DNA of 64,000 nucleotides from NCBI GenBank assembly GCA_963702095.1, contig OY969706.1, forward strand, positions 864,001 to 928,000, written 5' to 3'. Shown here piece after piece: positions 1 through 64,000 of the stretch (position 1 is the first letter of the stretch; each line of letters begins with the position of its first letter). The position numbers were made by a program, and so were the translations under genes. The notes beneath the pieces are model-generated. The model made no database searches. It had not been told where the DNA came from and was given only the letters and a program-made list of their open reading frames with translations. The stretch comes from Candidatus Bathyarchaeota archaeon. Lineage in GTDB: Archaea > Thermoproteota > Bathyarchaeia > Bathyarchaeales > Bathycorpusculaceae.

Positions 1-1030
1 ATGCCCAGTGGAACCTTCTCACGCTCAGTATGCCCGCGCCTACCAGCATCAGCAGGAACGGAAACAGCAAATTGATGTTTTGCTCAGAAAGCCACGACCG
101 GGACAGGAAGAAAATCAAAAGCAAAACCACAGCGCACTCCGCCAAATCCACCATTGAACGGGGTTTTCTGCGGTAAACCCAAATGAAACCAACTGCCAAC
201 AGGGGAATCCAGAGGTAACCCAGAAACCACAAACCCGAGGACGTATCCGATTTACTAGCAAAAACGTCGCCAAGGTTAAAAATTGTCATGCCGCCGGCCA
301 ATCGAAAATACGAACCCACTTCATTCGACGACGCGGGAGCAGCCCAATCAAGTAGGTAAAACGGCAAAAACCACAGTGCCAACACCACTGCCACGGTGAC
401 TGTGGCTGCAACTGCCTTTTTTAGGGTGGCTTTGGAGGCGTAGAGCAGCGGCAGCCCAAGCAGGGGAAAAGATATGGGTTTTAAAACTAAACTCAGAGAA
501 AGCAGCAGAGCAGACTCCGCGATTTTGCCTTGGCTTAAAAAGTAGACTCCGACGACACAGAGTAGCGCAACCAGTGTGTCGAATTGACCCCAAGCCACCG
601 TAGTCAGCAAAGTGAAGGGGTTAAACAGCATAAAAAGCCATGCGAACCGCACGGTTTTTTGGGGCATATGCTGCTTCTGCATCAGGGTTTTGGTGGCGTA
701 AGCGAGGGCGATGTTGGCGGCGATGATGGGGATTTTTGTGGCAAAATTGTAGAGAAAAATGTTACCCGTCAAATTGTAGGTTAAGCGGTAGATGAAGCCC
801 AAGAGCAGCGTCCATAGAGGCGGATAACCAATGACGGGGTTTACTCCGTTGAGGTAGCTGCTGGAAGAAAAAACCGCTACAGTATATTGCTGGTAAGGGT
901 TTAAGCCTACGCTTGCCAAGTAGCCAGCATCGAGGAAAACCCGCTGGTCAAAGTAGTGCCCCAGAAAAACCGCTAAAGGAACCTGTAAGCAGACACTTGC
1001 AAAAACAAGCCAAACGTCTCGGCTTAACAA
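1..1030 (-). CDS. GT-C superfamily polytopic membrane glycosyltransferase (GT87/PIG-M-like), runs off the left edge
   Basis: Not in ORF track (no stop in window). Manual translation from TTG at 1030: MLSRDVWLVFASVCLQVPLAVFLGHYFDQRVF...GLNPY...GYPPLW...ATKIPIIAANI...LFNPFTLLTTVAWGQFDTLVA...LVLKP. YPP, NP..WGQFD and K motifs are typical of GT87-like enzymes. Confidence 0.8.
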   Translation of the reverse strand, partial: MLSRDVWLVFASVCLQVPLAVFLGHYFDQRVFLDAGYLASVGLNPYQQYTVAVFSSSSYLNGVNPVIGYPPLWTLLLGFIYRLTYNLTGNIFLYNFATKIPIIAANIALAYATKTLMQKQHMPQKTVRFAWLFMLFNPFTLLTTVAWGQFDTLVALLCVVGVYFLSQGKIAESALLLSLSLVLKPISFPLLGLPLLYASKATLKKAVAATVTVAVVLALWFLPFYLLDWAAPASSNEVGSYFRLAGGMTIFNLGDVFASKSDTSSGLWFLGYLWIPLLAVGFIWVYRRKPRSMVDLAECAVVLLLIFFLSRSWLSEQNINLLFPFLLMLVGAGILSVRRFHWA

Positions 1031-1088
1031 AAAAACACCAATTTAGTTGACACTAAAAAACGTGGAGATAAGAAGAAAAAAGGATGAT

Positions 1089-2243
1089 TTATTTAGCAAT
1101 GACTGCGACTGGTCTTTTGAAAAGCTTAAGTTTACCCAGCAAAGCCGCGATCAACACTATGCCCAGCAAAACTGGGATTGCAAGTATAGGTAGTTCAGGG
1201 ACCCAGTTGGTTCCGTTGAACGCTAAGATTTTGCCGCTGTCGCCTACTGTCCACGCCTGAGTTGAACCGCCGTCGTTGTGAACTATGGACACGCCGTTGA
1301 GGTCAACATCTGCAACCTGTGAATCGCATTCCCAAACGTTGCCGCTCCAGTACATGACCATGCCGTTACTGCCGACTGCCCATCCTGCTGATTCATTAGT
1401 GAAAGCCATTGAATAAATGATTGAGTTAAGGCTACTTGTTGTGTTGCCAGTTCCGAATTGGAAGTTAGTGAACTGTGACCATGTTGTACCATTTAACATT
1501 AGGACTGTTCCTTGATCGCCTGTTCCGCCGGCTGCAAACGCTGATCCATCTGCAAATGCTTGAATCGCATAGAGGGGTGCAATTGTGTTACTTGTCATAG
1601 GTGACCAACTCTGTCCATCATAGTGTATTATGGTTCCGCCGTCGCCTACTGCCCAAGCGTCCATTGAAGCATCAACCACCGATACTGCTCGAAGTGTATT
1701 TTGGGAAACATCCGTCATTCCGTACCATGTGCCATCTCCCCAGACCAGTGCGATGCCATTAGCACCAACTATCCAACCAGTTGTGCCATCATGTGTCATC
1801 GTTACTGCGTAGAGGGTTGCGTTGATTGCATCACTACCGCTGCCGGCGGTGCTGAAGCTAACTACATTCCATTCACTCCATGTTCCGTTGTAGTGGAGTA
1901 TGACACCAGTGTTTCCGCTGCCACCGACTGCCCAGCCGTTAGTGGGGTTGGTGAAGGCTACGGAGTAAAGGTTCGCTGAAGTTGGACTCGTAACGGTAGT
2001 CCATGACATCCCATCCCAAAAGACGATGGTTCCGCCGTCGCCTACTGCCCAAGCGTTAAGTAGGGTCAAATCGTTGGTGCCATCACTGCCGGTTGCGTTG
2101 TTGACTATACATACTGCATTTAGGTTGGTTGATGTGGGGCTAGTGACGCTGGTAAGATTATTGTTCTGTGCTGCTGCTAAGCCGATTGAACCGCATAGAA
2201 GAACAGCTACAAGTGATATTGCTATTGTATTTGATAATTTCAT
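1089..2243 (-). CDS. Secreted beta-propeller repeat (YCF48/BNR-like) surface protein with PEF-CTERM-like C-terminal anchor
   Basis: Signal peptide; repeated WAVGDGGTI..(W/Y)DG..W units; C-terminal VPEL + TM helix + basic tail. Confidence 0.75.
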   Translation of the reverse strand: MKLSNTIAISLVAVLLCGSIGLAAAQNNNLTSVTSPTSTNLNAVCIVNNATGSDGTNDLTLLNAWAVGDGGTIVFWDGMSWTTVTSPTSANLYSVAFTNPTNGWAVGGSGNTGVILHYNGTWSEWNVVSFSTAGSGSDAINATLYAVTMTHDGTTGWIVGANGIALVWGDGTWYGMTDVSQNTLRAVSVVDASMDAWAVGDGGTIIHYDGQSWSPMTSNTIAPLYAIQAFADGSAFAAGGTGDQGTVLMLNGTTWSQFTNFQFGTGNTTSSLNSIIYSMAFTNESAGWAVGSNGMVMYWSGNVWECDSQVADVDLNGVSIVHNDGGSTQAWTVGDSGKILAFNGTNWVPELPILAIPVLLGIVLIAALLGKLKLFKRPVAVIAK

Positions 2244-2418
2244 TTCTCTATTTCACCTACCTAAAAATCTAGAAGTTAATGGGCTCCTCCGCGGTAATAT
2301 AAGTTTGTGACTGTACCTCAATAGCTACTTACAGACACCGAAGCATCGCTGTGACTGCGAAGGCACATCAACCATTGTTTTTGTAATAAAGTAGGTTACG
2401 GGTATTCTGGTGTAGGTT

Positions 2419-3376
2419 TTGGTTAAAGTTAAACAAGTAGGGGTTGACAGCGGCGCATTTGAACTCGGTTATAGTTTAATGTCTGAGGAACATCGACCGC
2501 TAGAGCTGGTACGCTACGCGCAGTTAGCGGAGGATGCGGGTTTCACGTTTGCGACAATTTCAGATCATTTCCACCCTTGGACCGATGCAACAGCTAACAG
2601 CCCCTTTGTCTGGGCAACAATCGGCGGAATCGTGGTTTCAACCAAGACACTGCGGCTCGGCACCGCAGTTACCTGTCCCACCATCCGTATCCACCCCGCG
2701 ATTATTGCACAGGCGGCGACGGCGGCTTCTATGATGCCTAACCGCTTCTTTTTAGGCGTAGGAACAGGCGAGAACCTCAACGAACACATTTTGGGTTCAG
2801 TTTGGCCGCCGCATGAAGTCCGTAGCGACATGCTTGAAGAAGCCGTCGAAGTCATCCGGCAATTGTGGAGTGGAAAAAACATCAGTTACTACGGAAACTA
2901 CTACGTTATTGAGAACGCAGAGATTTACACGCTTCCCAAAAGCCCCGTCCCCGTCATCGTAGCTGCGGAGGGACCAAAAATGGCTCATACCGCGGGGAAG
3001 ATCGGCGACGGCTTGATGAGCACCACACCTGACAAATCTTTTATAGCGGCGTTTAAAGAGGAATCGGCGGATGAGGATTTGCCGCTTTACTGCCAAGCCA
3101 CCGCCTGCTACGCAAAAGATGAGGCGGAAGCCAGGAAAATCGCCCATAAACAGTGGCCTATCACGGGGCTTCCCGGAGAATTAACCCGCGAGTTGCCCAC
3201 GCCCACATTTTTTGAACACGCCGCATCGTTAGTCACAGAAGAAACGGCGACCAAAACGGTAGCTTTCCTCGACGCGGGCTTCAAAAAGTGTCCATCCACA
3301 ACATTGGAGACCTAACCAAGAAGAATTCTTCAAGTTCTACAAAGAAAAAATAATACCTCAACTAAAAAACCTCTAA
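2419..3376 (+). pseudogene. F420-dependent LLM-class oxidoreductase (G6PDH-F420-like), C-terminus disrupted
   Basis: SDHFHPW, LGTAVTCP and GVGTGENLNEH motifs. The ORF stops at 3315, but the expected tail VSIHNIG / PNQEEFFKFYKEKIIPQLKNL* continues in other frames to 3376. Confidence 0.7.
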
Positions 3377-3450
3377 GCGGTCCCGAGGGCTCTTTCGTAC
3401 CAATCACGGACCTACGCTTTAACAAGTTCTATAGAGCCCAAAAAGAACAG

Positions 3451-4152
3451 CTATACCGACTTAGGCTTTTCTGAGTTGGCTTTCTTTTGGAAAAACTGTT
3501 TTTTGTAGCCGAATAACCCAGCCAAAGTGAGAAGCACAGCTATGCTGAAGAGAACAAGGTAGAACAGGTGCGCCAGCCCCAACGCCACCGTCAACGAAGA
3601 TAGAAGCAACGATTCAGTGAAGGGATAGCCGATGGTGCTGGGCAACAACACTGTAGCTATGGGGATAATGAGCACCAAATTGGTTTTTTTGTAAGTGAAG
3701 AAAACCCGCCAGTCATTGGTTTTAAATAAGACCACCGTTGCAAAGAGGAACAGGAGTACCTCTAAGGTTATGTTGATAGGACTAAAGATGTCAAAGTAGG
3801 GACCGCCTAATTCGTGTAGTCCAAACTGTTGGTTGGTTAGGGGCCAGAACAGTTGAAGTTTGCCTCCGACGATGAAGTCGCCGATTAAGGGATGCGAGAT
3901 TAGGGCGAGGAAGTAGGGGATGGCTGTTTTGCGGTACTTGATAAAGATCGGGATGAAGACAAGCGCCGCTACAACAACGGAGTGGAAGGGTCCCCTGTGA
4001 ATGTGGGCACCGGTTAAGAAGTCAAATACTATGTCCGCGTCGGGCAGTATGGCAAGAACGAGAATTAACGGTATGATGATTTTTGTCTTTAGCGCCTTTG
4101 ACGAGCCTTTGCCTATAAGGTAGGCTAGAGCCATGTGTCCGACAGCAAACAA
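3451..4152 (-). CDS. Membrane metal-dependent hydrolase (YdjM-like)
   Basis: GH, LPDAD, HRGPFHS and SH..GD motifs; multiple TM helices. Confidence 0.8.
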   Translation of the reverse strand: MFAVGHMALAYLIGKGSSKALKTKIIIPLILVLAILPDADIVFDFLTGAHIHRGPFHSVVVAALVFIPIFIKYRKTAIPYFLALISHPLIGDFIVGGKLQLFWPLTNQQFGLHELGGPYFDIFSPINITLEVLLFLFATVVLFKTNDWRVFFTYKKTNLVLIIPIATVLLPSTIGYPFTESLLLSSLTVALGLAHLFYLVLFSIAVLLTLAGLFGYKKQFFQKKANSEKPKSV

Positions 4153-4312
4153 ACCGCTTCTTCTCCGACTTTAACTCTCACATTTCAGGTTTGGTTGGCT
4201 TTAAGGGTTTAGGGTCAAGTTTAGGTGAACGTTAGCTGCAACCAGAGGGTTGACAGAAAAACTAACGGACACAAATGGAAATCAAAAAGGCACTAATGGA
4301 ACAAGAATTTGC

Positions 4313-4447
4313 CTGTTCTGCTTGCGGAAAGCTCCACAACCAGCCTGCAACCCTTTGGCGTTGCAGAATAAAAAAACACAGTTGCCCCTTTGCCCACTGG
4401 AAGATGATGAGTAAGGGCGGCTCTGCCTTCATCTAACAATAGAAAAA
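4313..4447 (+). repeat. Dispersed 135-nt structured extragenic repeat, copy 1 (subfamily A)
   Basis: CTGTTCTGCTTGCGGA..CAACCAGCCTGCAAC...GAAGATGATGAGTAAGGG...TAGAAAAA; colinear with five other copies. Confidence 0.85.
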
Positions 4448-4470
4448 AAAATCAGGCACACAAAAAGGGT

Positions 4471-4686
4471 CTATGGGAAACCGACGACACGCATAAGAAC
4501 CGTTGCCAAAAAAGCCAGTCCACATCCAACCCCCGTGTACCTGAGCAACTGCTTATCAAGCACGATTCTCGAGGAGTAATAAGACGAAGAATACAGCAGT
4601 TCCGAAGTGGTAAGCAAAATAATCGCTGCCACTGCAAGCCAAAGACCAATATCGGGGATTGATAGAGGAAAAATCATAGTTTTCAC
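4471..4686 (-). CDS. Small two-TM membrane protein of the glycan island
   Basis: Two hydrophobic helices; abuts the upstream gene at 4687. Confidence 0.65.
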   Translation of the reverse strand: MKTMIFPLSIPDIGLWLAVAAIILLTTSELLYSSSYYSSRIVLDKQLLRYTGVGCGLAFLATVLMRVVGFP

Positions 4687-5493
4687 CTAAACAAAAGTAT
4701 ACGTTACTAAAACACTGTTTCCGCCTGAAGGTATTTGTTCTTGGATAATCACGGTTTTGCCCGAGGTCTTAGCCAGTGCACTTGCTACTGCACTTACAAC
4801 TGGGCAGCCTAGCAGGTCAACGCTTCTGGGTTTACTCTCAGGATCATAGAGGCTGTCATAGATGATGCCTGAAGCTTTGAACTGGGCACCATTATGTGTC
4901 AGCGTCATGTCGGCGCTTCGGGCAAGATTAAGATTCTCAGTTAAACACTTGGGCAATATTGCTGAGAGGTCAGTTAGACCAATTTTGCTTAAATCCAATC
5001 GCAGTTGCCGCTCAACCTGAGCCATTATACCTGAACCCGGCGAAGTCACAAATACCCCGCGGCTTTGCGCAGAGATAAATTTGCCCTGCGCCAACTCGTC
5101 AACAGAGGGTTTCCCATCGAAGCTTTCTGAAATGAAAACCACGGGTTCACGTAGGTTCTTTAAGTAATCAGGCAAAGCCACGTCTCTTGGGTACGCGGGA
5201 ATGTAGTAGCCTCGTCCACTGTATTTTAAATCGTTAATCATGCGGTCAATGGTGGAATAGCTCGAGCGTGCACTGCTGTCGAGTATGCTGCCTTCAACGT
5301 ATTTCCCTGTTCGGGTTAACGCGAATACAGCACCCCAGAAAGTTAAGCCTAACCCGATGAAAGCGGCGATTTGCTGGTTGAAAAGCATGGAGAAGGCAAG
5401 CAATAAAAACCCAAGGGCTAAAAATCCGCCTGCAATACCCATTGCAGAGGTACTTTTCTTTTGAACTGGCTTCAAATTAAAAATCAACTCCAA
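4687..5493 (-). CDS. Hypothetical membrane protein (2 N-terminal TM plus soluble domain)
   Basis: 268-aa ORF, N-terminal TM pair, LLGCPVVSAVA motif. Confidence 0.7.
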   Translation of the reverse strand: MELIFNLKPVQKKSTSAMGIAGGFLALGFLLLAFSMLFNQQIAAFIGLGLTFWGAVFALTRTGKYVEGSILDSSARSSYSTIDRMINDLKYSGRGYYIPAYPRDVALPDYLKNLREPVVFISESFDGKPSVDELAQGKFISAQSRGVFVTSPGSGIMAQVERQLRLDLSKIGLTDLSAILPKCLTENLNLARSADMTLTHNGAQFKASGIIYDSLYDPESKPRSVDLLGCPVVSAVASALAKTSGKTVIIQEQIPSGGNSVLVTYTFV

Positions 5494-5558
5494 AAATTAT
5501 TACTAAAAAAACAGCTATGACGCTTCTAATATAACTACACAACCGTTATGTTTAAATT

Positions 5559-7293
5559 TTATCTATTTATTTCTGCGGGTTCAGCCGGAAGTTTCTTATC
5601 AAATTTGCTTCGGCACAACTTCTGCATGTAGGAAAGAGGCAGATGGAGGAATTTGGAGACTAATCCTGAACCTGAAAACATCGCGCGGAAATTCTCGATA
5701 TCCATACTGTTGATTGCACCCAACAGAGGCGCCGTAGCCAAATAAACCAGCAAAAACACGCTCAGACCAGCAAAAAGGGTCACAATGTAGGGCCAACGTA
5801 CCACGCTGATAAGCAAATACGCGACGCCCGAAGCAATGAGGGATGCGCCCAAAATTTTAGCTGAAATCACAAAATCAGCTTTTACCTTGTAGTGTTTCCA
5901 ACTCCAGACTAAACCCCAAATCATGCCTGGCAGGCTTGCGACGAGGGCCCCCAATAACCCGGCGATTATCGCATAGGTCGCTGCTACTTGACCGTTACCA
6001 CCCAAGTTATAGGCGAACGCCACCAGAAAATACGCAAGCGGCAACCCCACAGCTAAAGACAGGGCACTTTGCTTCATAATTTGTTTTGTTCTGGCCAATT
6101 CCTGTTTGGAAGGTGCCTATGCTGATGTTTCCCAATAGGACAAAGAGGTTTACGGTTGCGGAGAGCGCCAGAAATATGGGTGCCAAAGGAAACTTGGGGG
6201 TGGCGTCGGGGGTAAACAGGGAGTGGATTATGCCGTCCTGTGGAAACAAGGTGTTAACTAAAGGCGTCGCCAGGGTGATTAGCATCATTGTTGCGGGAAC
6301 CAGCAGCAGAGCCGTGTACTTAACTGAGGACGAAAAAACGGTTCTTATGAGTTCAGGTTCTTTTTCAGGGTTAATTTTTGAGAAAACGGGGAACAGGGCG
6401 GTGGCAACTGGAAAAGAAACGAAGGTCAAGATGACGGTGAAGTTGGTGGCAGTAAAATAGTTGCCCATTGTCCAGCCATAGGGGTTGCCTGCGGCGACGT
6501 CGCCTGCGCCAGCGTAGATGCCCATGGTGAGCGCGAAAACCAGCGGCAACACTCCGATGACGATGGTGGATACGGTGAGGGGTAAACCGAATTTTAACAT
6601 GGGTTTTAGGGTTTGTTTGACGTCGCATCTGCCCACTCTGCATTTCCGCAGGGGTCTGTAGAGGGCGTAGTAAACTATGACTATGCTGATGATGCCGCCA
6701 GCGAGAATTGAAACCATCGCTGCGTAGACCGCGCCCAATACGCCAAAACCAAGCACGATCAAGAGGGGACCCAGAGCGGTTTTGATGACAGCGGCGAAGA
6801 TTTGGGTGAAACTGTTAAGTTTCATGCGTTCATAACCGACGAATATGCCGCCTGCAGCAGCGGCGATGGCGCCTGCGAACACGGAGAGAGACATAACGGA
6901 GATGTAGAGGGATAACTGTGAGGCATCCTGTGGACTCATTATCCACGCGATGGGTTGAGCTACTGCGAAGCAGACCACTGACAGGAGGATTCCGCTGACG
7001 AGTTCGAAGATGACGCCTGAAACGATAACGTCATGGATTTCCGAGTCTTTACCCGCAACTCGTAAGCCAGCAATCTGCTTGGTCATCGCCGAGTTGATGC
7101 CCCAGTCCCGGAAGAAATTGATGATTGAGGAGGGAATCAAAGCCATGCCGTAGAGTCCGACGCCTTCGGCGGGCAGAAGCATCCCTAAAAGTATGGTGCC
7201 GACAGCCATGATGATGGTGGAGCCGGCGACGCCGAGTAGCAGGTGGAAGCTGCCGGTGGCGGAGGATTTGCCCATCTCTAAAGCTTTATCCAT
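5559..7293 (-). CDS. Wzx/MurJ-like oligosaccharide flippase, split by a 1-nt frameshift near 6092
   Basis: ORFs 6007..7311 and 5559..6098 join as ...FQTGIG/RTKQIMKQSALSL...; polytopic MOP-family features (DWGINSAMTK, LFPVFSK). Confidence 0.8.
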
Positions 7294-7709
7294 TCCAGCA
7301 CCCCAAAACAAGATAAAAAATTAATTTTAGAAAATAATTTTATAGTCTTTCAAAAATAACTCAAAGCCCGGAGCCCATCCAACCCCTTGATAAGGACGCT
7401 TGGCAGTTCCGGATACAGTTTATGGAATATTGCAGCCCATCGAAACGCGGCTGGTCGAACGTGTCTATTCTGTTTTGTTAGCATTCGGTAGCTTTAGCCG
7501 TGGTGAGGGGTTGTGTTGTGGAGGGAAACGCTTCTGACATTTTTCTGCTGTCGTCCAAGGGGTCAATCTAGTGACAAGCGGCGTTCTCTAAGCTTGTTAA
7601 GTCCACTTTGCAATCCAACCGCTCGATTTGGCAAGATAGCGCATTGGACTTTTCAAAAAGGAATAAAATTGATTCAATCGTAGAGAGGTCAAATTCAGGA
7701 AGAGAGAAA

Positions 7710-8783
7710 ATGAATAAAGAGACTTTCGGAAAAAAACTTCATTCGCGGCCCATAAAAAAAATCTCTAAACCCCTTGCAATAGCCATCAGCGTACTATTCA
7801 TCGTTGGCATGGTGTCAGTTTTTGCAACACAATCAGCAGACGCTGCAACTTCTGTTCTCAACATCTCAAGTGGCCAATGGATATGTCAAGCGCATACAAA
7901 TGTTGAACCAATTACAACGTATAATATTCCTCACACAGAAGGCACTCGCAGTGCAAGCGGCGTGTCCAATGTAGAAAACTGCTACCTTCCACAGGCAATC
8001 TTTAGAGGTTATTGCCGCTGGGATGCAAACGGCGGATCCTTCAACCTGCAAAGCTACCCAATGCTAAGCTTCGATATATGGTGTGATAGAGTAATGGAAA
8101 TCAACGTCGGCGTGGTAGATACCACAAACGGTGGATGGAACGCAGCCGGTGTTAATATTGCAGACACCTATCATAACGGACAAGCCAACACTCCACCATA
8201 CAACAATTTGTATGGTTCAGGAACAGTAAAGTCCTCAGACGGTTATTGGCTATTAATGGTAGGTCCAAGCGACGGAAGCACCCAACACTACACACTCGAC
8301 TTAAGAACCATGGGCGTCAGTCTTTCGCATATTGGGCAAATCGTCTTTGACGTAACCTGCAATCACCAAGCCAACATCAACTGGAAAATCGAGAACATAG
8401 TGGTTTCCACCGACGGAGTCGTTCCAGCAAACCCGCAACCCACAGCTTCACCAACAGCAGCCCCAACCGCAGCACCTACACCGACTGCAACGCCCTCACC
8501 AACTCCAGCGCCCACAACAGAACCCACAACGACCCCCTCACCAACTACCGCGCCTACAACAACCCCAACACAGACTCCAGAACCAGCAACGCCTTCACAT
8601 CCAACTCACGTCACCCCATCACCGACCCCAGTAGCAACACCTTCACCGGAGCCAACTATTGCACCAACACCCACATCACTGACAAACCCAACAGTTACGC
8701 CAAACCAGCCTTTTACTATTCATCATAGCTGGTGGTGGAACTGGTTCAGTTGGTTCCGCGGTTGCATGTGGTTCCACTTCTAA
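7710..8783 (+). CDS. Secreted protein: putative carbohydrate-binding beta domain, Pro/Thr linker, Trp/Phe/His-rich C-tail
   Basis: ATG 7710 chosen because its 5' context matches the gene at 25172; signal peptide KPLAIAISVLF..ADA; PT repeats; ends HHSWWWNWFSWFRGCMWFHF. Confidence 0.75.
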   Translation: MNKETFGKKLHSRPIKKISKPLAIAISVLFIVGMVSVFATQSADAATSVLNISSGQWICQAHTNVEPITTYNIPHTEGTRSASGVSNVENCYLPQAIFRGYCRWDANGGSFNLQSYPMLSFDIWCDRVMEINVGVVDTTNGGWNAAGVNIADTYHNGQANTPPYNNLYGSGTVKSSDGYWLLMVGPSDGSTQHYTLDLRTMGVSLSHIGQIVFDVTCNHQANINWKIENIVVSTDGVVPANPQPTASPTAAPTAAPTPTATPSPTPAPTTEPTTTPSPTTAPTTTPTQTPEPATPSHPTHVTPSPTPVATPSPEPTIAPTPTSLTNPTVTPNQPFTIHHSWWWNWFSWFRGCMWFHF

Positions 8784-8810
8784 ACCCCTTCCTTTTTTAT
8801 TGTTTTTGTT
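8784..8810 (+). terminator. U-rich archaeal terminator
   Basis: CCCCTTCCTTTTTTATTGTTTTTG right after the stop; similar CCCTTC(C)TTTTT after the genes ending 26743 and 60612. Confidence 0.5.
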
Positions 8811-8831
8811 GGGTCTGTTTTTGCCTTCGAG

Positions 8832-9647
8832 TTACATCCATTTTGACTTGTTAAAATAACCCAGTTTGCTGGCAACCGTATAGACTAGAAACTTGTCGAG
8901 CGGATAATATTTTTTGCAGTAGTGACATAACTCAAGACTAGACTGCCTATCGCGGAACCGCTTAACCACCGTGGCATAATTATCCTCCAACAAGTTCCCT
9001 ATCGTATGTTCTAGCTTAAAGTCCATGTCACAGGTTTGTACTCTGCCATCTGGCATCACGACAAGTTGAGGTGTTGCAGTTTTTCGGCAGAAACCGACCT
9101 TCCGTGGTTTCGGTAGAATGCCCCTGCACAGGTTCTCTCTTTCGTTGCTAATGAACAGGTCATTCATGGTGATGTACTGCACGTTGGGGATTCCCTGCAT
9201 GATGCAGAAAATGTTTTCCTTATACTCGCTGGTTAACTGGAAGTTTGTGTTTTTGCCATCGGGTAAATGCAGCACAAACCCTTCGTACCTTAAATCAAGC
9301 AGGTCCTTGACGGTTTTGTTGGATGCACCCTGCAGTGTCGTTGCAACATGAATTCGGTAGCCTTCCTGCTGAGCATATTTCGCCATCTCAGTAAAAGATG
9401 GATTAACACAGGGTTCGCAGAAACCTGAGAAATCAATCATTACACTCTTTGGAATATGGCTCAGCATCATTTTGAAGTTATGTAGACTCATCAGGCGCTC
9501 GTTTCTGCCGTAGTTTCTAAGTAACACTTCTTGGGGACAATACTTTTGGCAGTTTACCGGGCACCCTATAGCCAATGTGAACTCCACATATTCGTTTGAA
9601 TAAAAATTAGTCGCGCGGTCAACAGCGCTTAATTGTTTAATACCCAT
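8832..9647 (-). CDS. Radical SAM/SPASM(twitch) domain protein
   Basis: CPVNCQKYC cluster motif, FSGFCEP, C-terminal C..VMPDGRVQTCDMD..IGN..CHYC. Confidence 0.8.
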   Translation of the reverse strand: MGIKQLSAVDRATNFYSNEYVEFTLAIGCPVNCQKYCPQEVLLRNYGRNERLMSLHNFKMMLSHIPKSVMIDFSGFCEPCVNPSFTEMAKYAQQEGYRIHVATTLQGASNKTVKDLLDLRYEGFVLHLPDGKNTNFQLTSEYKENIFCIMQGIPNVQYITMNDLFISNERENLCRGILPKPRKVGFCRKTATPQLVVMPDGRVQTCDMDFKLEHTIGNLLEDNYATVVKRFRDRQSSLELCHYCKKYYPLDKFLVYTVASKLGYFNKSKWM

Positions 9648-9859
9648 AAAATCGCCTCTTTGTTTGCTATACTAAAAAGCCGCCAATTAACAGAATCCAG
9701 CGGCAGCTTATAAATTTTTAGCTAGACATAGCAAACAATTCTTCGGAGAGCGATTCTTCGATAACCGGTTTATGCTCCAGATTCTAAAAATGATGAAGGG
9801 GACACTGCCTTTTCCGTAAAGGCGACGCTTTGAGACGCCTATTCTGACGCAACAAGAAA

Positions 9860-10843
9860 TTAAAGATTGATTTTGTTTTTATAGGCTTCTGAAATAGCCT
9901 CCAAATCCCTCAGCCCATCTAAACCAGTGGGTTGGGGGGGTTGGTCATTTTGCAGGCAATCCACGAAGTACTGCAACTCGTCAAAATGTGGCTGGTTGAA
10001 AGTGTTTATGCCTCTGGTCAACATCTGATAGGCATTGGCGACTGTAGGCGGGGTTGCATGCTGCACAGAAACATTTCGAACACTGCCCAAAACGTTGAGC
10101 CGCAGCAAGTATTCTTGGGAGTACCAGCCCACGTTGACAACTGCTAAGGTTCCTGAGTTGAAGCGGGCCAGCACCATGGCTGAATCCTCGAAATCCATGT
10201 TGTATCGGTAGCCGAATTGCCCCTTGATGGCGGTGATTTCGCCGAAGAGCATGCGTAACAAGTTGATTATGTGGCAGCCTAAGTCAACTAGTACTCCGCC
10301 GCCGGATCTGGCTGGGTCAAACCACCAGTCAGGCACAGGAGCAGGCGAGTGGCCGTCGGCTCGGTGCACAAAAGGCCCTGCACATACATAGGTTGCGAGG
10401 GCGTTTTCGACGTCTCCGACTAAGCCGTCTGCCATGTCCTGCTTGATCTTTTGGAAATGCCGATTAAACCTCATTGGATAACCCAGCATAAGCTTAACTT
10501 GGTTGCGCTGGGCAGAGGCGATTACTTTTCTTGCGTCTTCAACGGTGACGGCGATGGGTTTTTCGAGGAAAATGTCTTTATGGGCTTCAGCGGCCTGCTG
10601 GGCGCAGTCGAGGTGCAGATGAGTCGGCAGTGCAATTAGAACCGCGTCGATTTGGGGGTCCTTGAGCATTTCGCTGTAATTGGTGAAAGTTTTCTTTACC
10701 CCCCGTGCCTTGGCGCTCTCCAATGCCGACTTAGATGTGTCTGCAACAGCCGCAACTTCAGCGTTCTTAAGCATTAAGGCGTGTTTGAGGTGAAGTTGGC
10801 CGATGCCGCCGATTCCGACTATACCTAACTTTTCAGTATGCAC
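9860..10843 (-). CDS. Gfo/Idh/MocA oxidoreductase
   Basis: GIVGIGGIG, EKP and GGGVLVDLGCH motifs; GGAGG RBS before GTG at 10843. Confidence 0.9.
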   Translation of the reverse strand: MHTEKLGIVGIGGIGQLHLKHALMLKNAEVAAVADTSKSALESAKARGVKKTFTNYSEMLKDPQIDAVLIALPTHLHLDCAQQAAEAHKDIFLEKPIAVTVEDARKVIASAQRNQVKLMLGYPMRFNRHFQKIKQDMADGLVGDVENALATYVCAGPFVHRADGHSPAPVPDWWFDPARSGGGVLVDLGCHIINLLRMLFGEITAIKGQFGYRYNMDFEDSAMVLARFNSGTLAVVNVGWYSQEYLLRLNVLGSVRNVSVQHATPPTVANAYQMLTRGINTFNQPHFDELQYFVDCLQNDQPPQPTGLDGLRDLEAISEAYKNKINL

Positions 10844-10856
10844 AAATAATCCTCCC

Positions 10857-11760
10857 TTACTCCAGTCCCATTCGCCTGCCAAGCCCAACGGTCCGCAGGG
10901 TCTTCTTAAGTCTGGCCTTTGGCTTTCATTTTGGAGGTTACTTTGGGGTATATTGCCCTGAAAGCTTCGAGTGGCTCACCCTTTGCTACATAAGCGCGTT
11001 TGCCTACGCCTTCGCGTTCAGCAACTTCAAAATAGGGGATTTTAGCGGGGTTCAACCAGGCGATTTTTGCGGCGGCAACATCTACGGCGACAGGGTCAGT
11101 GGACGCCATTACTAAACCCATTTTTCGGGGTTGCACGCCTGCGCCGATGTTGTTGTCGATTAAGCAGAGGTCAAAAGGCATGGCTTTGTTCAATGCGACG
11201 ATAACGTTGCCTAGGTCGCTATGGTACACGAATTTTTTTTGGATTGGGTTGCAGCCAAAGATGTTTTTAAGTGCACAAGTAAGTTTGACGGGGTCTACAG
11301 TGTATTTTATGTGGGCTATGTTGATTTTTAAGTCGGCGTCGCCGATAGTGTTTGGCACATTAAAATCGTAGTTTTTGCCGTTGCATGTAACGCATACGTT
11401 GCGTGCTGGATCTTCGGTGAGGTTTATTAGTCGCACGTTTTTTTCTTGCGCGAGCTTCTCGTAACCTAACATTCTAAAAGCGTATTTGCATCGCATAGCC
11501 GAAGCATCCGACTCCACAACCGCAATGTCGATGTCAGGCGAGATTTCCATCCGCAGCAAATCAATCAGCGCCGCCACAAACTGGGGCTCAGTGGTTTGCC
11601 CAGTGGTGCAGTCCCAGTAATAGCACAGGTTAGGTTTAATCACAACCCTCTGTGCATCTGCGGGGAAGCTATAGCCGATTAGGTTTAGCGATTGCGTAAT
11701 CGCATCCTTAAACGGGGAATCGGTTAGGCTGGATATTTTAACTAAGCTTACAAGACTCAT
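10857..11760 (-). CDS. DUF362 family protein (probable 1-nt frameshift near 10920)
   Basis: VIKPNL, TTEP, ALKNIFG and DPVAVD motifs. ORF track ends at 10906, but a shifted frame KARLKKTLRTVGLGRRMGLE* ends at 10857 next to the downstream RBS. Confidence 0.8.
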
Positions 11761-11797
11761 AACCCAAACTTTCCTGGTTTGATAGAAGCAACTGAAA

Positions 11798-13435
11798 TTA
11801 ACTGAAGGCAGAAGCAACGGATTCTTTGAAGTTACCTATAAACTGCCTGCCTCTTCTAAGACTATCTATTTTCGTGAAGGCAGACATAAGGTTTTTGGCT
11901 TGAGCTCCAATCGCCTCAGTCCTAGGCAGGTACTTGCCATAAACGCGGATTAAACGCGCAAGAGTATACTCTGGCAACTCGTTTGACAGCATCTGGGAAC
12001 TAAGGTATTCCCAGTAAACATCAGTGTAATCGGTTTGCTCCAAAGGAATCATGGGCGAATGCAGTGCATGCTGAGAAGGCAAAGACTGCAACACTGCGTT
12101 AAGGTAAGTGTTCCAGCCTGGTGGGCAATGCTCATGTTCAATGTTTTCCCTGACTAAACCCGCTATGGCTCTCTCCCGTTCCAAGTGACTGTAGTCGGCT
12201 GCCCACTCAAGAGTTTCAGTGAAGCCCTCAAGCGAAGACTTATGCACCTTAAAATTCGCAAATCCAACGTCGTCTTCGAGGCTTAGATGCGGCAACTCTT
12301 TGAGGTGCAATCCCACGATGGGTAAATTATGCATTGCAGCTTCCAACATCGAGGTTCCGCTGCCACAGGGAAAACTCACCACATACACATCTGCTGCGGC
12401 ATAAAAGTTCTCCAGCATATCCCGGTCCACAACACCCAACGCTTGGATTCTGCCCTCTACCTGCTGGGAAGCCTCTTGCCAGCGGCCTTCAGACGAGGGT
12501 CCAGCCGCCACTAACCGCACGTTAGAATGTGACTTAAGAAAATCAACCATAACATTAAGGAAATCGTAATTGCCAAAAGGGTAAAACTTCTCTGCCCGCC
12601 CCACTGTCAGCATAATTACGTCTTTGTCGCCGAAACCCAGTTGTTGGCGAACGCTGGACCTTATGGGGGCAGAGTCGTTTCTTATTAAGGGAATGGGTAG
12701 CAGCCGTGAGTCGATGATGCCTCTGCGTTTGGCGTTTAGTAATCCTGCGCTGGAGTGGTAATCCACGGTGATGTCGGCGACGCTGCTGCCCAGCCAAAAA
12801 GCATGGTCAGCGTGGTTGCAGAAGATGACGGGTGGTCCCCCGTCTACTCCGAAAGCCACAGAGGGCACGGGGTCAAAGGGGTGAACCAGCAAGACAATTA
12901 TGTCTGCCCAGTTCTGGGCAAGCAAACGCAGCAGAAGAGACTGCTCCACTAGACTGTCTGAGAGTTCACTTAGGGAGCATGTCCAGCCACCGCATGAACC
13001 GACGGCATCCCAAAGCAGAGGCGGAAGCTCACCGTTTTGGGCAGTGGTTATTATGCTGTGAACCGAGTTTTCCAAGGTGTTACTTATCCATCTAGCCACG
13101 AAGGGAGTGTGGCCGCCTGACCCGTAGCTTTCAGTTAAAACATGCAGTAAACGCATTTTGCCAAAGTTTTTAGGTTTGGTTTTAAGGAAAAAAGCACCTG
13201 TGACTTCAGGCGGATCCGCTTCTACCCGCTGTGCCACTTCAAGGAGGAGGCTCTCCAGTTTCGGACTCATGTAAACGCCTGGATGCCGAACAAAGGCGAA
13301 GTGCGCTGCGATCTTGGACCAAGCCATAACCGCTTCTAAATGGTTTTTTGTAAGGGCTTCGCTTGCTTTTTCCACTGTCTTCTGGAATATCCTTCGATTT
13401 TCCTGTATTTGCGGATTTAGAAGTTGCTGAGACAA
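11798..13435 (-). CDS. GT4-like (GT-B) glycosyltransferase
   Basis: HVLTESYGSGGH, TVGRAEK and ADVYVVSFP.GSGTSMLEA motifs. Confidence 0.8.
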   Translation of the reverse strand: MSQQLLNPQIQENRRIFQKTVEKASEALTKNHLEAVMAWSKIAAHFAFVRHPGVYMSPKLESLLLEVAQRVEADPPEVTGAFFLKTKPKNFGKMRLLHVLTESYGSGGHTPFVARWISNTLENSVHSIITTAQNGELPPLLWDAVGSCGGWTCSLSELSDSLVEQSLLLRLLAQNWADIIVLLVHPFDPVPSVAFGVDGGPPVIFCNHADHAFWLGSSVADITVDYHSSAGLLNAKRRGIIDSRLLPIPLIRNDSAPIRSSVRQQLGFGDKDVIMLTVGRAEKFYPFGNYDFLNVMVDFLKSHSNVRLVAAGPSSEGRWQEASQQVEGRIQALGVVDRDMLENFYAAADVYVVSFPCGSGTSMLEAAMHNLPIVGLHLKELPHLSLEDDVGFANFKVHKSSLEGFTETLEWAADYSHLERERAIAGLVRENIEHEHCPPGWNTYLNAVLQSLPSQHALHSPMIPLEQTDYTDVYWEYLSSQMLSNELPEYTLARLIRVYGKYLPRTEAIGAQAKNLMSAFTKIDSLRRGRQFIGNFKESVASAFS

Positions 13436-13467
13436 AAAGACACTTCGCTACAGACACAATGATTGTG

Positions 13468-14415
13468 TTATTCGGAGCTAAAACGCATAAGGACAGAGGA
13501 CATTTTCTGGTAGCAGTCTCCTAGAAACGCTCCAAAACAGCCGTCTCCGCCCGTTAACGCCAACGACAAGAAAAGGAAGCTGTTTGCTCGGGGAGGGTTT
13601 ATGCGGAGGGCTTTTAGGTAGTAGTGTTTAGCCAACGATTTTTGATGGAGACCCGCATAGGCGTGGCCAATCTTGTAGTGTATGTCAGCTAGAGAGCGCT
13701 GACTGATTTGTCCCCCATATTCTTCAAGGAAGTGGTTTCTTAGCAGAATCCTTTCTTTAAACCATACCTGCTCATTTTTGGAGGTGATGTTCTGTCCGTG
13801 AACGCGGTAATAGGCTAAGGGTGCATTCAAAAAAACAAATTCGTGTTCTTTAGCTAAATCGACAAAGAACTGGTGGTCAGCGACCAACTGTAGATTCTCA
13901 TTAAAAGCCACTTCCCTAGCAAACTCTGTTTTAAGCAGTGCGCTCTGTCCAAACACGAAATCTTCCCGCAAAAGCTCCTGAAAAAGGTTTCCGCTTTTTC
14001 TTTTGGGGCTTAACTGATGCTCCGTAACATTTTGCTCCATGAAAACGCCTTGGCTGTCGATTATTTTTCCTTCAGACCAAACAATGCAGTCTTCATAGCG
14101 TTCGATTACGCCAAGTTGCTTCTCGAGTTTATCTGGGAACCAGCCGTCGTCTGACCCCACGAAAGAAACGTATTTGCCATGTGCTTGCCTTAAACAGTCG
14201 TTTAGGGTTTTTGAGATGCCCATGTTTTTTTTATGAAAAAACGCTTTGACACGCGGGTCTTTGGCTTGGTATGTTTCAATTATTGTTTTTGAGTTATCGG
14301 TTGAGGCATCATCAACTACGATTAATTCGAGGTCGCTAAATGTTTGGTCAAGGACGCTTTGCATGGCTTGTGCAAGGTATTTTTCGTGGTTGTAGGAGCC
14401 CATTAACACGCTCAC
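13468..14415 (-). CDS. GT2 glycosyltransferase with C-terminal TPR-like helix
   Basis: SYNHEKYL..SVLDQTF, VVDDASTD and DD motifs; C-terminal YKIGHAY..ALRINP. Confidence 0.9.
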   Translation of the reverse strand: MSVLMGSYNHEKYLAQAMQSVLDQTFSDLELIVVDDASTDNSKTIIETYQAKDPRVKAFFHKKNMGISKTLNDCLRQAHGKYVSFVGSDDGWFPDKLEKQLGVIERYEDCIVWSEGKIIDSQGVFMEQNVTEHQLSPKRKSGNLFQELLREDFVFGQSALLKTEFAREVAFNENLQLVADHQFFVDLAKEHEFVFLNAPLAYYRVHGQNITSKNEQVWFKERILLRNHFLEEYGGQISQRSLADIHYKIGHAYAGLHQKSLAKHYYLKALRINPPRANSFLFLSLALTGGDGCFGAFLGDCYQKMSSVLMRFSSE

Positions 14416-14526
14416 TAAAACCAGTCTAATTCACCAGTTAACATAGAATCGATTCAATATATGAATGGTTATGGAAGACAGATACGGTGCGCCTCTAATC
14501 GTGAATCAAGTTTTGGTCGGTTCGCT

Positions 14527-14661
14527 TTTTTCTTTAGTTGTTGTTGCCGAGAACCGCTTATACACAACAACAACCAGCCGGCTGTGTAGGGCGTTGTATT
14601 TTGGTACAGGCTTCCACTTCAGGTTGCAGGCTGATTGTGCCGACTTCTGCAAGCAGAACAG
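14527..14661 (-). repeat. Dispersed 135-nt repeat, copy 2 (subfamily B)
   Basis: Minus strand CTGTTCTGCTTGCAGA..CAATCAGCCTGCAAC...CGGCTGGTTGTTGTTGTGTATA...CAACAACAACTAAAGAAAAA. Confidence 0.8.
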
Positions 14662-14682
14662 CAATTTTGATCTATGTAGAGT

Positions 14683-15639
14683 TTAGAGGGTAATCTTGTA
14701 GGCATCGTACATGACTGCGCTTGCCCCAAAATTCTCTTTACGCTTAATCAACCCCACATTAAGCACTGCGCCCTGCTGCTCGGTTGAAATGCCGAAGTCA
14801 AAGTATTTTTTGCCTTGGTAGTGCTGGTTGATTAGGTAGTCTTCGATGAGGTCCTGTGCGCCGATGCTCCAGCCTTCTTTTGAGTTGGCGCCGTACTGCA
14901 TGTGAACCACGTTTTGACTTTCATACATGATAACGCCGGCAAGCATAGTGTCGTCTTTGAAGGAACCGAACAGCTTTATGTTGTCTGGAAACCTGTCCGC
15001 TAAAAGCTTAATCTCCTCGGCAGAGTGCACTGGTTTAACTCCATGCCGCTCAACCAGCACCTCCTCCTCAATCCGCATGAAAGTATCAAAATCCCTCGAT
15101 TCCTTCACGGTTAAGCCGTGTTTTTTGGCTTTTCTTAGGTTGTCCTTTCGGTTGTTGTCAAAGCCTCTTGCGTTGGGCAAATAGATTGCTGAGGATACGT
15201 TTCTTGCTTTGAGTTTGGCATTGAGTTTGAAGAGGGCGTAGAGGTCTTCGTCGGCGGGGCTTGAATGGTAGATGTGGGGGATTGGTTTGTAGGTTACAGT
15301 GGCGATGCCTATCTTGCGGCAATGTCCTGCGAGGGCGTCGAAGACACTTAGCATAAGCGGAGTCTTCATTTTGAAATCAGAGATTACGCCACCAAAAGTT
15401 AAGCCGCCATGGCAAAACAGCGCATCGCCATCCAAATTCGCAGGTAGTAGCGCAACGAGTTTGTCGCCATCATAAAATATTAGGGAATGGTCCTTGAAAC
15501 GGTCGGCATGATATTCCATGTAATCCCGATAAAAGAGGAAAACACCGTTTTTAGAGCCGGAAACAAACTTGTCCCACATTGCCTTGTGCTGAGGCTCATA
15601 TAGTGAAACATGCAAGGCGCAGCTGTCTGGGCTGGTCAA
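14683..15639 (-). CDS. GNAT/FemAB-like acyltransferase of sugar-modification loci
   Basis: FLFYRDYMEYHADRF, HGGLTFGG and FDFGISTE..KENFGA motifs. Confidence 0.8.
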   Translation of the reverse strand: MTSPDSCALHVSLYEPQHKAMWDKFVSGSKNGVFLFYRDYMEYHADRFKDHSLIFYDGDKLVALLPANLDGDALFCHGGLTFGGVISDFKMKTPLMLSVFDALAGHCRKIGIATVTYKPIPHIYHSSPADEDLYALFKLNAKLKARNVSSAIYLPNARGFDNNRKDNLRKAKKHGLTVKESRDFDTFMRIEEEVLVERHGVKPVHSAEEIKLLADRFPDNIKLFGSFKDDTMLAGVIMYESQNVVHMQYGANSKEGWSIGAQDLIEDYLINQHYQGKKYFDFGISTEQQGAVLNVGLIKRKENFGASAVMYDAYKITL

Positions 15640-16304
15640 ATGGTTTCTTCCCCCGAAATGAACCGCTCCATAGTTTTGCCCGGTAACGGCTTAGCAGGGT
15701 TCCCAACATAAACTTGGCCGCCGACCACATCCCCGAGTACCACCGCGCCTGCGCCGACAACGCAGTCCCTTCCGACGTGGACTTGGTCTCTGAGGCAACT
15801 GTTAACGCCCAGAAAAGAGCATTCTCCAATTTCGCAGAACCCTGAAACTGCCACATGAGATGCCAAAAAACAGTTGTCCCCGACGGTTGAGCGGTGGCAG
15901 ATTGAGCTGCCGCTCCAGACGGTGACGTTGTTACCGATTTTTGCGCCATGCTGCACGGTGACGTTTTCGAGGATGAAGCAGTTGTCGCCGATTTCCACAT
16001 TGTGTGCGATGGCGGCATGAGGGCTTATGTATGAGTGGAGGGTGTAGCCTTTGGCTTTGGCTAATCCGTAGAGTTTGCTTCGGAGCCTGTTTAGCTGGGT
16101 GTAGGAGACTGCGATGAAGGCGCGGCAGTCTTTGGGGTCAAAGTGCCGTTGGATGTCTTCGAAAGCCACAACTGGCAAACCAAACAGGGACTCGTTTTTG
16201 AGGAACGCTTTTTCGACGCTAAAACCAACCACGTTGTAGCTTGATTGTTCAGTGAAGTAGGCGTAGGCTAACGCTGCTGTTTCGCCGTCGCCAACGATAA
16301 CCAA
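15636..16304 (-). CDS. NeuD/PglD-family sugar acetyltransferase (hexapeptide repeats)
   Basis: LVIVGDG N-domain, left-handed beta-helix repeats, VGNPAK; start placed at the TTG just after the upstream stop (uncertain). Confidence 0.85.
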   Translation of the reverse strand: MVIVGDGETAALAYAYFTEQSSYNVVGFSVEKAFLKNESLFGLPVVAFEDIQRHFDPKDCRAFIAVSYTQLNRLRSKLYGLAKAKGYTLHSYISPHAAIAHNVEIGDNCFILENVTVQHGAKIGNNVTVWSGSSICHRSTVGDNCFLASHVAVSGFCEIGECSFLGVNSCLRDQVHVGRDCVVGAGAVVLGDVVGGQVYVGNPAKPLPGKTMERFISGEETI

Positions 16305-16311
16305 TTTCTCT

Positions 16312-16746
16312 TTATTTCCAACCGTTTTGAACCCACCCTTTGAAGACGTCATAGTCACGCAGGTAATCAGATTCATCGTAGATTTGGCTGACCAAGGAGA
16401 GCGCAACCGAATTTGAGGAAAAGTTTTCGAGTTCCCGCCAAATCCTCGGAGGAATGTAGAGGCCATAGTGGGGGCGGTTGAGGAAAAACTTGGTTCGGCT
16501 AAAACCGTCGTCGAGGAGCACGTCGAAGCTGCCGCTTAATGCGATGACCATTTGGTGGAGTTCTTTGTGGGCATGTCCGCCGCGGGTGGCGCCGCTTGGC
16601 ACATCATAGAGGTAGTAGACGCGTTTGATTGGGAAAGGGATTTGCCTGTTTTCCTCTATGAAGGAGAGGTTGCCCCTGTAATCGGTGACCTTGGGGAAAT
16701 TGACGATTTTGCAGTCTTTTAGGTTGCCGCATTGTTCAACCTGCAA
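16312..16746 (-). CDS. fdtA: FdtA/QdtA-family dTDP-4-keto-6-deoxyhexose 3,4-isomerase (cupin)
   Basis: DYRGNL, IKRVYYLYDVP, RGGHAH and YDESDYLRDY motifs. Confidence 0.85.
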   Translation of the reverse strand: MQVEQCGNLKDCKIVNFPKVTDYRGNLSFIEENRQIPFPIKRVYYLYDVPSGATRGGHAHKELHQMVIALSGSFDVLLDDGFSRTKFFLNRPHYGLYIPPRIWRELENFSSNSVALSLVSQIYDESDYLRDYDVFKGWVQNGWK

Positions 16747-16749
16747 ACT

Positions 16750-17862
16750 TTAACCTCCATTTTCAGTCGCTTTCCTATCAGCCGAAACTGCCTTCTCATA
16801 GTCGCCTACCGCAAACAGAAACGAGTTATCGCTTAGCTTGGACGGAAACAGGTAGAGAGCGGTGGGCAAGTGGATTCGGACGAATTTTTCTTTGAGTGCA
16901 TCTGGCGAAACCTTGGTTTTGCTCCAGTGGGCGACCCTGTTCCGCCACAGAAAACCCATGTTTCGCAGCGTCCAGGTGAAGCTGTGGATGTTGGCGCGGA
17001 TTACACCTAAATTCCGTTTTCTAAGCGCGTAGACGGTGTGGATCAGCGAATAGATAAAGTTGACGAAGGAGGCTTTGGCTAATTCTCCTAAGTGGTAGTA
17101 CACGTCGAATAAGAGGCAGGTTTTGGCTCTCTGCAAATTAAACGTGGTGTTCTCAACGTTCCAGGCGGCGGATGCACCCAGAATATGGCGTATCTTTGAG
17201 TTCTCCACGGTTACGACGCGGCGGTTTGCCAGCCACACCTTAAACGAGAGCAATGTGTCGTCGTAGAAGAAGGGGATTCGCTCATCGAACAAACCAATCT
17301 CATCGATTAATGCTCGGGGTGCGATCATGCTGGCGCCTGAAGCCACCGAAACTTCAAAGACCGATTGGAATTTGAGGCTGCTGGTCTTGTTTTGCCCCAG
17401 CGGATGCTTACGGACCAAGTAGTTGCTAAAAACCCAGCCGCCGATCTGGATTTTCTCGGTGTCCATATTTAAAATTTTGCTCTGCGCCAAACCGATGGTG
17501 GGGTCGTTCTGCAGGGCGTTGACCAGCTCCAAGAGCCAGTTCTCGTCGACCACGGTGTCGTTGTTTAGGAAAACCAGGTATTCGCCCTTGGATTGCTGGT
17601 AACCTATGTTGTTGCCGCCGCTAAAACCCAAGTTCAGGGCGTTTCGGATTACTCTTAGGTGGGGGTCGCCGCCGAAAACACGTTCTGCCTCAGCCATGCT
17701 GGCGTCGGTTGAGGCGTTGTCGACTAAGACTACTTCATAGTTCGTGTACCTGTTCTTTAAAACTGAGTTTAAGCAGTTGGAGAGGTATTTTTCGCCGTTG
17801 TAGTTGAGGATGATTACTGAAACAAATGGTGTATCGGTCAAAAAGACAGACTCTACCTCCAA
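16750..17862 (-). CDS. GT2 glycosyltransferase
   Basis: VSVIILNYNG, VDNASTD, NLGFSGGNN and LNNDT motifs. Confidence 0.9.
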   Translation of the reverse strand: MEVESVFLTDTPFVSVIILNYNGEKYLSNCLNSVLKNRYTNYEVVLVDNASTDASMAEAERVFGGDPHLRVIRNALNLGFSGGNNIGYQQSKGEYLVFLNNDTVVDENWLLELVNALQNDPTIGLAQSKILNMDTEKIQIGGWVFSNYLVRKHPLGQNKTSSLKFQSVFEVSVASGASMIAPRALIDEIGLFDERIPFFYDDTLLSFKVWLANRRVVTVENSKIRHILGASAAWNVENTTFNLQRAKTCLLFDVYYHLGELAKASFVNFIYSLIHTVYALRKRNLGVIRANIHSFTWTLRNMGFLWRNRVAHWSKTKVSPDALKEKFVRIHLPTALYLFPSKLSDNSFLFAVGDYEKAVSADRKATENGG

Positions 17863-18944
17863 AAGTCGGGTTTCTCCGTGGGGGACTGCGGCTTGTTTTT
17901 CTTGAGTTTAGCGAGGTCAGTTAGCGGCGAATAGGGGGCGCCCATCTTTTTGTAGAGCATCCATTTCGCGCCGATTACGTTGCCAAGCAGTATCCCCTCC
18001 ACTTTACGCAGACTATAGGGCAAGTCCGAACGCAAATTCTTCAAACTGAGAATAATACGAAGCAAGTCGGATTCGATTTTGCTGACTAAGGAGAGTTTGG
18101 GTTCGTCGCCGTATAAACGGTAGAAAAGCAGTTCCGCTTCAACAGCCCACAACAGATCAGTGCGGGGTTTTAGGTAGTCTCGGCTCGACGTTCTTCCATG
18201 GACGATATGGTAAACTTTCACGTTGGGACTATAAATCAGACGTAGACCCTGCCGCCACAACTGCCACCCCAAAACCATCTCCCAAGCGCAACCCAAAATC
18301 CACTCGCCCGGCAAATCAATGGCTCGTAACACGTCGCCTTCAATGGCCATTGAAGGTCCACGTAGCAAGGCTTTGGTTGCGCCGTGTTTGCGCCAGTATG
18401 CGTTGTTGCCGCGTTCATAGACAAAGCCTGAGTCGGCAATGCTGTTCTTGTAGTCTTCTAATCCTTGCAATGGGCGTCCGAAGAGCGCAAATTCGCGGTT
18501 GGAGTAGGCGGTGGGAGCTTCGGTTTCCTCTACGATTTGCATTCCATCATTTTTGAGGAGCACAGGGTACGAGTCGCCGGTGACTGCGGAGACGTTGGAT
18601 ACGCGGAAGGTTTTGACGGTTTCTTCTAGCCAGTTGTCGGCGGGGATGGCGTCGTCGTCGAGGAACGCTACGATGTCGCCGGTGGTGTGTTTGACTCCTA
18701 AAAAGTATGCATCGACGATGTGGCCTGTGGTTTGATTGACCACGGTGAGTTTGAGGCGGCTCGACGCTTCTCTGAGTAGGTCGTCGGTGCCGTCGCCTGA
18801 AGGTTTAACAACGAATACAACGTCGAAGTCCCGGTAGGTTTGGCGGTTCAGCGCTGCAATCATGTGTGGAAGGAGGTCAGCCCTCTTGTGGGTGGGAATA
18901 ACCACAGTCACCCAGATTTTTCGAGAGGAGACAGCTCCATTCAT
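17853..18944 (-). CDS. GT2 glycosyltransferase
   Basis: VVIPTHKR and VAFLDDDA motifs; start moved to ATG 18944 to avoid overlap. Confidence 0.85.
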   Translation of the reverse strand: MNGAVSSRKIWVTVVIPTHKRADLLPHMIAALNRQTYRDFDVVFVVKPSGDGTDDLLREASSRLKLTVVNQTTGHIVDAYFLGVKHTTGDIVAFLDDDAIPADNWLEETVKTFRVSNVSAVTGDSYPVLLKNDGMQIVEETEAPTAYSNREFALFGRPLQGLEDYKNSIADSGFVYERGNNAYWRKHGATKALLRGPSMAIEGDVLRAIDLPGEWILGCAWEMVLGWQLWRQGLRLIYSPNVKVYHIVHGRTSSRDYLKPRTDLLWAVEAELLFYRLYGDEPKLSLVSKIESDLLRIILSLKNLRSDLPYSLRKVEGILLGNVIGAKWMLYKKMGAPYSPLTDLAKLKKNKPQSPTEKPDFWR

Positions 18945-18949
18945 TCGTT

Positions 18950-19663
18950 TTACCTGTTGGGATGTTTCAAAAACACTTCTTCCTTGTTGAGCCACTTGAC
19001 TAAGTCAAGGTACTTCTCGTATCTGCGGTTACGCGTCGAATCGTAAACGTGGACTTCTTTAGCGTAGTCTTCGACGTAAACGTTGCCTGAGACTTCATTG
19101 TAGGGTTTACAGGAAAAGAAAATTTTGTGGAAGTAGGGCAATTTTTGGTATCTCTCCAGCAGTTCTTCGCTGAATTCTTCGCCGTCAGAGAACACAACAA
19201 ACAAGTTGTCTCTGTTAAGCCGTTTTAGTCGTCTGTTCCATTTTTCAGCTGCTTCCGCTTCGGTTTTGTAATGCATAAAGTGGATTTCAACGTCGCTGCC
19301 TAAGACTCCGATGGGGTAGCGGCGATGGGTCATCTGAAAATGCTTCTTTGCCATGGTATGGTTGGTTTCAGTTTTAAACGTCAACGGCTGTTTTAGGTAG
19401 TAGTCGAGGTTTTCGAGCAGTCTGAGGTAGTCTTCGGGGTAAATGTAGGTCCAAATCGTCGGTGTATTGTAGGGTAAACCGAATTTGTGGTACATGCCGC
19501 CGGCGAAGCAGTTGTTGCCTATGATTGAGAAATCTTTGCTTTTGAGTTTTGACCGGGGAATCGCCGAAAAAAACTTGTCGACAATACGCCATTTGATGGT
19601 GGATTCGATTGTGTCTCGGTTTAATGCCGCTTTTAAGAAGCCTTTGATAGTCAATAAGTTCAC
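18950..19663 (-). CDS. DUF1919 family protein (polysaccharide loci)
   Basis: FSIIGNNCFAG, YPIG.L.DVEIHFMHY and KWNRR motifs. Confidence 0.85.
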   Translation of the reverse strand: MNLLTIKGFLKAALNRDTIESTIKWRIVDKFFSAIPRSKLKSKDFSIIGNNCFAGGMYHKFGLPYNTPTIWTYIYPEDYLRLLENLDYYLKQPLTFKTETNHTMAKKHFQMTHRRYPIGVLGSDVEIHFMHYKTEAEAAEKWNRRLKRLNRDNLFVVFSDGEEFSEELLERYQKLPYFHKIFFSCKPYNEVSGNVYVEDYAKEVHVYDSTRNRRYEKYLDLVKWLNKEEVFLKHPNR

Positions 19664-19686
19664 CCCAAGCGGTGATTTAAACGTTT

Positions 19687-21804
19687 TTAGGGGTAGGGTA
19701 TGTAGTAGGCTTCGCTGTCGCCGTTCGAGTACACGACGTCGGTTTGGTTGAGTAGGCGCGGGAGGGTTCCGTTGGATGTTAGGGGTTCATAGTTTATGCT
19801 GATGTAGCTTAGAAACGCGAATTCGCCGCCCCTAAAAACAGTGGTATTGGTCAACTCTGCTACGTAGCCGCGGTAGACTAGACCATAGGCTGTTAGTGAC
19901 GTATAAAGCGCGTTGTCGGCTAACAAGTTGTATTCATAGGGAGTGTAAGCGGATATCCAGTCCGCGGCTTTGACACTGTAACCGTCGATGAAACCGTAGT
20001 ACCCATATAGTTGTATGGGATCCATTCGGTAACCAGACAGCGGTACAGACCAACTCTGTGACCCTGTTACTTCATAGGCGAAGTTTGTTTGAAACAGGAA
20101 ATAGGGAACCAGCACCAACACAATGATTGCTGAAGCCACCACTGCTGTCCTGTGTTTCGAGAGGGTTTTTGCAAGCAGCCATATGCCTACTATGCAGAAG
20201 GGCGCCAGAAGCATAAGCAGTATGTGGTAGAAACGGGTCATCGACAAGGCATTCGCCAAGCCGGGGATTAGAGTTAGAAGCACCAGAAAAGCAAAAGCTA
20301 AGACACTAAAGACTATGTAGTCGCGTTCAAATTTGAAGGGTATCTTTTTGAGAAGCAATGCGAAGACGCCGATGAGAATGAAGATTTCGGTGAGGTAAGC
20401 GAATCCTCGGCTAACCGTGTTTATGAGGGCGGGTGAAGCTGTTAAGCCTAAACCGGTCAGCACTGCTTGGCCTCGTGAGGCGGGGTTGAAGAAGTCGCCT
20501 AATTGAGCGGCGATGCTACCTGTGAAATACATGAAACTGTTGAAGACTACGGCGCCTGAGGTATAGATGTACCAGAGGAACATGGCTACAAAGAAGAAAA
20601 TGATGAGGGTCAATTGCAAATTGAAGCTGGGGCGTCTGAGATAGAAAACGGAAACAGCCCAAGCAGCAAAAATAAGAAACAGAAAGATTTCCGCTAAAGC
20701 GTAGTGGGAGAAGATTAAGCCGAAACTTAGAATTGCAAACCCAACAAATTTGCCTCCGGTAGGAACCTTCTTGTTTAACAGCAATAGTAGCAGAAGAACG
20801 AAGAAGAGTTCGCCTATCATCTGCCGGTTTAGTGCAAGCATTTCAGTGAAGAAAGTTGATTGCGCTATGAAGAGAAAGGCAGCGGCGAAGGCGAATTTTT
20901 TGCCTATGTAGGGTTGCCAAAGCAAGTATAAGCCTACGGGGACTAAAGCGAAAATTAAGGGGTAAATGATTTTGAATACCCATGTGGGGTCTAGGTTTAG
21001 CATGTTTGAGTAAACGGTTGGGAGAACGGTGATGCTTAGCATCGCGTTATATCTGCCGTAGCCTTCGTCGGTGGGAACCATGAAAGTGGGGTTCCAGTGC
21101 CCGCTTAGCTGAGTGGTCTGGAAAACATAGAGTTCAACTGGGGAGTCGCCGCCGTATGGGAGGATGTAGTTGGATGCGAGTGAAACATGCATCAGCAGCG
21201 CCAAAGCAATCATGGCTATGGCGAAAGTGTAGAAGGAGCCTGATCTGGGGGCTTTTTCTGCAAAGACACTGACGGCGAAGACGCCTGCGATGGCAAGAAT
21301 CATCACCAGCAGAATGTAATTGTTGCCTGTGGCATCAACAAAGAATGCACCGACTATACCCAGAAGTGGGATTAAAGTCAAAAGCAGCATGGAAGCTCTG
21401 AAGCCGCTTTTAGGAGCATTGATTGTGGTTTGGGGTTTGTTTTGCCGCAAGTAGGCAGCGGCTGCTCCGATGAGGACGGCGGTGTTTATGAAAAGCGAGA
21501 GAGGCAGTGTAGCGAGGGGGAAGTTTAAGCCGAAGAGGTATCCGAACTGGTTTATGGCTAACCCTGCAACCATCAAAAAAGCGATGCTAAAGCCTATCGA
21601 GTAAAGAATTGACTCGGCAGTGCCCAAGTTGTCGAGTTTTAAGAGTTTAAGCACAACAAAGCCTGGGATGAAACTGAGGTAAGCGATGCCGATGACTATT
21701 CTGGCAAGTGAGAAATCGAGAAAAAGCGTAAGGTACATTGCCACTTGCAATGCTACAACTATGACTAAGAAGTATTGAGAAGAAAGTTGCCTGTTAAAAG
21801 TCAT
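19687..21804 (-). CDS. DUF2206-like archaeal polytopic membrane protein (GT-C-like)
   Basis: 705 aa with many TMs; FIPG, GDSPVE, FKIIYP, RQMIGELF and SHY motifs. Confidence 0.75.
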   Translation of the reverse strand: MTFNRQLSSQYFLVIVVALQVAMYLTLFLDFSLARIVIGIAYLSFIPGFVVLKLLKLDNLGTAESILYSIGFSIAFLMVAGLAINQFGYLFGLNFPLATLPLSLFINTAVLIGAAAAYLRQNKPQTTINAPKSGFRASMLLLTLIPLLGIVGAFFVDATGNNYILLVMILAIAGVFAVSVFAEKAPRSGSFYTFAIAMIALALLMHVSLASNYILPYGGDSPVELYVFQTTQLSGHWNPTFMVPTDEGYGRYNAMLSITVLPTVYSNMLNLDPTWVFKIIYPLIFALVPVGLYLLWQPYIGKKFAFAAAFLFIAQSTFFTEMLALNRQMIGELFFVLLLLLLLNKKVPTGGKFVGFAILSFGLIFSHYALAEIFLFLIFAAWAVSVFYLRRPSFNLQLTLIIFFFVAMFLWYIYTSGAVVFNSFMYFTGSIAAQLGDFFNPASRGQAVLTGLGLTASPALINTVSRGFAYLTEIFILIGVFALLLKKIPFKFERDYIVFSVLAFAFLVLLTLIPGLANALSMTRFYHILLMLLAPFCIVGIWLLAKTLSKHRTAVVASAIIVLVLVPYFLFQTNFAYEVTGSQSWSVPLSGYRMDPIQLYGYYGFIDGYSVKAADWISAYTPYEYNLLADNALYTSLTAYGLVYRGYVAELTNTTVFRGGEFAFLSYISINYEPLTSNGTLPRLLNQTDVVYSNGDSEAYYIPYP

Positions 21805-21820
21805 GTTTTCGCCAACAAAA

Positions 21821-22996
21821 CTAGTGTTTGATTACTGACTGATAGATTTGCGACATCTGAGGTGCCACAGCACGAATATCGTAATTTTGCACTGTTTGGG
21901 CACCGCTTAACGCAAGGCTATCCCGCAATTGTTTATCTTTTATCAGCCTTATTAGGGCAGCGGCAAGGTCGTCGATGTTGTCGGGTTCAAAGAGCAAACC
22001 ATTCTGTTCATGGCTAACGGTTTCTTTTAGGATGCCGAATTTGGGGGCAACCACCGCCAAACCTGCAGACCACGCCTCCAAAGTGGCAATGTAGCCAAAG
22101 TTCGTCGCCACAAACACATCGCTGTCCCAGAGGAACTTGCGGACATCGGTCTGTTTCCCCGCCATATTCACGGAGTCTTCAAGTTTAAGGTCCCTCACCA
22201 ACTGCTTGAGAGGCTCAAAAAGTCGCCCATACCCCACGATAACTAATTTTGCGTTGGACAATTCAGTGCTGACTTTTTTGAAGGCTTTAATGACCAACTC
22301 GGGGGTCTGCACGGGCTCGAGTCTGCCAACGTAGATTACGGTGATTTCATGCGGCGACGCCGTGCTTGGGTTCTTGAAGTGCGGGGGGTCAACGAAGTTG
22401 GTGACGAAGTAGCTTTTCTCCCCTAAACCCATGTCTTGGAGGGTTCCCAGGATTTCTTTGGAGTAAGTGGTTATCGCTGCCACATCGTTTTCCAATATGT
22501 TCCGCACGGTTGGGGATTTGAGGGGCATACCGCCGTGTTGGGGGTCGCCGACAAAGCCACCGTGCAACGTAACCACCAGCGGCTTGGCATAGTGTCTGCT
22601 GAGGTAGATGCCCAAGTTGATGTATTCGAGGTCTTTCCAGATGCCGTGAATGTGGAAGACATCGGCTGAGCGTGCGCCACTCGATTTGATGGCTTCTTGG
22701 TAGAGCCCTGCAAACCTCATTTTTTCAACGATTCTCGGGGTAGAGCCGAAAGTGTACATGAAGGCGCCGTTTAAGAGGTCTACTGGGCTGGGGCGAAGCC
22801 GATAGACTTTGAGGAACCCTGCATCCTCGTATTTTTTGATGTTCTTTGTAACCAAAAGAATCTTTGTACGCCCAGTTATGAGAGAGAAATCTATTTCGTG
22901 TTTTCTCCCCAAATAACTTGATAGCCACAGGATATAGCGTTCTAAGCCGCCTATGTCTATTGGCCAGAAGCGGTCCCAAACATGACAAACATGCAT
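21821..22996 (-). CDS. GT4 glycosyltransferase
   Basis: GGLERY, YVGRL and LEAWSAGLAVVA motifs. Confidence 0.9.
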   Translation of the reverse strand: MHVCHVWDRFWPIDIGGLERYILWLSSYLGRKHEIDFSLITGRTKILLVTKNIKKYEDAGFLKVYRLRPSPVDLLNGAFMYTFGSTPRIVEKMRFAGLYQEAIKSSGARSADVFHIHGIWKDLEYINLGIYLSRHYAKPLVVTLHGGFVGDPQHGGMPLKSPTVRNILENDVAAITTYSKEILGTLQDMGLGEKSYFVTNFVDPPHFKNPSTASPHEITVIYVGRLEPVQTPELVIKAFKKVSTELSNAKLVIVGYGRLFEPLKQLVRDLKLEDSVNMAGKQTDVRKFLWDSDVFVATNFGYIATLEAWSAGLAVVAPKFGILKETVSHEQNGLLFEPDNIDDLAAALIRLIKDKQLRDSLALSGAQTVQNYDIRAVAPQMSQIYQSVIKH

Positions 22997-23024
22997 AAAA
23001 ACAGATCCTATAACAGTAAATCGT

Positions 23025-23158
23025 TGGTTCTGCTTGAGGATTTGCCCTCAACCAGCCAGCAACCCAACTCCATTGCAGAACACAAAATACAGCTATCTGC
23101 CAAGCCCCCAGAAGAAGATGAGTAAGGGGCGCTCTGCCATCACCTTAAACTAGAAAAA
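23025..23158 (+). repeat. Dispersed 134-nt repeat, copy 3 (subfamily A)
   Basis: GTTCTGCTTGAGGATTTGCCCTCAACCAGCC...GAAGAAGATGAGTAAGGG...CTTAAACTAGAAAAA. Confidence 0.85.
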
Positions 23159-23201
23159 CAAAAAAACGAATCAGCATTTTTGGCCGCAGCAAAATCAGAT
23201 G

Positions 23202-23864
23202 CTAATATTCCCAGTTAACGTCCTTTTTTATCACGTGCGCCGGCACTCCAGCGGCTAAACATTTTTCAGGAATGTCTTTGGTGACAACTGCGCCCGCACC
23301 AATAACTGAGCCATCCCCAATTTTAACGCCTTTTAGTACCAGCACCCGGCGACCTATGAATACGTGTCGTCCTATTTCTATTGGCGCTGCCACAACTGCC
23401 CCCTCTCTTGCTATCCCATGAAAGTCTGTATCAAGGAGTTCGACATCCCAGGAAATAAGGCTGTTCGACCCGACCTTGATACTCTTTGATGCGATAATAA
23501 CCGTGTTCGAGTTAACGACAACATTATCTCCCAGTTCAATACATGCGTTTTTCTGTGCGCCAATAACTACCCCTTTGCCTATTCGAGCGCTCCCGTTAAT
23601 TACTAGTTTGCTGCCCTCATCCATCCTCAGTTGGCAGGGTGCAGTCGACGGAAAAAAGTCAGTGTATCCTATTCCCAGTGTAAAGTAGCCGTTGTTTATG
23701 ATTTGAGCCTTTTTATGTATGGCTAACAATGTTTTTCCATCAATCAGAAATGAATCAAACAAAGACTTGTCTGAGGCGGTCACTCCGTTCTTGGAGACTT
23801 GATAGCTCTTATAGATGGTTCTGGGACCTATGCCGTTTTTCCTTATCATAGCCCAATTAACCAT
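23202..23864 (-). CDS. Hexapeptide-repeat O-acyltransferase (maltose/galactoside acetyltransferase-like)
   Basis: DTDFH and IGDGSVIGAGAVVTKDIP..AGVPA motifs. Confidence 0.85.
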   Translation of the reverse strand: MVNWAMIRKNGIGPRTIYKSYQVSKNGVTASDKSLFDSFLIDGKTLLAIHKKAQIINNGYFTLGIGYTDFFPSTAPCQLRMDEGSKLVINGSARIGKGVVIGAQKNACIELGDNVVVNSNTVIIASKSIKVGSNSLISWDVELLDTDFHGIAREGAVVAAPIEIGRHVFIGRRVLVLKGVKIGDGSVIGAGAVVTKDIPEKCLAAGVPAHVIKKDVNWEY

Positions 23865-23867
23865 TTT

Positions 23868-24989
23868 TCAAGCGCTCCCATAAAAGGAGTCAAAAAGGGT
23901 GAGGAATCGCTCTGAGAATTTTTGGGTTGAAAACTTGGATGCAATTCCCTTCATGGCTTCAGCATCATCTTGTGACCAGTTGGAAAGCTCATGGGTTATT
24001 CTTTCAGCAGCTTGCTCGATGCTTTCATAGCGGTACTTGGCAGGAACAAACTCTGTCATGCCGCCCGAGTTATGCACAATCGGCACGCAGCCCAACGCCA
24101 TGGCTTCCACGATGGAGATACCGAAGTGCTCCCCAACCATAGTGTGCAAGTAAATCTTGGCTTTCTTTAACAAACTAATTTTCTGTTCAGCGGAGGCGTT
24201 GGGGTAGAATTTGACGCGGTCAGCCACTCCAATCTTTTTGACTAATGCGTTGAGTTGGTCGAGGATGGTTTGGCTGCATAAACGCCCAACTACCGCAAAC
24301 TGTGTGTCCCCGTCTGTTTGCGCAGCAATGTAGGGTATTCTTTCCAAAAGTTTGTTTGAGTCTAGGCGTGAAACAGTCACGACCAAGTTGTCCAGTGCGT
24401 TTTTGGTGGTGGTTTTGCCGATTTCTTGGATGCACGAGGAGAAGGGGGGATAGAGGACTTCGGCGGTTTTAGCGGAGTACTTCTTGATTTCCCCTGCGGT
24501 GTATTGGCTGTTGGCTAATACAAGGTGTTTGTTGTAGTCAACGAGGTTCTTCTCTAAGATGACGTGGGGAAGGGTTCCGGCTTGGTTTAAGCGTGGACTG
24601 TTGAGGTAGGGGAAGGTTTTGCTAAACACGTACTGGTTGAGGTAGGGAAAATGTATGTAGCTAACTTGTGTCCAGGGAAAAACACAGTTGGAAAACGCGT
24701 CAATGAAGCGGGAGCATTTGGATTTTGCTATGTAAGAGTGGAGGATGGTTTGGTAGAAGTCGATGAGTCCCCGTGGAGTGAAGTTGGTGGGTTGTCTTAG
24801 TGTCTGGATTTTGGGGTGGAGTGTTTCTCCGAAGTAGTTTTTGATGGCTTGGGGGTTGATTTTGTCACTTGAGAACAGGACGACTTCGCGGTTGTTTGTG
24901 GCGAGGGTGTTGGCTATGGCGATTGCGACGTATTCTCCGCCGCCGTAGACGTTTAGGGTGGGGCAGAAGACGCCGATTTTGCCGTTCAC
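23868..24989 (-). CDS. GT4 glycosyltransferase (ALG11-like)
   Basis: GGGE, YIHFP, NSQYT and EHFGISIVEAMALG motifs. Confidence 0.9.
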   Translation of the reverse strand: MNGKIGVFCPTLNVYGGGEYVAIAIANTLATNNREVVLFSSDKINPQAIKNYFGETLHPKIQTLRQPTNFTPRGLIDFYQTILHSYIAKSKCSRFIDAFSNCVFPWTQVSYIHFPYLNQYVFSKTFPYLNSPRLNQAGTLPHVILEKNLVDYNKHLVLANSQYTAGEIKKYSAKTAEVLYPPFSSCIQEIGKTTTKNALDNLVVTVSRLDSNKLLERIPYIAAQTDGDTQFAVVGRLCSQTILDQLNALVKKIGVADRVKFYPNASAEQKISLLKKAKIYLHTMVGEHFGISIVEAMALGCVPIVHNSGGMTEFVPAKYRYESIEQAAERITHELSNWSQDDAEAMKGIASKFSTQKFSERFLTLFDSFYGSA

Positions 24990-25171
24990 GCTTACTCGCC
25001 TGCAGAGGTGAAAAATAATCGCTTTTATGTTGAAAAAGACTTTTTTGCCTGAATTTGTATTGTTTTTCTTTGCGAAGTATACTTGACAATACGGTCTAAT
25101 TTGTTTTTCAAAATAATATTTAAATGATCTAGCCTAAAGAGGGTTCTAAATTCAGGAAGAGAGAGAATATA

Positions 25172-26743
25172 ATGAATACAAAACTATTAGCGAACACAGC
25201 ACACGCCCTAAACCACCGAAAACTCGCAAAGCCACTCGCCCTCTGTATCGCCGCACTCTTTGTCATCAGCGCAGTTTCAATACTCGCAATGTATCCAGTA
25301 AAGGCACAGACAACCACTACCCCTGCACTCCAAACCTCAGGCTCATCCATCGTGGATGCCAACGGAAACGTTGTGTACCTCCGCGGCATTGGACTCGCAG
25401 GAATGGCACCAGACATTATCCTCTGGGGTCAAGGAGCAACAGACAACTGGGGCACACAGTGGAGCACAGACCCCGCTGTAATGGACCAGACATTCTCAAC
25501 CATGCAAAGCCAATGGCACATAAACATGATACGCGTCTTCGTGTACCCAAGCTGGTACTACCGAGACAACATTGTTCCTGCACAAGAAGACCCCGCAGGC
25601 CAAGCAGCAAAAACAACTCCAATCAGCACCAAAGCCTACCTCCAAACCATATGCAACGAAGCAGCCAAATACGGAATCTACGTCGACATAGTCCCCTACA
25701 TGCTAACTCCATCCACAAGCTCCTTTGGCTCAGACCCATACGCCACACCCAACTTCGGTTGGCAAGGTCTACCAATGAGCGGCTGGGATGATGCAGGAAA
25801 CAGATTCCTTCAAGCCGCAGGATACGGCAACAACGAATTGGGCTTCTGGAACTGGTTCTGGACAGACATGGCAAACAACCTAAAGAACTGTCCAAACGCA
25901 ATCTTTGAAGCGTGGAACGAACCCAACTTGGGCTCTGACACCGATGCTATTCCAGCAGGCTACATGACTTACCTAACAACTATGTACAGTGCAATTAGAG
26001 CAACAGGCGCAACCAACCTAGTCATGATGCAGTGGCACATGGGCTGGTTCCCCAACGGCTACGGCAACGACCTCAGCTGGTGCAAACAAATCGCAACAGC
26101 CATACCAAGCGCAACCAACCTAGTCTACACCACACACCTCTACTACTATGCACCCACCGACTTGACTTCATACTGGGCAAATGACTACAACGGATTGAAA
26201 ACTCAACTGCAAACAGGCATCAACAGCATGGGCGTCACAGCACCATTGGTCATCAACGAAGAAGGCTCATGCCTCGCATACACATCGAACAGACAAAACG
26301 ACTGCACCTGGTGGAGCAACCTTCTGTTGGCACAACGTGACTTAGGCATAGGCGCAGGTGCATACTACTGGCTAAGCGAATCTGGTTTAGGCCCAATCTA
26401 CGCGGGCGAAACAATGCTAAGCAATGGCTATGCAGCAAACGATATGGGACAAGCATTCATCAACGCCTACCAAGCATCAAAGGCAACAGTGGCATCAACA
26501 GCAACAGCAACACCCGAACCGACAGCTACTCCAACATCAACCCCGACTGCAACACCCGAGCCAACTCAGACCCCGCAACCAACTGAGGATCCAACACTGG
26601 CACCAACAACCCAACCAGCAGAACCCACCCAACCATCAGCAGCATCGCACAACATTCAAGTCGTACACGGATTCTTCTATCATCACTGGTTCATCTTCTA
26701 CTGGCCACAGTACAACTCGTGGTTCGCGTTCCACCTCTGGTAA
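25172..26743 (+). CDS. Secreted GH5 glycoside hydrolase with Pro/Thr linker and aromatic C-tail
   Basis: IVDANGNVVYLRG, NMIRV, EAWNEP (acid/base), HLYY and VINEEG (nucleophile); PT linker; ends FFYHHWFIFYWPQYNSWFAFHLW. Confidence 0.85.
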   Translation: MNTKLLANTAHALNHRKLAKPLALCIAALFVISAVSILAMYPVKAQTTTTPALQTSGSSIVDANGNVVYLRGIGLAGMAPDIILWGQGATDNWGTQWSTDPAVMDQTFSTMQSQWHINMIRVFVYPSWYYRDNIVPAQEDPAGQAAKTTPISTKAYLQTICNEAAKYGIYVDIVPYMLTPSTSSFGSDPYATPNFGWQGLPMSGWDDAGNRFLQAAGYGNNELGFWNWFWTDMANNLKNCPNAIFEAWNEPNLGSDTDAIPAGYMTYLTTMYSAIRATGATNLVMMQWHMGWFPNGYGNDLSWCKQIATAIPSATNLVYTTHLYYYAPTDLTSYWANDYNGLKTQLQTGINSMGVTAPLVINEEGSCLAYTSNRQNDCTWWSNLLLAQRDLGIGAGAYYWLSESGLGPIYAGETMLSNGYAANDMGQAFINAYQASKATVASTATATPEPTATPTSTPTATPEPTQTPQPTEDPTLAPTTQPAEPTQPSAASHNIQVVHGFFYHHWFIFYWPQYNSWFAFHLW

Positions 26744-26777
26744 TTAGAAAAAACAATCTTCCCCTTCCTTTTTGTCT

Positions 26778-27677
26778 TCAAGTTTCTATTTGAGCTTTCA
26801 TGAAACCCAAAGTCCACGCCGCATGTTTAAACCCATAATGCAGTGGCAGAAGAAACACTTGTTTTTGACGCAGAAACCTATACGCTGGAAACGAAAAAAG
26901 AATCCCTGTTACCAAACCTGCAAGCGGAGTCATACGAGGCAATGAGAAGGCGCCTCGGGTTTTCTGGAAGCTTTTTTGGCAGCCGTAGCCATACCAGTAA
27001 TATTTCATCCACAGATCCTTGGGTTTTGATAAACCGCTGTGCAGTTCGTAGAGTTCCCCGTCGTTTGGTTTTAGCAACCAACCTGCACTTTTGATTCTCA
27101 AGACTAAGTCGGAGTCTTCGCCTGCGCCCTTAATGGTTTCGTCGAAGCCATTAGCCTGCCGCACAGCCGAGGTTCGGAAGGTGGTTCCGCCTGTGCCGAT
27201 TAGTTTTTCGGTTTTCCAAATAAAATTTTTGGGTTTGCCAAAGCGCTCATGGATTACAATGTAGGGGGTAACTTCTAAACTCAAGATGACGTTGCCTGGG
27301 ACAGTTCTAAAGACCCCTGCAGTTATGCCTACTTTGGGGTTCTTCTCTAAGGCTTCAACTTGGGCTGCCACGTATCCGGGGGTGAGGATTTCGTCGGCGT
27401 CCACAAAGAGGAGGTATTCGCCGTCAGCCATATCCACAACTTTGTTGCGGGCGTGCCCCAGTCCCATCCATTGGGACTTGAATGTTTTTACGCGGTCGCC
27501 AAGTAGCTGAGTGTAATGGCTGATTATTTGGGGCGTGTGGTCTTGGCTGCCGTCGTCTACAAAGATGATTTGGATTCGGTCTTGGGGGTAGTTTTGGTGT
27601 AGGATGCTGTCAACGGCGTCCGCAAGTAGGGCTTCGCCGTTTCTGACGCAGATGCCGACGGTAACAAGCGGCTTCAC
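26778..27677 (-). CDS. GT2 glycosyltransferase
   Basis: VTVGICVRNG, VDDGS, FVDAD and GED motifs. Confidence 0.9.
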   Translation of the reverse strand: MKPLVTVGICVRNGEALLADAVDSILHQNYPQDRIQIIFVDDGSQDHTPQIISHYTQLLGDRVKTFKSQWMGLGHARNKVVDMADGEYLLFVDADEILTPGYVAAQVEALEKNPKVGITAGVFRTVPGNVILSLEVTPYIVIHERFGKPKNFIWKTEKLIGTGGTTFRTSAVRQANGFDETIKGAGEDSDLVLRIKSAGWLLKPNDGELYELHSGLSKPKDLWMKYYWYGYGCQKSFQKTRGAFSLPRMTPLAGLVTGILFSFPAYRFLRQKQVFLLPLHYGFKHAAWTLGFMKAQIET

Positions 27678-27680
27678 AAC

Positions 27681-28613
27681 TCATCCCCTCTGCAATTTTT
27701 TGTGCCCATAGCCATTGCGGTGAGCACCATAGAACCCAAAAAGCCACGCAAAACGCTTGTAAGTGTAATGTATAGGCAACAGAAAAGTTGCTGCGCGGTG
27801 GGTTAACAGGTAGGCATCGGGTGTACGTAGAACGCCTGCTATAAAGCCTCCGAGTGGAGTCAATTTCCAGATGTTAATTGAATCAGGGTCCTTGTGATGT
27901 ATGTAGTGTGCGCCGCGTCCATACCAGATGTATTGGCGCCAAAGTGACAGCCAAGATGCCCGCGTGGATTCCGTGAATCTCTCTTTCGTTGTTTTTAATT
28001 CCCAACCCTTTACCTTGACACGGTAAGCCATCTCGGTGTCTTCTGCAGCGCCGTTAATGCTGGTGTCAAAGCCTCCGACTTCGCGAACTGCCTCCACACG
28101 GTAGATTGCGCCTTCAGCCCCGGGAAGCCACCCGAATTTAGATGCTTTCGCACGCTGCTCAAAAACTGAGTCAACCGCGTAAACGACGTTTTCTAAATCC
28201 GCGGCTAAACCATGTCCATAGTGTACGTTGTATTTTCCAGCGGCAATCCCCACTTCGGGATGCTGCTCCATAAACGCCACTTGATTCTGCAGGTAATCGC
28301 CGGCGAGAGTCATGTCTGCGTCCAGCCAAACGATGTATTTGCCACTGGCTTTCTGCACAACCATCTGCCGAGCAATGCCCAAGCCGCTGCCTTCCTGAAA
28401 AATCTGGAGTTTGCCGAAGTCTGCTGTTAGGTTGCTTTTGATTATCTGTAGTGTGCCGTCTCTGCTGTTGCCGTCAACCACTATTAACTCGGTTTTTTCG
28501 GCTGGGAATGTTTGGTAGCATAGGCTATCGACGGCTTTTTTGATTGTTTCTGCGCCATTTTTTACACATAAACCAACTGTAACTATGAGTGATTGGGAAG
28601 TCAAATTTTTCAA
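27681..28613 (-). CDS. GT2 glycosyltransferase (tandem paralogue of 26778..27677)
   Basis: VTVGLCVKNG, LDAD, AED and YIWYGRG motifs; clear similarity to its neighbour. Confidence 0.9.
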   Translation of the reverse strand: MKNLTSQSLIVTVGLCVKNGAETIKKAVDSLCYQTFPAEKTELIVVDGNSRDGTLQIIKSNLTADFGKLQIFQEGSGLGIARQMVVQKASGKYIVWLDADMTLAGDYLQNQVAFMEQHPEVGIAAGKYNVHYGHGLAADLENVVYAVDSVFEQRAKASKFGWLPGAEGAIYRVEAVREVGGFDTSINGAAEDTEMAYRVKVKGWELKTTKERFTESTRASWLSLWRQYIWYGRGAHYIHHKDPDSINIWKLTPLGGFIAGVLRTPDAYLLTHRAATFLLPIHYTYKRFAWLFGFYGAHRNGYGHKKLQRG

Positions 28614-28648
28614 CTCAATCGCCCGCTAACGGTAGGTCAAAATTTTTA

Positions 28649-28783
28649 TTTTTCTAGTTTAAGACGAAGAGAGAGTCTGCCTTGCTCATCATCTTCTTAG
28701 GGGCTTTGCAGACGGTTCTGTTTTGGCATGTGCAACGCCAATGGGTTGCAGGCGGGTTGAGGGCAAATCCTCAAGCAGAACAG
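28649..28783 (-). repeat. Dispersed 135-nt repeat, copy 4 (subfamily A)
   Basis: Minus strand CTGTTCTGCTTGAGGATTTGCCCTCAAC..CTGCAACCCATTGGCGTTGCA...AGAAGATGATGAGCAAGG...CTTAAACTAGAAAAA. Confidence 0.85.
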
Positions 28784-28818
28784 CGGATTTTTGATTAACT
28801 GATAAAGAGCTGCTGCGT

Positions 28819-29991
28819 TTAGATGAGTTGTTTTTCCCTCAGCACTTTCTCGCTTAGCACCATACGTGACTCCTGAATGGGTTTCCAAAGCTTGAACTTT
28901 CGGTTAGTCAAAAAATCCGACAATGCTGTCAACAGAATCAGGTTGTTCTGTATCAACTCAAGCGCCATCATACGTGTCCTCTTAACAGCGAAAACCCCGC
29001 AAAGCATCAGTACCAAAACTAATCCCAACAATGGATACTCAACCACAACAGCCACCGACAAAACAGCCAACACAACCAGCAGCAAGGGATTGAAAAGATG
29101 CAGAAAAATCTCAGGAAGCGCAATCCGCTTGGGGATAGCTAACTTGCCCCTGACTAAAAGGTTGAGGCAGCGTGCCCAAAGATGCTGCAACTGGCTTGCC
29201 CGCCGAATTTTCACGGAGACCTTGTTGCGCCAAACCGTTGGGCTGACGGTGAAGAAACCGATTTCGGGAATCAACAGGGCTCTTTTCTTGTTTTGTATGA
29301 TGTCAAGGGCGGTTCCTGAGTCGTCGGTTGCATGGTTAAACTCCATAATGGCACTGCGTTTGTAGGCTGCAAAGCCGCCTTGGAAAAAAATGGTTGAATG
29401 CAGCTTTGATTCGCCGATGCGTATTGATTGGATGGTGCTGTCGTAGAATTGCTCCCCCATCGTCACCCACGTGTCTGAGGGGTTAAGCAGTAATTCTCTG
29501 GCGGTTATGGCGCCCACGGTTGGGTCAGAGAGGTAGGACAGAGCTTTTGCGAGGATGTCGCTGGGCCAGAAGCAGTCTGCATCCGAGATTATGACGACGT
29601 CAGCTTGGATGTTTTTGAGGGCGTTGTTTAGGCAGCCTGTTTTGCCGAGGTGTTCTTTGCTGTCAAACACGCTGATTTTAGGCATCGGATGGGACGCAAT
29701 GTATTGGTTGACGATTGAGAGCGTGTTGTCTGTGGAGCAATCATTAACCAAAACAACCTCCATCTTGTCAAGCGGATAAACCACTTTAGAGAGGTTCTCA
29801 AGTTTCAACCGAATAACTTTCTCTTCATTATACACAGGGATCAATATGGCTGCTGAGGGAGAATAGCCACTATCAATATCTAGCCCCCATTTCCCCGACG
29901 AACGACGCTTCATATACAAGAAATAAAAGCCGGGAACGCAGAAAAATAAGCCTCCGACAGCAACCCAAGCCACCAAAAGGTAATCAATCAA
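28819..29991 (-). CDS. Membrane-bound GT2 (CESA/PgaC-like)
   Basis: N-terminal TM, IPVYNEE, DCSTD, GK..LN, SDAD, DD, C-terminal TMs; start moved to TTG 29991. Confidence 0.85.
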   Translation of the reverse strand: MIDYLLVAWVAVGGLFFCVPGFYFLYMKRRSSGKWGLDIDSGYSPSAAILIPVYNEEKVIRLKLENLSKVVYPLDKMEVVLVNDCSTDNTLSIVNQYIASHPMPKISVFDSKEHLGKTGCLNNALKNIQADVVIISDADCFWPSDILAKALSYLSDPTVGAITARELLLNPSDTWVTMGEQFYDSTIQSIRIGESKLHSTIFFQGGFAAYKRSAIMEFNHATDDSGTALDIIQNKKRALLIPEIGFFTVSPTVWRNKVSVKIRRASQLQHLWARCLNLLVRGKLAIPKRIALPEIFLHLFNPLLLVVLAVLSVAVVVEYPLLGLVLVLMLCGVFAVKRTRMMALELIQNNLILLTALSDFLTNRKFKLWKPIQESRMVLSEKVLREKQLI

Positions 29992-30013
29992 AAAATAACC
30001 CCGAAAACGGTAT

Positions 30014-30940
30014 CTAAGAAGAGAGTTTAGCGGTAACAATACCCCGTTCAAAAACACGAAAAGTCTCCAGTGCCTGCCGCTCTTTAGAGACGCCGATAAC
30101 CAATCCACTTACGCCCTCAAGATTCGCCAAGTAGCCTATGGCATCCTCAGGTTTTAGGTACCCTGCGGCTAGGACACTCATAGCTATGACCTCTGCGTCT
30201 TTGGCTTGTTCGAGGGCTTCTTCGCAGTCCTGTTTAGTGGGGCACATTTGGAAACCCACCTTGTTAAAAGATGACACTAAAGTGAGCTTGCTAAAGTCGA
30301 TTTGCCATTCATTGAACTTCGTTACTAAATGGGGAAAGTTACGTGTTTCCAGTCCTGGCCGAACATGGTAGCCTTCGACGAATTTTATGTAGGATTTGAA
30401 GAGGCCCTCCATATTCAACGCCAAAGCCATATCAGTGACTATTTCATGGAGCATAAACGATTTCAACGGCATCTTTCCGCCGCTGGCTGACTTAATCCTT
30501 GAGAGCTCATAAGCCACATAGGTTTTGAGAAGCGCTGAGAGATTAAACCGCAAGAGGCCTCCCAAGTTTGATGCCAACACTTTGGCGTTTGAGGAAAACA
30601 CCATTTCCTTCGCTAAACTTTTAGCCAGCCCCCCGACGCCGCCGGTCTGCGTGGATTTCCGCACGTATTCATAAGCGTAAGGTGCAATCGCGTAGAGGCT
30701 AGCGTTTCCTATTGCCGGGTTGTGGTTGAGGTTTCTAATTATCGAAAGTGTAACGTCGTCGACGCTGAATAAGAAGCCGTCTGCGCCATTCTGCAGGCTT
30801 AACTCGACGAGGCGTGTGGCTTGTTGGGTGCAGTCGGTGTTTTCTTCGCTGGAGCGTACACGTGCCCTTTGCTGCGAAAGGTGGCTGATACCGTGAAAGG
30901 GATTATCCCCCACCAATAAATGCAATGCTCGTTTGGTCAT
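30014..30940 (-). CDS. Conserved hypothetical protein (TIM-barrel/aldo-keto-reductase-like)
   Basis: LLVGDNPFHGISH, NKVGFQM and AMSVLAAG motifs; coupled to the upstream oxidoreductase (ATGA overlap). Confidence 0.65.
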   Translation of the reverse strand: MTKRALHLLVGDNPFHGISHLSQQRARVRSSEENTDCTQQATRLVELSLQNGADGFLFSVDDVTLSIIRNLNHNPAIGNASLYAIAPYAYEYVRKSTQTGGVGGLAKSLAKEMVFSSNAKVLASNLGGLLRFNLSALLKTYVAYELSRIKSASGGKMPLKSFMLHEIVTDMALALNMEGLFKSYIKFVEGYHVRPGLETRNFPHLVTKFNEWQIDFSKLTLVSSFNKVGFQMCPTKQDCEEALEQAKDAEVIAMSVLAAGYLKPEDAIGYLANLEGVSGLVIGVSKERQALETFRVFERGIVTAKLSS

Positions 30941-31935
30941 TTGATTTGTTCCCTCACTTGCTCCAGAAGAAAGTCGACGCTAAGAGTGCCTTTGAAATTA
31001 GATAGGGCCTTTTGCTCTGCAACTATTGAATCGACGAAGTGTTTGTCTTCACGCCAGTATTCTGAGCCACCCAAAAAATAGCCGACGTTATCGTTCATGT
31101 CATGGCGGTACCAACGGATTGATTGCCCGTCGTTTAGTTTCAGATGGACTTCGTCGTCGTTGGCGGTTAAGGTGCCTTTCTCTCCGCGGATGGTTAAGCC
31201 GAATTCGGGCATTCGGTAGCCCATTTTTCGCCAAGAAACCTCAAATTGTCCCTGCAAACCGTCTGCGCCGGAAACGCCGAAGGTGACGTCATCTAAAGAG
31301 TCCACAGTGATTCTTGAGTTAACTTTGGCGTATGTAACCTTCAAATCGCTAAAAAGCCAAAAAGCCAAATCAACTACATGTGAACCGAGGTCTTCGATGA
31401 CTCCCCCTCTGGCTTTCGATATCGTTGAGCCCTCGGGAGCATAGGCAAAGTCAGAGGAGAAAGCGTATGCATCAAAGCTGTCAATTTCGCCTATACTCTG
31501 CTGTTCGAGGAGAGCCTTTACTTTGATGAAGGTTACTCCGAAGCGTTTCATGTAGCCGACCATGTTTACTCCGTCGCCTTCTTCAGATAACTTGGCAAGT
31601 TCTTCGGAGTGACTGTATTTTGAGGTGAGTGTTTTTTCCACAAAGACGTGTCTGGCAAGGTTTTTGCTATAGATTTCTTTGATGATTGGGTAATGTGAGG
31701 GTATAGGTGTTAAAACGTAGACGGCGTCAAGGTTTAAACGGGAAAACTTATCTATGCTATCAGTGACTGTAGCGCCTCTAAACGCATGTTTAGCAAGGGT
31801 CCTCATCAGGCGGCTTTTATCACAGAGCGCTGCCACCTCCACATTTGGAAGAACCTTTAGGAGGCAAGCGTGCATTATGCCCATTTTGCCTAAGCCTACA
31901 ACGCCTATCCTGATTTTGGAATTACTATTTGCCAT
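30937..31935 (-). CDS. Gfo/Idh/MocA oxidoreductase
   Basis: GVVGLGKMG, VEK and GGVIEDLGSH motifs. Confidence 0.9.
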   Translation of the reverse strand: MANSNSKIRIGVVGLGKMGIMHACLLKVLPNVEVAALCDKSRLMRTLAKHAFRGATVTDSIDKFSRLNLDAVYVLTPIPSHYPIIKEIYSKNLARHVFVEKTLTSKYSHSEELAKLSEEGDGVNMVGYMKRFGVTFIKVKALLEQQSIGEIDSFDAYAFSSDFAYAPEGSTISKARGGVIEDLGSHVVDLAFWLFSDLKVTYAKVNSRITVDSLDDVTFGVSGADGLQGQFEVSWRKMGYRMPEFGLTIRGEKGTLTANDDEVHLKLNDGQSIRWYRHDMNDNVGYFLGGSEYWREDKHFVDSIVAEQKALSNFKGTLSVDFLLEQVREQIK

Positions 31936-32054
31936 GGAATACCTGCGCTCCGAAAAACTGTTATTCTGTAATGCTTCCGCTATTGCAAGGGACTTGTAGG
32001 AAAAAACGCTAACTCAATAATTCAGGGAAAGCACCGTTTGGAAGAAAAAAGGGT

Positions 32055-32753
32055 TCAGAAGTCAAATGAGAAGCTCTCGGCCATAATCCGCTTCATAATC
32101 CCTAAGCCATGCCGTAGCTTAAGTTTCTTGACGCCCATTCTGGTCCGGTAATCGATAGGGACCTCCATAATTCGGTAACCCCGTCGTTCCACAAGAGAGT
32201 TCATTTCCGCTTCAACATCAAAACCTTTGCTTTTGGGTTTCCAACCGTTTAAAATATCGCTGCGCACCACACGTAACCCTGAAAGTGGATCATCAAGTTT
32301 GACCCCATTCATGAATAGTTGTGCTAACGCCAAGAGCTTGTTGCCAAGGTAGAACGGGTTAGTTAACGATTTTGAAATGTTGTGTTTACCCTTGAAACGG
32401 TTTCCGATAACCATACCGACTTTGGGGTTTTGCTCTAAGATTTCAACCATCTGGGGGACGTATTCAGCTGGGTAAGTGTAGTCGGCGTCGGTGAAGACGA
32501 TATAGGGCACCTTAGAGGCAAGCCCCCGCAACCCCTGAAACATAGCGTCTCCTTTGCCTTTACCTTCCTGCAACAAGACGTCTGCGCCCATGTTTTTGGC
32601 TATCTCTATGGTTCGGTCGACACTATTGCCGTCAACCACAACCATGTAGGGATTATTTAGAACCCGCTGCATTTCGCCGAGTGTGGGTCCAATCCCTTCT
32701 TCTTCGTTCAGGGTAGCAATAACTACGGATATACTTGAGTTTAGTTCGATCAC
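32055..32753 (-). CDS. Polyprenol-phosphate glycosyltransferase (DPM1/AglJ-like GT2)
   Basis: TLNEEEGI, VDGNSVD, GKG, DADYTYP and GFDVEAEM motifs; GGAGG RBS before GTG 32753. Confidence 0.9.
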   Translation of the reverse strand: MIELNSSISVVIATLNEEEGIGPTLGEMQRVLNNPYMVVVDGNSVDRTIEIAKNMGADVLLQEGKGKGDAMFQGLRGLASKVPYIVFTDADYTYPAEYVPQMVEILEQNPKVGMVIGNRFKGKHNISKSLTNPFYLGNKLLALAQLFMNGVKLDDPLSGLRVVRSDILNGWKPKSKGFDVEAEMNSLVERRGYRIMEVPIDYRTRMGVKKLKLRHGLGIMKRIMAESFSFDF

Positions 32754-32899
32754 AGAAAAAAGTCCTCCCAAAAAAGGGAAAACGGCTTCCATTGTTAGTC
32801 GGGGAAACAAACCTTTAAAGCCGTAAGGAAGAAACATACTGAACAAACGCCGGATTGTTCTAGACAATCAAAAAAAGGTTAACGTGAAAAAGTAGCAAT

Positions 32900-34030
32900 T
32901 CAGCTTAGTCTATGTGTTAAGACTTCGATTTTGTCAACAACGAAAGCTACGTCTTCATCAGACAACTCCATGTGCACAGGCAAAGCTATGGTTCTAGACA
33001 AAACCTCCTCAGCCACCGACAAGTCTCCATACGAGAAACCGCCTAGCGTCCTGTAGGCTTCTTGCATGTGACAGGGCGGATAGAAAATGTTACCTGTCTC
33101 CACACCATACTCTTCCATGAGCACTTTGGTGAATTGTTGCCTATCAATGCCGCCGCCTAAAATCAAGGGGTACTTATAGTAGGCGCTACGGTATCCGTCT
33201 GGGCAACCTACCGTTTTTAAACACTCATTTTCTTTGAAGGCTTCGTCGTATGCTTTGCAGATTTCGTTGCGTCTGGCGACGAATTCATCGAGCCGTTTCA
33301 ACTGGTAAATCCCCAGAAGCGCCGAAATCTCCGCCATCACCATGTGGCGGCCCACATTGACGAAGTTTGTTTTCCCCGCGCCCGAACCATAGAAGCTGTA
33401 GAGCTTAGCGAACTCGCAAAGCTCGGCGTTGCTGGATGCCATCATGCCGCCTTCCCCTGTGGTGATGACTTTTGTTGGAGTGAAAGAGAAAACAGCGGCG
33501 TCGCCGAAACTGCCGGCTTTTTTGCCATAAACGCTGGCGCCGATGGCATGTGTTGCATCCTCGATAAGGAACAAGTTACGGTTTCTGCAGATTTCTTGTA
33601 TGCGTTGCAAATCAGGGTTAGGGAAACCTGCGATGTGGGTAACAATGACTCCACGGGTGTCCGATGAGAGGTTTCTCTCTAAACTATCGGGGTCCATGGA
33701 GAGGGTGTCTGCTTTAATGTCGGCGAAAACCACTTTGCCGCCTGCAAACATCACGCTGTTAGGAACAGAAATGAAACTGTTAGTGCAAACCACAACTTCT
33801 TTGCCTTCGACGCCGAAGTAGCGAAGAGCCGTTTCGTAGGCGCTGGAGTCAGAGTCAAAAGCCACGGCACCGTCAACACCGAGGTAGGTGGCTGTTTGAT
33901 CTTCGAAGATTTTCACGTTTTTTCCAAAACGGAATTGGCCGTCCTCAAGGACTTTGCCGATGTCACCTAGGAGGGGGTTGATGTCTTCTTTGGGGAAGAA
34001 GGGTTTGGATGAACGGATAAGTTTGGGCAA
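32900..34030 (-). CDS. DegT/DnrJ/EryC1/StrS sugar aminotransferase
   Basis: IEDATHAIG and SFTPTKVITTGEGG (PLP lysine) motifs. Confidence 0.9.
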   Translation of the reverse strand: MPKLIRSSKPFFPKEDINPLLGDIGKVLEDGQFRFGKNVKIFEDQTATYLGVDGAVAFDSDSSAYETALRYFGVEGKEVVVCTNSFISVPNSVMFAGGKVVFADIKADTLSMDPDSLERNLSSDTRGVIVTHIAGFPNPDLQRIQEICRNRNLFLIEDATHAIGASVYGKKAGSFGDAAVFSFTPTKVITTGEGGMMASSNAELCEFAKLYSFYGSGAGKTNFVNVGRHMVMAEISALLGIYQLKRLDEFVARRNEICKAYDEAFKENECLKTVGCPDGYRSAYYKYPLILGGGIDRQQFTKVLMEEYGVETGNIFYPPCHMQEAYRTLGGFSYGDLSVAEEVLSRTIALPVHMELSDEDVAFVVDKIEVLTHRLS

Positions 34031-34041
34031 ATGTGTTCCTC

Positions 34042-34668
34042 TTAGAAGTCGTAGGTTACGGTGAAAAGGTGGAATTTTTCGTCTAGGATTGCATGTATGA
34101 TTTGCCAGACTGAGTGTTTGTAGAGGCGGTGGAAAATGAAGCCGAACCGTATGGGCGGTAACGCGCCGTTTCTAAGTGATTTTATGTAGAGTCGGTTGTT
34201 GTTTTTGTATATGATCCAGGAATGCACTTTTTCGCCGTACAACAACTCGTTTAGCCATGAGGGCCCTTGGATGTAGCCGTGCTTTGAGACGCGTTTTAAC
34301 TCCTTAAGCAGCGTCCAGGGGTCGCTGAGGTGCTCGATTAAGTAGTAGCTGGTTACAAAATCGAACGCTTTATCCCTAAACGGCAAAGAATAGCAACTAC
34401 ACATAACAAAGGGCTTATCGTCGGTGACCAGTTTCTTCATGCTGCGGTCAGGCACAGGCTTCACGTTGAGGTCACAGAGCACGTTGGCTTCTGGGAACGG
34501 TTTAGCGCCACAGGCAATGTCTAGACAGAGTGCAGAGCCATCCACGTTTAAACCTACGGCTTGGTAAAATTTTTGTTTGCCAAATTTGAAGCGATCAAGC
34601 TCAGATTGGCGAATGGGAACCCGCTGTAGCACACCGTTTTTCTGGACTTCTGTTGGCATGCCAAGCAC
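34042..34668 (-). CDS. Class I SAM-dependent methyltransferase
   Basis: LDIACG and LPFRDKAFDFV..IEHL..ELKRVS motifs. Confidence 0.85.
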   Translation of the reverse strand: MLGMPTEVQKNGVLQRVPIRQSELDRFKFGKQKFYQAVGLNVDGSALCLDIACGAKPFPEANVLCDLNVKPVPDRSMKKLVTDDKPFVMCSCYSLPFRDKAFDFVTSYYLIEHLSDPWTLLKELKRVSKHGYIQGPSWLNELLYGEKVHSWIIYKNNNRLYIKSLRNGALPPIRFGFIFHRLYKHSVWQIIHAILDEKFHLFTVTYDF

Positions 34669-34675
34669 TGCTGAG

Positions 34676-35815
34676 TTACTGTTTTGCTGATTCAGCGATG
34701 GCTGCTACGAGGCTACTGCGGATGTAGTCAACGTTTTCTTTTGTTACGCCAACATGCATTGGTAAGCAGAGAACTTGTTTGAGTACGCGTTCAGCGGCGG
34801 GGAAATCGCCCATCCGTGTCCCATATGTCTGCATGTAGTAGGGGTGGAGGTGGCAGGGTGGATAGTAAACGTGTCCGGGTTCAATCTGGTATTTCTCTTT
34901 GAGCAACGCCGCAACTTTTAAGCGGTCAAAGCCGTCGGCGAGCACTAGGGGGTATTTGTAGTAGCTGTGCCTAAACCTCGACGACAACTTGAACAACGCC
35001 ACGCCTTCAACGTCGCCTAAGGTTTCTTCGTACCAGCGGGCGACTTGGTTACGTTTAGTTATGAATTCGTCGAGGTGTTCTAGCTGGTTTCGTCCCACAA
35101 TCGCCGACAACTCACTCATACGCCAGTTATGACCCAAAACAACCATAAGTCGATCTGCGTTTTGTCCGCATGTTCGTACACATCGGGCTTGATCTATGAA
35201 GTCGTCTTTGTTTGTTGTGATCATGCCGCCTTCACAGGCGGTCATAACTTTTGTGGGGTAAAAAGAGAAGCAGCCTATGTCGCCGAAGGTCCCCGCTTTT
35301 TGCCCATCCAACATGGCGCCATGTGCATGTGCGCTGTCCTCTATGAGAAAGAGACCCTTGTTTTCGCAGAAGGCTTTGAGTTCACGAATCTGCGGACAAA
35401 CCAACCCGGCGATGTGTACCACAATTACGCCGGCGGTTTTGTCGGTTACTTTGCGTTTGACATCGTCTACGTCGAGGCCTAAGGTTTCAGGGTTCATTTC
35501 GGCGAATACGGGTTTGCCGCCTGCAAAAACAACGCCGTTGGGTGTAGAGATGAAAGTGTTGGTGGGAACTATGACTTCGCGGCCCTGCAAGTTATAGTGG
35601 CGCAGAGCCACATCCAACGAGGCTGAGCCTGAACTTACACCCACCGCATACTTCACCTGCATATAATCTGCGAATTTTTTTTCGAAGTCCTGCAGATATG
35701 GCCCATCAGTCAATCTGCCGCTTTTAAGCATTGATTTTACTTCTTCGCTTATGGTGTTTAGGCTCTCTTCAGAAAAATAGGGAAACGATCCAAAAATCAT
35801 GTTTTTATTCCTCAT
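34676..35815 (-). CDS. DegT/DnrJ/EryC1/StrS sugar aminotransferase
   Basis: IEDSAHAHG and SFYPTKVMTACEGG motifs; paralogue of 32900..34030. Confidence 0.9.
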   Translation of the reverse strand: MRNKNMIFGSFPYFSEESLNTISEEVKSMLKSGRLTDGPYLQDFEKKFADYMQVKYAVGVSSGSASLDVALRHYNLQGREVIVPTNTFISTPNGVVFAGGKPVFAEMNPETLGLDVDDVKRKVTDKTAGVIVVHIAGLVCPQIRELKAFCENKGLFLIEDSAHAHGAMLDGQKAGTFGDIGCFSFYPTKVMTACEGGMITTNKDDFIDQARCVRTCGQNADRLMVVLGHNWRMSELSAIVGRNQLEHLDEFITKRNQVARWYEETLGDVEGVALFKLSSRFRHSYYKYPLVLADGFDRLKVAALLKEKYQIEPGHVYYPPCHLHPYYMQTYGTRMGDFPAAERVLKQVLCLPMHVGVTKENVDYIRSSLVAAIAESAKQ

Positions 35816-35816
35816 T

Positions 35817-36485
35817 TTACCAGGGTTTTCCGCCCATGCAGAAAAGGTAGTCTATGACTGAGAGGTTGGAGATGAATCCGCCGTTGCATTGGGCGTAGAC
35901 GGGTTGGCGGAAATCTTGAAAGATCAGTTTAATGCCTTCTTTTTCGAATAGTGATCGGTCAATATAGTTGCGGCAGCCTTCGCCTGCAAGCTGGACGTCT
36001 GCGCCGACTTTTTTGCATTGAGCCACGATTAACTCGTTTTTTTTGCCGTCCACCCCCAACGTGGAACTCAAAACTATGGGGCGGTCGATTTTTAGGAAGC
36101 CCATGATGCCGCGTATCAGATGCATGTTTAGGTCAATGAGTTTATCCCATTCATGCTGGTAGGTCTCCTCGAAGAATTCTGCGTATTCGTTCCAATAGGG
36201 AGCTTTACAGTAGCCGTGTTTTATGGTTAACCAGTGTTTGCGTCCCCAGCTGGGTTCGCCTTTGTTGGCGATTTTTACTTCGTTGATGAGTAAAGGTTTG
36301 TTTGCGTGTTCAATTGGGACACTGAGCCATCTGACGCCGTCGGAGGTTAAGACTCGGTTGCGGCTAGTGAAGCCTTGCCGTTCAAACTGGACGTTGTCTT
36401 CAATGATGAATATGTCGGCGCGTCGCATTTTGTCGAAGAAGCCAAGCCAGGGCAGGTAATTAGGTTGGTGTCCAGCAACAATCAT
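35817..36485 (-). CDS. wbqC: WbqC-like protein
   Basis: HQPNYLPWLGFFDK, RNR and NLSVIDYLF motifs. Confidence 0.9.
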   Translation of the reverse strand: MIVAGHQPNYLPWLGFFDKMRRADIFIIEDNVQFERQGFTSRNRVLTSDGVRWLSVPIEHANKPLLINEVKIANKGEPSWGRKHWLTIKHGYCKAPYWNEYAEFFEETYQHEWDKLIDLNMHLIRGIMGFLKIDRPIVLSSTLGVDGKKNELIVAQCKKVGADVQLAGEGCRNYIDRSLFEKEGIKLIFQDFRQPVYAQCNGGFISNLSVIDYLFCMGGKPW

Positions 36486-36500
36486 AGGGTAATCGCCGGT

Positions 36501-37138
36501 TTAGGGTGAGCTTAAACGTTCAACGTAACGCACGACTTCGAAGGCTTCGGCGGCTGTAAGACTAACTTGGCTGCCCCTAAAAGACGCGAGGTTAACCATC
36601 GATTCGTAGGTGATATACCGCTTAGTTTTCTGTGAGAAATGACATTTCAAAGCGGTCCACTTGTCGTTTACGCTGTTAGTGATGTCTACGAAGTAGGTTG
36701 GCGAGAAGTTGTGGGTTACACGTGGGGTCTCGTATGCGAGAACCTGGGAGCATTCCTAAAAGCTGACATCGAAGCCCAGCCGACTTGGCGGTGGTCTTGG
36801 TGAATGTCGTTGACGGTATGTGTCAGTATGGTTTCTGGTCTATTAGCGACGTAGAAGGCTTCGAGGAAGTCGATGGCTTGTCTAGAGCAGGGGATTTCTG
36901 TGTCGGGGAAATCGCCGAAGTAAACTTCGTTAACACCCAAGTAGGAGAGTGCTTCAATGCTTTCTTTTGGGCGAACTTCAGGGTTGCCGCTGTGTTCACC
37001 TTTGGACATAAAGACAGCTATGACTTTTTTGCCGAGTCTTGAGGCAGCCCGGATCGTGCCTCCGCAGCCCAGTTCAATATCATCAGGGTGGGCACCAACT
37101 GCCAAGATAACGTTGGATCTTAGAACCAAGCTTTTCAC
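36501..37138 (-). CDS. PIG-L family N-deacetylase (1-nt frameshift in a C-run near 36746)
   Basis: AHPDDIELG and DIHQDH motifs; a shifted frame continues QVLAYETP..PTYFVDIT..HFSQ..AEAFEVVR to the stop at 36501. Confidence 0.85.
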
Positions 37139-37147
37139 CCAAAAATT

Positions 37148-37750
37148 TTAGGTTGTGTCCATTTTTAACCATAAACTGTTGTAACGTTCATTATACTGGA
37201 AGGAGTTGCTTGTTTGGTTGTAGAGGTATAGTTCAAAGAACAAGTTGCCGTAGAAAGCGCCTTTATCTTTGTCGTAGGTTATCTTTGTAGAGTCAGGATG
37301 CAATGCCACACCGTTGATGGTTATGTCCTGTATGTCCAGCCTGGTTGAAGTGCCATTGTTAACTTGGTAGTTGAAGGTGATGTCTAGGGGCAACTCGGTG
37401 GTTTGGTCGTTGGCTGCAAACAAAGTGAGGCTGCCTATGGAGGGTAAATCACTGTTTGTATGGTTGAAGCTGTTGGGTCCTGATTGGCTTTCATTGCGGA
37501 ATTTAATCTCCACAACGTAGTAAGCGCAGGAGCCCAAATGGTTGCTGACGTCTAGGTAAAGGCGGCAGTTTTCGCCGGAAGTCACGTTTGAGGGGTAAGC
37601 GGCTGTGTGGTCTGGACCCAGAAGCCACATTTCAGTAAGCTGGTCTGTTTGGGGTTCCACGATGAACTGCTGTAGCGCTGGTGACGCAAGTATTAACGCC
37701 GTAATGGCAGTGACTGCTAGAAGAAGGGTTTTATATTTTTCCAGCCCCAT
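37148..37750 (-). CDS. DUF1616-like membrane-anchored protein
   Basis: N-terminal TM; TEMWLLGP..AYP..NH and LFFELY..LWL motifs. Confidence 0.75.
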   Translation of the reverse strand: MGLEKYKTLLLAVTAITALILASPALQQFIVEPQTDQLTEMWLLGPDHTAAYPSNVTSGENCRLYLDVSNHLGSCAYYVVEIKFRNESQSGPNSFNHTNSDLPSIGSLTLFAANDQTTELPLDITFNYQVNNGTSTRLDIQDITINGVALHPDSTKITYDKDKGAFYGNLFFELYLYNQTSNSFQYNERYNSLWLKMDTT

Positions 37751-38213
37751 GAATGTTCCTCCTTTCACGTCTGCTCAAAACAACCCAAGCACCCAATCCA
37801 GCGCCAAGAACCGCCAACGAAAGCAACGCCAAAAACACGATAAAAACAAAGTTTTGAGTGGACGCTCCCTGGGCGCTTGCGGCAAGCGCGTTTGCTTGGG
37901 GAATAAAGTCGTTGAGTTTACTTTGGCATTGGCTTGCTGCGTTGTATGCTGTGTCGTAGTCGCCGCCTGCATTGGCTAATAGCGCTGTGGACAACGAGGA
38001 AGCGGCGTCGTTGAGTGTCGCCATTAAGGCATCTACGTTTGCGCCTGCAGCCTCCGCCTCCGAGACAGCGCTGTAACAGTTTTTTAATGTGTCCTTCGCC
38101 GAGTCAATGGCGCCTTGTGCGCTTCCTTGAGCGTAAACTGAAGAAGTAAACAGTGCACTGCATAGCAAGAGGGCAAGCGCAAAGATAGAGAATTGTCTTT
38201 TCATGGTTAACAT
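37731..38213 (-). CDS. Secreted helical protein with C-terminal TM anchor
   Basis: Signal peptide, AEAAGANV helical repeat, C-terminal TM plus basic tail. Confidence 0.7.
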   Translation of the reverse strand: MLTMKRQFSIFALALLLCSALFTSSVYAQGSAQGAIDSAKDTLKNCYSAVSEAEAAGANVDALMATLNDAASSLSTALLANAGGDYDTAYNAASQCQSKLNDFIPQANALAASAQGASTQNFVFIVFLALLSLAVLGAGLGAWVVLSRRERRNIHGAGKI

Positions 38214-38229
38214 CCTTTAGAATTGGTTA

Positions 38230-38571
38230 TTACTTTATGAGTGGTTCGGGGTAGGGATTTTTTTGGGGGCAGAGTTCCTCGAGAGTTTTCCGTTTAATGG
38301 AGAAATCGTTGAATCGTTTCTCCATGTTTTTGCTGCTTCGAGTGTACTCCTTGTATGCATCAAGGTAATCTCGGCCTTTGCCAGTTAAAAGGTAGAGTTG
38401 ATTTTGATGTTCAAAGCGGATTAGAGAAGCCCCGGCGACTTCGTTGAGGTAACGTTGCAGAACTTTGTAACTGAGGTTTGCTTGGTACATGATCTGTGTT
38501 TTCTTTGCTTCTCTGCTGACAACAGTTAAAATGTCGGCTATTATATCTAATCGGTCTCGATAGGTAACCAA
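38230..38571 (-). CDS. Winged helix-turn-helix transcription regulator (archaeal HTH_45-like)
   Basis: YRDRLDIIADIL..KTQIMYQANLSY..YL..LTGKG pattern. Confidence 0.85.
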   Translation of the reverse strand: MVTYRDRLDIIADILTVVSREAKKTQIMYQANLSYKVLQRYLNEVAGASLIRFEHQNQLYLLTGKGRDYLDAYKEYTRSSKNMEKRFNDFSIKRKTLEELCPQKNPYPEPLIK

Positions 38572-38597
38572 TTAAAACGCCTCGATAACTTTAACGG

Positions 38598-38978
38598 TTA
38601 AAGATGCAGCCATCCTCGGCGGCTTTTCTTCTGCTGCTTCTGTTTGTTTTCGGGTGCGCTGTAGTATTCAATGTACTTTTCTGCTTTTGCTTTGCTGGTG
38701 ATGTTGTCTTTAACGAATTTGTTCCAGCCGCCGGCGTTGGGATTAGGAGGGATGTATCGGTCAGGGTTTATTACCTCATGCTGTTGCAGGATGTCTTTGA
38801 AGTTTAACGCTTTGAAGTCCCGGGTTGCGTGAATTATGGTGCCTTTATCAATGAAAAGTGAACTGTAATCGTCAACGGCTATGCCTTCTGCACGTACTTT
38901 ATCGTCAACTCTTTCTTGCCAGAGCCGTTTCCATTCAATTTTTAACTCCTCTACGAGTTCTTTCTGTTTTAGCACCAT
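38598..38978 (-). CDS. Conserved hypothetical protein
   Basis: 126-aa charged ORF, first gene of the minus-strand operon, TATA-like box upstream. Confidence 0.7.
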   Translation of the reverse strand: MVLKQKELVEELKIEWKRLWQERVDDKVRAEGIAVDDYSSLFIDKGTIIHATRDFKALNFKDILQQHEVINPDRYIPPNPNAGGWNKFVKDNITSKAKAEKYIEYYSAPENKQKQQKKSRRGWLHL

Positions 38979-39385
38979 ATGTAACAGGTCCCTTCATGAT
39001 AGAAGTGGATAAGGAAAAAATTCTGATTCTAAAAAATCTCACTAAAATCAGTTTGAGGGCTAAACCTCAACTATTAAGTGTTTGGAGCGCGGTTATTTAA
39101 ACCGTAAGGATAGATTGTTCTAGTTTTATCTAGCTTAGCAAGGGTTTTTCTGTATTTTTTGTGATGTTCTGTCGGATTAATTTGTTGTTTGACATAGAAC
39201 ACGATGCTGTTTTTTCATACAAAGCCTGTGTCAGCGGTGATTTACGGCTGCCTCAGAAACTGATTTACACAGTAATTGTTATGTCTGGGCAAATAATTAA
39301 GGCTTTATCTCTTGCCTTTTTGGAGAGCTTGGGTTTACAACGTTTAAATTCAACTTGTAACATTAAATTCGCAGGGATATTCTAA

Positions 39386-40567
39386 ATGGCAATGTCAACT
39401 ACAGTTAAAGATGTCTATTCTCAGCAATTCAACACCGTTTTAGAAAACGATAGCGCCTCAAAATGCTTGGAGGCCTTCAAGAAGGGAATGCCGCCGGTGT
39501 TGGCTGTTCTCGACGACCGAGAAAACTATGTGGGGATGGTAAGTCGACGATCGGTTATTAGGACACGCTTGGACTTAAGTCGGCTTAAAGTTAAGAGTCT
39601 AATGATGGCTGCGCCCGAGGTTGCCTTAGGCGAATCGCTTAGCCGCGTAGCTAAACTAATGATCGGCAGCGGTGTGCGGCAGCTTCCTGTTTTCGAGAAG
39701 AACAAGATTGTAGGATTCATAACTGACGAAGCAGTCATCCACTCAGTTGTCGATGCACAATGGGGCAAAAGCTCCGTTGACACAATTATGACCCGTGCCC
39801 CACACACAATGGAAGCTAACCGCAGCGTAGGCGCAGTGTTGGGTGTAATGCGGGAATACGGCGTATCCCATGTGCCAATAATGGAGAGGGGACGCCTTGC
39901 AGGGGTAATAAGTGTTCAGGACATTTTGCAGAGCCTCTATTTTCCGCCTAAACGCATGGGCAACAACGACTTGGCAGGTGACCGCATCGACACGTTGGGC
40001 GTCGCCGCTAAAGGCATCATGAGCAGCCCAGTAATCACTGTTGACCCCAAAAAGAACCTGCGGGACTGCGAAGCACTGATGCATAAACATGACATCTCCT
40101 GCCTCTGCGTAGTCAACGACGAACGCTTAGTAGGCATTGCCACTAAACTAGACTTTCTCGAGCCCATCAGCCAACTGGAAACAGCCGAGCGACGCTTAAC
40201 CATACAGTTCGGCGTCAAAGAAGTCGACGTTAGCCCCGACCAACAACAGTACATACTATCAGAATTCGATTCGTTCGCACGCCGCTTCCAAGAAGCTTTC
40301 CAGCTGGGGTCACTGTTCGTTTACATGAAAACCCACCGGGGAACCAACATGCGTGAAACCCCAATGGTCCATTGCCGACTACAATTCAGAACGACACGTG
40401 GAAGCTTTTTTGCTGCCAGCGAAGGCTGGGGCGTGGAACCTACCTTCAAAGTGGCGTTGGACCGTCTTGAACGGCGGCTGCTGCGCAGTAAAGAGTTGCT
40501 TGCTTACAACCCGCGGTACGCAAGGGATTATCTGCGTGTAATCGGGTTGCCATCTGAGGAAGAATGA
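39386..40567 (+). CDS. 4x CBS domain protein with C-terminal HPF/RaiA-like domain (candidate ribosome hibernation factor)
   Basis: Four CBS repeats, then ..LFVYMK..VHCRLQFRTTRGSFFAASEGW..ALDRLERRL. Confidence 0.8.
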   Translation: MAMSTTVKDVYSQQFNTVLENDSASKCLEAFKKGMPPVLAVLDDRENYVGMVSRRSVIRTRLDLSRLKVKSLMMAAPEVALGESLSRVAKLMIGSGVRQLPVFEKNKIVGFITDEAVIHSVVDAQWGKSSVDTIMTRAPHTMEANRSVGAVLGVMREYGVSHVPIMERGRLAGVISVQDILQSLYFPPKRMGNNDLAGDRIDTLGVAAKGIMSSPVITVDPKKNLRDCEALMHKHDISCLCVVNDERLVGIATKLDFLEPISQLETAERRLTIQFGVKEVDVSPDQQQYILSEFDSFARRFQEAFQLGSLFVYMKTHRGTNMRETPMVHCRLQFRTTRGSFFAASEGWGVEPTFKVALDRLERRLLRSKELLAYNPRYARDYLRVIGLPSEEE

Positions 40568-40625
40568 GCCTCTTCCACCCATTTTTTGGGAATCATTCCT
40601 TGTTTGTGGCTGTTATTGTTTTTTG

Positions 40626-40760
40626 TTTTTCTAGTTTAAGAAGAAGAGAGTGTCGCCCTTGCTCATCATCTTCTTGCGGGTTATTCAGGCGGTTGCGTTT
40701 TAGGTTCTGCAAAGCCAGTGGGATGCAAATTTGTTGCGGAAGTGGTGGAGAGGGATAAGG
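40626..40760 (-). repeat. Dispersed 135-nt repeat, copy 5 (subfamily A, 5' end eroded)
   Basis: Minus strand ...CCGCAAC..TGCATCCCACTGGCTTTGCAGAA...AGAAGATGATGAGCAAGGG...CTTAAACTAGAAAAA. Confidence 0.8.
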
Positions 40761-40961
40761 GTTTTTTCGTCAAGAAATCTTGACTTAACACAAAAGAGCG
40801 GATAGCAAATTTAGAGGCGAAATAACTTGGGGTTGACAGCCGAGTAGCGCTACAGTTGCTTTACTTTTCATGAAGCATCGATTAGTTCTAAGGCATGCTT
40901 GCTTAGAGGGGCCTTCGCAAAAGAACCCCTAACTAACCACTGATTGGGAATTCTCGGTTTC

Positions 40962-41060
40962 TTAGTAGAACGATTACTGATGGCATTTTTCATGTGTAAT
41001 CACCAACTTTTTCCTTTAATTACACTCGACCTATTTTTGACAGACCAAAATGTTGCATGA
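40962..41060 (-). pseudogene. Decayed tandem duplicate of the zinc-finger microprotein
   Basis: Minus frame CNILVCQK*VECN*RKKLVITHEKCHQ*SFY* versus intact ..CLICHK..RHEECYQRSFY*; TTAGTAGAACGA shared at 40962 and 41101. Confidence 0.5.
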
Positions 41061-41100
41061 AAGAAAGGATTTAGCCCAACCATGGTGCGGGTCCTGGCTT

Positions 41101-41271
41101 TTAGTAGAACGAGCGTTGGTAGCATTCCTCGTGGCGGAGAGCGGTGCATTTTCGGGTTGCTACACGTTGCCCCTCAAGGATGGGTTTGTGGCATATGAGG
41201 CAGTTTAGGTTTCCTTTCTTCTGGATTCGGATTATGTGACGGTGAGTCAAGACGTAATGGTTTGTGGTCAT
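41101..41271 (-). CDS. 56-aa zinc-finger microprotein (CxxC...HxxC)
   Basis: Below the ORF-track cutoff: MTTNHYVLTHRHIIRIQKKGNLNCLICHKPILEGQRVATRKCTALRHEECYQRSFY; GTGAGTGA RBS-like sequence upstream. Confidence 0.7.
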   Translation of the reverse strand: MTTNHYVLTHRHIIRIQKKGNLNCLICHKPILEGQRVATRKCTALRHEECYQRSFY

Positions 41272-41320
41272 ATCACTCACTATGAAAAAACGTGCCCTCT
41301 AATCCAGTAAAAGCGTTTTT

Positions 41321-41361
41321 GTCAAGGTTTCTGGACTAAGAGTTAGTCCATTTTTCTTGAC
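41321..41361. promoter_or_regulatory. Palindromic operator candidate in the divergent promoter
   Basis: TGGACTAA-GAG-TTAGTCCA (41332-41350) nested within GTCAAG...CTTGAC. Confidence 0.45.
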
Positions 41362-41422
41362 TAAACTTTCTCCATGGAGGCGAAGCTTTTTGTCTTCATA
41401 CACAGCATAATAAACGTAGTGT

Positions 41423-42313
41423 TTGACGGTGCCGTTGATTTCAAGCTTTGACCCTTGGCGTTCAGGCCTCTGCACATGCCCCCAAAAGCTGACTTTTAAC
41501 CCCTACACTGGCTGCGACCACCAATGCATCTACTGCTATGCCACAAGCTACATCCCCAACCACAGAGACATCCACCCCAAAAAAGACTTGCTAACCCAAC
41601 TCAAGCGGGAAGCAGCTAAACTCAAAGGCGAAACCATCTCACTCTGCAACTCATCTGACCCCTACCCCCGCATGGAAGCATCTGAGGGTTTGACGCGGCG
41701 TTGCCTCGAAATCCTCTCGGAAGCTAACTGCCGAATCCAAATCATAACCAAAAGCAACCTTGTCACCCGCGACGACGACATCCTCAGCAAGGTGCCCGCG
41801 ACGGTTGCGTTGACCATAACCACAAACGACGAGGGTCTCGCCAAGAAACTGGAGCCCCACGCACCCACGCCGAACCAGCGCATCCGAGCCGCACAGGACC
41901 TAATCAAAGCAGGCATCCCCGTCACCGTGCGCATTGACCCCATCATCCCCAACATAAACGACCAGCCCCAAACACTCATCGCCGAATTAGCTGCCATAGG
42001 CGTCAAACACATAACCGCCTCCACCTACAAAGCCAAACCAGACAATTGGGCACGACTGTCAGCAGCGTTTCCCCATCAAGCGGGAATCCTTAAGCCCCTC
42101 TACTTCCAGTTGGGCGAACGCGTGGGCGGCAGCGTCCTTTTGCCCAGAGAAACCCGTTTTAAACTGCTCAAGAGCACCCGCGACTCAGCCGAGGCTTATG
42201 GCATGAAATTTGGGGTTTGCCGCGAAGGACTGCAGCAACTTAACACTGCCGCCTGCGACGGCTCATGGCTCATGCCCAAACCTAAGGAGGACAAGCAATG
42301 CAGAATCGCGTGA
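41423..42313 (+). CDS. SplB-like radical SAM DNA-repair protein
   Basis: NPYTGCDHQCIYCYA, SDPYP..E..LTR, ITKS, LEP.AP..R and RIDPIIP motifs. Confidence 0.85.
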   Translation: MTVPLISSFDPWRSGLCTCPQKLTFNPYTGCDHQCIYCYATSYIPNHRDIHPKKDLLTQLKREAAKLKGETISLCNSSDPYPRMEASEGLTRRCLEILSEANCRIQIITKSNLVTRDDDILSKVPATVALTITTNDEGLAKKLEPHAPTPNQRIRAAQDLIKAGIPVTVRIDPIIPNINDQPQTLIAELAAIGVKHITASTYKAKPDNWARLSAAFPHQAGILKPLYFQLGERVGGSVLLPRETRFKLLKSTRDSAEAYGMKFGVCREGLQQLNTAACDGSWLMPKPKEDKQCRIA

Positions 42314-43398
42314 TCTTCCTCGCTGATTTCGACTATTTCTTTGCCCAATGCGAGGAACTGCGCAACCCAGCCATCAAAGACAAACCCATCGTCGTCGGCG
42401 TCTACTCAGGGCGTACCGAAGAAAGTGGCGCTGTGAGCACAAGCAACTATGTCGCCCGCGAATACGGCGTCAAATCCGGCTTGCCCTTGTTCCTGGCGAA
42501 GCGCAAGCTGGAAGGCACAGATGCAGTGTTCTTCAAAGTGGACCACGAATACTACGACGACATCAGCAACCGCATCATGGACATTTTCCGTGGGTACGCG
42601 TCGGTTTTGGAGCAGGTCAGCGTGGACGAAGCGTATCTGGATGTGACTGAGCAGGTGGCGGGTAGCTTCGAGAAAGCCCGCGACTACGCCCAGAAGATTA
42701 AAGCGGACGTTAAGGCGCAAGTGGGCATCTCATTCACCATCGGAGTCGGCCCCAACAAACTTGTCGCCAAAATCGCCTGCGACAGCCAAAAACCCGACGG
42801 CTTAACCATCGTCCGCCCCGAAGAGGCACAGGCTTTCTTGTCGCCGCTCCCCGTTGACAGTCTCTTAGGCGTAGGCAAGAAGACTACGGTGCGGATGGAG
42901 CAGATGGGCATAAAAACCATCGCTGATCTCGCCGAATACGATTGCCAACGCTTAGTCGAAGTCTTCGGCAAAATCTTGGGCGTATACTTTCACAACGCTG
43001 CCAACGCCGTCGATAACGAACCCGTGGTAGAGCAGGGGGAAGCGGAATCCATCAGCAAGATCGGCACCCTAAAGCAGGATACGCATGACTTGGAGTTCAT
43101 CATGCAGAAATGCGAAGAGTTAACAGAGTATGTCTACAAGGAAGTCCAAGCTAAAGTCTACAGTTTCAAAACAGTCTCAATTTACGTGGTGAACGTTGAT
43201 TTAAGCAGCAAAAGCCGCAGCATCACCCTCGAACAACCCGCCAAAGACAAAGAGTCCATCACACGCAACGTTCGCATGCTCTTCGAGAAATACCTTGACG
43301 AGTCGCCGATGGAAATCCGGCGCGTCGGCGTCCGTGTCTCAGGCTTCGGCAAAGAGGAGCCTAAACAAAAGCAGCTTACCAGCTTTTTCTATTCTTGA
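42298..43398 (+). CDS. dinB: Y-family DNA polymerase IV (DinB/Dpo4)
   Basis: ADFDYFFAQ, SNYVAREYGVKSG, SVDEAYLD, NKLVAKIA..KPDG and RRVGV motifs. Confidence 0.95.
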   Translation: MQNRVIFLADFDYFFAQCEELRNPAIKDKPIVVGVYSGRTEESGAVSTSNYVAREYGVKSGLPLFLAKRKLEGTDAVFFKVDHEYYDDISNRIMDIFRGYASVLEQVSVDEAYLDVTEQVAGSFEKARDYAQKIKADVKAQVGISFTIGVGPNKLVAKIACDSQKPDGLTIVRPEEAQAFLSPLPVDSLLGVGKKTTVRMEQMGIKTIADLAEYDCQRLVEVFGKILGVYFHNAANAVDNEPVVEQGEAESISKIGTLKQDTHDLEFIMQKCEELTEYVYKEVQAKVYSFKTVSIYVVNVDLSSKSRSITLEQPAKDKESITRNVRMLFEKYLDESPMEIRRVGVRVSGFGKEEPKQKQLTSFFYS

Positions 43399-44715
43399 CT
43401 TAAAATGCCTCCTAAAAAACAAGGCGAATGCTGCTAAAAGGACGGCTATAATGATTGATACTGCACCTATTACTACGATAGTATTCGCTGGGATGTCGAT
43501 TGGAAATACTGGCGAGTTGGTTACATTTGGCGATGGTGGAGGAGGGAGAAGCGAAGGGCTTGCAAGGGGCGTAGGCAGAGATGCCTGCACTTCCATCAAA
43601 TACCAATAGGACGGATAACCGATGTCCCAGCCGCCCCAGTAGCCGCCTACCACCAGATCACCGTTTCGGGTTTCAATCACGTTGGGGGTGAAGTAGCCAT
43701 CTGATTGAGACCCGTACGTCTGAGACCACTGCACGTTTCCTGAAGAATCCGTTTCGATAAGGCAAACAAGTGGACCCCAATTCTCAGTCCTACCTTGTTC
43801 ACCGCCAAAAACAAAGTGACCATTGCCTAACTCGATAATTGACGTTACCGCTGTGTCAAACTCCTTTGCCCACTGCACACTCCCGTTTTGATCGATTTTG
43901 GTAACAATTGGTGTTCCACCCGAGCCAAATGAATCCGCCAGGATGTAGCCTCCGTCACTGGTCTGGATTAAAACCGGCGAGACGCCGTATTGACCAGTAA
44001 AATTCACGTTCCAGAATACTTTCCCTGATAAATCAATTTTTGAAAGGACCATGCTTCCGGAGTACGCATACTGTTGGGTTAGGTTTTTGGGGTATACAGT
44101 TCCGGCTGCAATGTAATCCCCGTCAGAGGTTGGTATGAGTTTCGCTAAGCCTCCTGACCAGGGCATCTGGCAAGTTCTATTCCATTGTAGGTTACCTTCC
44201 GCGTCGGTCTTAACAAACCAAAGATTCTGCTCAGCGGACCCAGCTAAAACATAACCGTCATCGCTTGTATGCGTAACCGATTCCATGTAACCGTAAGTTT
44301 GAAACGCATGGCTCCATTGGACGTTGCCGTTTGAATCTAATTTTATAAGGGAAGAGGTTTCAAGCATGTACCCGTCGTCGGCTGTCTCGAATAAACCGTA
44401 AACTTCGTCAGTGTTGAAAGCCCTTTGCCACTCAACCTGTCCAGTACTATTGGTTTTGAATAAATCGCACGATGGACTGGCCGTATGAAAATATGCATAA
44501 TTGCGTGTTGCGTTTATGACTACAAAAGCATATCCGCCGTCGCTTGTCTGTATGAGCTCCTTAACTGAGCTGCTTACGCCGCCGGTTGATCCATAAAGCT
44601 CAGCCCATAAAGTTGGATGAGCACCTGCACCTTGAACTAGACCGTAATTTACTGTTGGGGCTAGCAGTAAAAATATTGCCAAGATGACTAAAAAACAACT
44701 TTTCCTGTTTGTCAT
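43339..44715 (-). CDS. Secreted repeat (QTSDGGY, beta-propeller-like) surface protein with C-terminal TM
   Basis: Signal peptide, repeated TSDGGY..K.D.NG..QW units, Pro-rich linker, TM; 60-nt convergent overlap with dinB. Confidence 0.8.
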   Translation of the reverse strand: MTNRKSCFLVILAIFLLLAPTVNYGLVQGAGAHPTLWAELYGSTGGVSSSVKELIQTSDGGYAFVVINATRNYAYFHTASPSCDLFKTNSTGQVEWQRAFNTDEVYGLFETADDGYMLETSSLIKLDSNGNVQWSHAFQTYGYMESVTHTSDDGYVLAGSAEQNLWFVKTDAEGNLQWNRTCQMPWSGGLAKLIPTSDGDYIAAGTVYPKNLTQQYAYSGSMVLSKIDLSGKVFWNVNFTGQYGVSPVLIQTSDGGYILADSFGSGGTPIVTKIDQNGSVQWAKEFDTAVTSIIELGNGHFVFGGEQGRTENWGPLVCLIETDSSGNVQWSQTYGSQSDGYFTPNVIETRNGDLVVGGYWGGWDIGYPSYWYLMEVQASLPTPLASPSLLPPPPSPNVTNSPVFPIDIPANTIVVIGAVSIIIAVLLAAFALFFRRHFKSRIEKAGKLLLFRLLFAEA

Positions 44716-44818
44716 TGAATACAGTTAGCAACCCCCAGCTTAAATCGTTAACTTAGCCCAAAGGCGATGAAACAAAACTTTTTTCTTTTCGAAACCGCAT
44801 TGATAGGCAGGGATAATT

Positions 44819-45409
44819 TTGGCGTATGATTTAAAGAAGCGGCTTCCGCCTGACCAGGAACCCACCGATCACCTTCTGCGCTGGGGCACCGAGCACCCCG
44901 GCATAACCAGCACAAACCCCCAAATCAAACTCGAAACCTACACTTTGACCGTTGAGGGCGAAGTCGACAACCCAGTCACGCTTAGCTGGAAAGACTTTCT
45001 TGCGCTGCCCCAAACCGTCTCAGTCAGCGATTTCCATTGCGTAGAGGGCTGGAGCGTTTTGGATTGCAAATGGGAAGGCGTCCGCATCAGCAACATCGAG
45101 CGATTGGTGAAGCCAAGGGCGGTGGCGCGGGCGGTGACTTTTGAATGCGCCGACAACTACATCACTTCGTTGTTCCGTGAGGAGTTGGCTGGGGATGATG
45201 TGTTGTTGGTGCATAGGCTTAACGGTGAGCCTTTGGAGGAGGGGTTGGGGTTTCCGGTGCGGTTGATTGTGCCCCAAAAGTATGCTTACAAGAGTGCGTT
45301 GTGGGTTGTGAAGTTGCGGTTTACCCGTGGTAAGGAGCTTGGGTTTTGGGAGCGGCGGGGTTACAGTGACAGCGCCGATGTGTGGAAGAATGACCGGTTC
45401 AGGCGTTGA
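44819..45409 (+). CDS. Sulfite oxidase-like molybdopterin-binding oxidoreductase
   Basis: LPP.Q, DFHCVEGWS, WEGV, GFPVRLIVP..YAYKSA.W and GFWE.RGY motifs. Confidence 0.9.
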   Translation: MAYDLKKRLPPDQEPTDHLLRWGTEHPGITSTNPQIKLETYTLTVEGEVDNPVTLSWKDFLALPQTVSVSDFHCVEGWSVLDCKWEGVRISNIERLVKPRAVARAVTFECADNYITSLFREELAGDDVLLVHRLNGEPLEEGLGFPVRLIVPQKYAYKSALWVVKLRFTRGKELGFWERRGYSDSADVWKNDRFRR

Positions 45410-45557
45410 GTGGGGCTGTTTTGTTTAAGTCACCGCGGGTGAAGTGGATGGGTGTTTTGCAACGGTTTTTGGGGTGATAAGACTGTTTTTTAAGCAACAG
45501 CATAACGTTTATAAGCAGACAGCGCTACATGGTTTGATTCTTGTGAGGTTGAAGAAT

Positions 45558-45686
45558 ATGTCTCAGAAAAAAGCAGCGCAACTAAACAGCCACGTCACAC
45601 CCGTAGCAGTGATTGCGTCAGTAGCTGTGCCTGCAGTAAAACGAAAAGAACAAGCAAAAGAAGCTCTATACATAACCAGAATCTAA
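45558..45686 (+). CDS. 42-aa hypothetical microprotein
   Basis: TTTATAAG TATA at ~45508 and GAGG RBS, then MSQKKAAQLNSHVTPVAVIASVAVPAVKRKEQAKEALYITRI. Confidence 0.5.
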   Translation: MSQKKAAQLNSHVTPVAVIASVAVPAVKRKEQAKEALYITRI

Positions 45687-45902
45687 ACATCGACTACCCT
45701 AAATTGCGGATAGCCTACTTTTAGACAACATATCTTAATGTACTGGTAGATTTCCATTTTTAAGAGTGTACCACACTGGAAATTGGGTCTGTATCGAAGA
45801 AAACACCACCGTCATATGTGTTAAACAGGTGCTCCAAAGAGTCGTTGCATTGAATTCTTTTTATAGGCGATACTTATCGTTAACCTAAGAGGCAAAGCGC
45901 CA

Positions 45903-46358
45903 ATGGACTATACAGAAGCTAATATAGGAAGAATCTTCATCCTAAGACTCCAACAAGACGAAGTCCTACATGAAGAAATAGAGAAATTCGCAGCTCAAAA
46001 ACAAATCAAAAGCGGCTTATGCTTTTTCCTAGGCGGCGCAGACGACCTAAGCAAAGTGGTTGTTGGACCCAGAGACGGTAAAGTCATGCCGCCCGAACCC
46101 ATGGCAACCATCCTCCAAGGAGCGCACGAAGGTGTTGGTGTAGGCACCATCTTTGTTAACGAATCTGGGAAACCCAAGTTGCATATGCATGCCAGTTTTG
46201 GCAGGGAAGATTGTGCAGTGACGGGTTGTGTGCGTATGGGTGTGGAGGTTTGGCAGGTCGGTGAAGTCGTCATTTTAGAGTTAGCTGATTGCGCAGCGCG
46301 GCGGGCTAAGGATAGGCAGACTGGTTTTGAGTTGCTGCAAACGCGGGCGTTATCCTAG
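45903..46358 (+). CDS. PPC/DUF296 domain protein
   Basis: GRIFILRL, GVGTIF, LHMHASFG and EVVILEL motifs. Confidence 0.85.
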   Translation: MDYTEANIGRIFILRLQQDEVLHEEIEKFAAQKQIKSGLCFFLGGADDLSKVVVGPRDGKVMPPEPMATILQGAHEGVGVGTIFVNESGKPKLHMHASFGREDCAVTGCVRMGVEVWQVGEVVILELADCAARRAKDRQTGFELLQTRALS

Positions 46359-48059
46359 GAAGCGGACGAGGAAGATTCTGTAGCCGTACCAACCGTAGTA
46401 GTCACCCCAAAACGGCCTATCATGAGGGTCGTCGAAGCGTGAAGTATTGTAAATCATAGTTTGAACTTGCGTATAATCAAGTGTTGAATTGAAAAATGTG
46501 TTATGCAATCCGAAGTCATAGAGTATTATGTATTTGACGTTTCTCTGGACGCAGAGGTCAGTGAATTCGGTTATGTTGAAGTTGGGCGTAAATGAGTCGA
46601 CTGCTAAGGCGGGGTACTGCCAGATTTGGTCGCTGGACATGTTTGCGGGCAAATAGAAGCGGAACATGTCTTGGCTGAGCAGGTTAAAGCTGCAGACAAG
46701 CACAGCCGACTGGTTAGCGTCTAAGTGGTTTACAAGGTATTGGGTGGCTTGTTTTATGGGTATTTGGATTTGGTCCCGAACAGTCATCTGGTAAGCTTCA
46801 TACCCGCTGTACGCCACTGCCCCAACGATGATGGCGATGAAAGCGATTGAAGCAAACTTCTTGAGCCGTGCCCCAGTAACTCCGATTTGCGGCGGCTTCC
46901 ACGCGTGGACTTTACCATAGAGGAACATGATGAAGCAGGCGGCTGCAACAGCCAAAATGGGGAACAGCGGCGTCACGTAGCGCCATTGCCGATTAGGAAT
47001 CAACGTGAAAAACACGTAAATCACCAGAAACCAGGTTAAAAAGAAAATGTCCTGTTTGCTTCGGCGGTAGGCAAACAAGCCCAGTCCACACAACCCCAGA
47101 ATGAAGATAGGTAAAGCGATGGGGTGCACGGGTATGTCGTTGAAGGGCCACGCCATCTCGACTAGGTAGTAGATGGGCAAGGGTTGGAAGCGGTTGCTGT
47201 AGGCTGGTCGGTCCTGTCCGCCTTCGGTCATGACGTACTGGAGGGTTTGGAATTTGGTTATGCCGTCGTAGTGGTAGATCATCAGAAACCAAGGCGACAC
47301 AACCAACACCACGATGACGACTATGAGTAGGAATTTGGCTAAGTTGATTTTAAGCCGTTTTCGGCACAGAAATAGGATACTGAGCAGCATCGCTATTGCG
47401 GCAACAATGAGTTGATATTTTGCCAAAACGCCGATGCCCAAAGCTAAACCCGCAAAGACAAGTGCCTTGTAGCTGGTGTCTTTGTTTAGCCAAGTGTAGA
47501 AGGCAAACATGGATAGTGTGAAGAAGAAAATAAGCATGGTTTCCAGCATGGTTACGCGGCTAAGCCAGAAGAACCCCGGCATTGTACCCAACAGGACGCT
47601 GGCGATTAACGCGTTTCTTTTTCCGTAGGTGCGTTTGGTGAATTCAAACAGCAGTGCGATTGAGAGCACCGCGAAGGTTACGGCGACGAGGCGACCAGCA
47701 ACTTCATTGACGCCGAGTACGCTGAAGAAAGCAGTGGTTACCAGGTCGAAGACGGGGGGGTAGTAGCCGTAGGTGGTCATGTAATCCCATGTTTGCCCAC
47801 GCAGCAAAAGGGTGCCGCCGAAGAGGTGGGGCATTTCATCCCACTGCACCGACATGTAGCCGATGCCATAGGTTGCTGCCACAACAAAAACAACGATGAA
47901 CGCCAGCAGTAACAAGCGGTATTTATGCTTCTCCGCAAACCCTTTTTTCCCTGTAAGTTGACCGCTACTGCTGGAATGTTGGCTTATGGTTTGCGCCCTC
48001 CCCACTTTAGGTTCAATGTTAGGGTCTGCTTCTAAAAAGAGTTTGCGATAAACCAACAA
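46350..48059 (-). CDS. ArnT/GT39-like GT-C glycosyltransferase
   Basis: WDE, YPP, GRLV..F, SRVTMLE, LAKY and RYVTP motifs; multi-TM. Confidence 0.85.
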   Translation of the reverse strand: MLVYRKLFLEADPNIEPKVGRAQTISQHSSSSGQLTGKKGFAEKHKYRLLLLAFIVVFVVAATYGIGYMSVQWDEMPHLFGGTLLLRGQTWDYMTTYGYYPPVFDLVTTAFFSVLGVNEVAGRLVAVTFAVLSIALLFEFTKRTYGKRNALIASVLLGTMPGFFWLSRVTMLETMLIFFFTLSMFAFYTWLNKDTSYKALVFAGLALGIGVLAKYQLIVAAIAMLLSILFLCRKRLKINLAKFLLIVVIVVLVVSPWFLMIYHYDGITKFQTLQYVMTEGGQDRPAYSNRFQPLPIYYLVEMAWPFNDIPVHPIALPIFILGLCGLGLFAYRRSKQDIFFLTWFLVIYVFFTLIPNRQWRYVTPLFPILAVAAACFIMFLYGKVHAWKPPQIGVTGARLKKFASIAFIAIIVGAVAYSGYEAYQMTVRDQIQIPIKQATQYLVNHLDANQSAVLVCSFNLLSQDMFRFYLPANMSSDQIWQYPALAVDSFTPNFNITEFTDLCVQRNVKYIILYDFGLHNTFFNSTLDYTQVQTMIYNTSRFDDPHDRPFWGDYYGWYGYRIFLVRFLG

Positions 48060-48151
48060 TAGTAGAGCCCTATATAGTTAAGTGATATACGGAAGTCATT
48101 TATGGGTAAGAAACATTTGTTCTTCAAGCTCTCCAGACGGTTGAATATCCC

Positions 48152-48883
48152 TTGAAAAACCTCCAGCCCACCAAAGAACTCTCCATTCTGCTGCCCGCCT
48201 TCAACGAAGCACAGCAGATTGAACGGTGCGTGCGGGAGGTGGAGACGGCTGTTAGGGGTTTTTTGGATTCCTACGAGATCCTCGTTTCTGAGGATGGCAG
48301 CACCGACGGAACCGACGCCATCGTCTCGAAAATGGCGCAGTTCAACCCAAACCTGCACCTGCTCCACTCCAAAGACCGCTTAGGCAAAGGCAGAGCAATC
48401 AAAAACGCGCTGGCCCAATCACGCGGCAGAGTCATCGTTTTCATGGACGTGGACTTAGCCACCGATCTCAAATGCCTCCCTGACCTCCTGCAGGCGGTTA
48501 AGCGTAATGGCGGCATGGCTATTGGGTCACGGCATGTCCATGGCGCCTCCGTGCAGCGTCGAACCAGCCGAACCATATTCAGCTTAACCTACAACGCCTT
48601 CGTCGGATTACTCTTCATGGACGGCATACGTGACCACCAATGCGGCTTCAAAATGATGACTCGCCAGGTCGCCGAAACCGTGTTGGGCTTCTCTAAATCC
48701 GACGGTTACTTCTTCGACACCGAAATGATTGTGCGGTGTAAACAGTTGGGGTATCCGGTGGAGGAAGTGGCGGTGCAGTGGATGGAGAAGGGCAAAGGCG
48801 CCAACTCAAAAGTAAACCCCATGCGTGACGGCAGAAAAATCGGGTTGGAAATGCTGTCGTTTAGGCTCAACCGCTCCAAATAG
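48152..48883 (+). CDS. Dolichyl-phosphate glycosyltransferase (ALG5/AglD-like GT2)
   Basis: PAFNE, EDGSTDGT, GKG, MDVDLA, DHQCGFK and FFDTE motifs. Confidence 0.9.
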   Translation: MKNLQPTKELSILLPAFNEAQQIERCVREVETAVRGFLDSYEILVSEDGSTDGTDAIVSKMAQFNPNLHLLHSKDRLGKGRAIKNALAQSRGRVIVFMDVDLATDLKCLPDLLQAVKRNGGMAIGSRHVHGASVQRRTSRTIFSLTYNAFVGLLFMDGIRDHQCGFKMMTRQVAETVLGFSKSDGYFFDTEMIVRCKQLGYPVEEVAVQWMEKGKGANSKVNPMRDGRKIGLEMLSFRLNRSK

Positions 48884-48894
48884 GCGGGTAGGGT

Positions 48895-49557
48895 TTAATG
48901 GCTGAGTTTTTTGATTAACCGTTTGAGACGATAAACCGTCAGCCCCGCATTCAAAGAAGCGGGCACTGGTCCCCCGTGGGGTGCACAGTTGCCTTTAACG
49001 ATTGCTTTGGCGACTGCGTCAACCGTGGCTTCCTCCGCCTCGATTTCGGTATAGCCGTAGCCGATTTGGGGACCATAATGCGCGTCTGTTCCCGCAACCC
49101 GCGACAGGTTGTAGCGTTCGGCGGCTTCTTGAGCTTTTTTCATGCTGCTTTTGAAGGGGAATGCTCTGGCGTTGATGACTTCGATGGCGTCAAAAGCCCC
49201 GCATACGTTGTTGCGGAGGCATCCTTTGAAGTAGACATAGGGGTGACAAGCGATGGCGACTCCGCCGGCTTTGTGGATGCGTTCGACTGTTTCGACGGCG
49301 CTGTAACCTTTGGGGATAAGTTCTTTGACGTTTAATGCGACGATGTGACCGTCGGCGCTGGAAACCTCCATGCCGGGGATTATGAGAAAATCAGGGTTTT
49401 CTTTTGCGATTTTGTAGGCGCCGTCTAAGGTGTTGTGGTCGGTGACCGCCACAGCGTTTAACCCACGCTTCTTCGCGTAGTAAACGAGGTCTTTTGGGGT
49501 TATGAGTGAGTCACTGGAGTAGGTTGTGTGGACGTGAAGATCAGCGCTTATCTTCAT
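48895..49557 (-). CDS. PHP-domain metal-dependent phosphoesterase
   Basis: DLHVHT..SD, VTDHN, GHI, HP and GTDAH motifs. Confidence 0.9.
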   Translation of the reverse strand: MKISADLHVHTTYSSDSLITPKDLVYYAKKRGLNAVAVTDHNTLDGAYKIAKENPDFLIIPGMEVSSADGHIVALNVKELIPKGYSAVETVERIHKAGGVAIACHPYVYFKGCLRNNVCGAFDAIEVINARAFPFKSSMKKAQEAAERYNLSRVAGTDAHYGPQIGYGYTEIEAEEATVDAVAKAIVKGNCAPHGGPVPASLNAGLTVYRLKRLIKKLSH

Positions 49558-49566
49558 TTGCCCGCC

Positions 49567-51270
49567 TCACTTCGAAGCCATTTTTGCCCGCACCTGCGCC
49601 AACTGTTCATCAAAAACGTCCTCGTTTGCGTCGACCTTATGGAAAAGCGGGGTAGGCTTGTTGATTTTGTGCCCTGCCTCAAGCGGCACCAAAGCATCTG
49701 CCCATTTAATTTGCTCAACGGCGCCCGCCAAATTCATAGTTTGCCACAATTGCTGGGCGGTTTGGGGCATAAACGGCTCCGACACCACCGCAATGGCTTT
49801 GACAACCTGCGCTGAAACGTAGAAGATGGTGCCTGCCTTCTCCTTGTCAGTCTTCATGAGGTTCCATGGCTCCTTAGTGTTTAGGTACTGGTTCCCCATG
49901 CGGCTGATTGTGACCAGCGTGTTGGCGGCGGATTGAAGCCACCCATCCTCGATTTCCTGGGCTGCCTGCGCAACTTTTTCTTTTAAGCAGTCGAGTACGG
50001 CTTGATCGGCATCGTCCAGTTTGGTCGGCGCTGGGATGGTGGCGTCGAATTTACTATTGATAAACGAGAGGGTGCGGTGCATGAAGTTGCCAAACGTGTC
50101 GTTTAAGTCGGCGTTGATTTTGTCGGCGAAAGCTGCCCATGTGAAGTTGGTGTCTTTGCTTTCTGGGCGGGTGGCTATTAGGAAGAAGCGCCAGTAATCG
50201 ACGGGGAACATTTCCAGTGCCTCATCTATCCAGATGCCTATTCGCTGGCTTTTGGAAGCTTTCTGTCCGCGGAACTGCAGGAACTCGGTGGCAGATACAT
50301 TCCAGGGCAGGTTGTAGCCCTGTCCCGAAGCCAACAGCAACGCTGGCAATATGATGGTGTGGAAGGGAATGTTGTCTTTGCCCACAAAATACAGCGTTTT
50401 AGCAGTCTTGTCAAGCCAGAACTCCCGCCACTTCTCCGGTTGCCCAAGACGCTGGCATAACTCAATCGTTGCCGAAACATAACCCAATACTGCCTCCACC
50501 CAGACGTAGACGGTTTTCCCTTCAGCGCCTTTAAAGGGTGCGGGGATACCCCATTCGACGTCGCGGGTGACCGCTCGGGGTTTTAAGCCCTCTTTTATCC
50601 AGTTTAAGCTAAAGTTTTTGGCGTTTTGGGGCAGTTGACAGTTGTTTTCTATGTACTGTATTAGGGGTTGCTCTAGTTTGGTGAGGTCGATGAACCAGTG
50701 CCGCGTGGTCTTCACGACGGGCTTGCTTTTGCAGATGATACAGTAAGGCTCAATCAGCAGCGTGGGCTCGAGTAGTTTGCCGCAGCTGTCACATTGGTCG
50801 CCCCGCGCTTTCTCGCAGCCGCAGTAGGGGCATTTGCCCTCGACGAAGCGGTCGGGGAGGAAACGCTGGTCATGCTCGCAGTAGAGCATCTGCGTGTCTT
50901 TAGCGAAAATGTAGCCGTTTGCCTCGATTTCAAGCAGCGTTTTCTGTACGAACTCTTTGTGTGTGGGGCTCTCGGTGCTGGTGTAGTTGTCAAAGGAGGC
51001 GCCCCAGCGGCGGAACAGTTCGGAGACGCGGGCGTGGTTGCGCTCGGTTAAAGCCCTGGGGGTTATGCCTTCTTTTAAGGCGGCTACCTCCATGGGTGTG
51101 CCATGCGTGTCGCTGCCGCTAACCATCAACGTGTCGGCGCCTTTGAGGCGGTAATAGCGGGCTGTTACATCGGCGGATAAGACGGAGCCGACGAGGTTGC
51201 CCAAGTGCGGGATGGCGTTGATGTAGGGCCAAGCGGACGTGACAAGAACTTTCTCAGGCAAAGTTATCAT
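49567..51270 (-). CDS. metG: Methionine--tRNA ligase (without C-terminal tRNA-binding domain)
   Basis: SAWPYIN..HLGN, zinc knuckles CPYC/CDSC/CIIC, GKDN..FH, KASKS; start at ATG 51270 about 25 nt below a TATA box. Confidence 0.95.
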   Translation of the reverse strand: MITLPEKVLVTSAWPYINAIPHLGNLVGSVLSADVTARYYRLKGADTLMVSGSDTHGTPMEVAALKEGITPRALTERNHARVSELFRRWGASFDNYTSTESPTHKEFVQKTLLEIEANGYIFAKDTQMLYCEHDQRFLPDRFVEGKCPYCGCEKARGDQCDSCGKLLEPTLLIEPYCIICKSKPVVKTTRHWFIDLTKLEQPLIQYIENNCQLPQNAKNFSLNWIKEGLKPRAVTRDVEWGIPAPFKGAEGKTVYVWVEAVLGYVSATIELCQRLGQPEKWREFWLDKTAKTLYFVGKDNIPFHTIILPALLLASGQGYNLPWNVSATEFLQFRGQKASKSQRIGIWIDEALEMFPVDYWRFFLIATRPESKDTNFTWAAFADKINADLNDTFGNFMHRTLSFINSKFDATIPAPTKLDDADQAVLDCLKEKVAQAAQEIEDGWLQSAANTLVTISRMGNQYLNTKEPWNLMKTDKEKAGTIFYVSAQVVKAIAVVSEPFMPQTAQQLWQTMNLAGAVEQIKWADALVPLEAGHKINKPTPLFHKVDANEDVFDEQLAQVRAKMASK

Positions 51271-51690
51271 CAACAAAACGTTAAGTAAAGACCTTATAAA
51301 AATTGCTATGACAACACAAATAACGGATCCTTTGACACACGGAACGGTTTGCAATCACGTAATTATTCGCCTATTTAGGGCTTGAATTTGGCGTTTTCTT
51401 TCGGGTGTGGGGTTGGCAATTGATTTCTGAGAGTCGAGGGATAATTAGGAGAAGAAAATTCTCGAAGGGAAATGCAAAAACCTTCAAGCAGAAATACTGT
51501 AACCTTGGCGCGATAAAGGAACTAGTGCATTGCTTTTGATACGCACTATAAATGTCTGGTTGTGGGTTGCCTGATTGATTGGGCTTACTTTGCGAAGTTG
51601 TCTTTGCAACTTTGCGAATTGGAATTGGCTAAATCGTTAAGCTGGTTTCTCAAGAAGTACTATATTTGCATCCTTAGTAAGAGAGAATAC

Positions 51691-51912
51691 ATGCAAAGGC
51701 TACTGAGTCAGAAAATCAGGTTTTTTTTCCTACCATTGGCCTTGCCTCTTTTGATTATCGGTTGGTTCTTATTAAACCGACCGAAAAACACTCAGAAGTA
51801 TACTCCAAAAACGAAAGCCAAGCCCACATCGCTTAATGTCACAGAGGCTAAAGCGGCTATAGAGCTTTGGGGTGAGCCTGTTCCTACTCAAACACTCAAT
51901 CCAACGCAATAA
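51691..51912 (+). CDS. Small single-TM protein
   Basis: MQRLLSQKIRFFFLPLALPLLIIGWFL..; TATA-like sequence at 51660. Confidence 0.55.
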   Translation: MQRLLSQKIRFFFLPLALPLLIIGWFLLNRPKNTQKYTPKTKAKPTSLNVTEAKAAIELWGEPVPTQTLNPTQ

Positions 51913-52245
51913 GGAGAAAAAACCGAATAAATGCATAAACATGCAAAAATCTGGTTTTCATGAATCAAGCGAATCACAGGCACTCCTCACCCCAGTAACC
52001 GACTCAACTCCGAGCTTATAATGTTTTTTCCCCAATTCTTAACCCAAAAATTCATTCGCCCAGGCAAAATAATTTGCCGAAATGGGCTGATGCGGACTGC
52101 GCCGTTTTATGAGGGATATGTGATTCTCTGAGAGCAACATAAAAGGTGCGTAGGCTCAACTGTGCCTGGAAGCCTTGGATGTTTGGTTTTTCGGCGGCAA
52201 GGCTTAAATTTTGATGCAACAATACCCCGTATCGAGGAGAAAAGC

Positions 52246-53322
52246 GTGCCATACTGTCGAAGATGCGGAGCTAAACTTGAAGAGGATTGGCGTTTCTGCC
52301 AAAACTGCGGAACCCAAGTAATCAACAACTTCACTCCACCCCCCGCCCCAGATACCCCCGCTGCGCCGTTGAGGCCTATGCGCAAAGATCCCATCCTGTG
52401 GACTGGCGTGGCTTTAGCAGCAATTTTGGTTGCCGCCGCAGTCATCGCCGCCATCTTGGCTGCACCAGTAGGGACATGGAGTTTAGCCGTGCCTTACGGG
52501 GACTCCAGCCCAAACGTGCACACTCTTAACTTGAACTTTCAAGCCGACATCGCAAAAATAAACATCCTAACAGAGAAAAATGGCAACGACAACATCTTGG
52601 TCTATGTGTCGGGGAACGGGTCAAGAGGTCTAACAGGCGGTTCGGCTGCTCCCCTCAACGTCACGTTTGTAAACCAGACTATGGGCGACGTTTTAACCGT
52701 GGACATGGAGGTTACAGTTGAGCAGCCTGTGCCCTTAGCAAACGTTGTCTGCGACATCTATGTTGACCCCAACCTCAAACTTAACCTCAACGTCACCACA
52801 ACAACGGGGCAAATCACTTTTGGCGCTGAGCAACCCACAACCATAGAAACCCTTCGTCTGCAAGCCACCACCGGCCAAGTGGAAGCTAATCTCCACAGCG
52901 ACACCACAGTCGCGGGCAACCTCACCTTAAAAACCACTACCGGAGCAGTTTATTTTTCGATGAGTGAAACCAAAGTGGTCGGCAACTGCACACTTGATTT
53001 GCATTCAACCACTGGCGCCGTTAATATGGATATTTCTGAGACAAAAACTTTGCAGGGCAACCTCGCAGTTGAGGCTGACACGAACACCGGAGCCATAAAC
53101 GTCAACTTAATCGTGGACAGCGGAGTCGGAGCAAAAATCAACTCCCAAGTCAACGGTTTCGGCAACATACACGCCGATCTTACACACTTCAACGGCGACA
53201 AATCACCCCTGCAATCAGACAATTACCCCGCAGCAAGCAACATAGAAATAACCAACCATGTCAACGGGTTCGGCGACGTAAACATAGACGCCGTCTACCA
53301 AACTCAACTTGCCACAAGTTAG
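52246..53322 (+). CDS. Zinc-ribbon + TM + DUF4097-like beta-repeat membrane protein
   Basis: YCRRCG..FCQNCG, TM helix, repeated TTTG.V units; GAGGAG RBS before GTG. Confidence 0.8.
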   Translation: MPYCRRCGAKLEEDWRFCQNCGTQVINNFTPPPAPDTPAAPLRPMRKDPILWTGVALAAILVAAAVIAAILAAPVGTWSLAVPYGDSSPNVHTLNLNFQADIAKINILTEKNGNDNILVYVSGNGSRGLTGGSAAPLNVTFVNQTMGDVLTVDMEVTVEQPVPLANVVCDIYVDPNLKLNLNVTTTTGQITFGAEQPTTIETLRLQATTGQVEANLHSDTTVAGNLTLKTTTGAVYFSMSETKVVGNCTLDLHSTTGAVNMDISETKTLQGNLAVEADTNTGAINVNLIVDSGVGAKINSQVNGFGNIHADLTHFNGDKSPLQSDNYPAASNIEITNHVNGFGDVNIDAVYQTQLATS

Positions 53323-53366
53323 CCCTAAACCTTTAAAACCCGCCACTTACCACATAGAATATAGCA

Positions 53367-53615
53367 ATGGTGATTTTTTTGGCACAGAAAAAAGTAACCA
53401 GACAAGAACTAGAAGAAAACAACGGACAAAACGGCAAACCAGCCTACATACTCTACAAGGGCAAAGTCTACGATGTAACGGAAAGCAGTTTCTGGATGGA
53501 GGGCGAACACATGGGCATGCACAACGCCGGCAAAGACCTCACCGAAGATTTAGAGATGGCGCCGCATAAAGAAGAGAACTTTAGCCGCGTAAAATACGTC
53601 GGCGACTTAGAGTAG
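53367..53615 (+). CDS. Cytochrome b5-like heme/steroid-binding protein
   Basis: ELEENNGQNG..YKGKVYDVT..H.AGKDLT..APH..VG.L pattern. Confidence 0.9.
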   Translation: MVIFLAQKKVTRQELEENNGQNGKPAYILYKGKVYDVTESSFWMEGEHMGMHNAGKDLTEDLEMAPHKEENFSRVKYVGDLE

Positions 53616-54839
53616 GCATTGTAGCACAGAGTCAATCTGCACTATATCCGCTAACACATTTTTTACTTCCACCTCAGCTAGGGTGGTGCGGTTCTGGTGG
53701 ATTTCGGTTACTGTTTGGGTTAAGCTGTCAAAAGCTCCTTTAACGTCCAAGTCGTTGTTCATGTGCGCTTCAAACTCGCTTCGCAGTCTGCCGACATATG
53801 AATCGCCCTGACACTTCTCAGATGCACTCATACCCTGCAGGTCCGCAATCATGCGCCTCAAAGAATCCATTTGCTCACTTGCTTGCCCAAGCTTTTCAAA
53901 GGTGAAATTGAGCACTTCTCGGTATGGACCATAAATTAGGAAAAACCGCAGTTGAGATCCGCTAAAACCCTTGGCTGCAACATCGCTTGTGTAGTACACG
54001 TTACCTTTGCTCTTGGACATTTTTTCTCCGTCAACATAGAGGTGTCCGCCGTGTAGCCAGTAACGCGAAAACTGTTCGCCGGAAACTGACTCGGCGATTG
54101 CGAGCGTGTAGTCATGGTGCCGCACCAAGTTGTCGATGCCACCACAGGCGATGTCTATGCTGTAGCCTAAGGTTTTTGTTACGATTGCGGCGTCTTGGAT
54201 GTTCCATGCTGGGCGACCACTACCGACTGGCGTATCATAGCAGACGTCTTCTAGGCCGCAGCCATGCCAAATGATGAAGTCACCCATGTTCCATGGCGTG
54301 CCAGGATAGGTGTCTTTATGGTAACGCCGATGCCGCTTGGGCCATTTACTCATGTCGAGGTGTGCCAGTTTTCCGAAGCCCCGAAATTTAAGGGGGTCAA
54401 AATAGGCGTTTTTGACGCCTCGATAGATGTACCAGTAAGCGTAGCCGCAATCAAGAAGCTTAGCAACCAAATCAGTAGCTTGGTCAACCGCCCGCGACGC
54501 CCTCACTGGATAATCGGGTTTTTTTATGTGCAGTAACTTAAAGTCTTCAAAGAAGACCGCTTCATTCTTCTGGGTTAACGCCTCCACGGTTAACCCCTCT
54601 TTTTTAGCTTGGATAATGGCTTTGTCCTCCACGTCAGTTAACGCCATAGCCCGGGTAACTTTGTAACCGAGGTATTCGAGGTAGCGTTGGAGTATGTCTT
54701 CGAAGAGGAAAGTGCGGTAGTTGCCGATGTGCGCCCGCTGATACGTCGAGGGTCCGCACGTGAACATTTTGACTTTGCCCGGTTCGGCGGATTGGAAGGG
54801 CTCGATTTTACGTGTGAGGGTGTTGTAGATGTTAAGCAC
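53607..54839 (-). CDS. Cysteine--tRNA ligase-like protein with atypical active site
   Basis: YNTLTR, CGP, HIGN, GRP.W and KMSKS present; WNIQD replaces WHIEC and HHDYT replaces HHENE; only 410 aa. Confidence 0.8.
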   Translation of the reverse strand: MLNIYNTLTRKIEPFQSAEPGKVKMFTCGPSTYQRAHIGNYRTFLFEDILQRYLEYLGYKVTRAMALTDVEDKAIIQAKKEGLTVEALTQKNEAVFFEDFKLLHIKKPDYPVRASRAVDQATDLVAKLLDCGYAYWYIYRGVKNAYFDPLKFRGFGKLAHLDMSKWPKRHRRYHKDTYPGTPWNMGDFIIWHGCGLEDVCYDTPVGSGRPAWNIQDAAIVTKTLGYSIDIACGGIDNLVRHHDYTLAIAESVSGEQFSRYWLHGGHLYVDGEKMSKSKGNVYYTSDVAAKGFSGSQLRFFLIYGPYREVLNFTFEKLGQASEQMDSLRRMIADLQGMSASEKCQGDSYVGRLRSEFEAHMNNDLDVKGAFDSLTQTVTEIHQNRTTLAEVEVKNVLADIVQIDSVLQCLL

Positions 54840-55308
54840 TGGTTTTTTCCTCTTGCTCTAGCATTTGGAGGGTTTCTTTTGCTTCCTCCACATGCCGTTG
54901 CGCTTGAGTCTGCGAATTAAAAATGTGTCGGACCACGCCCTTCTTGTCTATAATGTAGGTGACTCTGCCAGGCAGAATCCCCATACTATGCGGCACCCCG
55001 TAGAACTCCCGCACTTTGTTGCCCACATCAGCCAACAGTATAAACGGCAGCCCATAATGCGTTGCAAATGCCACATGTGATTCGACGCTTTGGCCGCTTA
55101 CGCCCAACACTTCGGCGCCTAAATCTGCCAGTTGCTGGTAGCTGTCGCGGAAACTGCAGGCTTCTTTTATGCATCCGGGCGTTTCATCTTTGGGGTAGAA
55201 GTAGAGAACTATGTTTTTTTTGCCTAGGTACTCTGATAGGGTTACGTTGTCGCCCATTTGGCTGGGTAATGTAAAATCTGGGGCTTTATCGCCAACTTTA
55301 ACCGTCAA
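54832..55308 (-). CDS. bcp: Peroxiredoxin Bcp/PrxQ
   Basis: VGDKAPDF and LYFYPKDETPGCIKEACSFRD motifs. Confidence 0.95.
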   Translation of the reverse strand: MTVKVGDKAPDFTLPSQMGDNVTLSEYLGKKNIVLYFYPKDETPGCIKEACSFRDSYQQLADLGAEVLGVSGQSVESHVAFATHYGLPFILLADVGNKVREFYGVPHSMGILPGRVTYIIDKKGVVRHIFNSQTQAQRHVEEAKETLQMLEQEEKTSA

Positions 55309-55488
55309 AAATTTTCACCACAAAATAGTGGCTTCTTAGTGCTATTATGTTTTTTCTTATTTCCCGCTAATGCTATGAACAGCGGTTTTTAGCACCCACA
55401 TTAAACTGAACAACAAATTTTAAGCACTTACACGTCTTGACTTTAGAGAACGCCCATATATTCTGATTTTAAAAGATTCTTGACTAAT

Positions 55489-56715
55489 TCACTTTTTTCT
55501 TCTGTAAATGACACCCACCGCTACCGATATTGCAGCTATTACTATCACAGCAGTTGAAGCGATTATTGCGTTTTGCGTCTCATTCGCAATTGGGACTCTA
55601 GGGTTCGGTTCTTGGGTGGGAGTGGGTGTTTGGGCTAACAATGGGTCAGGCCCTGTACCATAGCCGAGGGGCGAGTACCGCTCGTTTAACGCGAAATGTT
55701 CGACAGTGTAACTGTCTGGTAGAGAATCAAAGTAATCTGGATAATGGTAGGTTGTATGAATGCCTCCTATGGCATAGATAAGATCGTTTGCCGTGGCAAC
55801 GCCGAAACCAGAGCGATCTGTGGGCTTAGCGATGTCAACACTCCAGCTGTTATCGAATGGGTTATACACTTGTGCAGATTGATAATGCAGAAGAGCAGCA
55901 TCAAACAAATAGATTCGTAGTGACGCATTTTTGCCGTTAGTTATGGCAGCTACAGAGTAAGCGGCGTATAGCGGTGAATGCGCACCCGAACTCCATTGAT
56001 CTGTTTTTGGGTCGTAAATCTGGGTTGAATTCTGAACTACTATATTTTTTAGTTGGAGTCCACCAAAGACGTATACCTTATTAGCGAAGGTAGTTGAGGC
56101 ATACCATCGGGTACCGACTGGGATTGACGCCTTTGTAGTCCATGTGTCTGTGGTTGGATCATATTCTTCATTTACTGAGAGACTGGCGTCGGTATAGGTG
56201 TCATAGGTTCCGGGTGTCTGTCCGCCGATTAGGTAGATTTTGCCGTTTACTGTATTGGCTTGCAAGTAAACTCTGGCTGTTGGCATGGCTGCTTTGGTTT
56301 CCCATGTGTCGGTTGTTGTATCGTATACTTCGTTTACGGCTGCGTATATTGGTGCGTGGTCTTCGGGTTCTTGGTGGTAGCCTGTGATTCCGCCGATACA
56401 GTATATCTTATTTTGGACGACAGCTATAGCGAAATTGTATCTAGCAGTTGGCATTGGTGCCTTGTATTCCCAACTGTTTGTTGCAGGATCATATACCTCG
56501 TTTGTTGATAATGCTTCACCATCATCGCCTCCTATCGCATAAATCTTATCGTTGACGGACACTACGCCTAAACCTGCTCTTGCTTGTTGCATCGGCGCCA
56601 TTTGAGTCCAAACGTTGTTTGATGCCCCAACGTTACTACAAAGACTTGGTTGAAGGACTATCAAAATGAGTAAGATGGATAGCACCGAGAGAACCGTTAT
56701 TTTTCTCAAGCGCAT
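55489..56715 (-). CDS. Secreted Kelch-repeat surface protein with C-terminal TM
   Basis: Signal peptide; about six KIY.IGG..YDP.T.TW..MPT.R repeats; PT linker, TM, RRKK. Confidence 0.9.
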   Translation of the reverse strand: MRLRKITVLSVLSILLILIVLQPSLCSNVGASNNVWTQMAPMQQARAGLGVVSVNDKIYAIGGDDGEALSTNEVYDPATNSWEYKAPMPTARYNFAIAVVQNKIYCIGGITGYHQEPEDHAPIYAAVNEVYDTTTDTWETKAAMPTARVYLQANTVNGKIYLIGGQTPGTYDTYTDASLSVNEEYDPTTDTWTTKASIPVGTRWYASTTFANKVYVFGGLQLKNIVVQNSTQIYDPKTDQWSSGAHSPLYAAYSVAAITNGKNASLRIYLFDAALLHYQSAQVYNPFDNSWSVDIAKPTDRSGFGVATANDLIYAIGGIHTTYHYPDYFDSLPDSYTVEHFALNERYSPLGYGTGPDPLLAQTPTPTQEPNPRVPIANETQNAIIASTAVIVIAAISVAVGVIYRRKK

Positions 56716-56865
56716 ATACATAACTAAGTGATTGGTGTTATATGAGGTTTTGTATCCAATCAATTAGGGCAACAATTTAGTTACTAACCATAACTACTAA
56801 TAGCGAAAAATTTAAAAGGAAACTCTTTCACATCAATATTATTAGCATTCAACCGCCAAAAGGTT

Positions 56866-59800
56866 ATGCCTATGAAATCGTTTCTCATTACAACAATCAT
56901 CCTAATTATTCTTATCACAAGCGTCTTTACAGTTACTTTACCCAAAACACAGGCAACTGAACTTAACTTAACTCAAAAAGGGGAAATATTTCTTGGCAAT
57001 GTTTTAAATTTGGACTTAACTAAATACTATATAGAAACAAAAACATACCCTTTAGATAGCTCGTCTTTATACTTAGGCATAGTTCCGCAAGACAGCATCG
57101 GCTACAAACTTACTTCGGAACATAACAAAATAGAGCTTGTGTGTACTTTTATCGACGGAAATTTACATATGCTTTTTGTAACCAACAATGAAGGCACAGC
57201 ACAACTTCTCGAAACTGACAATAATAGCCCCATTGAGGTAGCAAGGAGTTTTCTAGCGAGCTATCAGAACTTCGCTGATAATGCACTATTTGGCGGATTG
57301 GTTTCAACTCTAGAGAAAGCGCAGCAGGGTGAAAATTTTACTACAACGCTTGGAAACATTGCGCTAGAGGCTACATATGCAGCAGATTCTGCCACATTCA
57401 GGTGGCATTATGCAGCTAACGGGGCTGAAGCGTCATATTCAAAGTTCATTTCGCTTGTCGTAAAAAATGGTTTAGTGACTGGATTTATTGACAACTGGCA
57501 ACTGTACACTGTAGGAAACAATGCAGTAAATCTTACTGAAAAAGAAGCCTCAGAGATTGCCTTACAAGCAACAAAAGCTCATGTAGCAGGATTTGAAAAA
57601 TATGGTCTAAATCAAAATAATATTAATGGCTCAAATGTACGCTGGGCAAGGCTTATTTTTGATAACTCTTTAAACGTAAGTGTTCCACGTAGTAAAGACC
57701 TTCTAGAATTATTTCCAGTTTGGCGAGTCGGTATTGCATTAGATAAATGGTATGGCTCAATGTATGGGGTAGAAGTTGACATTTGGGCGGATACCAAAGA
57801 AATCCGGTCTATCGAAGAAGCCTGGGGCGACTTACCTCTATCAGATCAACAGGAAATTGTTAACACCACTTCAATTCAACAGAATATCGCTAACCCCATT
57901 GCTACCCAGCAGGTCGGCGCTTCTATTCCAACTAAGGAGTCAGAACTAAACATTCAGCCGATATTAATAGTAACAGGCGGTTTTCTTTTTGGCACAGGAC
58001 TTACAATTACTTATTTGAGTTGCAAAAGAGGTAAATTGCCCAAATATTTACTTAGGTCTAAGCCGATGGCTCTAGTTACGTTATCATTAATAGTATTACT
58101 TCTCGTTCCAATTGGCTTAGTTAGTGCAAACACCAAAACGGCTGTCGTTTGGGGAGCAGAAAGTACTGGTGCAACCGGTTATCAAGGACCTGATGGACCA
58201 AGTTGGCGTAAGCAAGCATGCGAGGTCACACAGCAACAATCAACAGCCATTACTATCAGGAACTACTTCGCGAATTACGGAGGATATACGGCGTATAATC
58301 ATCAAGGAACTGTTGGGCCATCTACACATTTAGCTATATTAAGTGATATTAATTCCTACAATTCTGTTAACAGTCGAGCTGTCTATATCGATTTTGATCA
58401 TGGTAACTGGTATGACAAGTCATTAACAGATCGGAATCACTTTATTTTTGAAGATCAGGTTGGAACATTAATCGGCACTTTTGATGATTATCTAAATCAT
58501 CGAGTAGTTTCTAACCCAACTGGGCTTGTCTATGATGATGAGATAAATGCCAGAACAAATAGCAGCACAACGTTATTTGTTTTGATAAACGCTTGTAATT
58601 CAGGCGCCCTATTTAATTTACTAGATGGCACGAGATGGCAGGGTACTAGCAACAAAATAGGTTTGCCTTATGGTTTTACGCACCGGACAGTCGAAAACAA
58701 AGAAGACCCTATACCGGGTATTTCGTTCGATATTAAAAGTCATATGAGCGACGATGCATATTTTTATCCAGATGATGGCTGCCAAGTTTTCATGGGTTTC
58801 GTAGGAGGATCAATTTCTCTAAGCCAAAAAATGCCCTACCCTGACGGCACAAACTATTATTCAACATTTATAGAGAGATTCTTCTACGACGCACTATATT
58901 ATGACGATACATCGGTAAATTGTGCTCTTGATATGTCTTCTTTTGAGACCCTTGGTGGCAGATATTACTCAGACACATTGTGCCCTCTTAGAAGTTTTAC
59001 AGCTTATTGGTGGATGCCGCCAGAAACACATTTAAACCCCCTTGGGCCAGGTCATTTAGTTGTCTACGGTAACGGCAGAATTCAGCTCAAAAGTTTCAGC
59101 GATGACTTTAATGATGGTAATTACAATGGCTGGACAGTAATTCCTCCAGGTTCATGGACAGTAACGGGCGGCAAATTAAAAGCCCAACAGGGGAACTCAT
59201 TAATCCGAACCAACGAGCAATTCTCAAACGACCGATTCCTTCGAGCAAAAGTACAGACGCTCACAACTGGTACAAACTCATGGGATGTCGCTTGGGTTAT
59301 GGCTAAATATGTAGACAATAACAACAAAGTTTACGGGTTGATACACAAAGACGGTAAAGTAGAACTTTCTCTTTTTCGAAATGGGCAGCAATATCCATGG
59401 CAAAGTGCAGCCAACAGCACACTTCATCCTACTGATTGGCATACTATTGAAGTAAATATCGTGGGAAACAAGGGTTGGGTATTTGTTGACGGCGTATTCA
59501 AAATTAGTGGAACCAGCGATTACTTCGATGATTTTAGTGGCTATGCGGCACTACATACCCATACCTCGGCAACAGCTTACTTTGACGATATCACCGTTGT
59601 GGAACAACAACCCTGGTCTACTTATCACAAACTAACAGTCAATTCCTCTACAGGGGGTACCACAAGTATTGCCCCTGGCGTATACAATTATACTGCTGGT
59701 ACACCGGTTACCGTAACTGCTTATCCTTCTACTGGATATCATTTTAGCCATTGGCATGACTATGGCGTTGATGCCTGTACTCAAAACCCAATAACAGTGA

Positions 59801-60612
59801 CAATGAATGCGCCGCACAAGTTACAACCTCAGTTTACAGCCGACTATTACGTTACATTCCAAGTTGCGTCTGGTTCTGGAACCACTGACCCTAGTGTTGG
59901 AGTACATAGCTATAATCAGGGACAAGTGGTGCCAATACATGCTATTGCATCACCCGGACAAGTTTTCGACCACTGGGATAGCTTAGGCCTTATGAATATA
60001 GCAAATAGCCACTCAGCGGATACGACAGCGACTATATGGAGTAACGGGACAATTATGGCATATTTCCATCAATCGCAATGCTCCGTGACCGTAACAAGCG
60101 ATGGCCACCTCACTACGAATCCAAGCGGAACCAGCGTCTATACATACGGAGCAGCAATTCCGATTTCTGCGACAAATACACCCGGGTACGAGTTTGATCA
60201 TTGGGTTTCCCCTGGTAATACTATAGATAATCTCTACTCAGCCTCAACCACTGCCCACTTAACTAACGATGGAACCATAACTGCCATATCGCATCCTGCG
60301 GGAGTCACCTCTTGGACCGTTCATACTTGCTATTATGTTTATGATGGGTATGTGGGGACCGCGCAGGTTGGAGAAGATTGGCAGACGGTTGATGCGGGCT
60401 GGCATGATTTCTATTATCCAAATCAGTGGGAGGATCCTTGGTTCCCGGGGTATATGTCTGACTTCTGGTATGCAATTACTGACGACGGCTTGCAATCTTG
60501 CAATTATATTCCGTTCCATGTTCAAATAACACGCGATACTACGATTAATGTCTATTATATCACCAATTTCTCGGGAATGAGGGATTTTCCGCCTACGGAA
60601 GAAACAGGTTGA
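56866..60612 (+). CDS. Large multidomain surface protein: N-domain, TM pair, caspase/gingipain-fold domain, lectin-like domain, InlB-B/Flg_new-like repeats
   Basis: 1248 aa; DFDHG..INACNSG..FMGF..VYGN; FSDDFNDG...FDDITV; LTV..GGTT..G.Y..GY.F.HW repeats. Confidence 0.75.
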   Translation: MPMKSFLITTIILIILITSVFTVTLPKTQATELNLTQKGEIFLGNVLNLDLTKYYIETKTYPLDSSSLYLGIVPQDSIGYKLTSEHNKIELVCTFIDGNLHMLFVTNNEGTAQLLETDNNSPIEVARSFLASYQNFADNALFGGLVSTLEKAQQGENFTTTLGNIALEATYAADSATFRWHYAANGAEASYSKFISLVVKNGLVTGFIDNWQLYTVGNNAVNLTEKEASEIALQATKAHVAGFEKYGLNQNNINGSNVRWARLIFDNSLNVSVPRSKDLLELFPVWRVGIALDKWYGSMYGVEVDIWADTKEIRSIEEAWGDLPLSDQQEIVNTTSIQQNIANPIATQQVGASIPTKESELNIQPILIVTGGFLFGTGLTITYLSCKRGKLPKYLLRSKPMALVTLSLIVLLLVPIGLVSANTKTAVVWGAESTGATGYQGPDGPSWRKQACEVTQQQSTAITIRNYFANYGGYTAYNHQGTVGPSTHLAILSDINSYNSVNSRAVYIDFDHGNWYDKSLTDRNHFIFEDQVGTLIGTFDDYLNHRVVSNPTGLVYDDEINARTNSSTTLFVLINACNSGALFNLLDGTRWQGTSNKIGLPYGFTHRTVENKEDPIPGISFDIKSHMSDDAYFYPDDGCQVFMGFVGGSISLSQKMPYPDGTNYYSTFIERFFYDALYYDDTSVNCALDMSSFETLGGRYYSDTLCPLRSFTAYWWMPPETHLNPLGPGHLVVYGNGRIQLKSFSDDFNDGNYNGWTVIPPGSWTVTGGKLKAQQGNSLIRTNEQFSNDRFLRAKVQTLTTGTNSWDVAWVMAKYVDNNNKVYGLIHKDGKVELSLFRNGQQYPWQSAANSTLHPTDWHTIEVNIVGNKGWVFVDGVFKISGTSDYFDDFSGYAALHTHTSATAYFDDITVVEQQPWSTYHKLTVNSSTGGTTSIAPGVYNYTAGTPVTVTAYPSTGYHFSHWHDYGVDACTQNPITVTMNAPHKLQPQFTADYYVTFQVASGSGTTDPSVGVHSYNQGQVVPIHAIASPGQVFDHWDSLGLMNIANSHSADTTATIWSNGTIMAYFHQSQCSVTVTSDGHLTTNPSGTSVYTYGAAIPISATNTPGYEFDHWVSPGNTIDNLYSASTTAHLTNDGTITAISHPAGVTSWTVHTCYYVYDGYVGTAQVGEDWQTVDAGWHDFYYPNQWEDPWFPGYMSDFWYAITDDGLQSCNYIPFHVQITRDTTINVYYITNFSGMRDFPPTEETG

Positions 60613-60653
60613 ACAACTAAATCCCTTCTTTTTGCACTAGCTCAAAAATTTTA

Positions 60654-60788
60654 GTCATCTGCTTGTGGAAATCGCTACAACCAGCCTGCAACGGCCCTTT
60701 TAGCCTGACGCCAAAAAGCAACCTGCAGCCCAATCGGCTGGTTGTTGTTGTGTATAGGGGATTTTCTGCAACAACTACTATAGAAAAA
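60654..60788 (+). repeat. Dispersed 135-nt repeat, copy 6 (subfamily B)
   Basis: TCTGCTTGTGGA..CTACAACCAGCCTGCAAC...CGGCTGGTTGTTGTTGTGTATA...CAACAACTACTATAGAAAAA. Confidence 0.8.
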
Positions 60789-60957
60789 AATTAACCGACA
60801 AAATTTTGATCTATTGTTTTTACTTAGAGGAACTCAAGACCATAGGCTATTCAGCCTGAACCAAAAAGAAGCCTCGACGCCAAGCACTTCGGCCTTTATG
60901 CTTTTCGAGTCGCAACAAATTAATGGACGCCCTCCTATAGCTTGGGAGGTGACTTTG

Positions 60958-61566
60958 ATGGAAGAGAAAACACTCGATGTCGCAGGCTGCAAATGCCAAG
61001 CTCTTATCCACGAAGCTGAGGGCACTCCCATCGTGTTCCTGCACGGCTTATCCTACACTATAGAGGTTTGGCAACGCATAGGTGTCCTCGACCTTTTGGT
61101 TGAAAAGAAGGTGCCCTTTATTGCGTTGGACATGCCGTATGGGTTGAAAAGTCAATGTGAACCCAAAAACCGTGATCCCCAAGTCAACGTTACCTTTGCG
61201 GCAGAAGCAGTTAAATCCGTCTTCGGCGAAACGTCTCCAGTGGTGGTGGGCGCCAGTTTAGGCGGGTACATAGCCCTCAACTACGCCGCCAAGCACCCTG
61301 TCCAAGGTCTTTTTCTGATATCCCCTGCATATGCGTTTGAAAACATGGATCTCGTGTGGAAATATGCAAACTTTCATTTTCCAGTTCGAATCGTCTGGGG
61401 CTCAAACGACAGCATCATCTCAAGCGAAGAATTACGCACCCTAGCCGACAAGCTGCCCAACGCAAAAATGCTCGTTTACAATGGAGCGGCGCATTCGGCG
61501 TATCAGGATCGGCCTGAGTGGTTCAAGACTGACCTGCTCAAACTGTACGCTTCCGCCACGACTTAG
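60958..61566 (+). CDS. Alpha/beta hydrolase (ABHD14-like)
   Basis: VFLHG, GASLGG nucleophile elbow, WGSND, AAH; GGAGGTGA RBS. Confidence 0.9.
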   Translation: MEEKTLDVAGCKCQALIHEAEGTPIVFLHGLSYTIEVWQRIGVLDLLVEKKVPFIALDMPYGLKSQCEPKNRDPQVNVTFAAEAVKSVFGETSPVVVGASLGGYIALNYAAKHPVQGLFLISPAYAFENMDLVWKYANFHFPVRIVWGSNDSIISSEELRTLADKLPNAKMLVYNGAAHSAYQDRPEWFKTDLLKLYASATT

Positions 61567-62153
61567 CTGGAATTTGCCGGCTTAGCCGTTACGAGGTAAT
61601 GATAGGGTCCCACTTCACCGACGGATTCCACCTTGAAACCCGCGGCAGAAAGCAGTTCTTCCACCTTCTCTATGCTAAACCGTATTTGCTCCGGCGGACC
61701 AACCTGTGCACCCTGCTGCTCCCAACCCATCTTTTTCCAGTCTAAATCCACCAGTTGCCCAGTGGGCTTAAGCATAGCTTTAGCGTTTTGAAGCACCTTG
61801 GCTTGGTCTTCGAAGTCGTGGAGGTCCATGCTGAAAAACACCATGTCTGCGCAGCCTCTGCAGAAAACCGTGTCTTCCGCCCTGCCCACGGCAGCGACTA
61901 TGTTGATTAAGCCCTCGACATCGGCTTTTTTCTGGAGCTTCTCAACCCCCGAGGCGTCTACGTCTACCGCGAAGACTTTGCCTTTTAAACCCACTTTTCT
62001 AGCAGCCAGTATGCTGAAGTAGCCGTCTCCGCAGCCCATGTCCACGAAGGTCATGCCTTCTTTGAGGTTTTCAAGGATTGCGTCTGGATTGTACCAGCTT
62101 CTGCGTTTTGTTTCGTCTAGGGCGAATCCGCCGTGGCACCTGTGTGAGCTCAT
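61563..62153 (-). CDS. Class I SAM-dependent methyltransferase
   Basis: DMGCGDG, AVD and LKPTG..DW..GPP..R motifs. Confidence 0.9.
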   Translation of the reverse strand: MSSHRCHGGFALDETKRRSWYNPDAILENLKEGMTFVDMGCGDGYFSILAARKVGLKGKVFAVDVDASGVEKLQKKADVEGLINIVAAVGRAEDTVFCRGCADMVFFSMDLHDFEDQAKVLQNAKAMLKPTGQLVDLDWKKMGWEQQGAQVGPPEQIRFSIEKVEELLSAAGFKVESVGEVGPYHYLVTAKPANSS

Positions 62154-62154
62154 T

Positions 62155-62481
62155 TTACATGCCCAGTTCTGTTGGTGGTTTTAGGAGTTCGAGGACTTGT
62201 TTTTCGTGTGTTTGGCGGGTCGTAAGGGGGTAGATTTCGCGTTCGCATTCAAAGAACATTGGGTCTTGGCCGATTATGCGGGAGAGTTTTTCGTCGGAGT
62301 CTACCTCGACGATTAGCATGGTGCCCTGTTGGCCTATGAGGTGATAGTAGGTTTCAATTGTTTTCTCTTTTTGCAGCTTCTCGAAGTATTTGAATTGCAG
62401 CGGAAGCAGTTTTGCCCAGCGGTTAAGTGGGACTTCACGTTTGACTTTTTGGATAATTAGAAACTTCAAGTTAATCCTCAT
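62155..62481 (-). CDS. Muconolactone isomerase-like (dimeric alpha+beta barrel) protein
   Basis: G..G.MLIVEVDS.EKL..I..DPMF....EIYPL pattern; start moved to ATG 62481. Confidence 0.6.
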   Translation of the reverse strand: MRINLKFLIIQKVKREVPLNRWAKLLPLQFKYFEKLQKEKTIETYYHLIGQQGTMLIVEVDSDEKLSRIIGQDPMFFECEREIYPLTTRQTHEKQVLELLKPPTELGM

Positions 62482-62664
62482 GTAGAGGAAGGATTGTTTT
62501 GGGTATAAGGCTTTCTTCTTTGAACGCCGCAAAAATGCTTGCTTGATGTGCAAACAACCAATCGTGTTACAAATGGTTCCCTGCGGGATATATACTGAAA
62601 TGGAAATAAACCTTTATAAAAACGGCACGTTTGATTGGAGAAGCAACAGTTTGGAAATGATAGA

Positions 62665-62901
62665 ATGCCCAGTGTTTCAAAGAAAGAAAAGTTAAGCGAA
62701 ACTGCTCTGCCTGTGATTAGATGTTTTTGTGGAGCGAAGATTTTGTTGCTTCCAGACGTTAAATTGATGAGTAAAGCCATCGAAGCCCATGTTGAGGAAC
62801 ATACAAAAAATATAAAGGAAACAAAAAAAGCCGAAGAAGAAGCCGAACGCGTCCGAGACGACTTAATTACCAAAGTGTTTGACAAAGCATACGAAATGTA
62901 G
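62665..62901 (+). CDS. Small putative zinc-binding protein (CxC..HxxxH)
   Basis: IRCFCGAKILL..AIEAHVEEH; TTTATAAA upstream. Confidence 0.65.
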   Translation: MPSVSKKEKLSETALPVIRCFCGAKILLLPDVKLMSKAIEAHVEEHTKNIKETKKAEEEAERVRDDLITKVFDKAYEM

Positions 62902-63060
62902 TTACTCCTTGTTTTCTTGGCTGCCGCCTCGACGCATCATTTCCGGAAGCCTAGATGAAGCCTTAGACATAGCGTCTTTAACCACATCCATCAATTCCTC
63001 GTTAACTTCTAAATCCACAGTAACTTTGAGGCGCCCTTTTTTCTCAGCTATTTCAGTCAT
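62902..63060 (-). CDS. 52-aa hypothetical protein
   Basis: Missed by the ORF track: GGAGGTG RBS, MTEIAEKKGRLKVTVDLEVNEELMDVVKDAMSKASSRLPEMMRRGGSQENKE; coupled to the upstream stop. Confidence 0.7.
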   Translation of the reverse strand: MTEIAEKKGRLKVTVDLEVNEELMDVVKDAMSKASSRLPEMMRRGGSQENKE

Positions 63061-63355
63061 GGAACCACCTCCCGTAACGGCTAAACTGCTTAGGGAAAAG
63101 GTTAGCGAACAAGTGAACCGTCTGCATGCCGGTTAGGTCTAAGTCGATTTCTATGCGGTAATGGTATTTGCCCAAGCGTTTGGTGTGGGTTTTATAGTTG
63201 CTTATTATGCCGCCGTCTCTGTAACGATGCAGTTGCTCATGCAACAGAAGTGATATGGCTGTGGGCGCCAGCGGTTCAAAGCGAAATGCTATCCGCAGCA
63301 AAACCCGCGCTGCACTTTCCATTAGGGATTCAGAAACTGTTTCTGGTTGAGTCAT
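63053..63355 (-). CDS. Hypothetical protein
   Basis: 100-aa ORF with G.I.NYK..TKRLGKYHYRIEIDLDLT; forms an operon with the 52-aa ORF. Confidence 0.65.
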   Translation of the reverse strand: MTQPETVSESLMESAARVLLRIAFRFEPLAPTAISLLLHEQLHRYRDGGIISNYKTHTKRLGKYHYRIEIDLDLTGMQTVHLFANLFPKQFSRYGRWFHD

Positions 63356-63478
63356 AAAAGTTCACGAAAAATCCTTTGCCGCTCAAGCGGACAAGTCCTT
63401 GAATAAACAGTAGCCGAGGGGAATTTTTTAAGGTTGTGTGACTGTACATATTCAACCACAAGGCGACCAAACGTGAGT

Positions 63479-63970
63479 ATGGAAGAAATCAACCTGGCAG
63501 TTTACGCTTGCAGAAAATGCCGGCTCTGGCAAGGCACCAAACACGGCGTACCAGGCGAAGGACCCCTAAACGCAAAGGTCATGTTTGTGGGGCAGAACCC
63601 CGGCGCAGAAGAAGACGAAGTGGGGCGTCCGTTTGTTGGCAGAGCAGGTAAATATCTTACTAAAACACTGGCTGAATTCGGAATAAAACGTGAAGACGTT
63701 TACATAACCAATATTGTTAAGCATACTTCGCCGCAGAATCGCAAGCCATATGATGATGAAGTCACCGCCTGCCTTCCCTACCTGGCAATGCAAATCAGCA
63801 TCATCAAACCCAAAATCATCGTGTTACTCGGTGCCTCCGCAAAAGATACGCCAAGGGTCGAGGGCATAGAATACTTTGAGGTGGTTCATCCCTCGGCGGC
63901 TATGCGCTTCACCAAGATGAGGGACAAATTTAGAGGGCAAATTAGCGAATTAGCGAAACGAATCAAATAA
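63479..63970 (+). CDS. udg: Family 4 uracil-DNA glycosylase
   Basis: CRKCRL, VPGEG, VGQNPG..ED..GRPFVGRAG, YITN.VK and HPSA motifs. Confidence 0.9.
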   Translation: MEEINLAVYACRKCRLWQGTKHGVPGEGPLNAKVMFVGQNPGAEEDEVGRPFVGRAGKYLTKTLAEFGIKREDVYITNIVKHTSPQNRKPYDDEVTACLPYLAMQISIIKPKIIVLLGASAKDTPRVEGIEYFEVVHPSAAMRFTKMRDKFRGQISELAKRIK

Positions 63971-64000
63971 CAGTAGGAGAGGCACTTTACAATTTTTGTG

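Follow-up and report, generated by a model that had tools for sequence, protein, structure and literature searches.

A dispersed intergenic repeat family in a Candidatus Bathyarchaeota genome with features of old miniature DNA transposons

Six short stretches within a 64,000-nt section of the genome of a Candidatus Bathyarchaeota archaeon (the window) are probably, with appreciable room for doubt, members of an old transposon family of the miniature, non-coding DNA type, i.e., MITE-like elements. Most probably the family is a common type of genomic parasite rather than an RNA gene. It is probably mostly fossil in this genome, since the majority of copies are older than its divergence from the nearest relative (G007) and searches of the genome for Y1_Tnp, TnpB-type and DDE_3 proteins gave no partner enzyme. 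The copy number, the dispersal, the random orientation, the termini with their TA context, a few insertion differences and the neutral decay of resident copies are direct observations, which are laid out below.

A preliminary description of the window had proposed six copies of a 134-135-nt repeat. The six are real: they are colinear at the positions given below, with a mean column identity of 71%, and a family sequence model built from 37 members matches these six in the 64-kb window and no seventh. The proposed limits of 134-135 nt were too narrow, as they enclose only the best-conserved core, and recognisable CAG...CTG inverted termini lie outside it. Two subfamilies, A-type and T-type, can be distinguished (see below). 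Positions are those of the window and identities refer to the same-locus counterpart in G007.

Copy 1: 4313..4447, plus strand; A-type core; outer termini decayed and not placeable; counterpart 79% identical.
Copy 2: 14498..14676, minus strand; T-type whole unit, 179 nt, with core at 14527-14661; inverted termini, read from the sequence, ATCGTGAATCAAG (14498-14510) and GATCTATG (14669-14676); flanked directly by TA (14496-14497 and 14677-14678); counterpart 89% identical.
Copy 3: 23014..23158, plus strand; A-type, core at 23025-23158; left terminus CAGTAAATC begins at 23014, preceded by TA-A at 23011-23013; right terminus unrecognisable; counterpart 78% identical.
Copy 4: 28630..28801, minus strand; A-type whole unit, 172 nt, with core at 28649-28783; termini CGGTAGGTCAAAA (28630-28642) and TTGATTAACTG (ending at 28801); TA at 28627-28628 and 28803-28804, each one base beyond the unit end; counterpart 76% identical.
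Copy 5: 40626..40760, minus strand; core with eroded 5' end and no recognisable termini; counterpart 75% identical.
Copy 6: 60635..60816, plus strand; T-type whole unit, 182 nt, with core at 60654-60788; termini CACTAGCTCAAAA (60635-60647) and GATCTATTG (60808-60816), no TA directly outside; close to the right-hand end of a 5.5-kb segment absent from G007.

As had been claimed, the copies lie close to stop codons (23, 21, 43, 35, 58 and 41 nt from the nearest stop for copies 1 to 6, the value for copy 1 depending on a 71-aa ORF at 4471-4686), three on the strand of the gene and three on the opposite strand. The erosion reported for copy 5 was found at its 5' end, and only model positions 22-143 match.

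The core has a nearly fixed length, in agreement with the preliminary description. Among the 121 copies in the genome that have both the TTCTGCTTG and the CTAGAAAAA anchor, the two are 132 nt apart in 68 and 130-134 nt apart in 101. Its 132-135 nt contain an A/C-rich spacer and, near either end, a hairpin (H1 and H3). Both hairpins recur across the family, as had been suggested from the six copies (mean z about -2 relative to shuffles), but the remaining proposed hairpin, H2, does not (z -0.3). Sorting 164 near-full-length copies by sequence gives 103 with GAAGATGATGAG.../...CTTCATCT and 55 with GGTTGTTGTTGTG.../...CAACAACAAC, and the "triplet-periodic stem" noted earlier is a reflection of these two subfamilies. 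Other readings of the core were tried and rejected. The idea of a small hydrophobic protein encoded on the reverse strand fails on an ATG present in 39/164 copies, a frame open in 22 and subfamilies that differ in frame; there is no conserved ORF. A C/D-box reading of GAUGAUGA fails on the absence of the motif from the T-type subfamily and of a D box on inspection by eye. Likewise, a CRISPR-repeat reading of the 5' module finds no exact 20-mer occurring at least three times at 50-100-nt spacing in the genome.

The expectation of many more copies genome-wide was borne out. A profile made from the six copies gives 181 matches at E<=1e-3 in the genome of this organism (G000; 2.94 Mb, one contig), which excludes chance as the origin of their likeness. 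The family, including the 164 near-full-length copies, covers 0.74% of the genome. Moreover, 60 of the 120 genomes in the genus carry it, and matches occur in a single sister genus of the same taxonomic family. Beyond these genomes, viral contigs were scanned with a 17-nt core block, and a single one matched, weakly and in part (19 bits over model positions 12-73). Metagenome matches to a 16-nt terminus (117 stretches) were discarded as chance, the core being found in 0 of the 80 loci fetched.

Copies occur all round the chromosome, on either strand (of the 164, 86 are plus and 78 are minus), and form no one-directional arrays; there are 78 strand runs vs about 83 expected at random. With crude ORF calls, 132 of the 164 are intergenic, and the only ORFs that the other 32 overlap have about 90-230 aa, most of them below 170 aa. 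The intergenic copies are distributed over convergent (42), tandem (61) and divergent (29) regions; per kb, convergent regions are enriched about twofold. Of the copies in tandem regions, 39 are closer to the stop and 22 to the start, and 36 are oriented with the gene and 25 against it. Neither gene strand is preferred. The core lies within 60 nt of a called stop in 62 of the 132 intergenic copies.

The complete unit is about 172-262 nt long where its termini are recognisable, and it ends in CAG...CTG inverted repeats. Allowing at most three mismatches, CAGTAGATCAAAA is correctly placed and oriented on 30/164 left and 27/164 right sides, vs 0-3 matches in controls with wrong orientation or displaced position. 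The outer terminus has the consensus CAGTAGATCAAAATTTGG... and is mostly preceded by TA: this dinucleotide is found at -3/-2 outside 29 of the 57 termini vs a background of 6.7% (p=2e-19). Both termini are present in 19 copies, whose units measure 163-210 nt, with nine at 179-182 nt. Other low-copy repeats of the G000 genome end in the same TTTTGATCTAC terminus. Genome-wide, the outer 14-mer (<=2 mismatches) occurs 53 times vs 50 in the reversed sequence and is significant only by its position adjacent to the core. The sequence beyond the TA is conserved as well (CCyTTTAW), so that the unit may extend further or the target may be a specific palindrome. The TA context is equally compatible with a 2-bp and a 4-bp duplication. 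A Smith-Waterman test of the flanks detected no same-copy excess of direct or inverted repeats, a test of low power for short A/T-rich termini.

Empty sites were sought at orthologous loci in G007, and one clean and one rough presence/absence difference were found, which end at the inverted termini. The clean case is a 262-nt CAG...CTG unit (G000:140546-140807). G007 lacks it and reads ...CTC-TAT-GGTGG, and G000 has TAT on both sides of the unit. In the rough case, a 182-nt unit (G000:1252238-1252419) is missing in G007. Together with the 181 matches and the spread in the genus, these differences, though a small sample, support the earlier suggestion of a non-autonomous element. G007 carries a copy at 15 of 21 resolved loci, and most copies are older than the split between the two. 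The core identity of same-locus copies averages 0.75, the same as that of the flanking intergenic DNA (0.75); resident copies decay neutrally.

The mechanism of transposition is only partly shown by these data. In the model, a DDE-type transposase acting in trans would bind the termini and the subterminal hairpins, and the unit would be cut and pasted into T/A-rich intergenic DNA at TA. Insertion would duplicate 2-4 bases. Selection would then purge insertions from genes and promoters, leaving copies just past stops in either orientation.

Six-frame searches of the genome gave no match to Y1_Tnp (PF01797; 6 of 14 control genomes matched), TnpB-type (PF07282) or DDE_3 proteins, the last being absent from G007 and G005 as well. 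A self-BLAST of the genome gave no multi-copy repeat the size of an insertion sequence. IS630-type DDE_3 genes are present in 19 of 81 congeners, and the genomes richest in them (G018, G006, G052 and G089) have no match to the element. A motif scan did not find the element terminus at the ends of 12 DDE_3 loci in relatives, and a scan of three of these loci for inverted repeats gave no matching termini either. A scan for inverted terminus pairs 0.5-4 kb apart (<=2 mismatches) gave no autonomous copy, only two 182-nt units, and the 368 pairs seen at <=3 mismatches are noise. A 2.9-kb duplication headed by half an element was considered as the parent and rejected, its ORFs of 381 and 520 aa having no Pfam or PADLOC match; the duplicated segment is unrelated to the other element-adjacent insertions. 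The points against a MITE are that these searches gave no partner, that DDE_3-rich congeners do not carry the element, that termini are recognisable in far fewer copies than the conserved core would lead one to expect, that sequence beyond the TA is conserved too, that the flank test was negative, that only one empty site is clean and that two loci carry different subfamilies in G000 and G007.

An alternative that we consider unlikely, yet worth setting out in full, is that the repeat is modular. Here the 133-nt core, the GTAGATCAAAATTTGG arms and adjacent promoter-like boxes would be separate intergenic modules that recombination or gene conversion brings together, swaps and duplicates, with no dedicated transposase involved, in keeping with the negative Y1_Tnp, TnpB-type and DDE_3 searches. 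Conservation is far higher in the core than in the arms: only about one copy in three has recognisable termini, and core blocks are 90% conserved, a pattern that pure neutral decay does not predict. The same arm also terminates other repeats, and the copies in the other genus are without arms but adjoin TATA-G5-CTATAG boxes. Moreover, the 5' half-core heads both the 2.9-kb duplicated segment in G000 and a 3.4-kb segment found only in G007. At 2 of 15 same-locus pairs, G000 and G007 hold different subfamilies, which is not explained by simple vertical descent, and the flanks there are also unalignable. On the other hand, arms are found on both subfamilies, so that the union of arms and core seems older than the diversification of the family. 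In the clean presence/absence case, the limits coincide with the arms and TA(T) flanks either side, as transposition predicts, and the span from terminus to terminus clusters at 179-182 nt.

A related and rather doubtful proposition is that the element is more than debris and acts as a hot spot at which genes of Bathyarchaeia are gained, lost and rearranged, or even as a substrate of these processes, its intergenic slots being re-used. Breakpoint counts against the G007 assembly would be biased, as many of its 150 contigs end at copies. If the proposition were true, the same site would hold different subfamily members in sister species, and segments of 0.6-5.5 kb would appear and disappear immediately next to the element. 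An undescribed recombination or targeting mechanism without a recognisable enzyme would then be implied.

The preliminary description had also offered a structured RNA module, and this suggestion was not supported by Rfam matches, a consensus fold, covariation or a preference for the gene strand. A functional RNA or cis-acting transcript element (3'-UTR stabiliser, terminator or small RNA gene) is very unlikely in our estimation. Rfam 15 gave no match over the window at gathering scores; under permissive settings, copy 1 gave a single chance-level match (18.6 bits vs a gathering score of 80) and copy 6 none. No consensus fold was obtained from 164 or from 37 sequences. The location of many cores just past stops would suit such an element, as would the hairpins H1 and H3, which are stabler than shuffles, but the folding energy of the whole element is weak (z -0.69 and -0.49) and the stability of H1 favours one strand and that of H3 the other. 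H1 is 81.9% paired, and its A-C mismatches outnumber the G-T ones, the bias expected if G-U pairs form on the reverse strand, but no covariation measure exceeds that of shuffles. Pairing in H3 is maintained across three sequence variants; the variants of H3 are blocks of the subfamilies that differ in register. A T-run is the usual archaeal termination signal, and the reverse strand opens with one. Against a role in the transcript are also the near balance of orientations in tandem regions (36 vs 25) and the decay of resident copies at the rate of flanking intergenic DNA.

It is highly improbable that the copies are attC-like sites at which a site-specific recombinase recombines gene cassettes. 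Structure and length are kept better than sequence, and copies lie at gene 3' ends, several of them beside segments present in one of the two compared genomes; against this, the copies are dispersed over the chromosome on both strands and not in one-directional arrays, and the indel junctions fall at no fixed point within the element. Finally, mobilisation in single-stranded form by a Y1 (HUH) transposase, i.e., a REP/RAYT or IS200/IS605-derived hairpin element, would fit the subterminal hairpins at both core ends, the weak terminal inverted repeats and the duplication undetected by the general flank test, but is scarcely credible given an element far longer than REP, outer inverted termini with TA context and six-frame searches without Y1_Tnp or TnpB-type matches, the Y1_Tnp controls being positive.

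Bathyarchaeia are abundant and uncultured, and their mobile DNA is almost unpublished. In practical terms, the MITE-like family can mark assembly breaks, supplies hairpins and T-runs to the ends of genes and can serve as a clock of insertion history. If the link to indel breakpoints were true, it would help to explain the gain and loss of gene cassettes in these genomes.

Bacterial REP/BIME, ERIC, Correia and RUP elements are extragenic, orientation-independent, hairpin-forming and associated with rearrangements, and they lie near stops. The present family shares the extragenic location near stops, the occurrence in either orientation and the hairpins. It differs from them in that no Y1/RAYT partner was found here, the unit is longer than REP and the sequences are unrelated. 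Stowaway-type MITEs and their IS630/Tc1-mariner relatives have a TA target and CAGT... termini. Similarly, the termini described here start with CAG(T), about half of the recognisable ones have TA outside, and one empty site has TA(T) once. Unlike in Stowaway/IS630, an extra base usually separates TA and CAG and a 4-bp duplication is equally compatible; furthermore, the IS630-type transposases of the genus do not co-occur with the element, and their loci (12 scanned for the motif, three of these also for inverted repeats) do not show its terminus motif.

Full-text literature searches gave no description of the repeat family, and we regard it as an undescribed example of the familiar MITE-like class. 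The hosts of archaeal MITEs listed in the review PMC10969869 are Sulfolobus, Halobacterium, Haloquadratum, Desulfurococcus and a few others; Bathyarchaeia are absent from that list. The closest parallels are prokaryotic MITEs such as SM1-SM4 of Sulfolobus solfataricus, the SM families having 25-44 copies (PMC10969869). The present family differs from these MITEs in its roughly 180 copies in 2.9 Mb, several times the SM numbers, in a core that is more strongly conserved than the ends of the unit and in that no matching insertion sequence was found. Both are small, non-coding, multi-copy and dispersed through intergenic DNA in both orientations, and both have inverted termini, here recognisable in about a third of the copies, lack a transposase of their own and are polymorphic between related genomes.

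The best-supported reading of the repeat is that of an old MITE-like family. The preliminary description counted six copies in the window, near stop codons and equally often with and against the neighboring gene (three each), and all of this held: a sequence-only model built from 37 family members recovers those six copies and no others. In a colinear alignment, their mean column identity is 71%. Here, "core" denotes the conserved inner part of 132 to 135 nt and "unit" the core together with its outer inverted termini (CAG...CTG).

Copy 1: 4313-4447, plus strand; nearest stop codon at 23 nt
Copy 2: 14527-14661, minus strand; complete unit, 179 nt; nearest stop codon at 21 nt
Copy 3: 23025-23158, plus strand; left terminus kept; nearest stop codon at 43 nt
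Copy 4: 28649-28783, minus strand; complete unit, 172 nt; nearest stop codon at 35 nt
Copy 5: 40626-40760, minus strand; 5′ blocks eroded as described, only model positions 22-143 matched; nearest stop codon at 58 nt
Copy 6: 60654-60788, plus strand; complete unit, 182 nt; nearest stop codon at 41 nt

The genome carrying the window (G000) is a single contig of 2,937,366 bases with 46.8% G+C. Its methionine-tRNA ligase has its closest named relatives exclusively in Bathyarchaeia MAGs, with identities reaching 90%. MCR alpha has no match in G000; the search for archaeal AmoA gave none there and none in the control genomes either and is thus uninformative. Many more copies had been suspected genome-wide, and a profile built from the window's six copies finds 181 matches in G000 at E ≤ 1e-3, 164 of which span nearly the whole profile. 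These 164 cores make up 0.74% of the G000 sequence; the plus strand has 86 and the minus strand 78, and strand varies at random from copy to copy over the length of the chromosome. Length is held, as had been claimed: of the 121 copies in which both the TTCTGCTTG and the CTAGAAAAA anchor are present, 68 have 132 nt between them. By a crude gene call (longest ORFs of at least 90 aa, chosen greedily; 2,801 ORFs in G000), 132 of the 164 cores fall between genes, and the other 32 overlap nothing but short ORFs that are probably spurious. The same call places 42 intergenic cores in convergent, 61 in tandem, and 29 in divergent regions (G000 totals, 534, 1,732, and 534, respectively), and a called stop is at most 60 nt away for 62 of the 132. 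Among the tandem-region cores, 39 are closer to the upstream stop and 22 to the downstream start; 36 have the orientation of the genes and 25 the opposite one.

At E ≤ 1e-5, the model has matches in 60 of 120 congeneric genomes, often with at least 26 scored matches apiece. Across 151 sampled genomes of the class, matches are confined to G000 and a single genome from another genus in the same family; five further genomes of the G000 genus in that sample have none. The other-genus genome has 21 scored matches, most of them near the whole model length and with weaker scores; thus, length is kept across genera while sequence drifts. This pattern is expected if selection acts on transposition-competent masters and not on resident copies. 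One IMG/VR contig (L153) has a 17-nt core block that matches exactly and, over model positions 12-73, a weak match of 19 bits. In a sister-genus genome (loci L123-L134), copies are often flanked by TATA-rich + G5 + CTATAG boxes resembling archaeal promoters; in G000, just 9 of 328 flanks have such a box within 110 nt.

The fixed limits of 134 to 135 nt first proposed stand for the length of the core and not for the ends of the element, since in many copies inverted termini lie 15 to 25 nt further out on both sides. The consensus of this outer motif, from the outside inwards, is CAGTAGATCAAAATTTGG, and it is common to both subfamilies (A-type and T-type, distinguished by the sequence of hairpin H3). 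Scored at no more than three mismatches to its first 13 bases, the motif is correctly placed and oriented on 30 of 164 left and 27 of 164 right sides, and controls (wrong orientation, windows 100 nt further out) give 0 to 3; at up to four mismatches, 74 of the 164 copies have at least one terminus. The CAG-to-CTG span is 163 to 210 nt in the 19 copies with both termini and 179 to 182 nt in nine of them. TA stands at -3/-2 outside 29 of 57 termini (intergenic TA background, 6.7%), and beyond it T-rich and C-rich bases are also over-represented. A general Smith-Waterman test of 60-nt flanks gave no excess of inverted or direct repeats; the termini are both short and degenerate. A target duplication, if any, would comprise only 2 to 4 bases.

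In their TA context and CAG(T) sequence, the termini are reminiscent of the IS630/Tc1-mariner class. A test of co-occurrence did not bear out membership in that class: DDE_3-rich genomes lack the element. Of 81 congeners, 19 have DDE_3 genes; the congener genomes richest in them have no element match, and no matching terminus motif was found at 12 fetched DDE_3 loci, three of which were also scanned for inverted repeats. Six-frame searches of G000 found no DDE_3 (IS630-type) transposase, Y1 transposase, or TnpB-type nuclease, control genomes being positive for each, and self-BLAST of G000 revealed no multi-copy repeat of IS size.

The nearest relative, G007 (150 contigs), has 85 to 88% DNA identity to G000 over syntenic stretches. 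Among 27 G000 copies compared, a same-locus copy is present in G007 for 15 and absent for 6; another 6 were not placeable (contig ends, unaligned stretches). The comparison for empty sites that had been proposed gave its cleanest case at G000:140546-140807, a 262-nt block with core that starts with CAGAAGACC, ends with GATCTACTG, and is absent from G007; TAT stands on both sides of it in G000 and once in the uninterrupted G007 sequence. A 182-nt unit (G000:1252238-1252419) is also absent, and the G007 spacer there (45 nt) has diverged. The remaining absences fall within larger differences between the two genomes: window copy 6 belongs to a 5.5-kb stretch present in G000 alone, two copies are in a variable region that follows a tRNA gene, and at one locus the G007 stretch has no match. 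Mean core identity of the 15 same-locus pairs equals that of their 120-nt flanks (both 0.75) and is little higher than the 0.70 of random paralog pairs from G000. The decay of resident copies is therefore that of neutral intergenic sequence.

The main rival is a modular repeat spread by recombination. Conservation is higher in the core than in the termini, half-cores abut unrelated 2.9- to 3.4-kb segments, and subfamilies are swapped at the same locus. At G000:138042 and 2622668, the copy is T-type in G000 and A-type in G007, and the flanks are dissimilar too, which points to independent insertion or replacement. In the reading as an old MITE-like family, most copies inserted before the G000/G007 split and a few later; no copy is demonstrably active now.

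Several copies were seen, case by case, adjoining indels or rearrangements. A 2.9-kb segment duplicated at 87% identity (G000:197822-200718 and G000:988056-990947; L091, L092) begins with the element's 5′ half (to about position 85); its ORFs of 381 and 520 aa have no Pfam or PADLOC match, and the second copy is fragmented into four shorter ORFs. At G000:2619840-2620170 (L099, about 840-1170), the 3′ end of a tRNA gene precedes an element copy, after which comes a 27-nt partial repeat of that tRNA end (89% identity), and the whole region downstream differs from G007; the arrangement resembles a scar left by an integrated element. Copies adjoin tRNA-like sequence in three other genomes (L006, L135, L138). 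An inversion breakpoint relative to G007 coincides with a 5′-truncated copy at G000:2680140-2680510 (L100, about 4140-4510), and a 785-nt G000-only insert ends in a truncated copy (G000:2724439-2724497). Window positions 55355-60893 (5.5 kb, G+C 0.41) are absent from G007, where the flanks meet and overlap by about 12 nt. Encoded in this stretch are a Kelch-repeat protein and another, of 1,248 aa, that has InlB-type B-repeats together with a 3-keto-disaccharide-hydrolase-like domain; its right edge is about 77 nt beyond copy 6. Adjoining copy 3 is a hexapeptide-repeat acetyltransferase gene (23166-23808), in place of which G007 has about 51 nt.

To the left of copy 1, about 100 apparently intergenic nt (4175-4275) show about two differences from G007 and are far better conserved than the adjacent genes; they may be the true start of gene 3451-4152 or a small RNA. 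The minus-strand ORFs 4687-5493 and 4471-4686 are in frame over 4471-5493 with one stop codon between them, and the downstream part is well conserved in G007; the stop may reflect read-through, recoding, or a recent break. G000 has a second repeat family outside the window (core TCTCTTTATGTGGGTGTGGCG, about 30 exact 20-mer copies), and the word GCAGAGCAAC is found 27 times in G000, where about 6 would be expected, in many cases following ATAAGGGGA-like boxes.

The suggestion of a structured RNA module was not supported: the Rfam, RNAalifold, folding-energy, and covariation tests speak against it. Rfam gave 0 matches in the window at gathering scores; when copies 1 and 6 were scanned permissively, one had a single match at chance level (18.6 bits; gathering score, 80) and the other none. 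RNAalifold found no consensus structure among the 164 G000 copies or among 37 copies from several species. Whole elements fold barely better than dinucleotide shuffles (mean z, -0.69 forward and -0.49 reverse). Local structure resides in hairpins H1 (mean z, -1.2 and -2.0 on the two strands) and H3 (-2.3 and -2.0), with none in H2 and the spacer; the H1 and H2 examples first described are both readable in the six-copy alignment, and H2 is not structured family-wide. H1 pairs at 81.9% vs 17 to 46% for slid partners, with 0 of 5 covariation measures above shuffles. Of the H3 block, 103 copies have the A-type and 55 the T-type variant, and a third variant was found in the sister genus; each variant is self-complementary, and the pairing registers differ between variants, which amounts to a few founder events and not to ongoing covariation. 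Moreover, H1 prefers the reverse and H3 the forward strand, a pattern that fits DNA palindromes better than a single RNA. Readings as a small-protein gene or as CRISPR were rejected, G000 having no CRISPR arrays.

In the portions of the full-text literature covered, no description of such a repeat in Bathyarchaeia was found. A 2024 review names archaeal MITEs only from Sulfolobus, Halobacterium, Haloquadratum, Desulfurococcus, and a few others, and gives the Sulfolobus MITE families 25 to 44 copies (PMC10969869).
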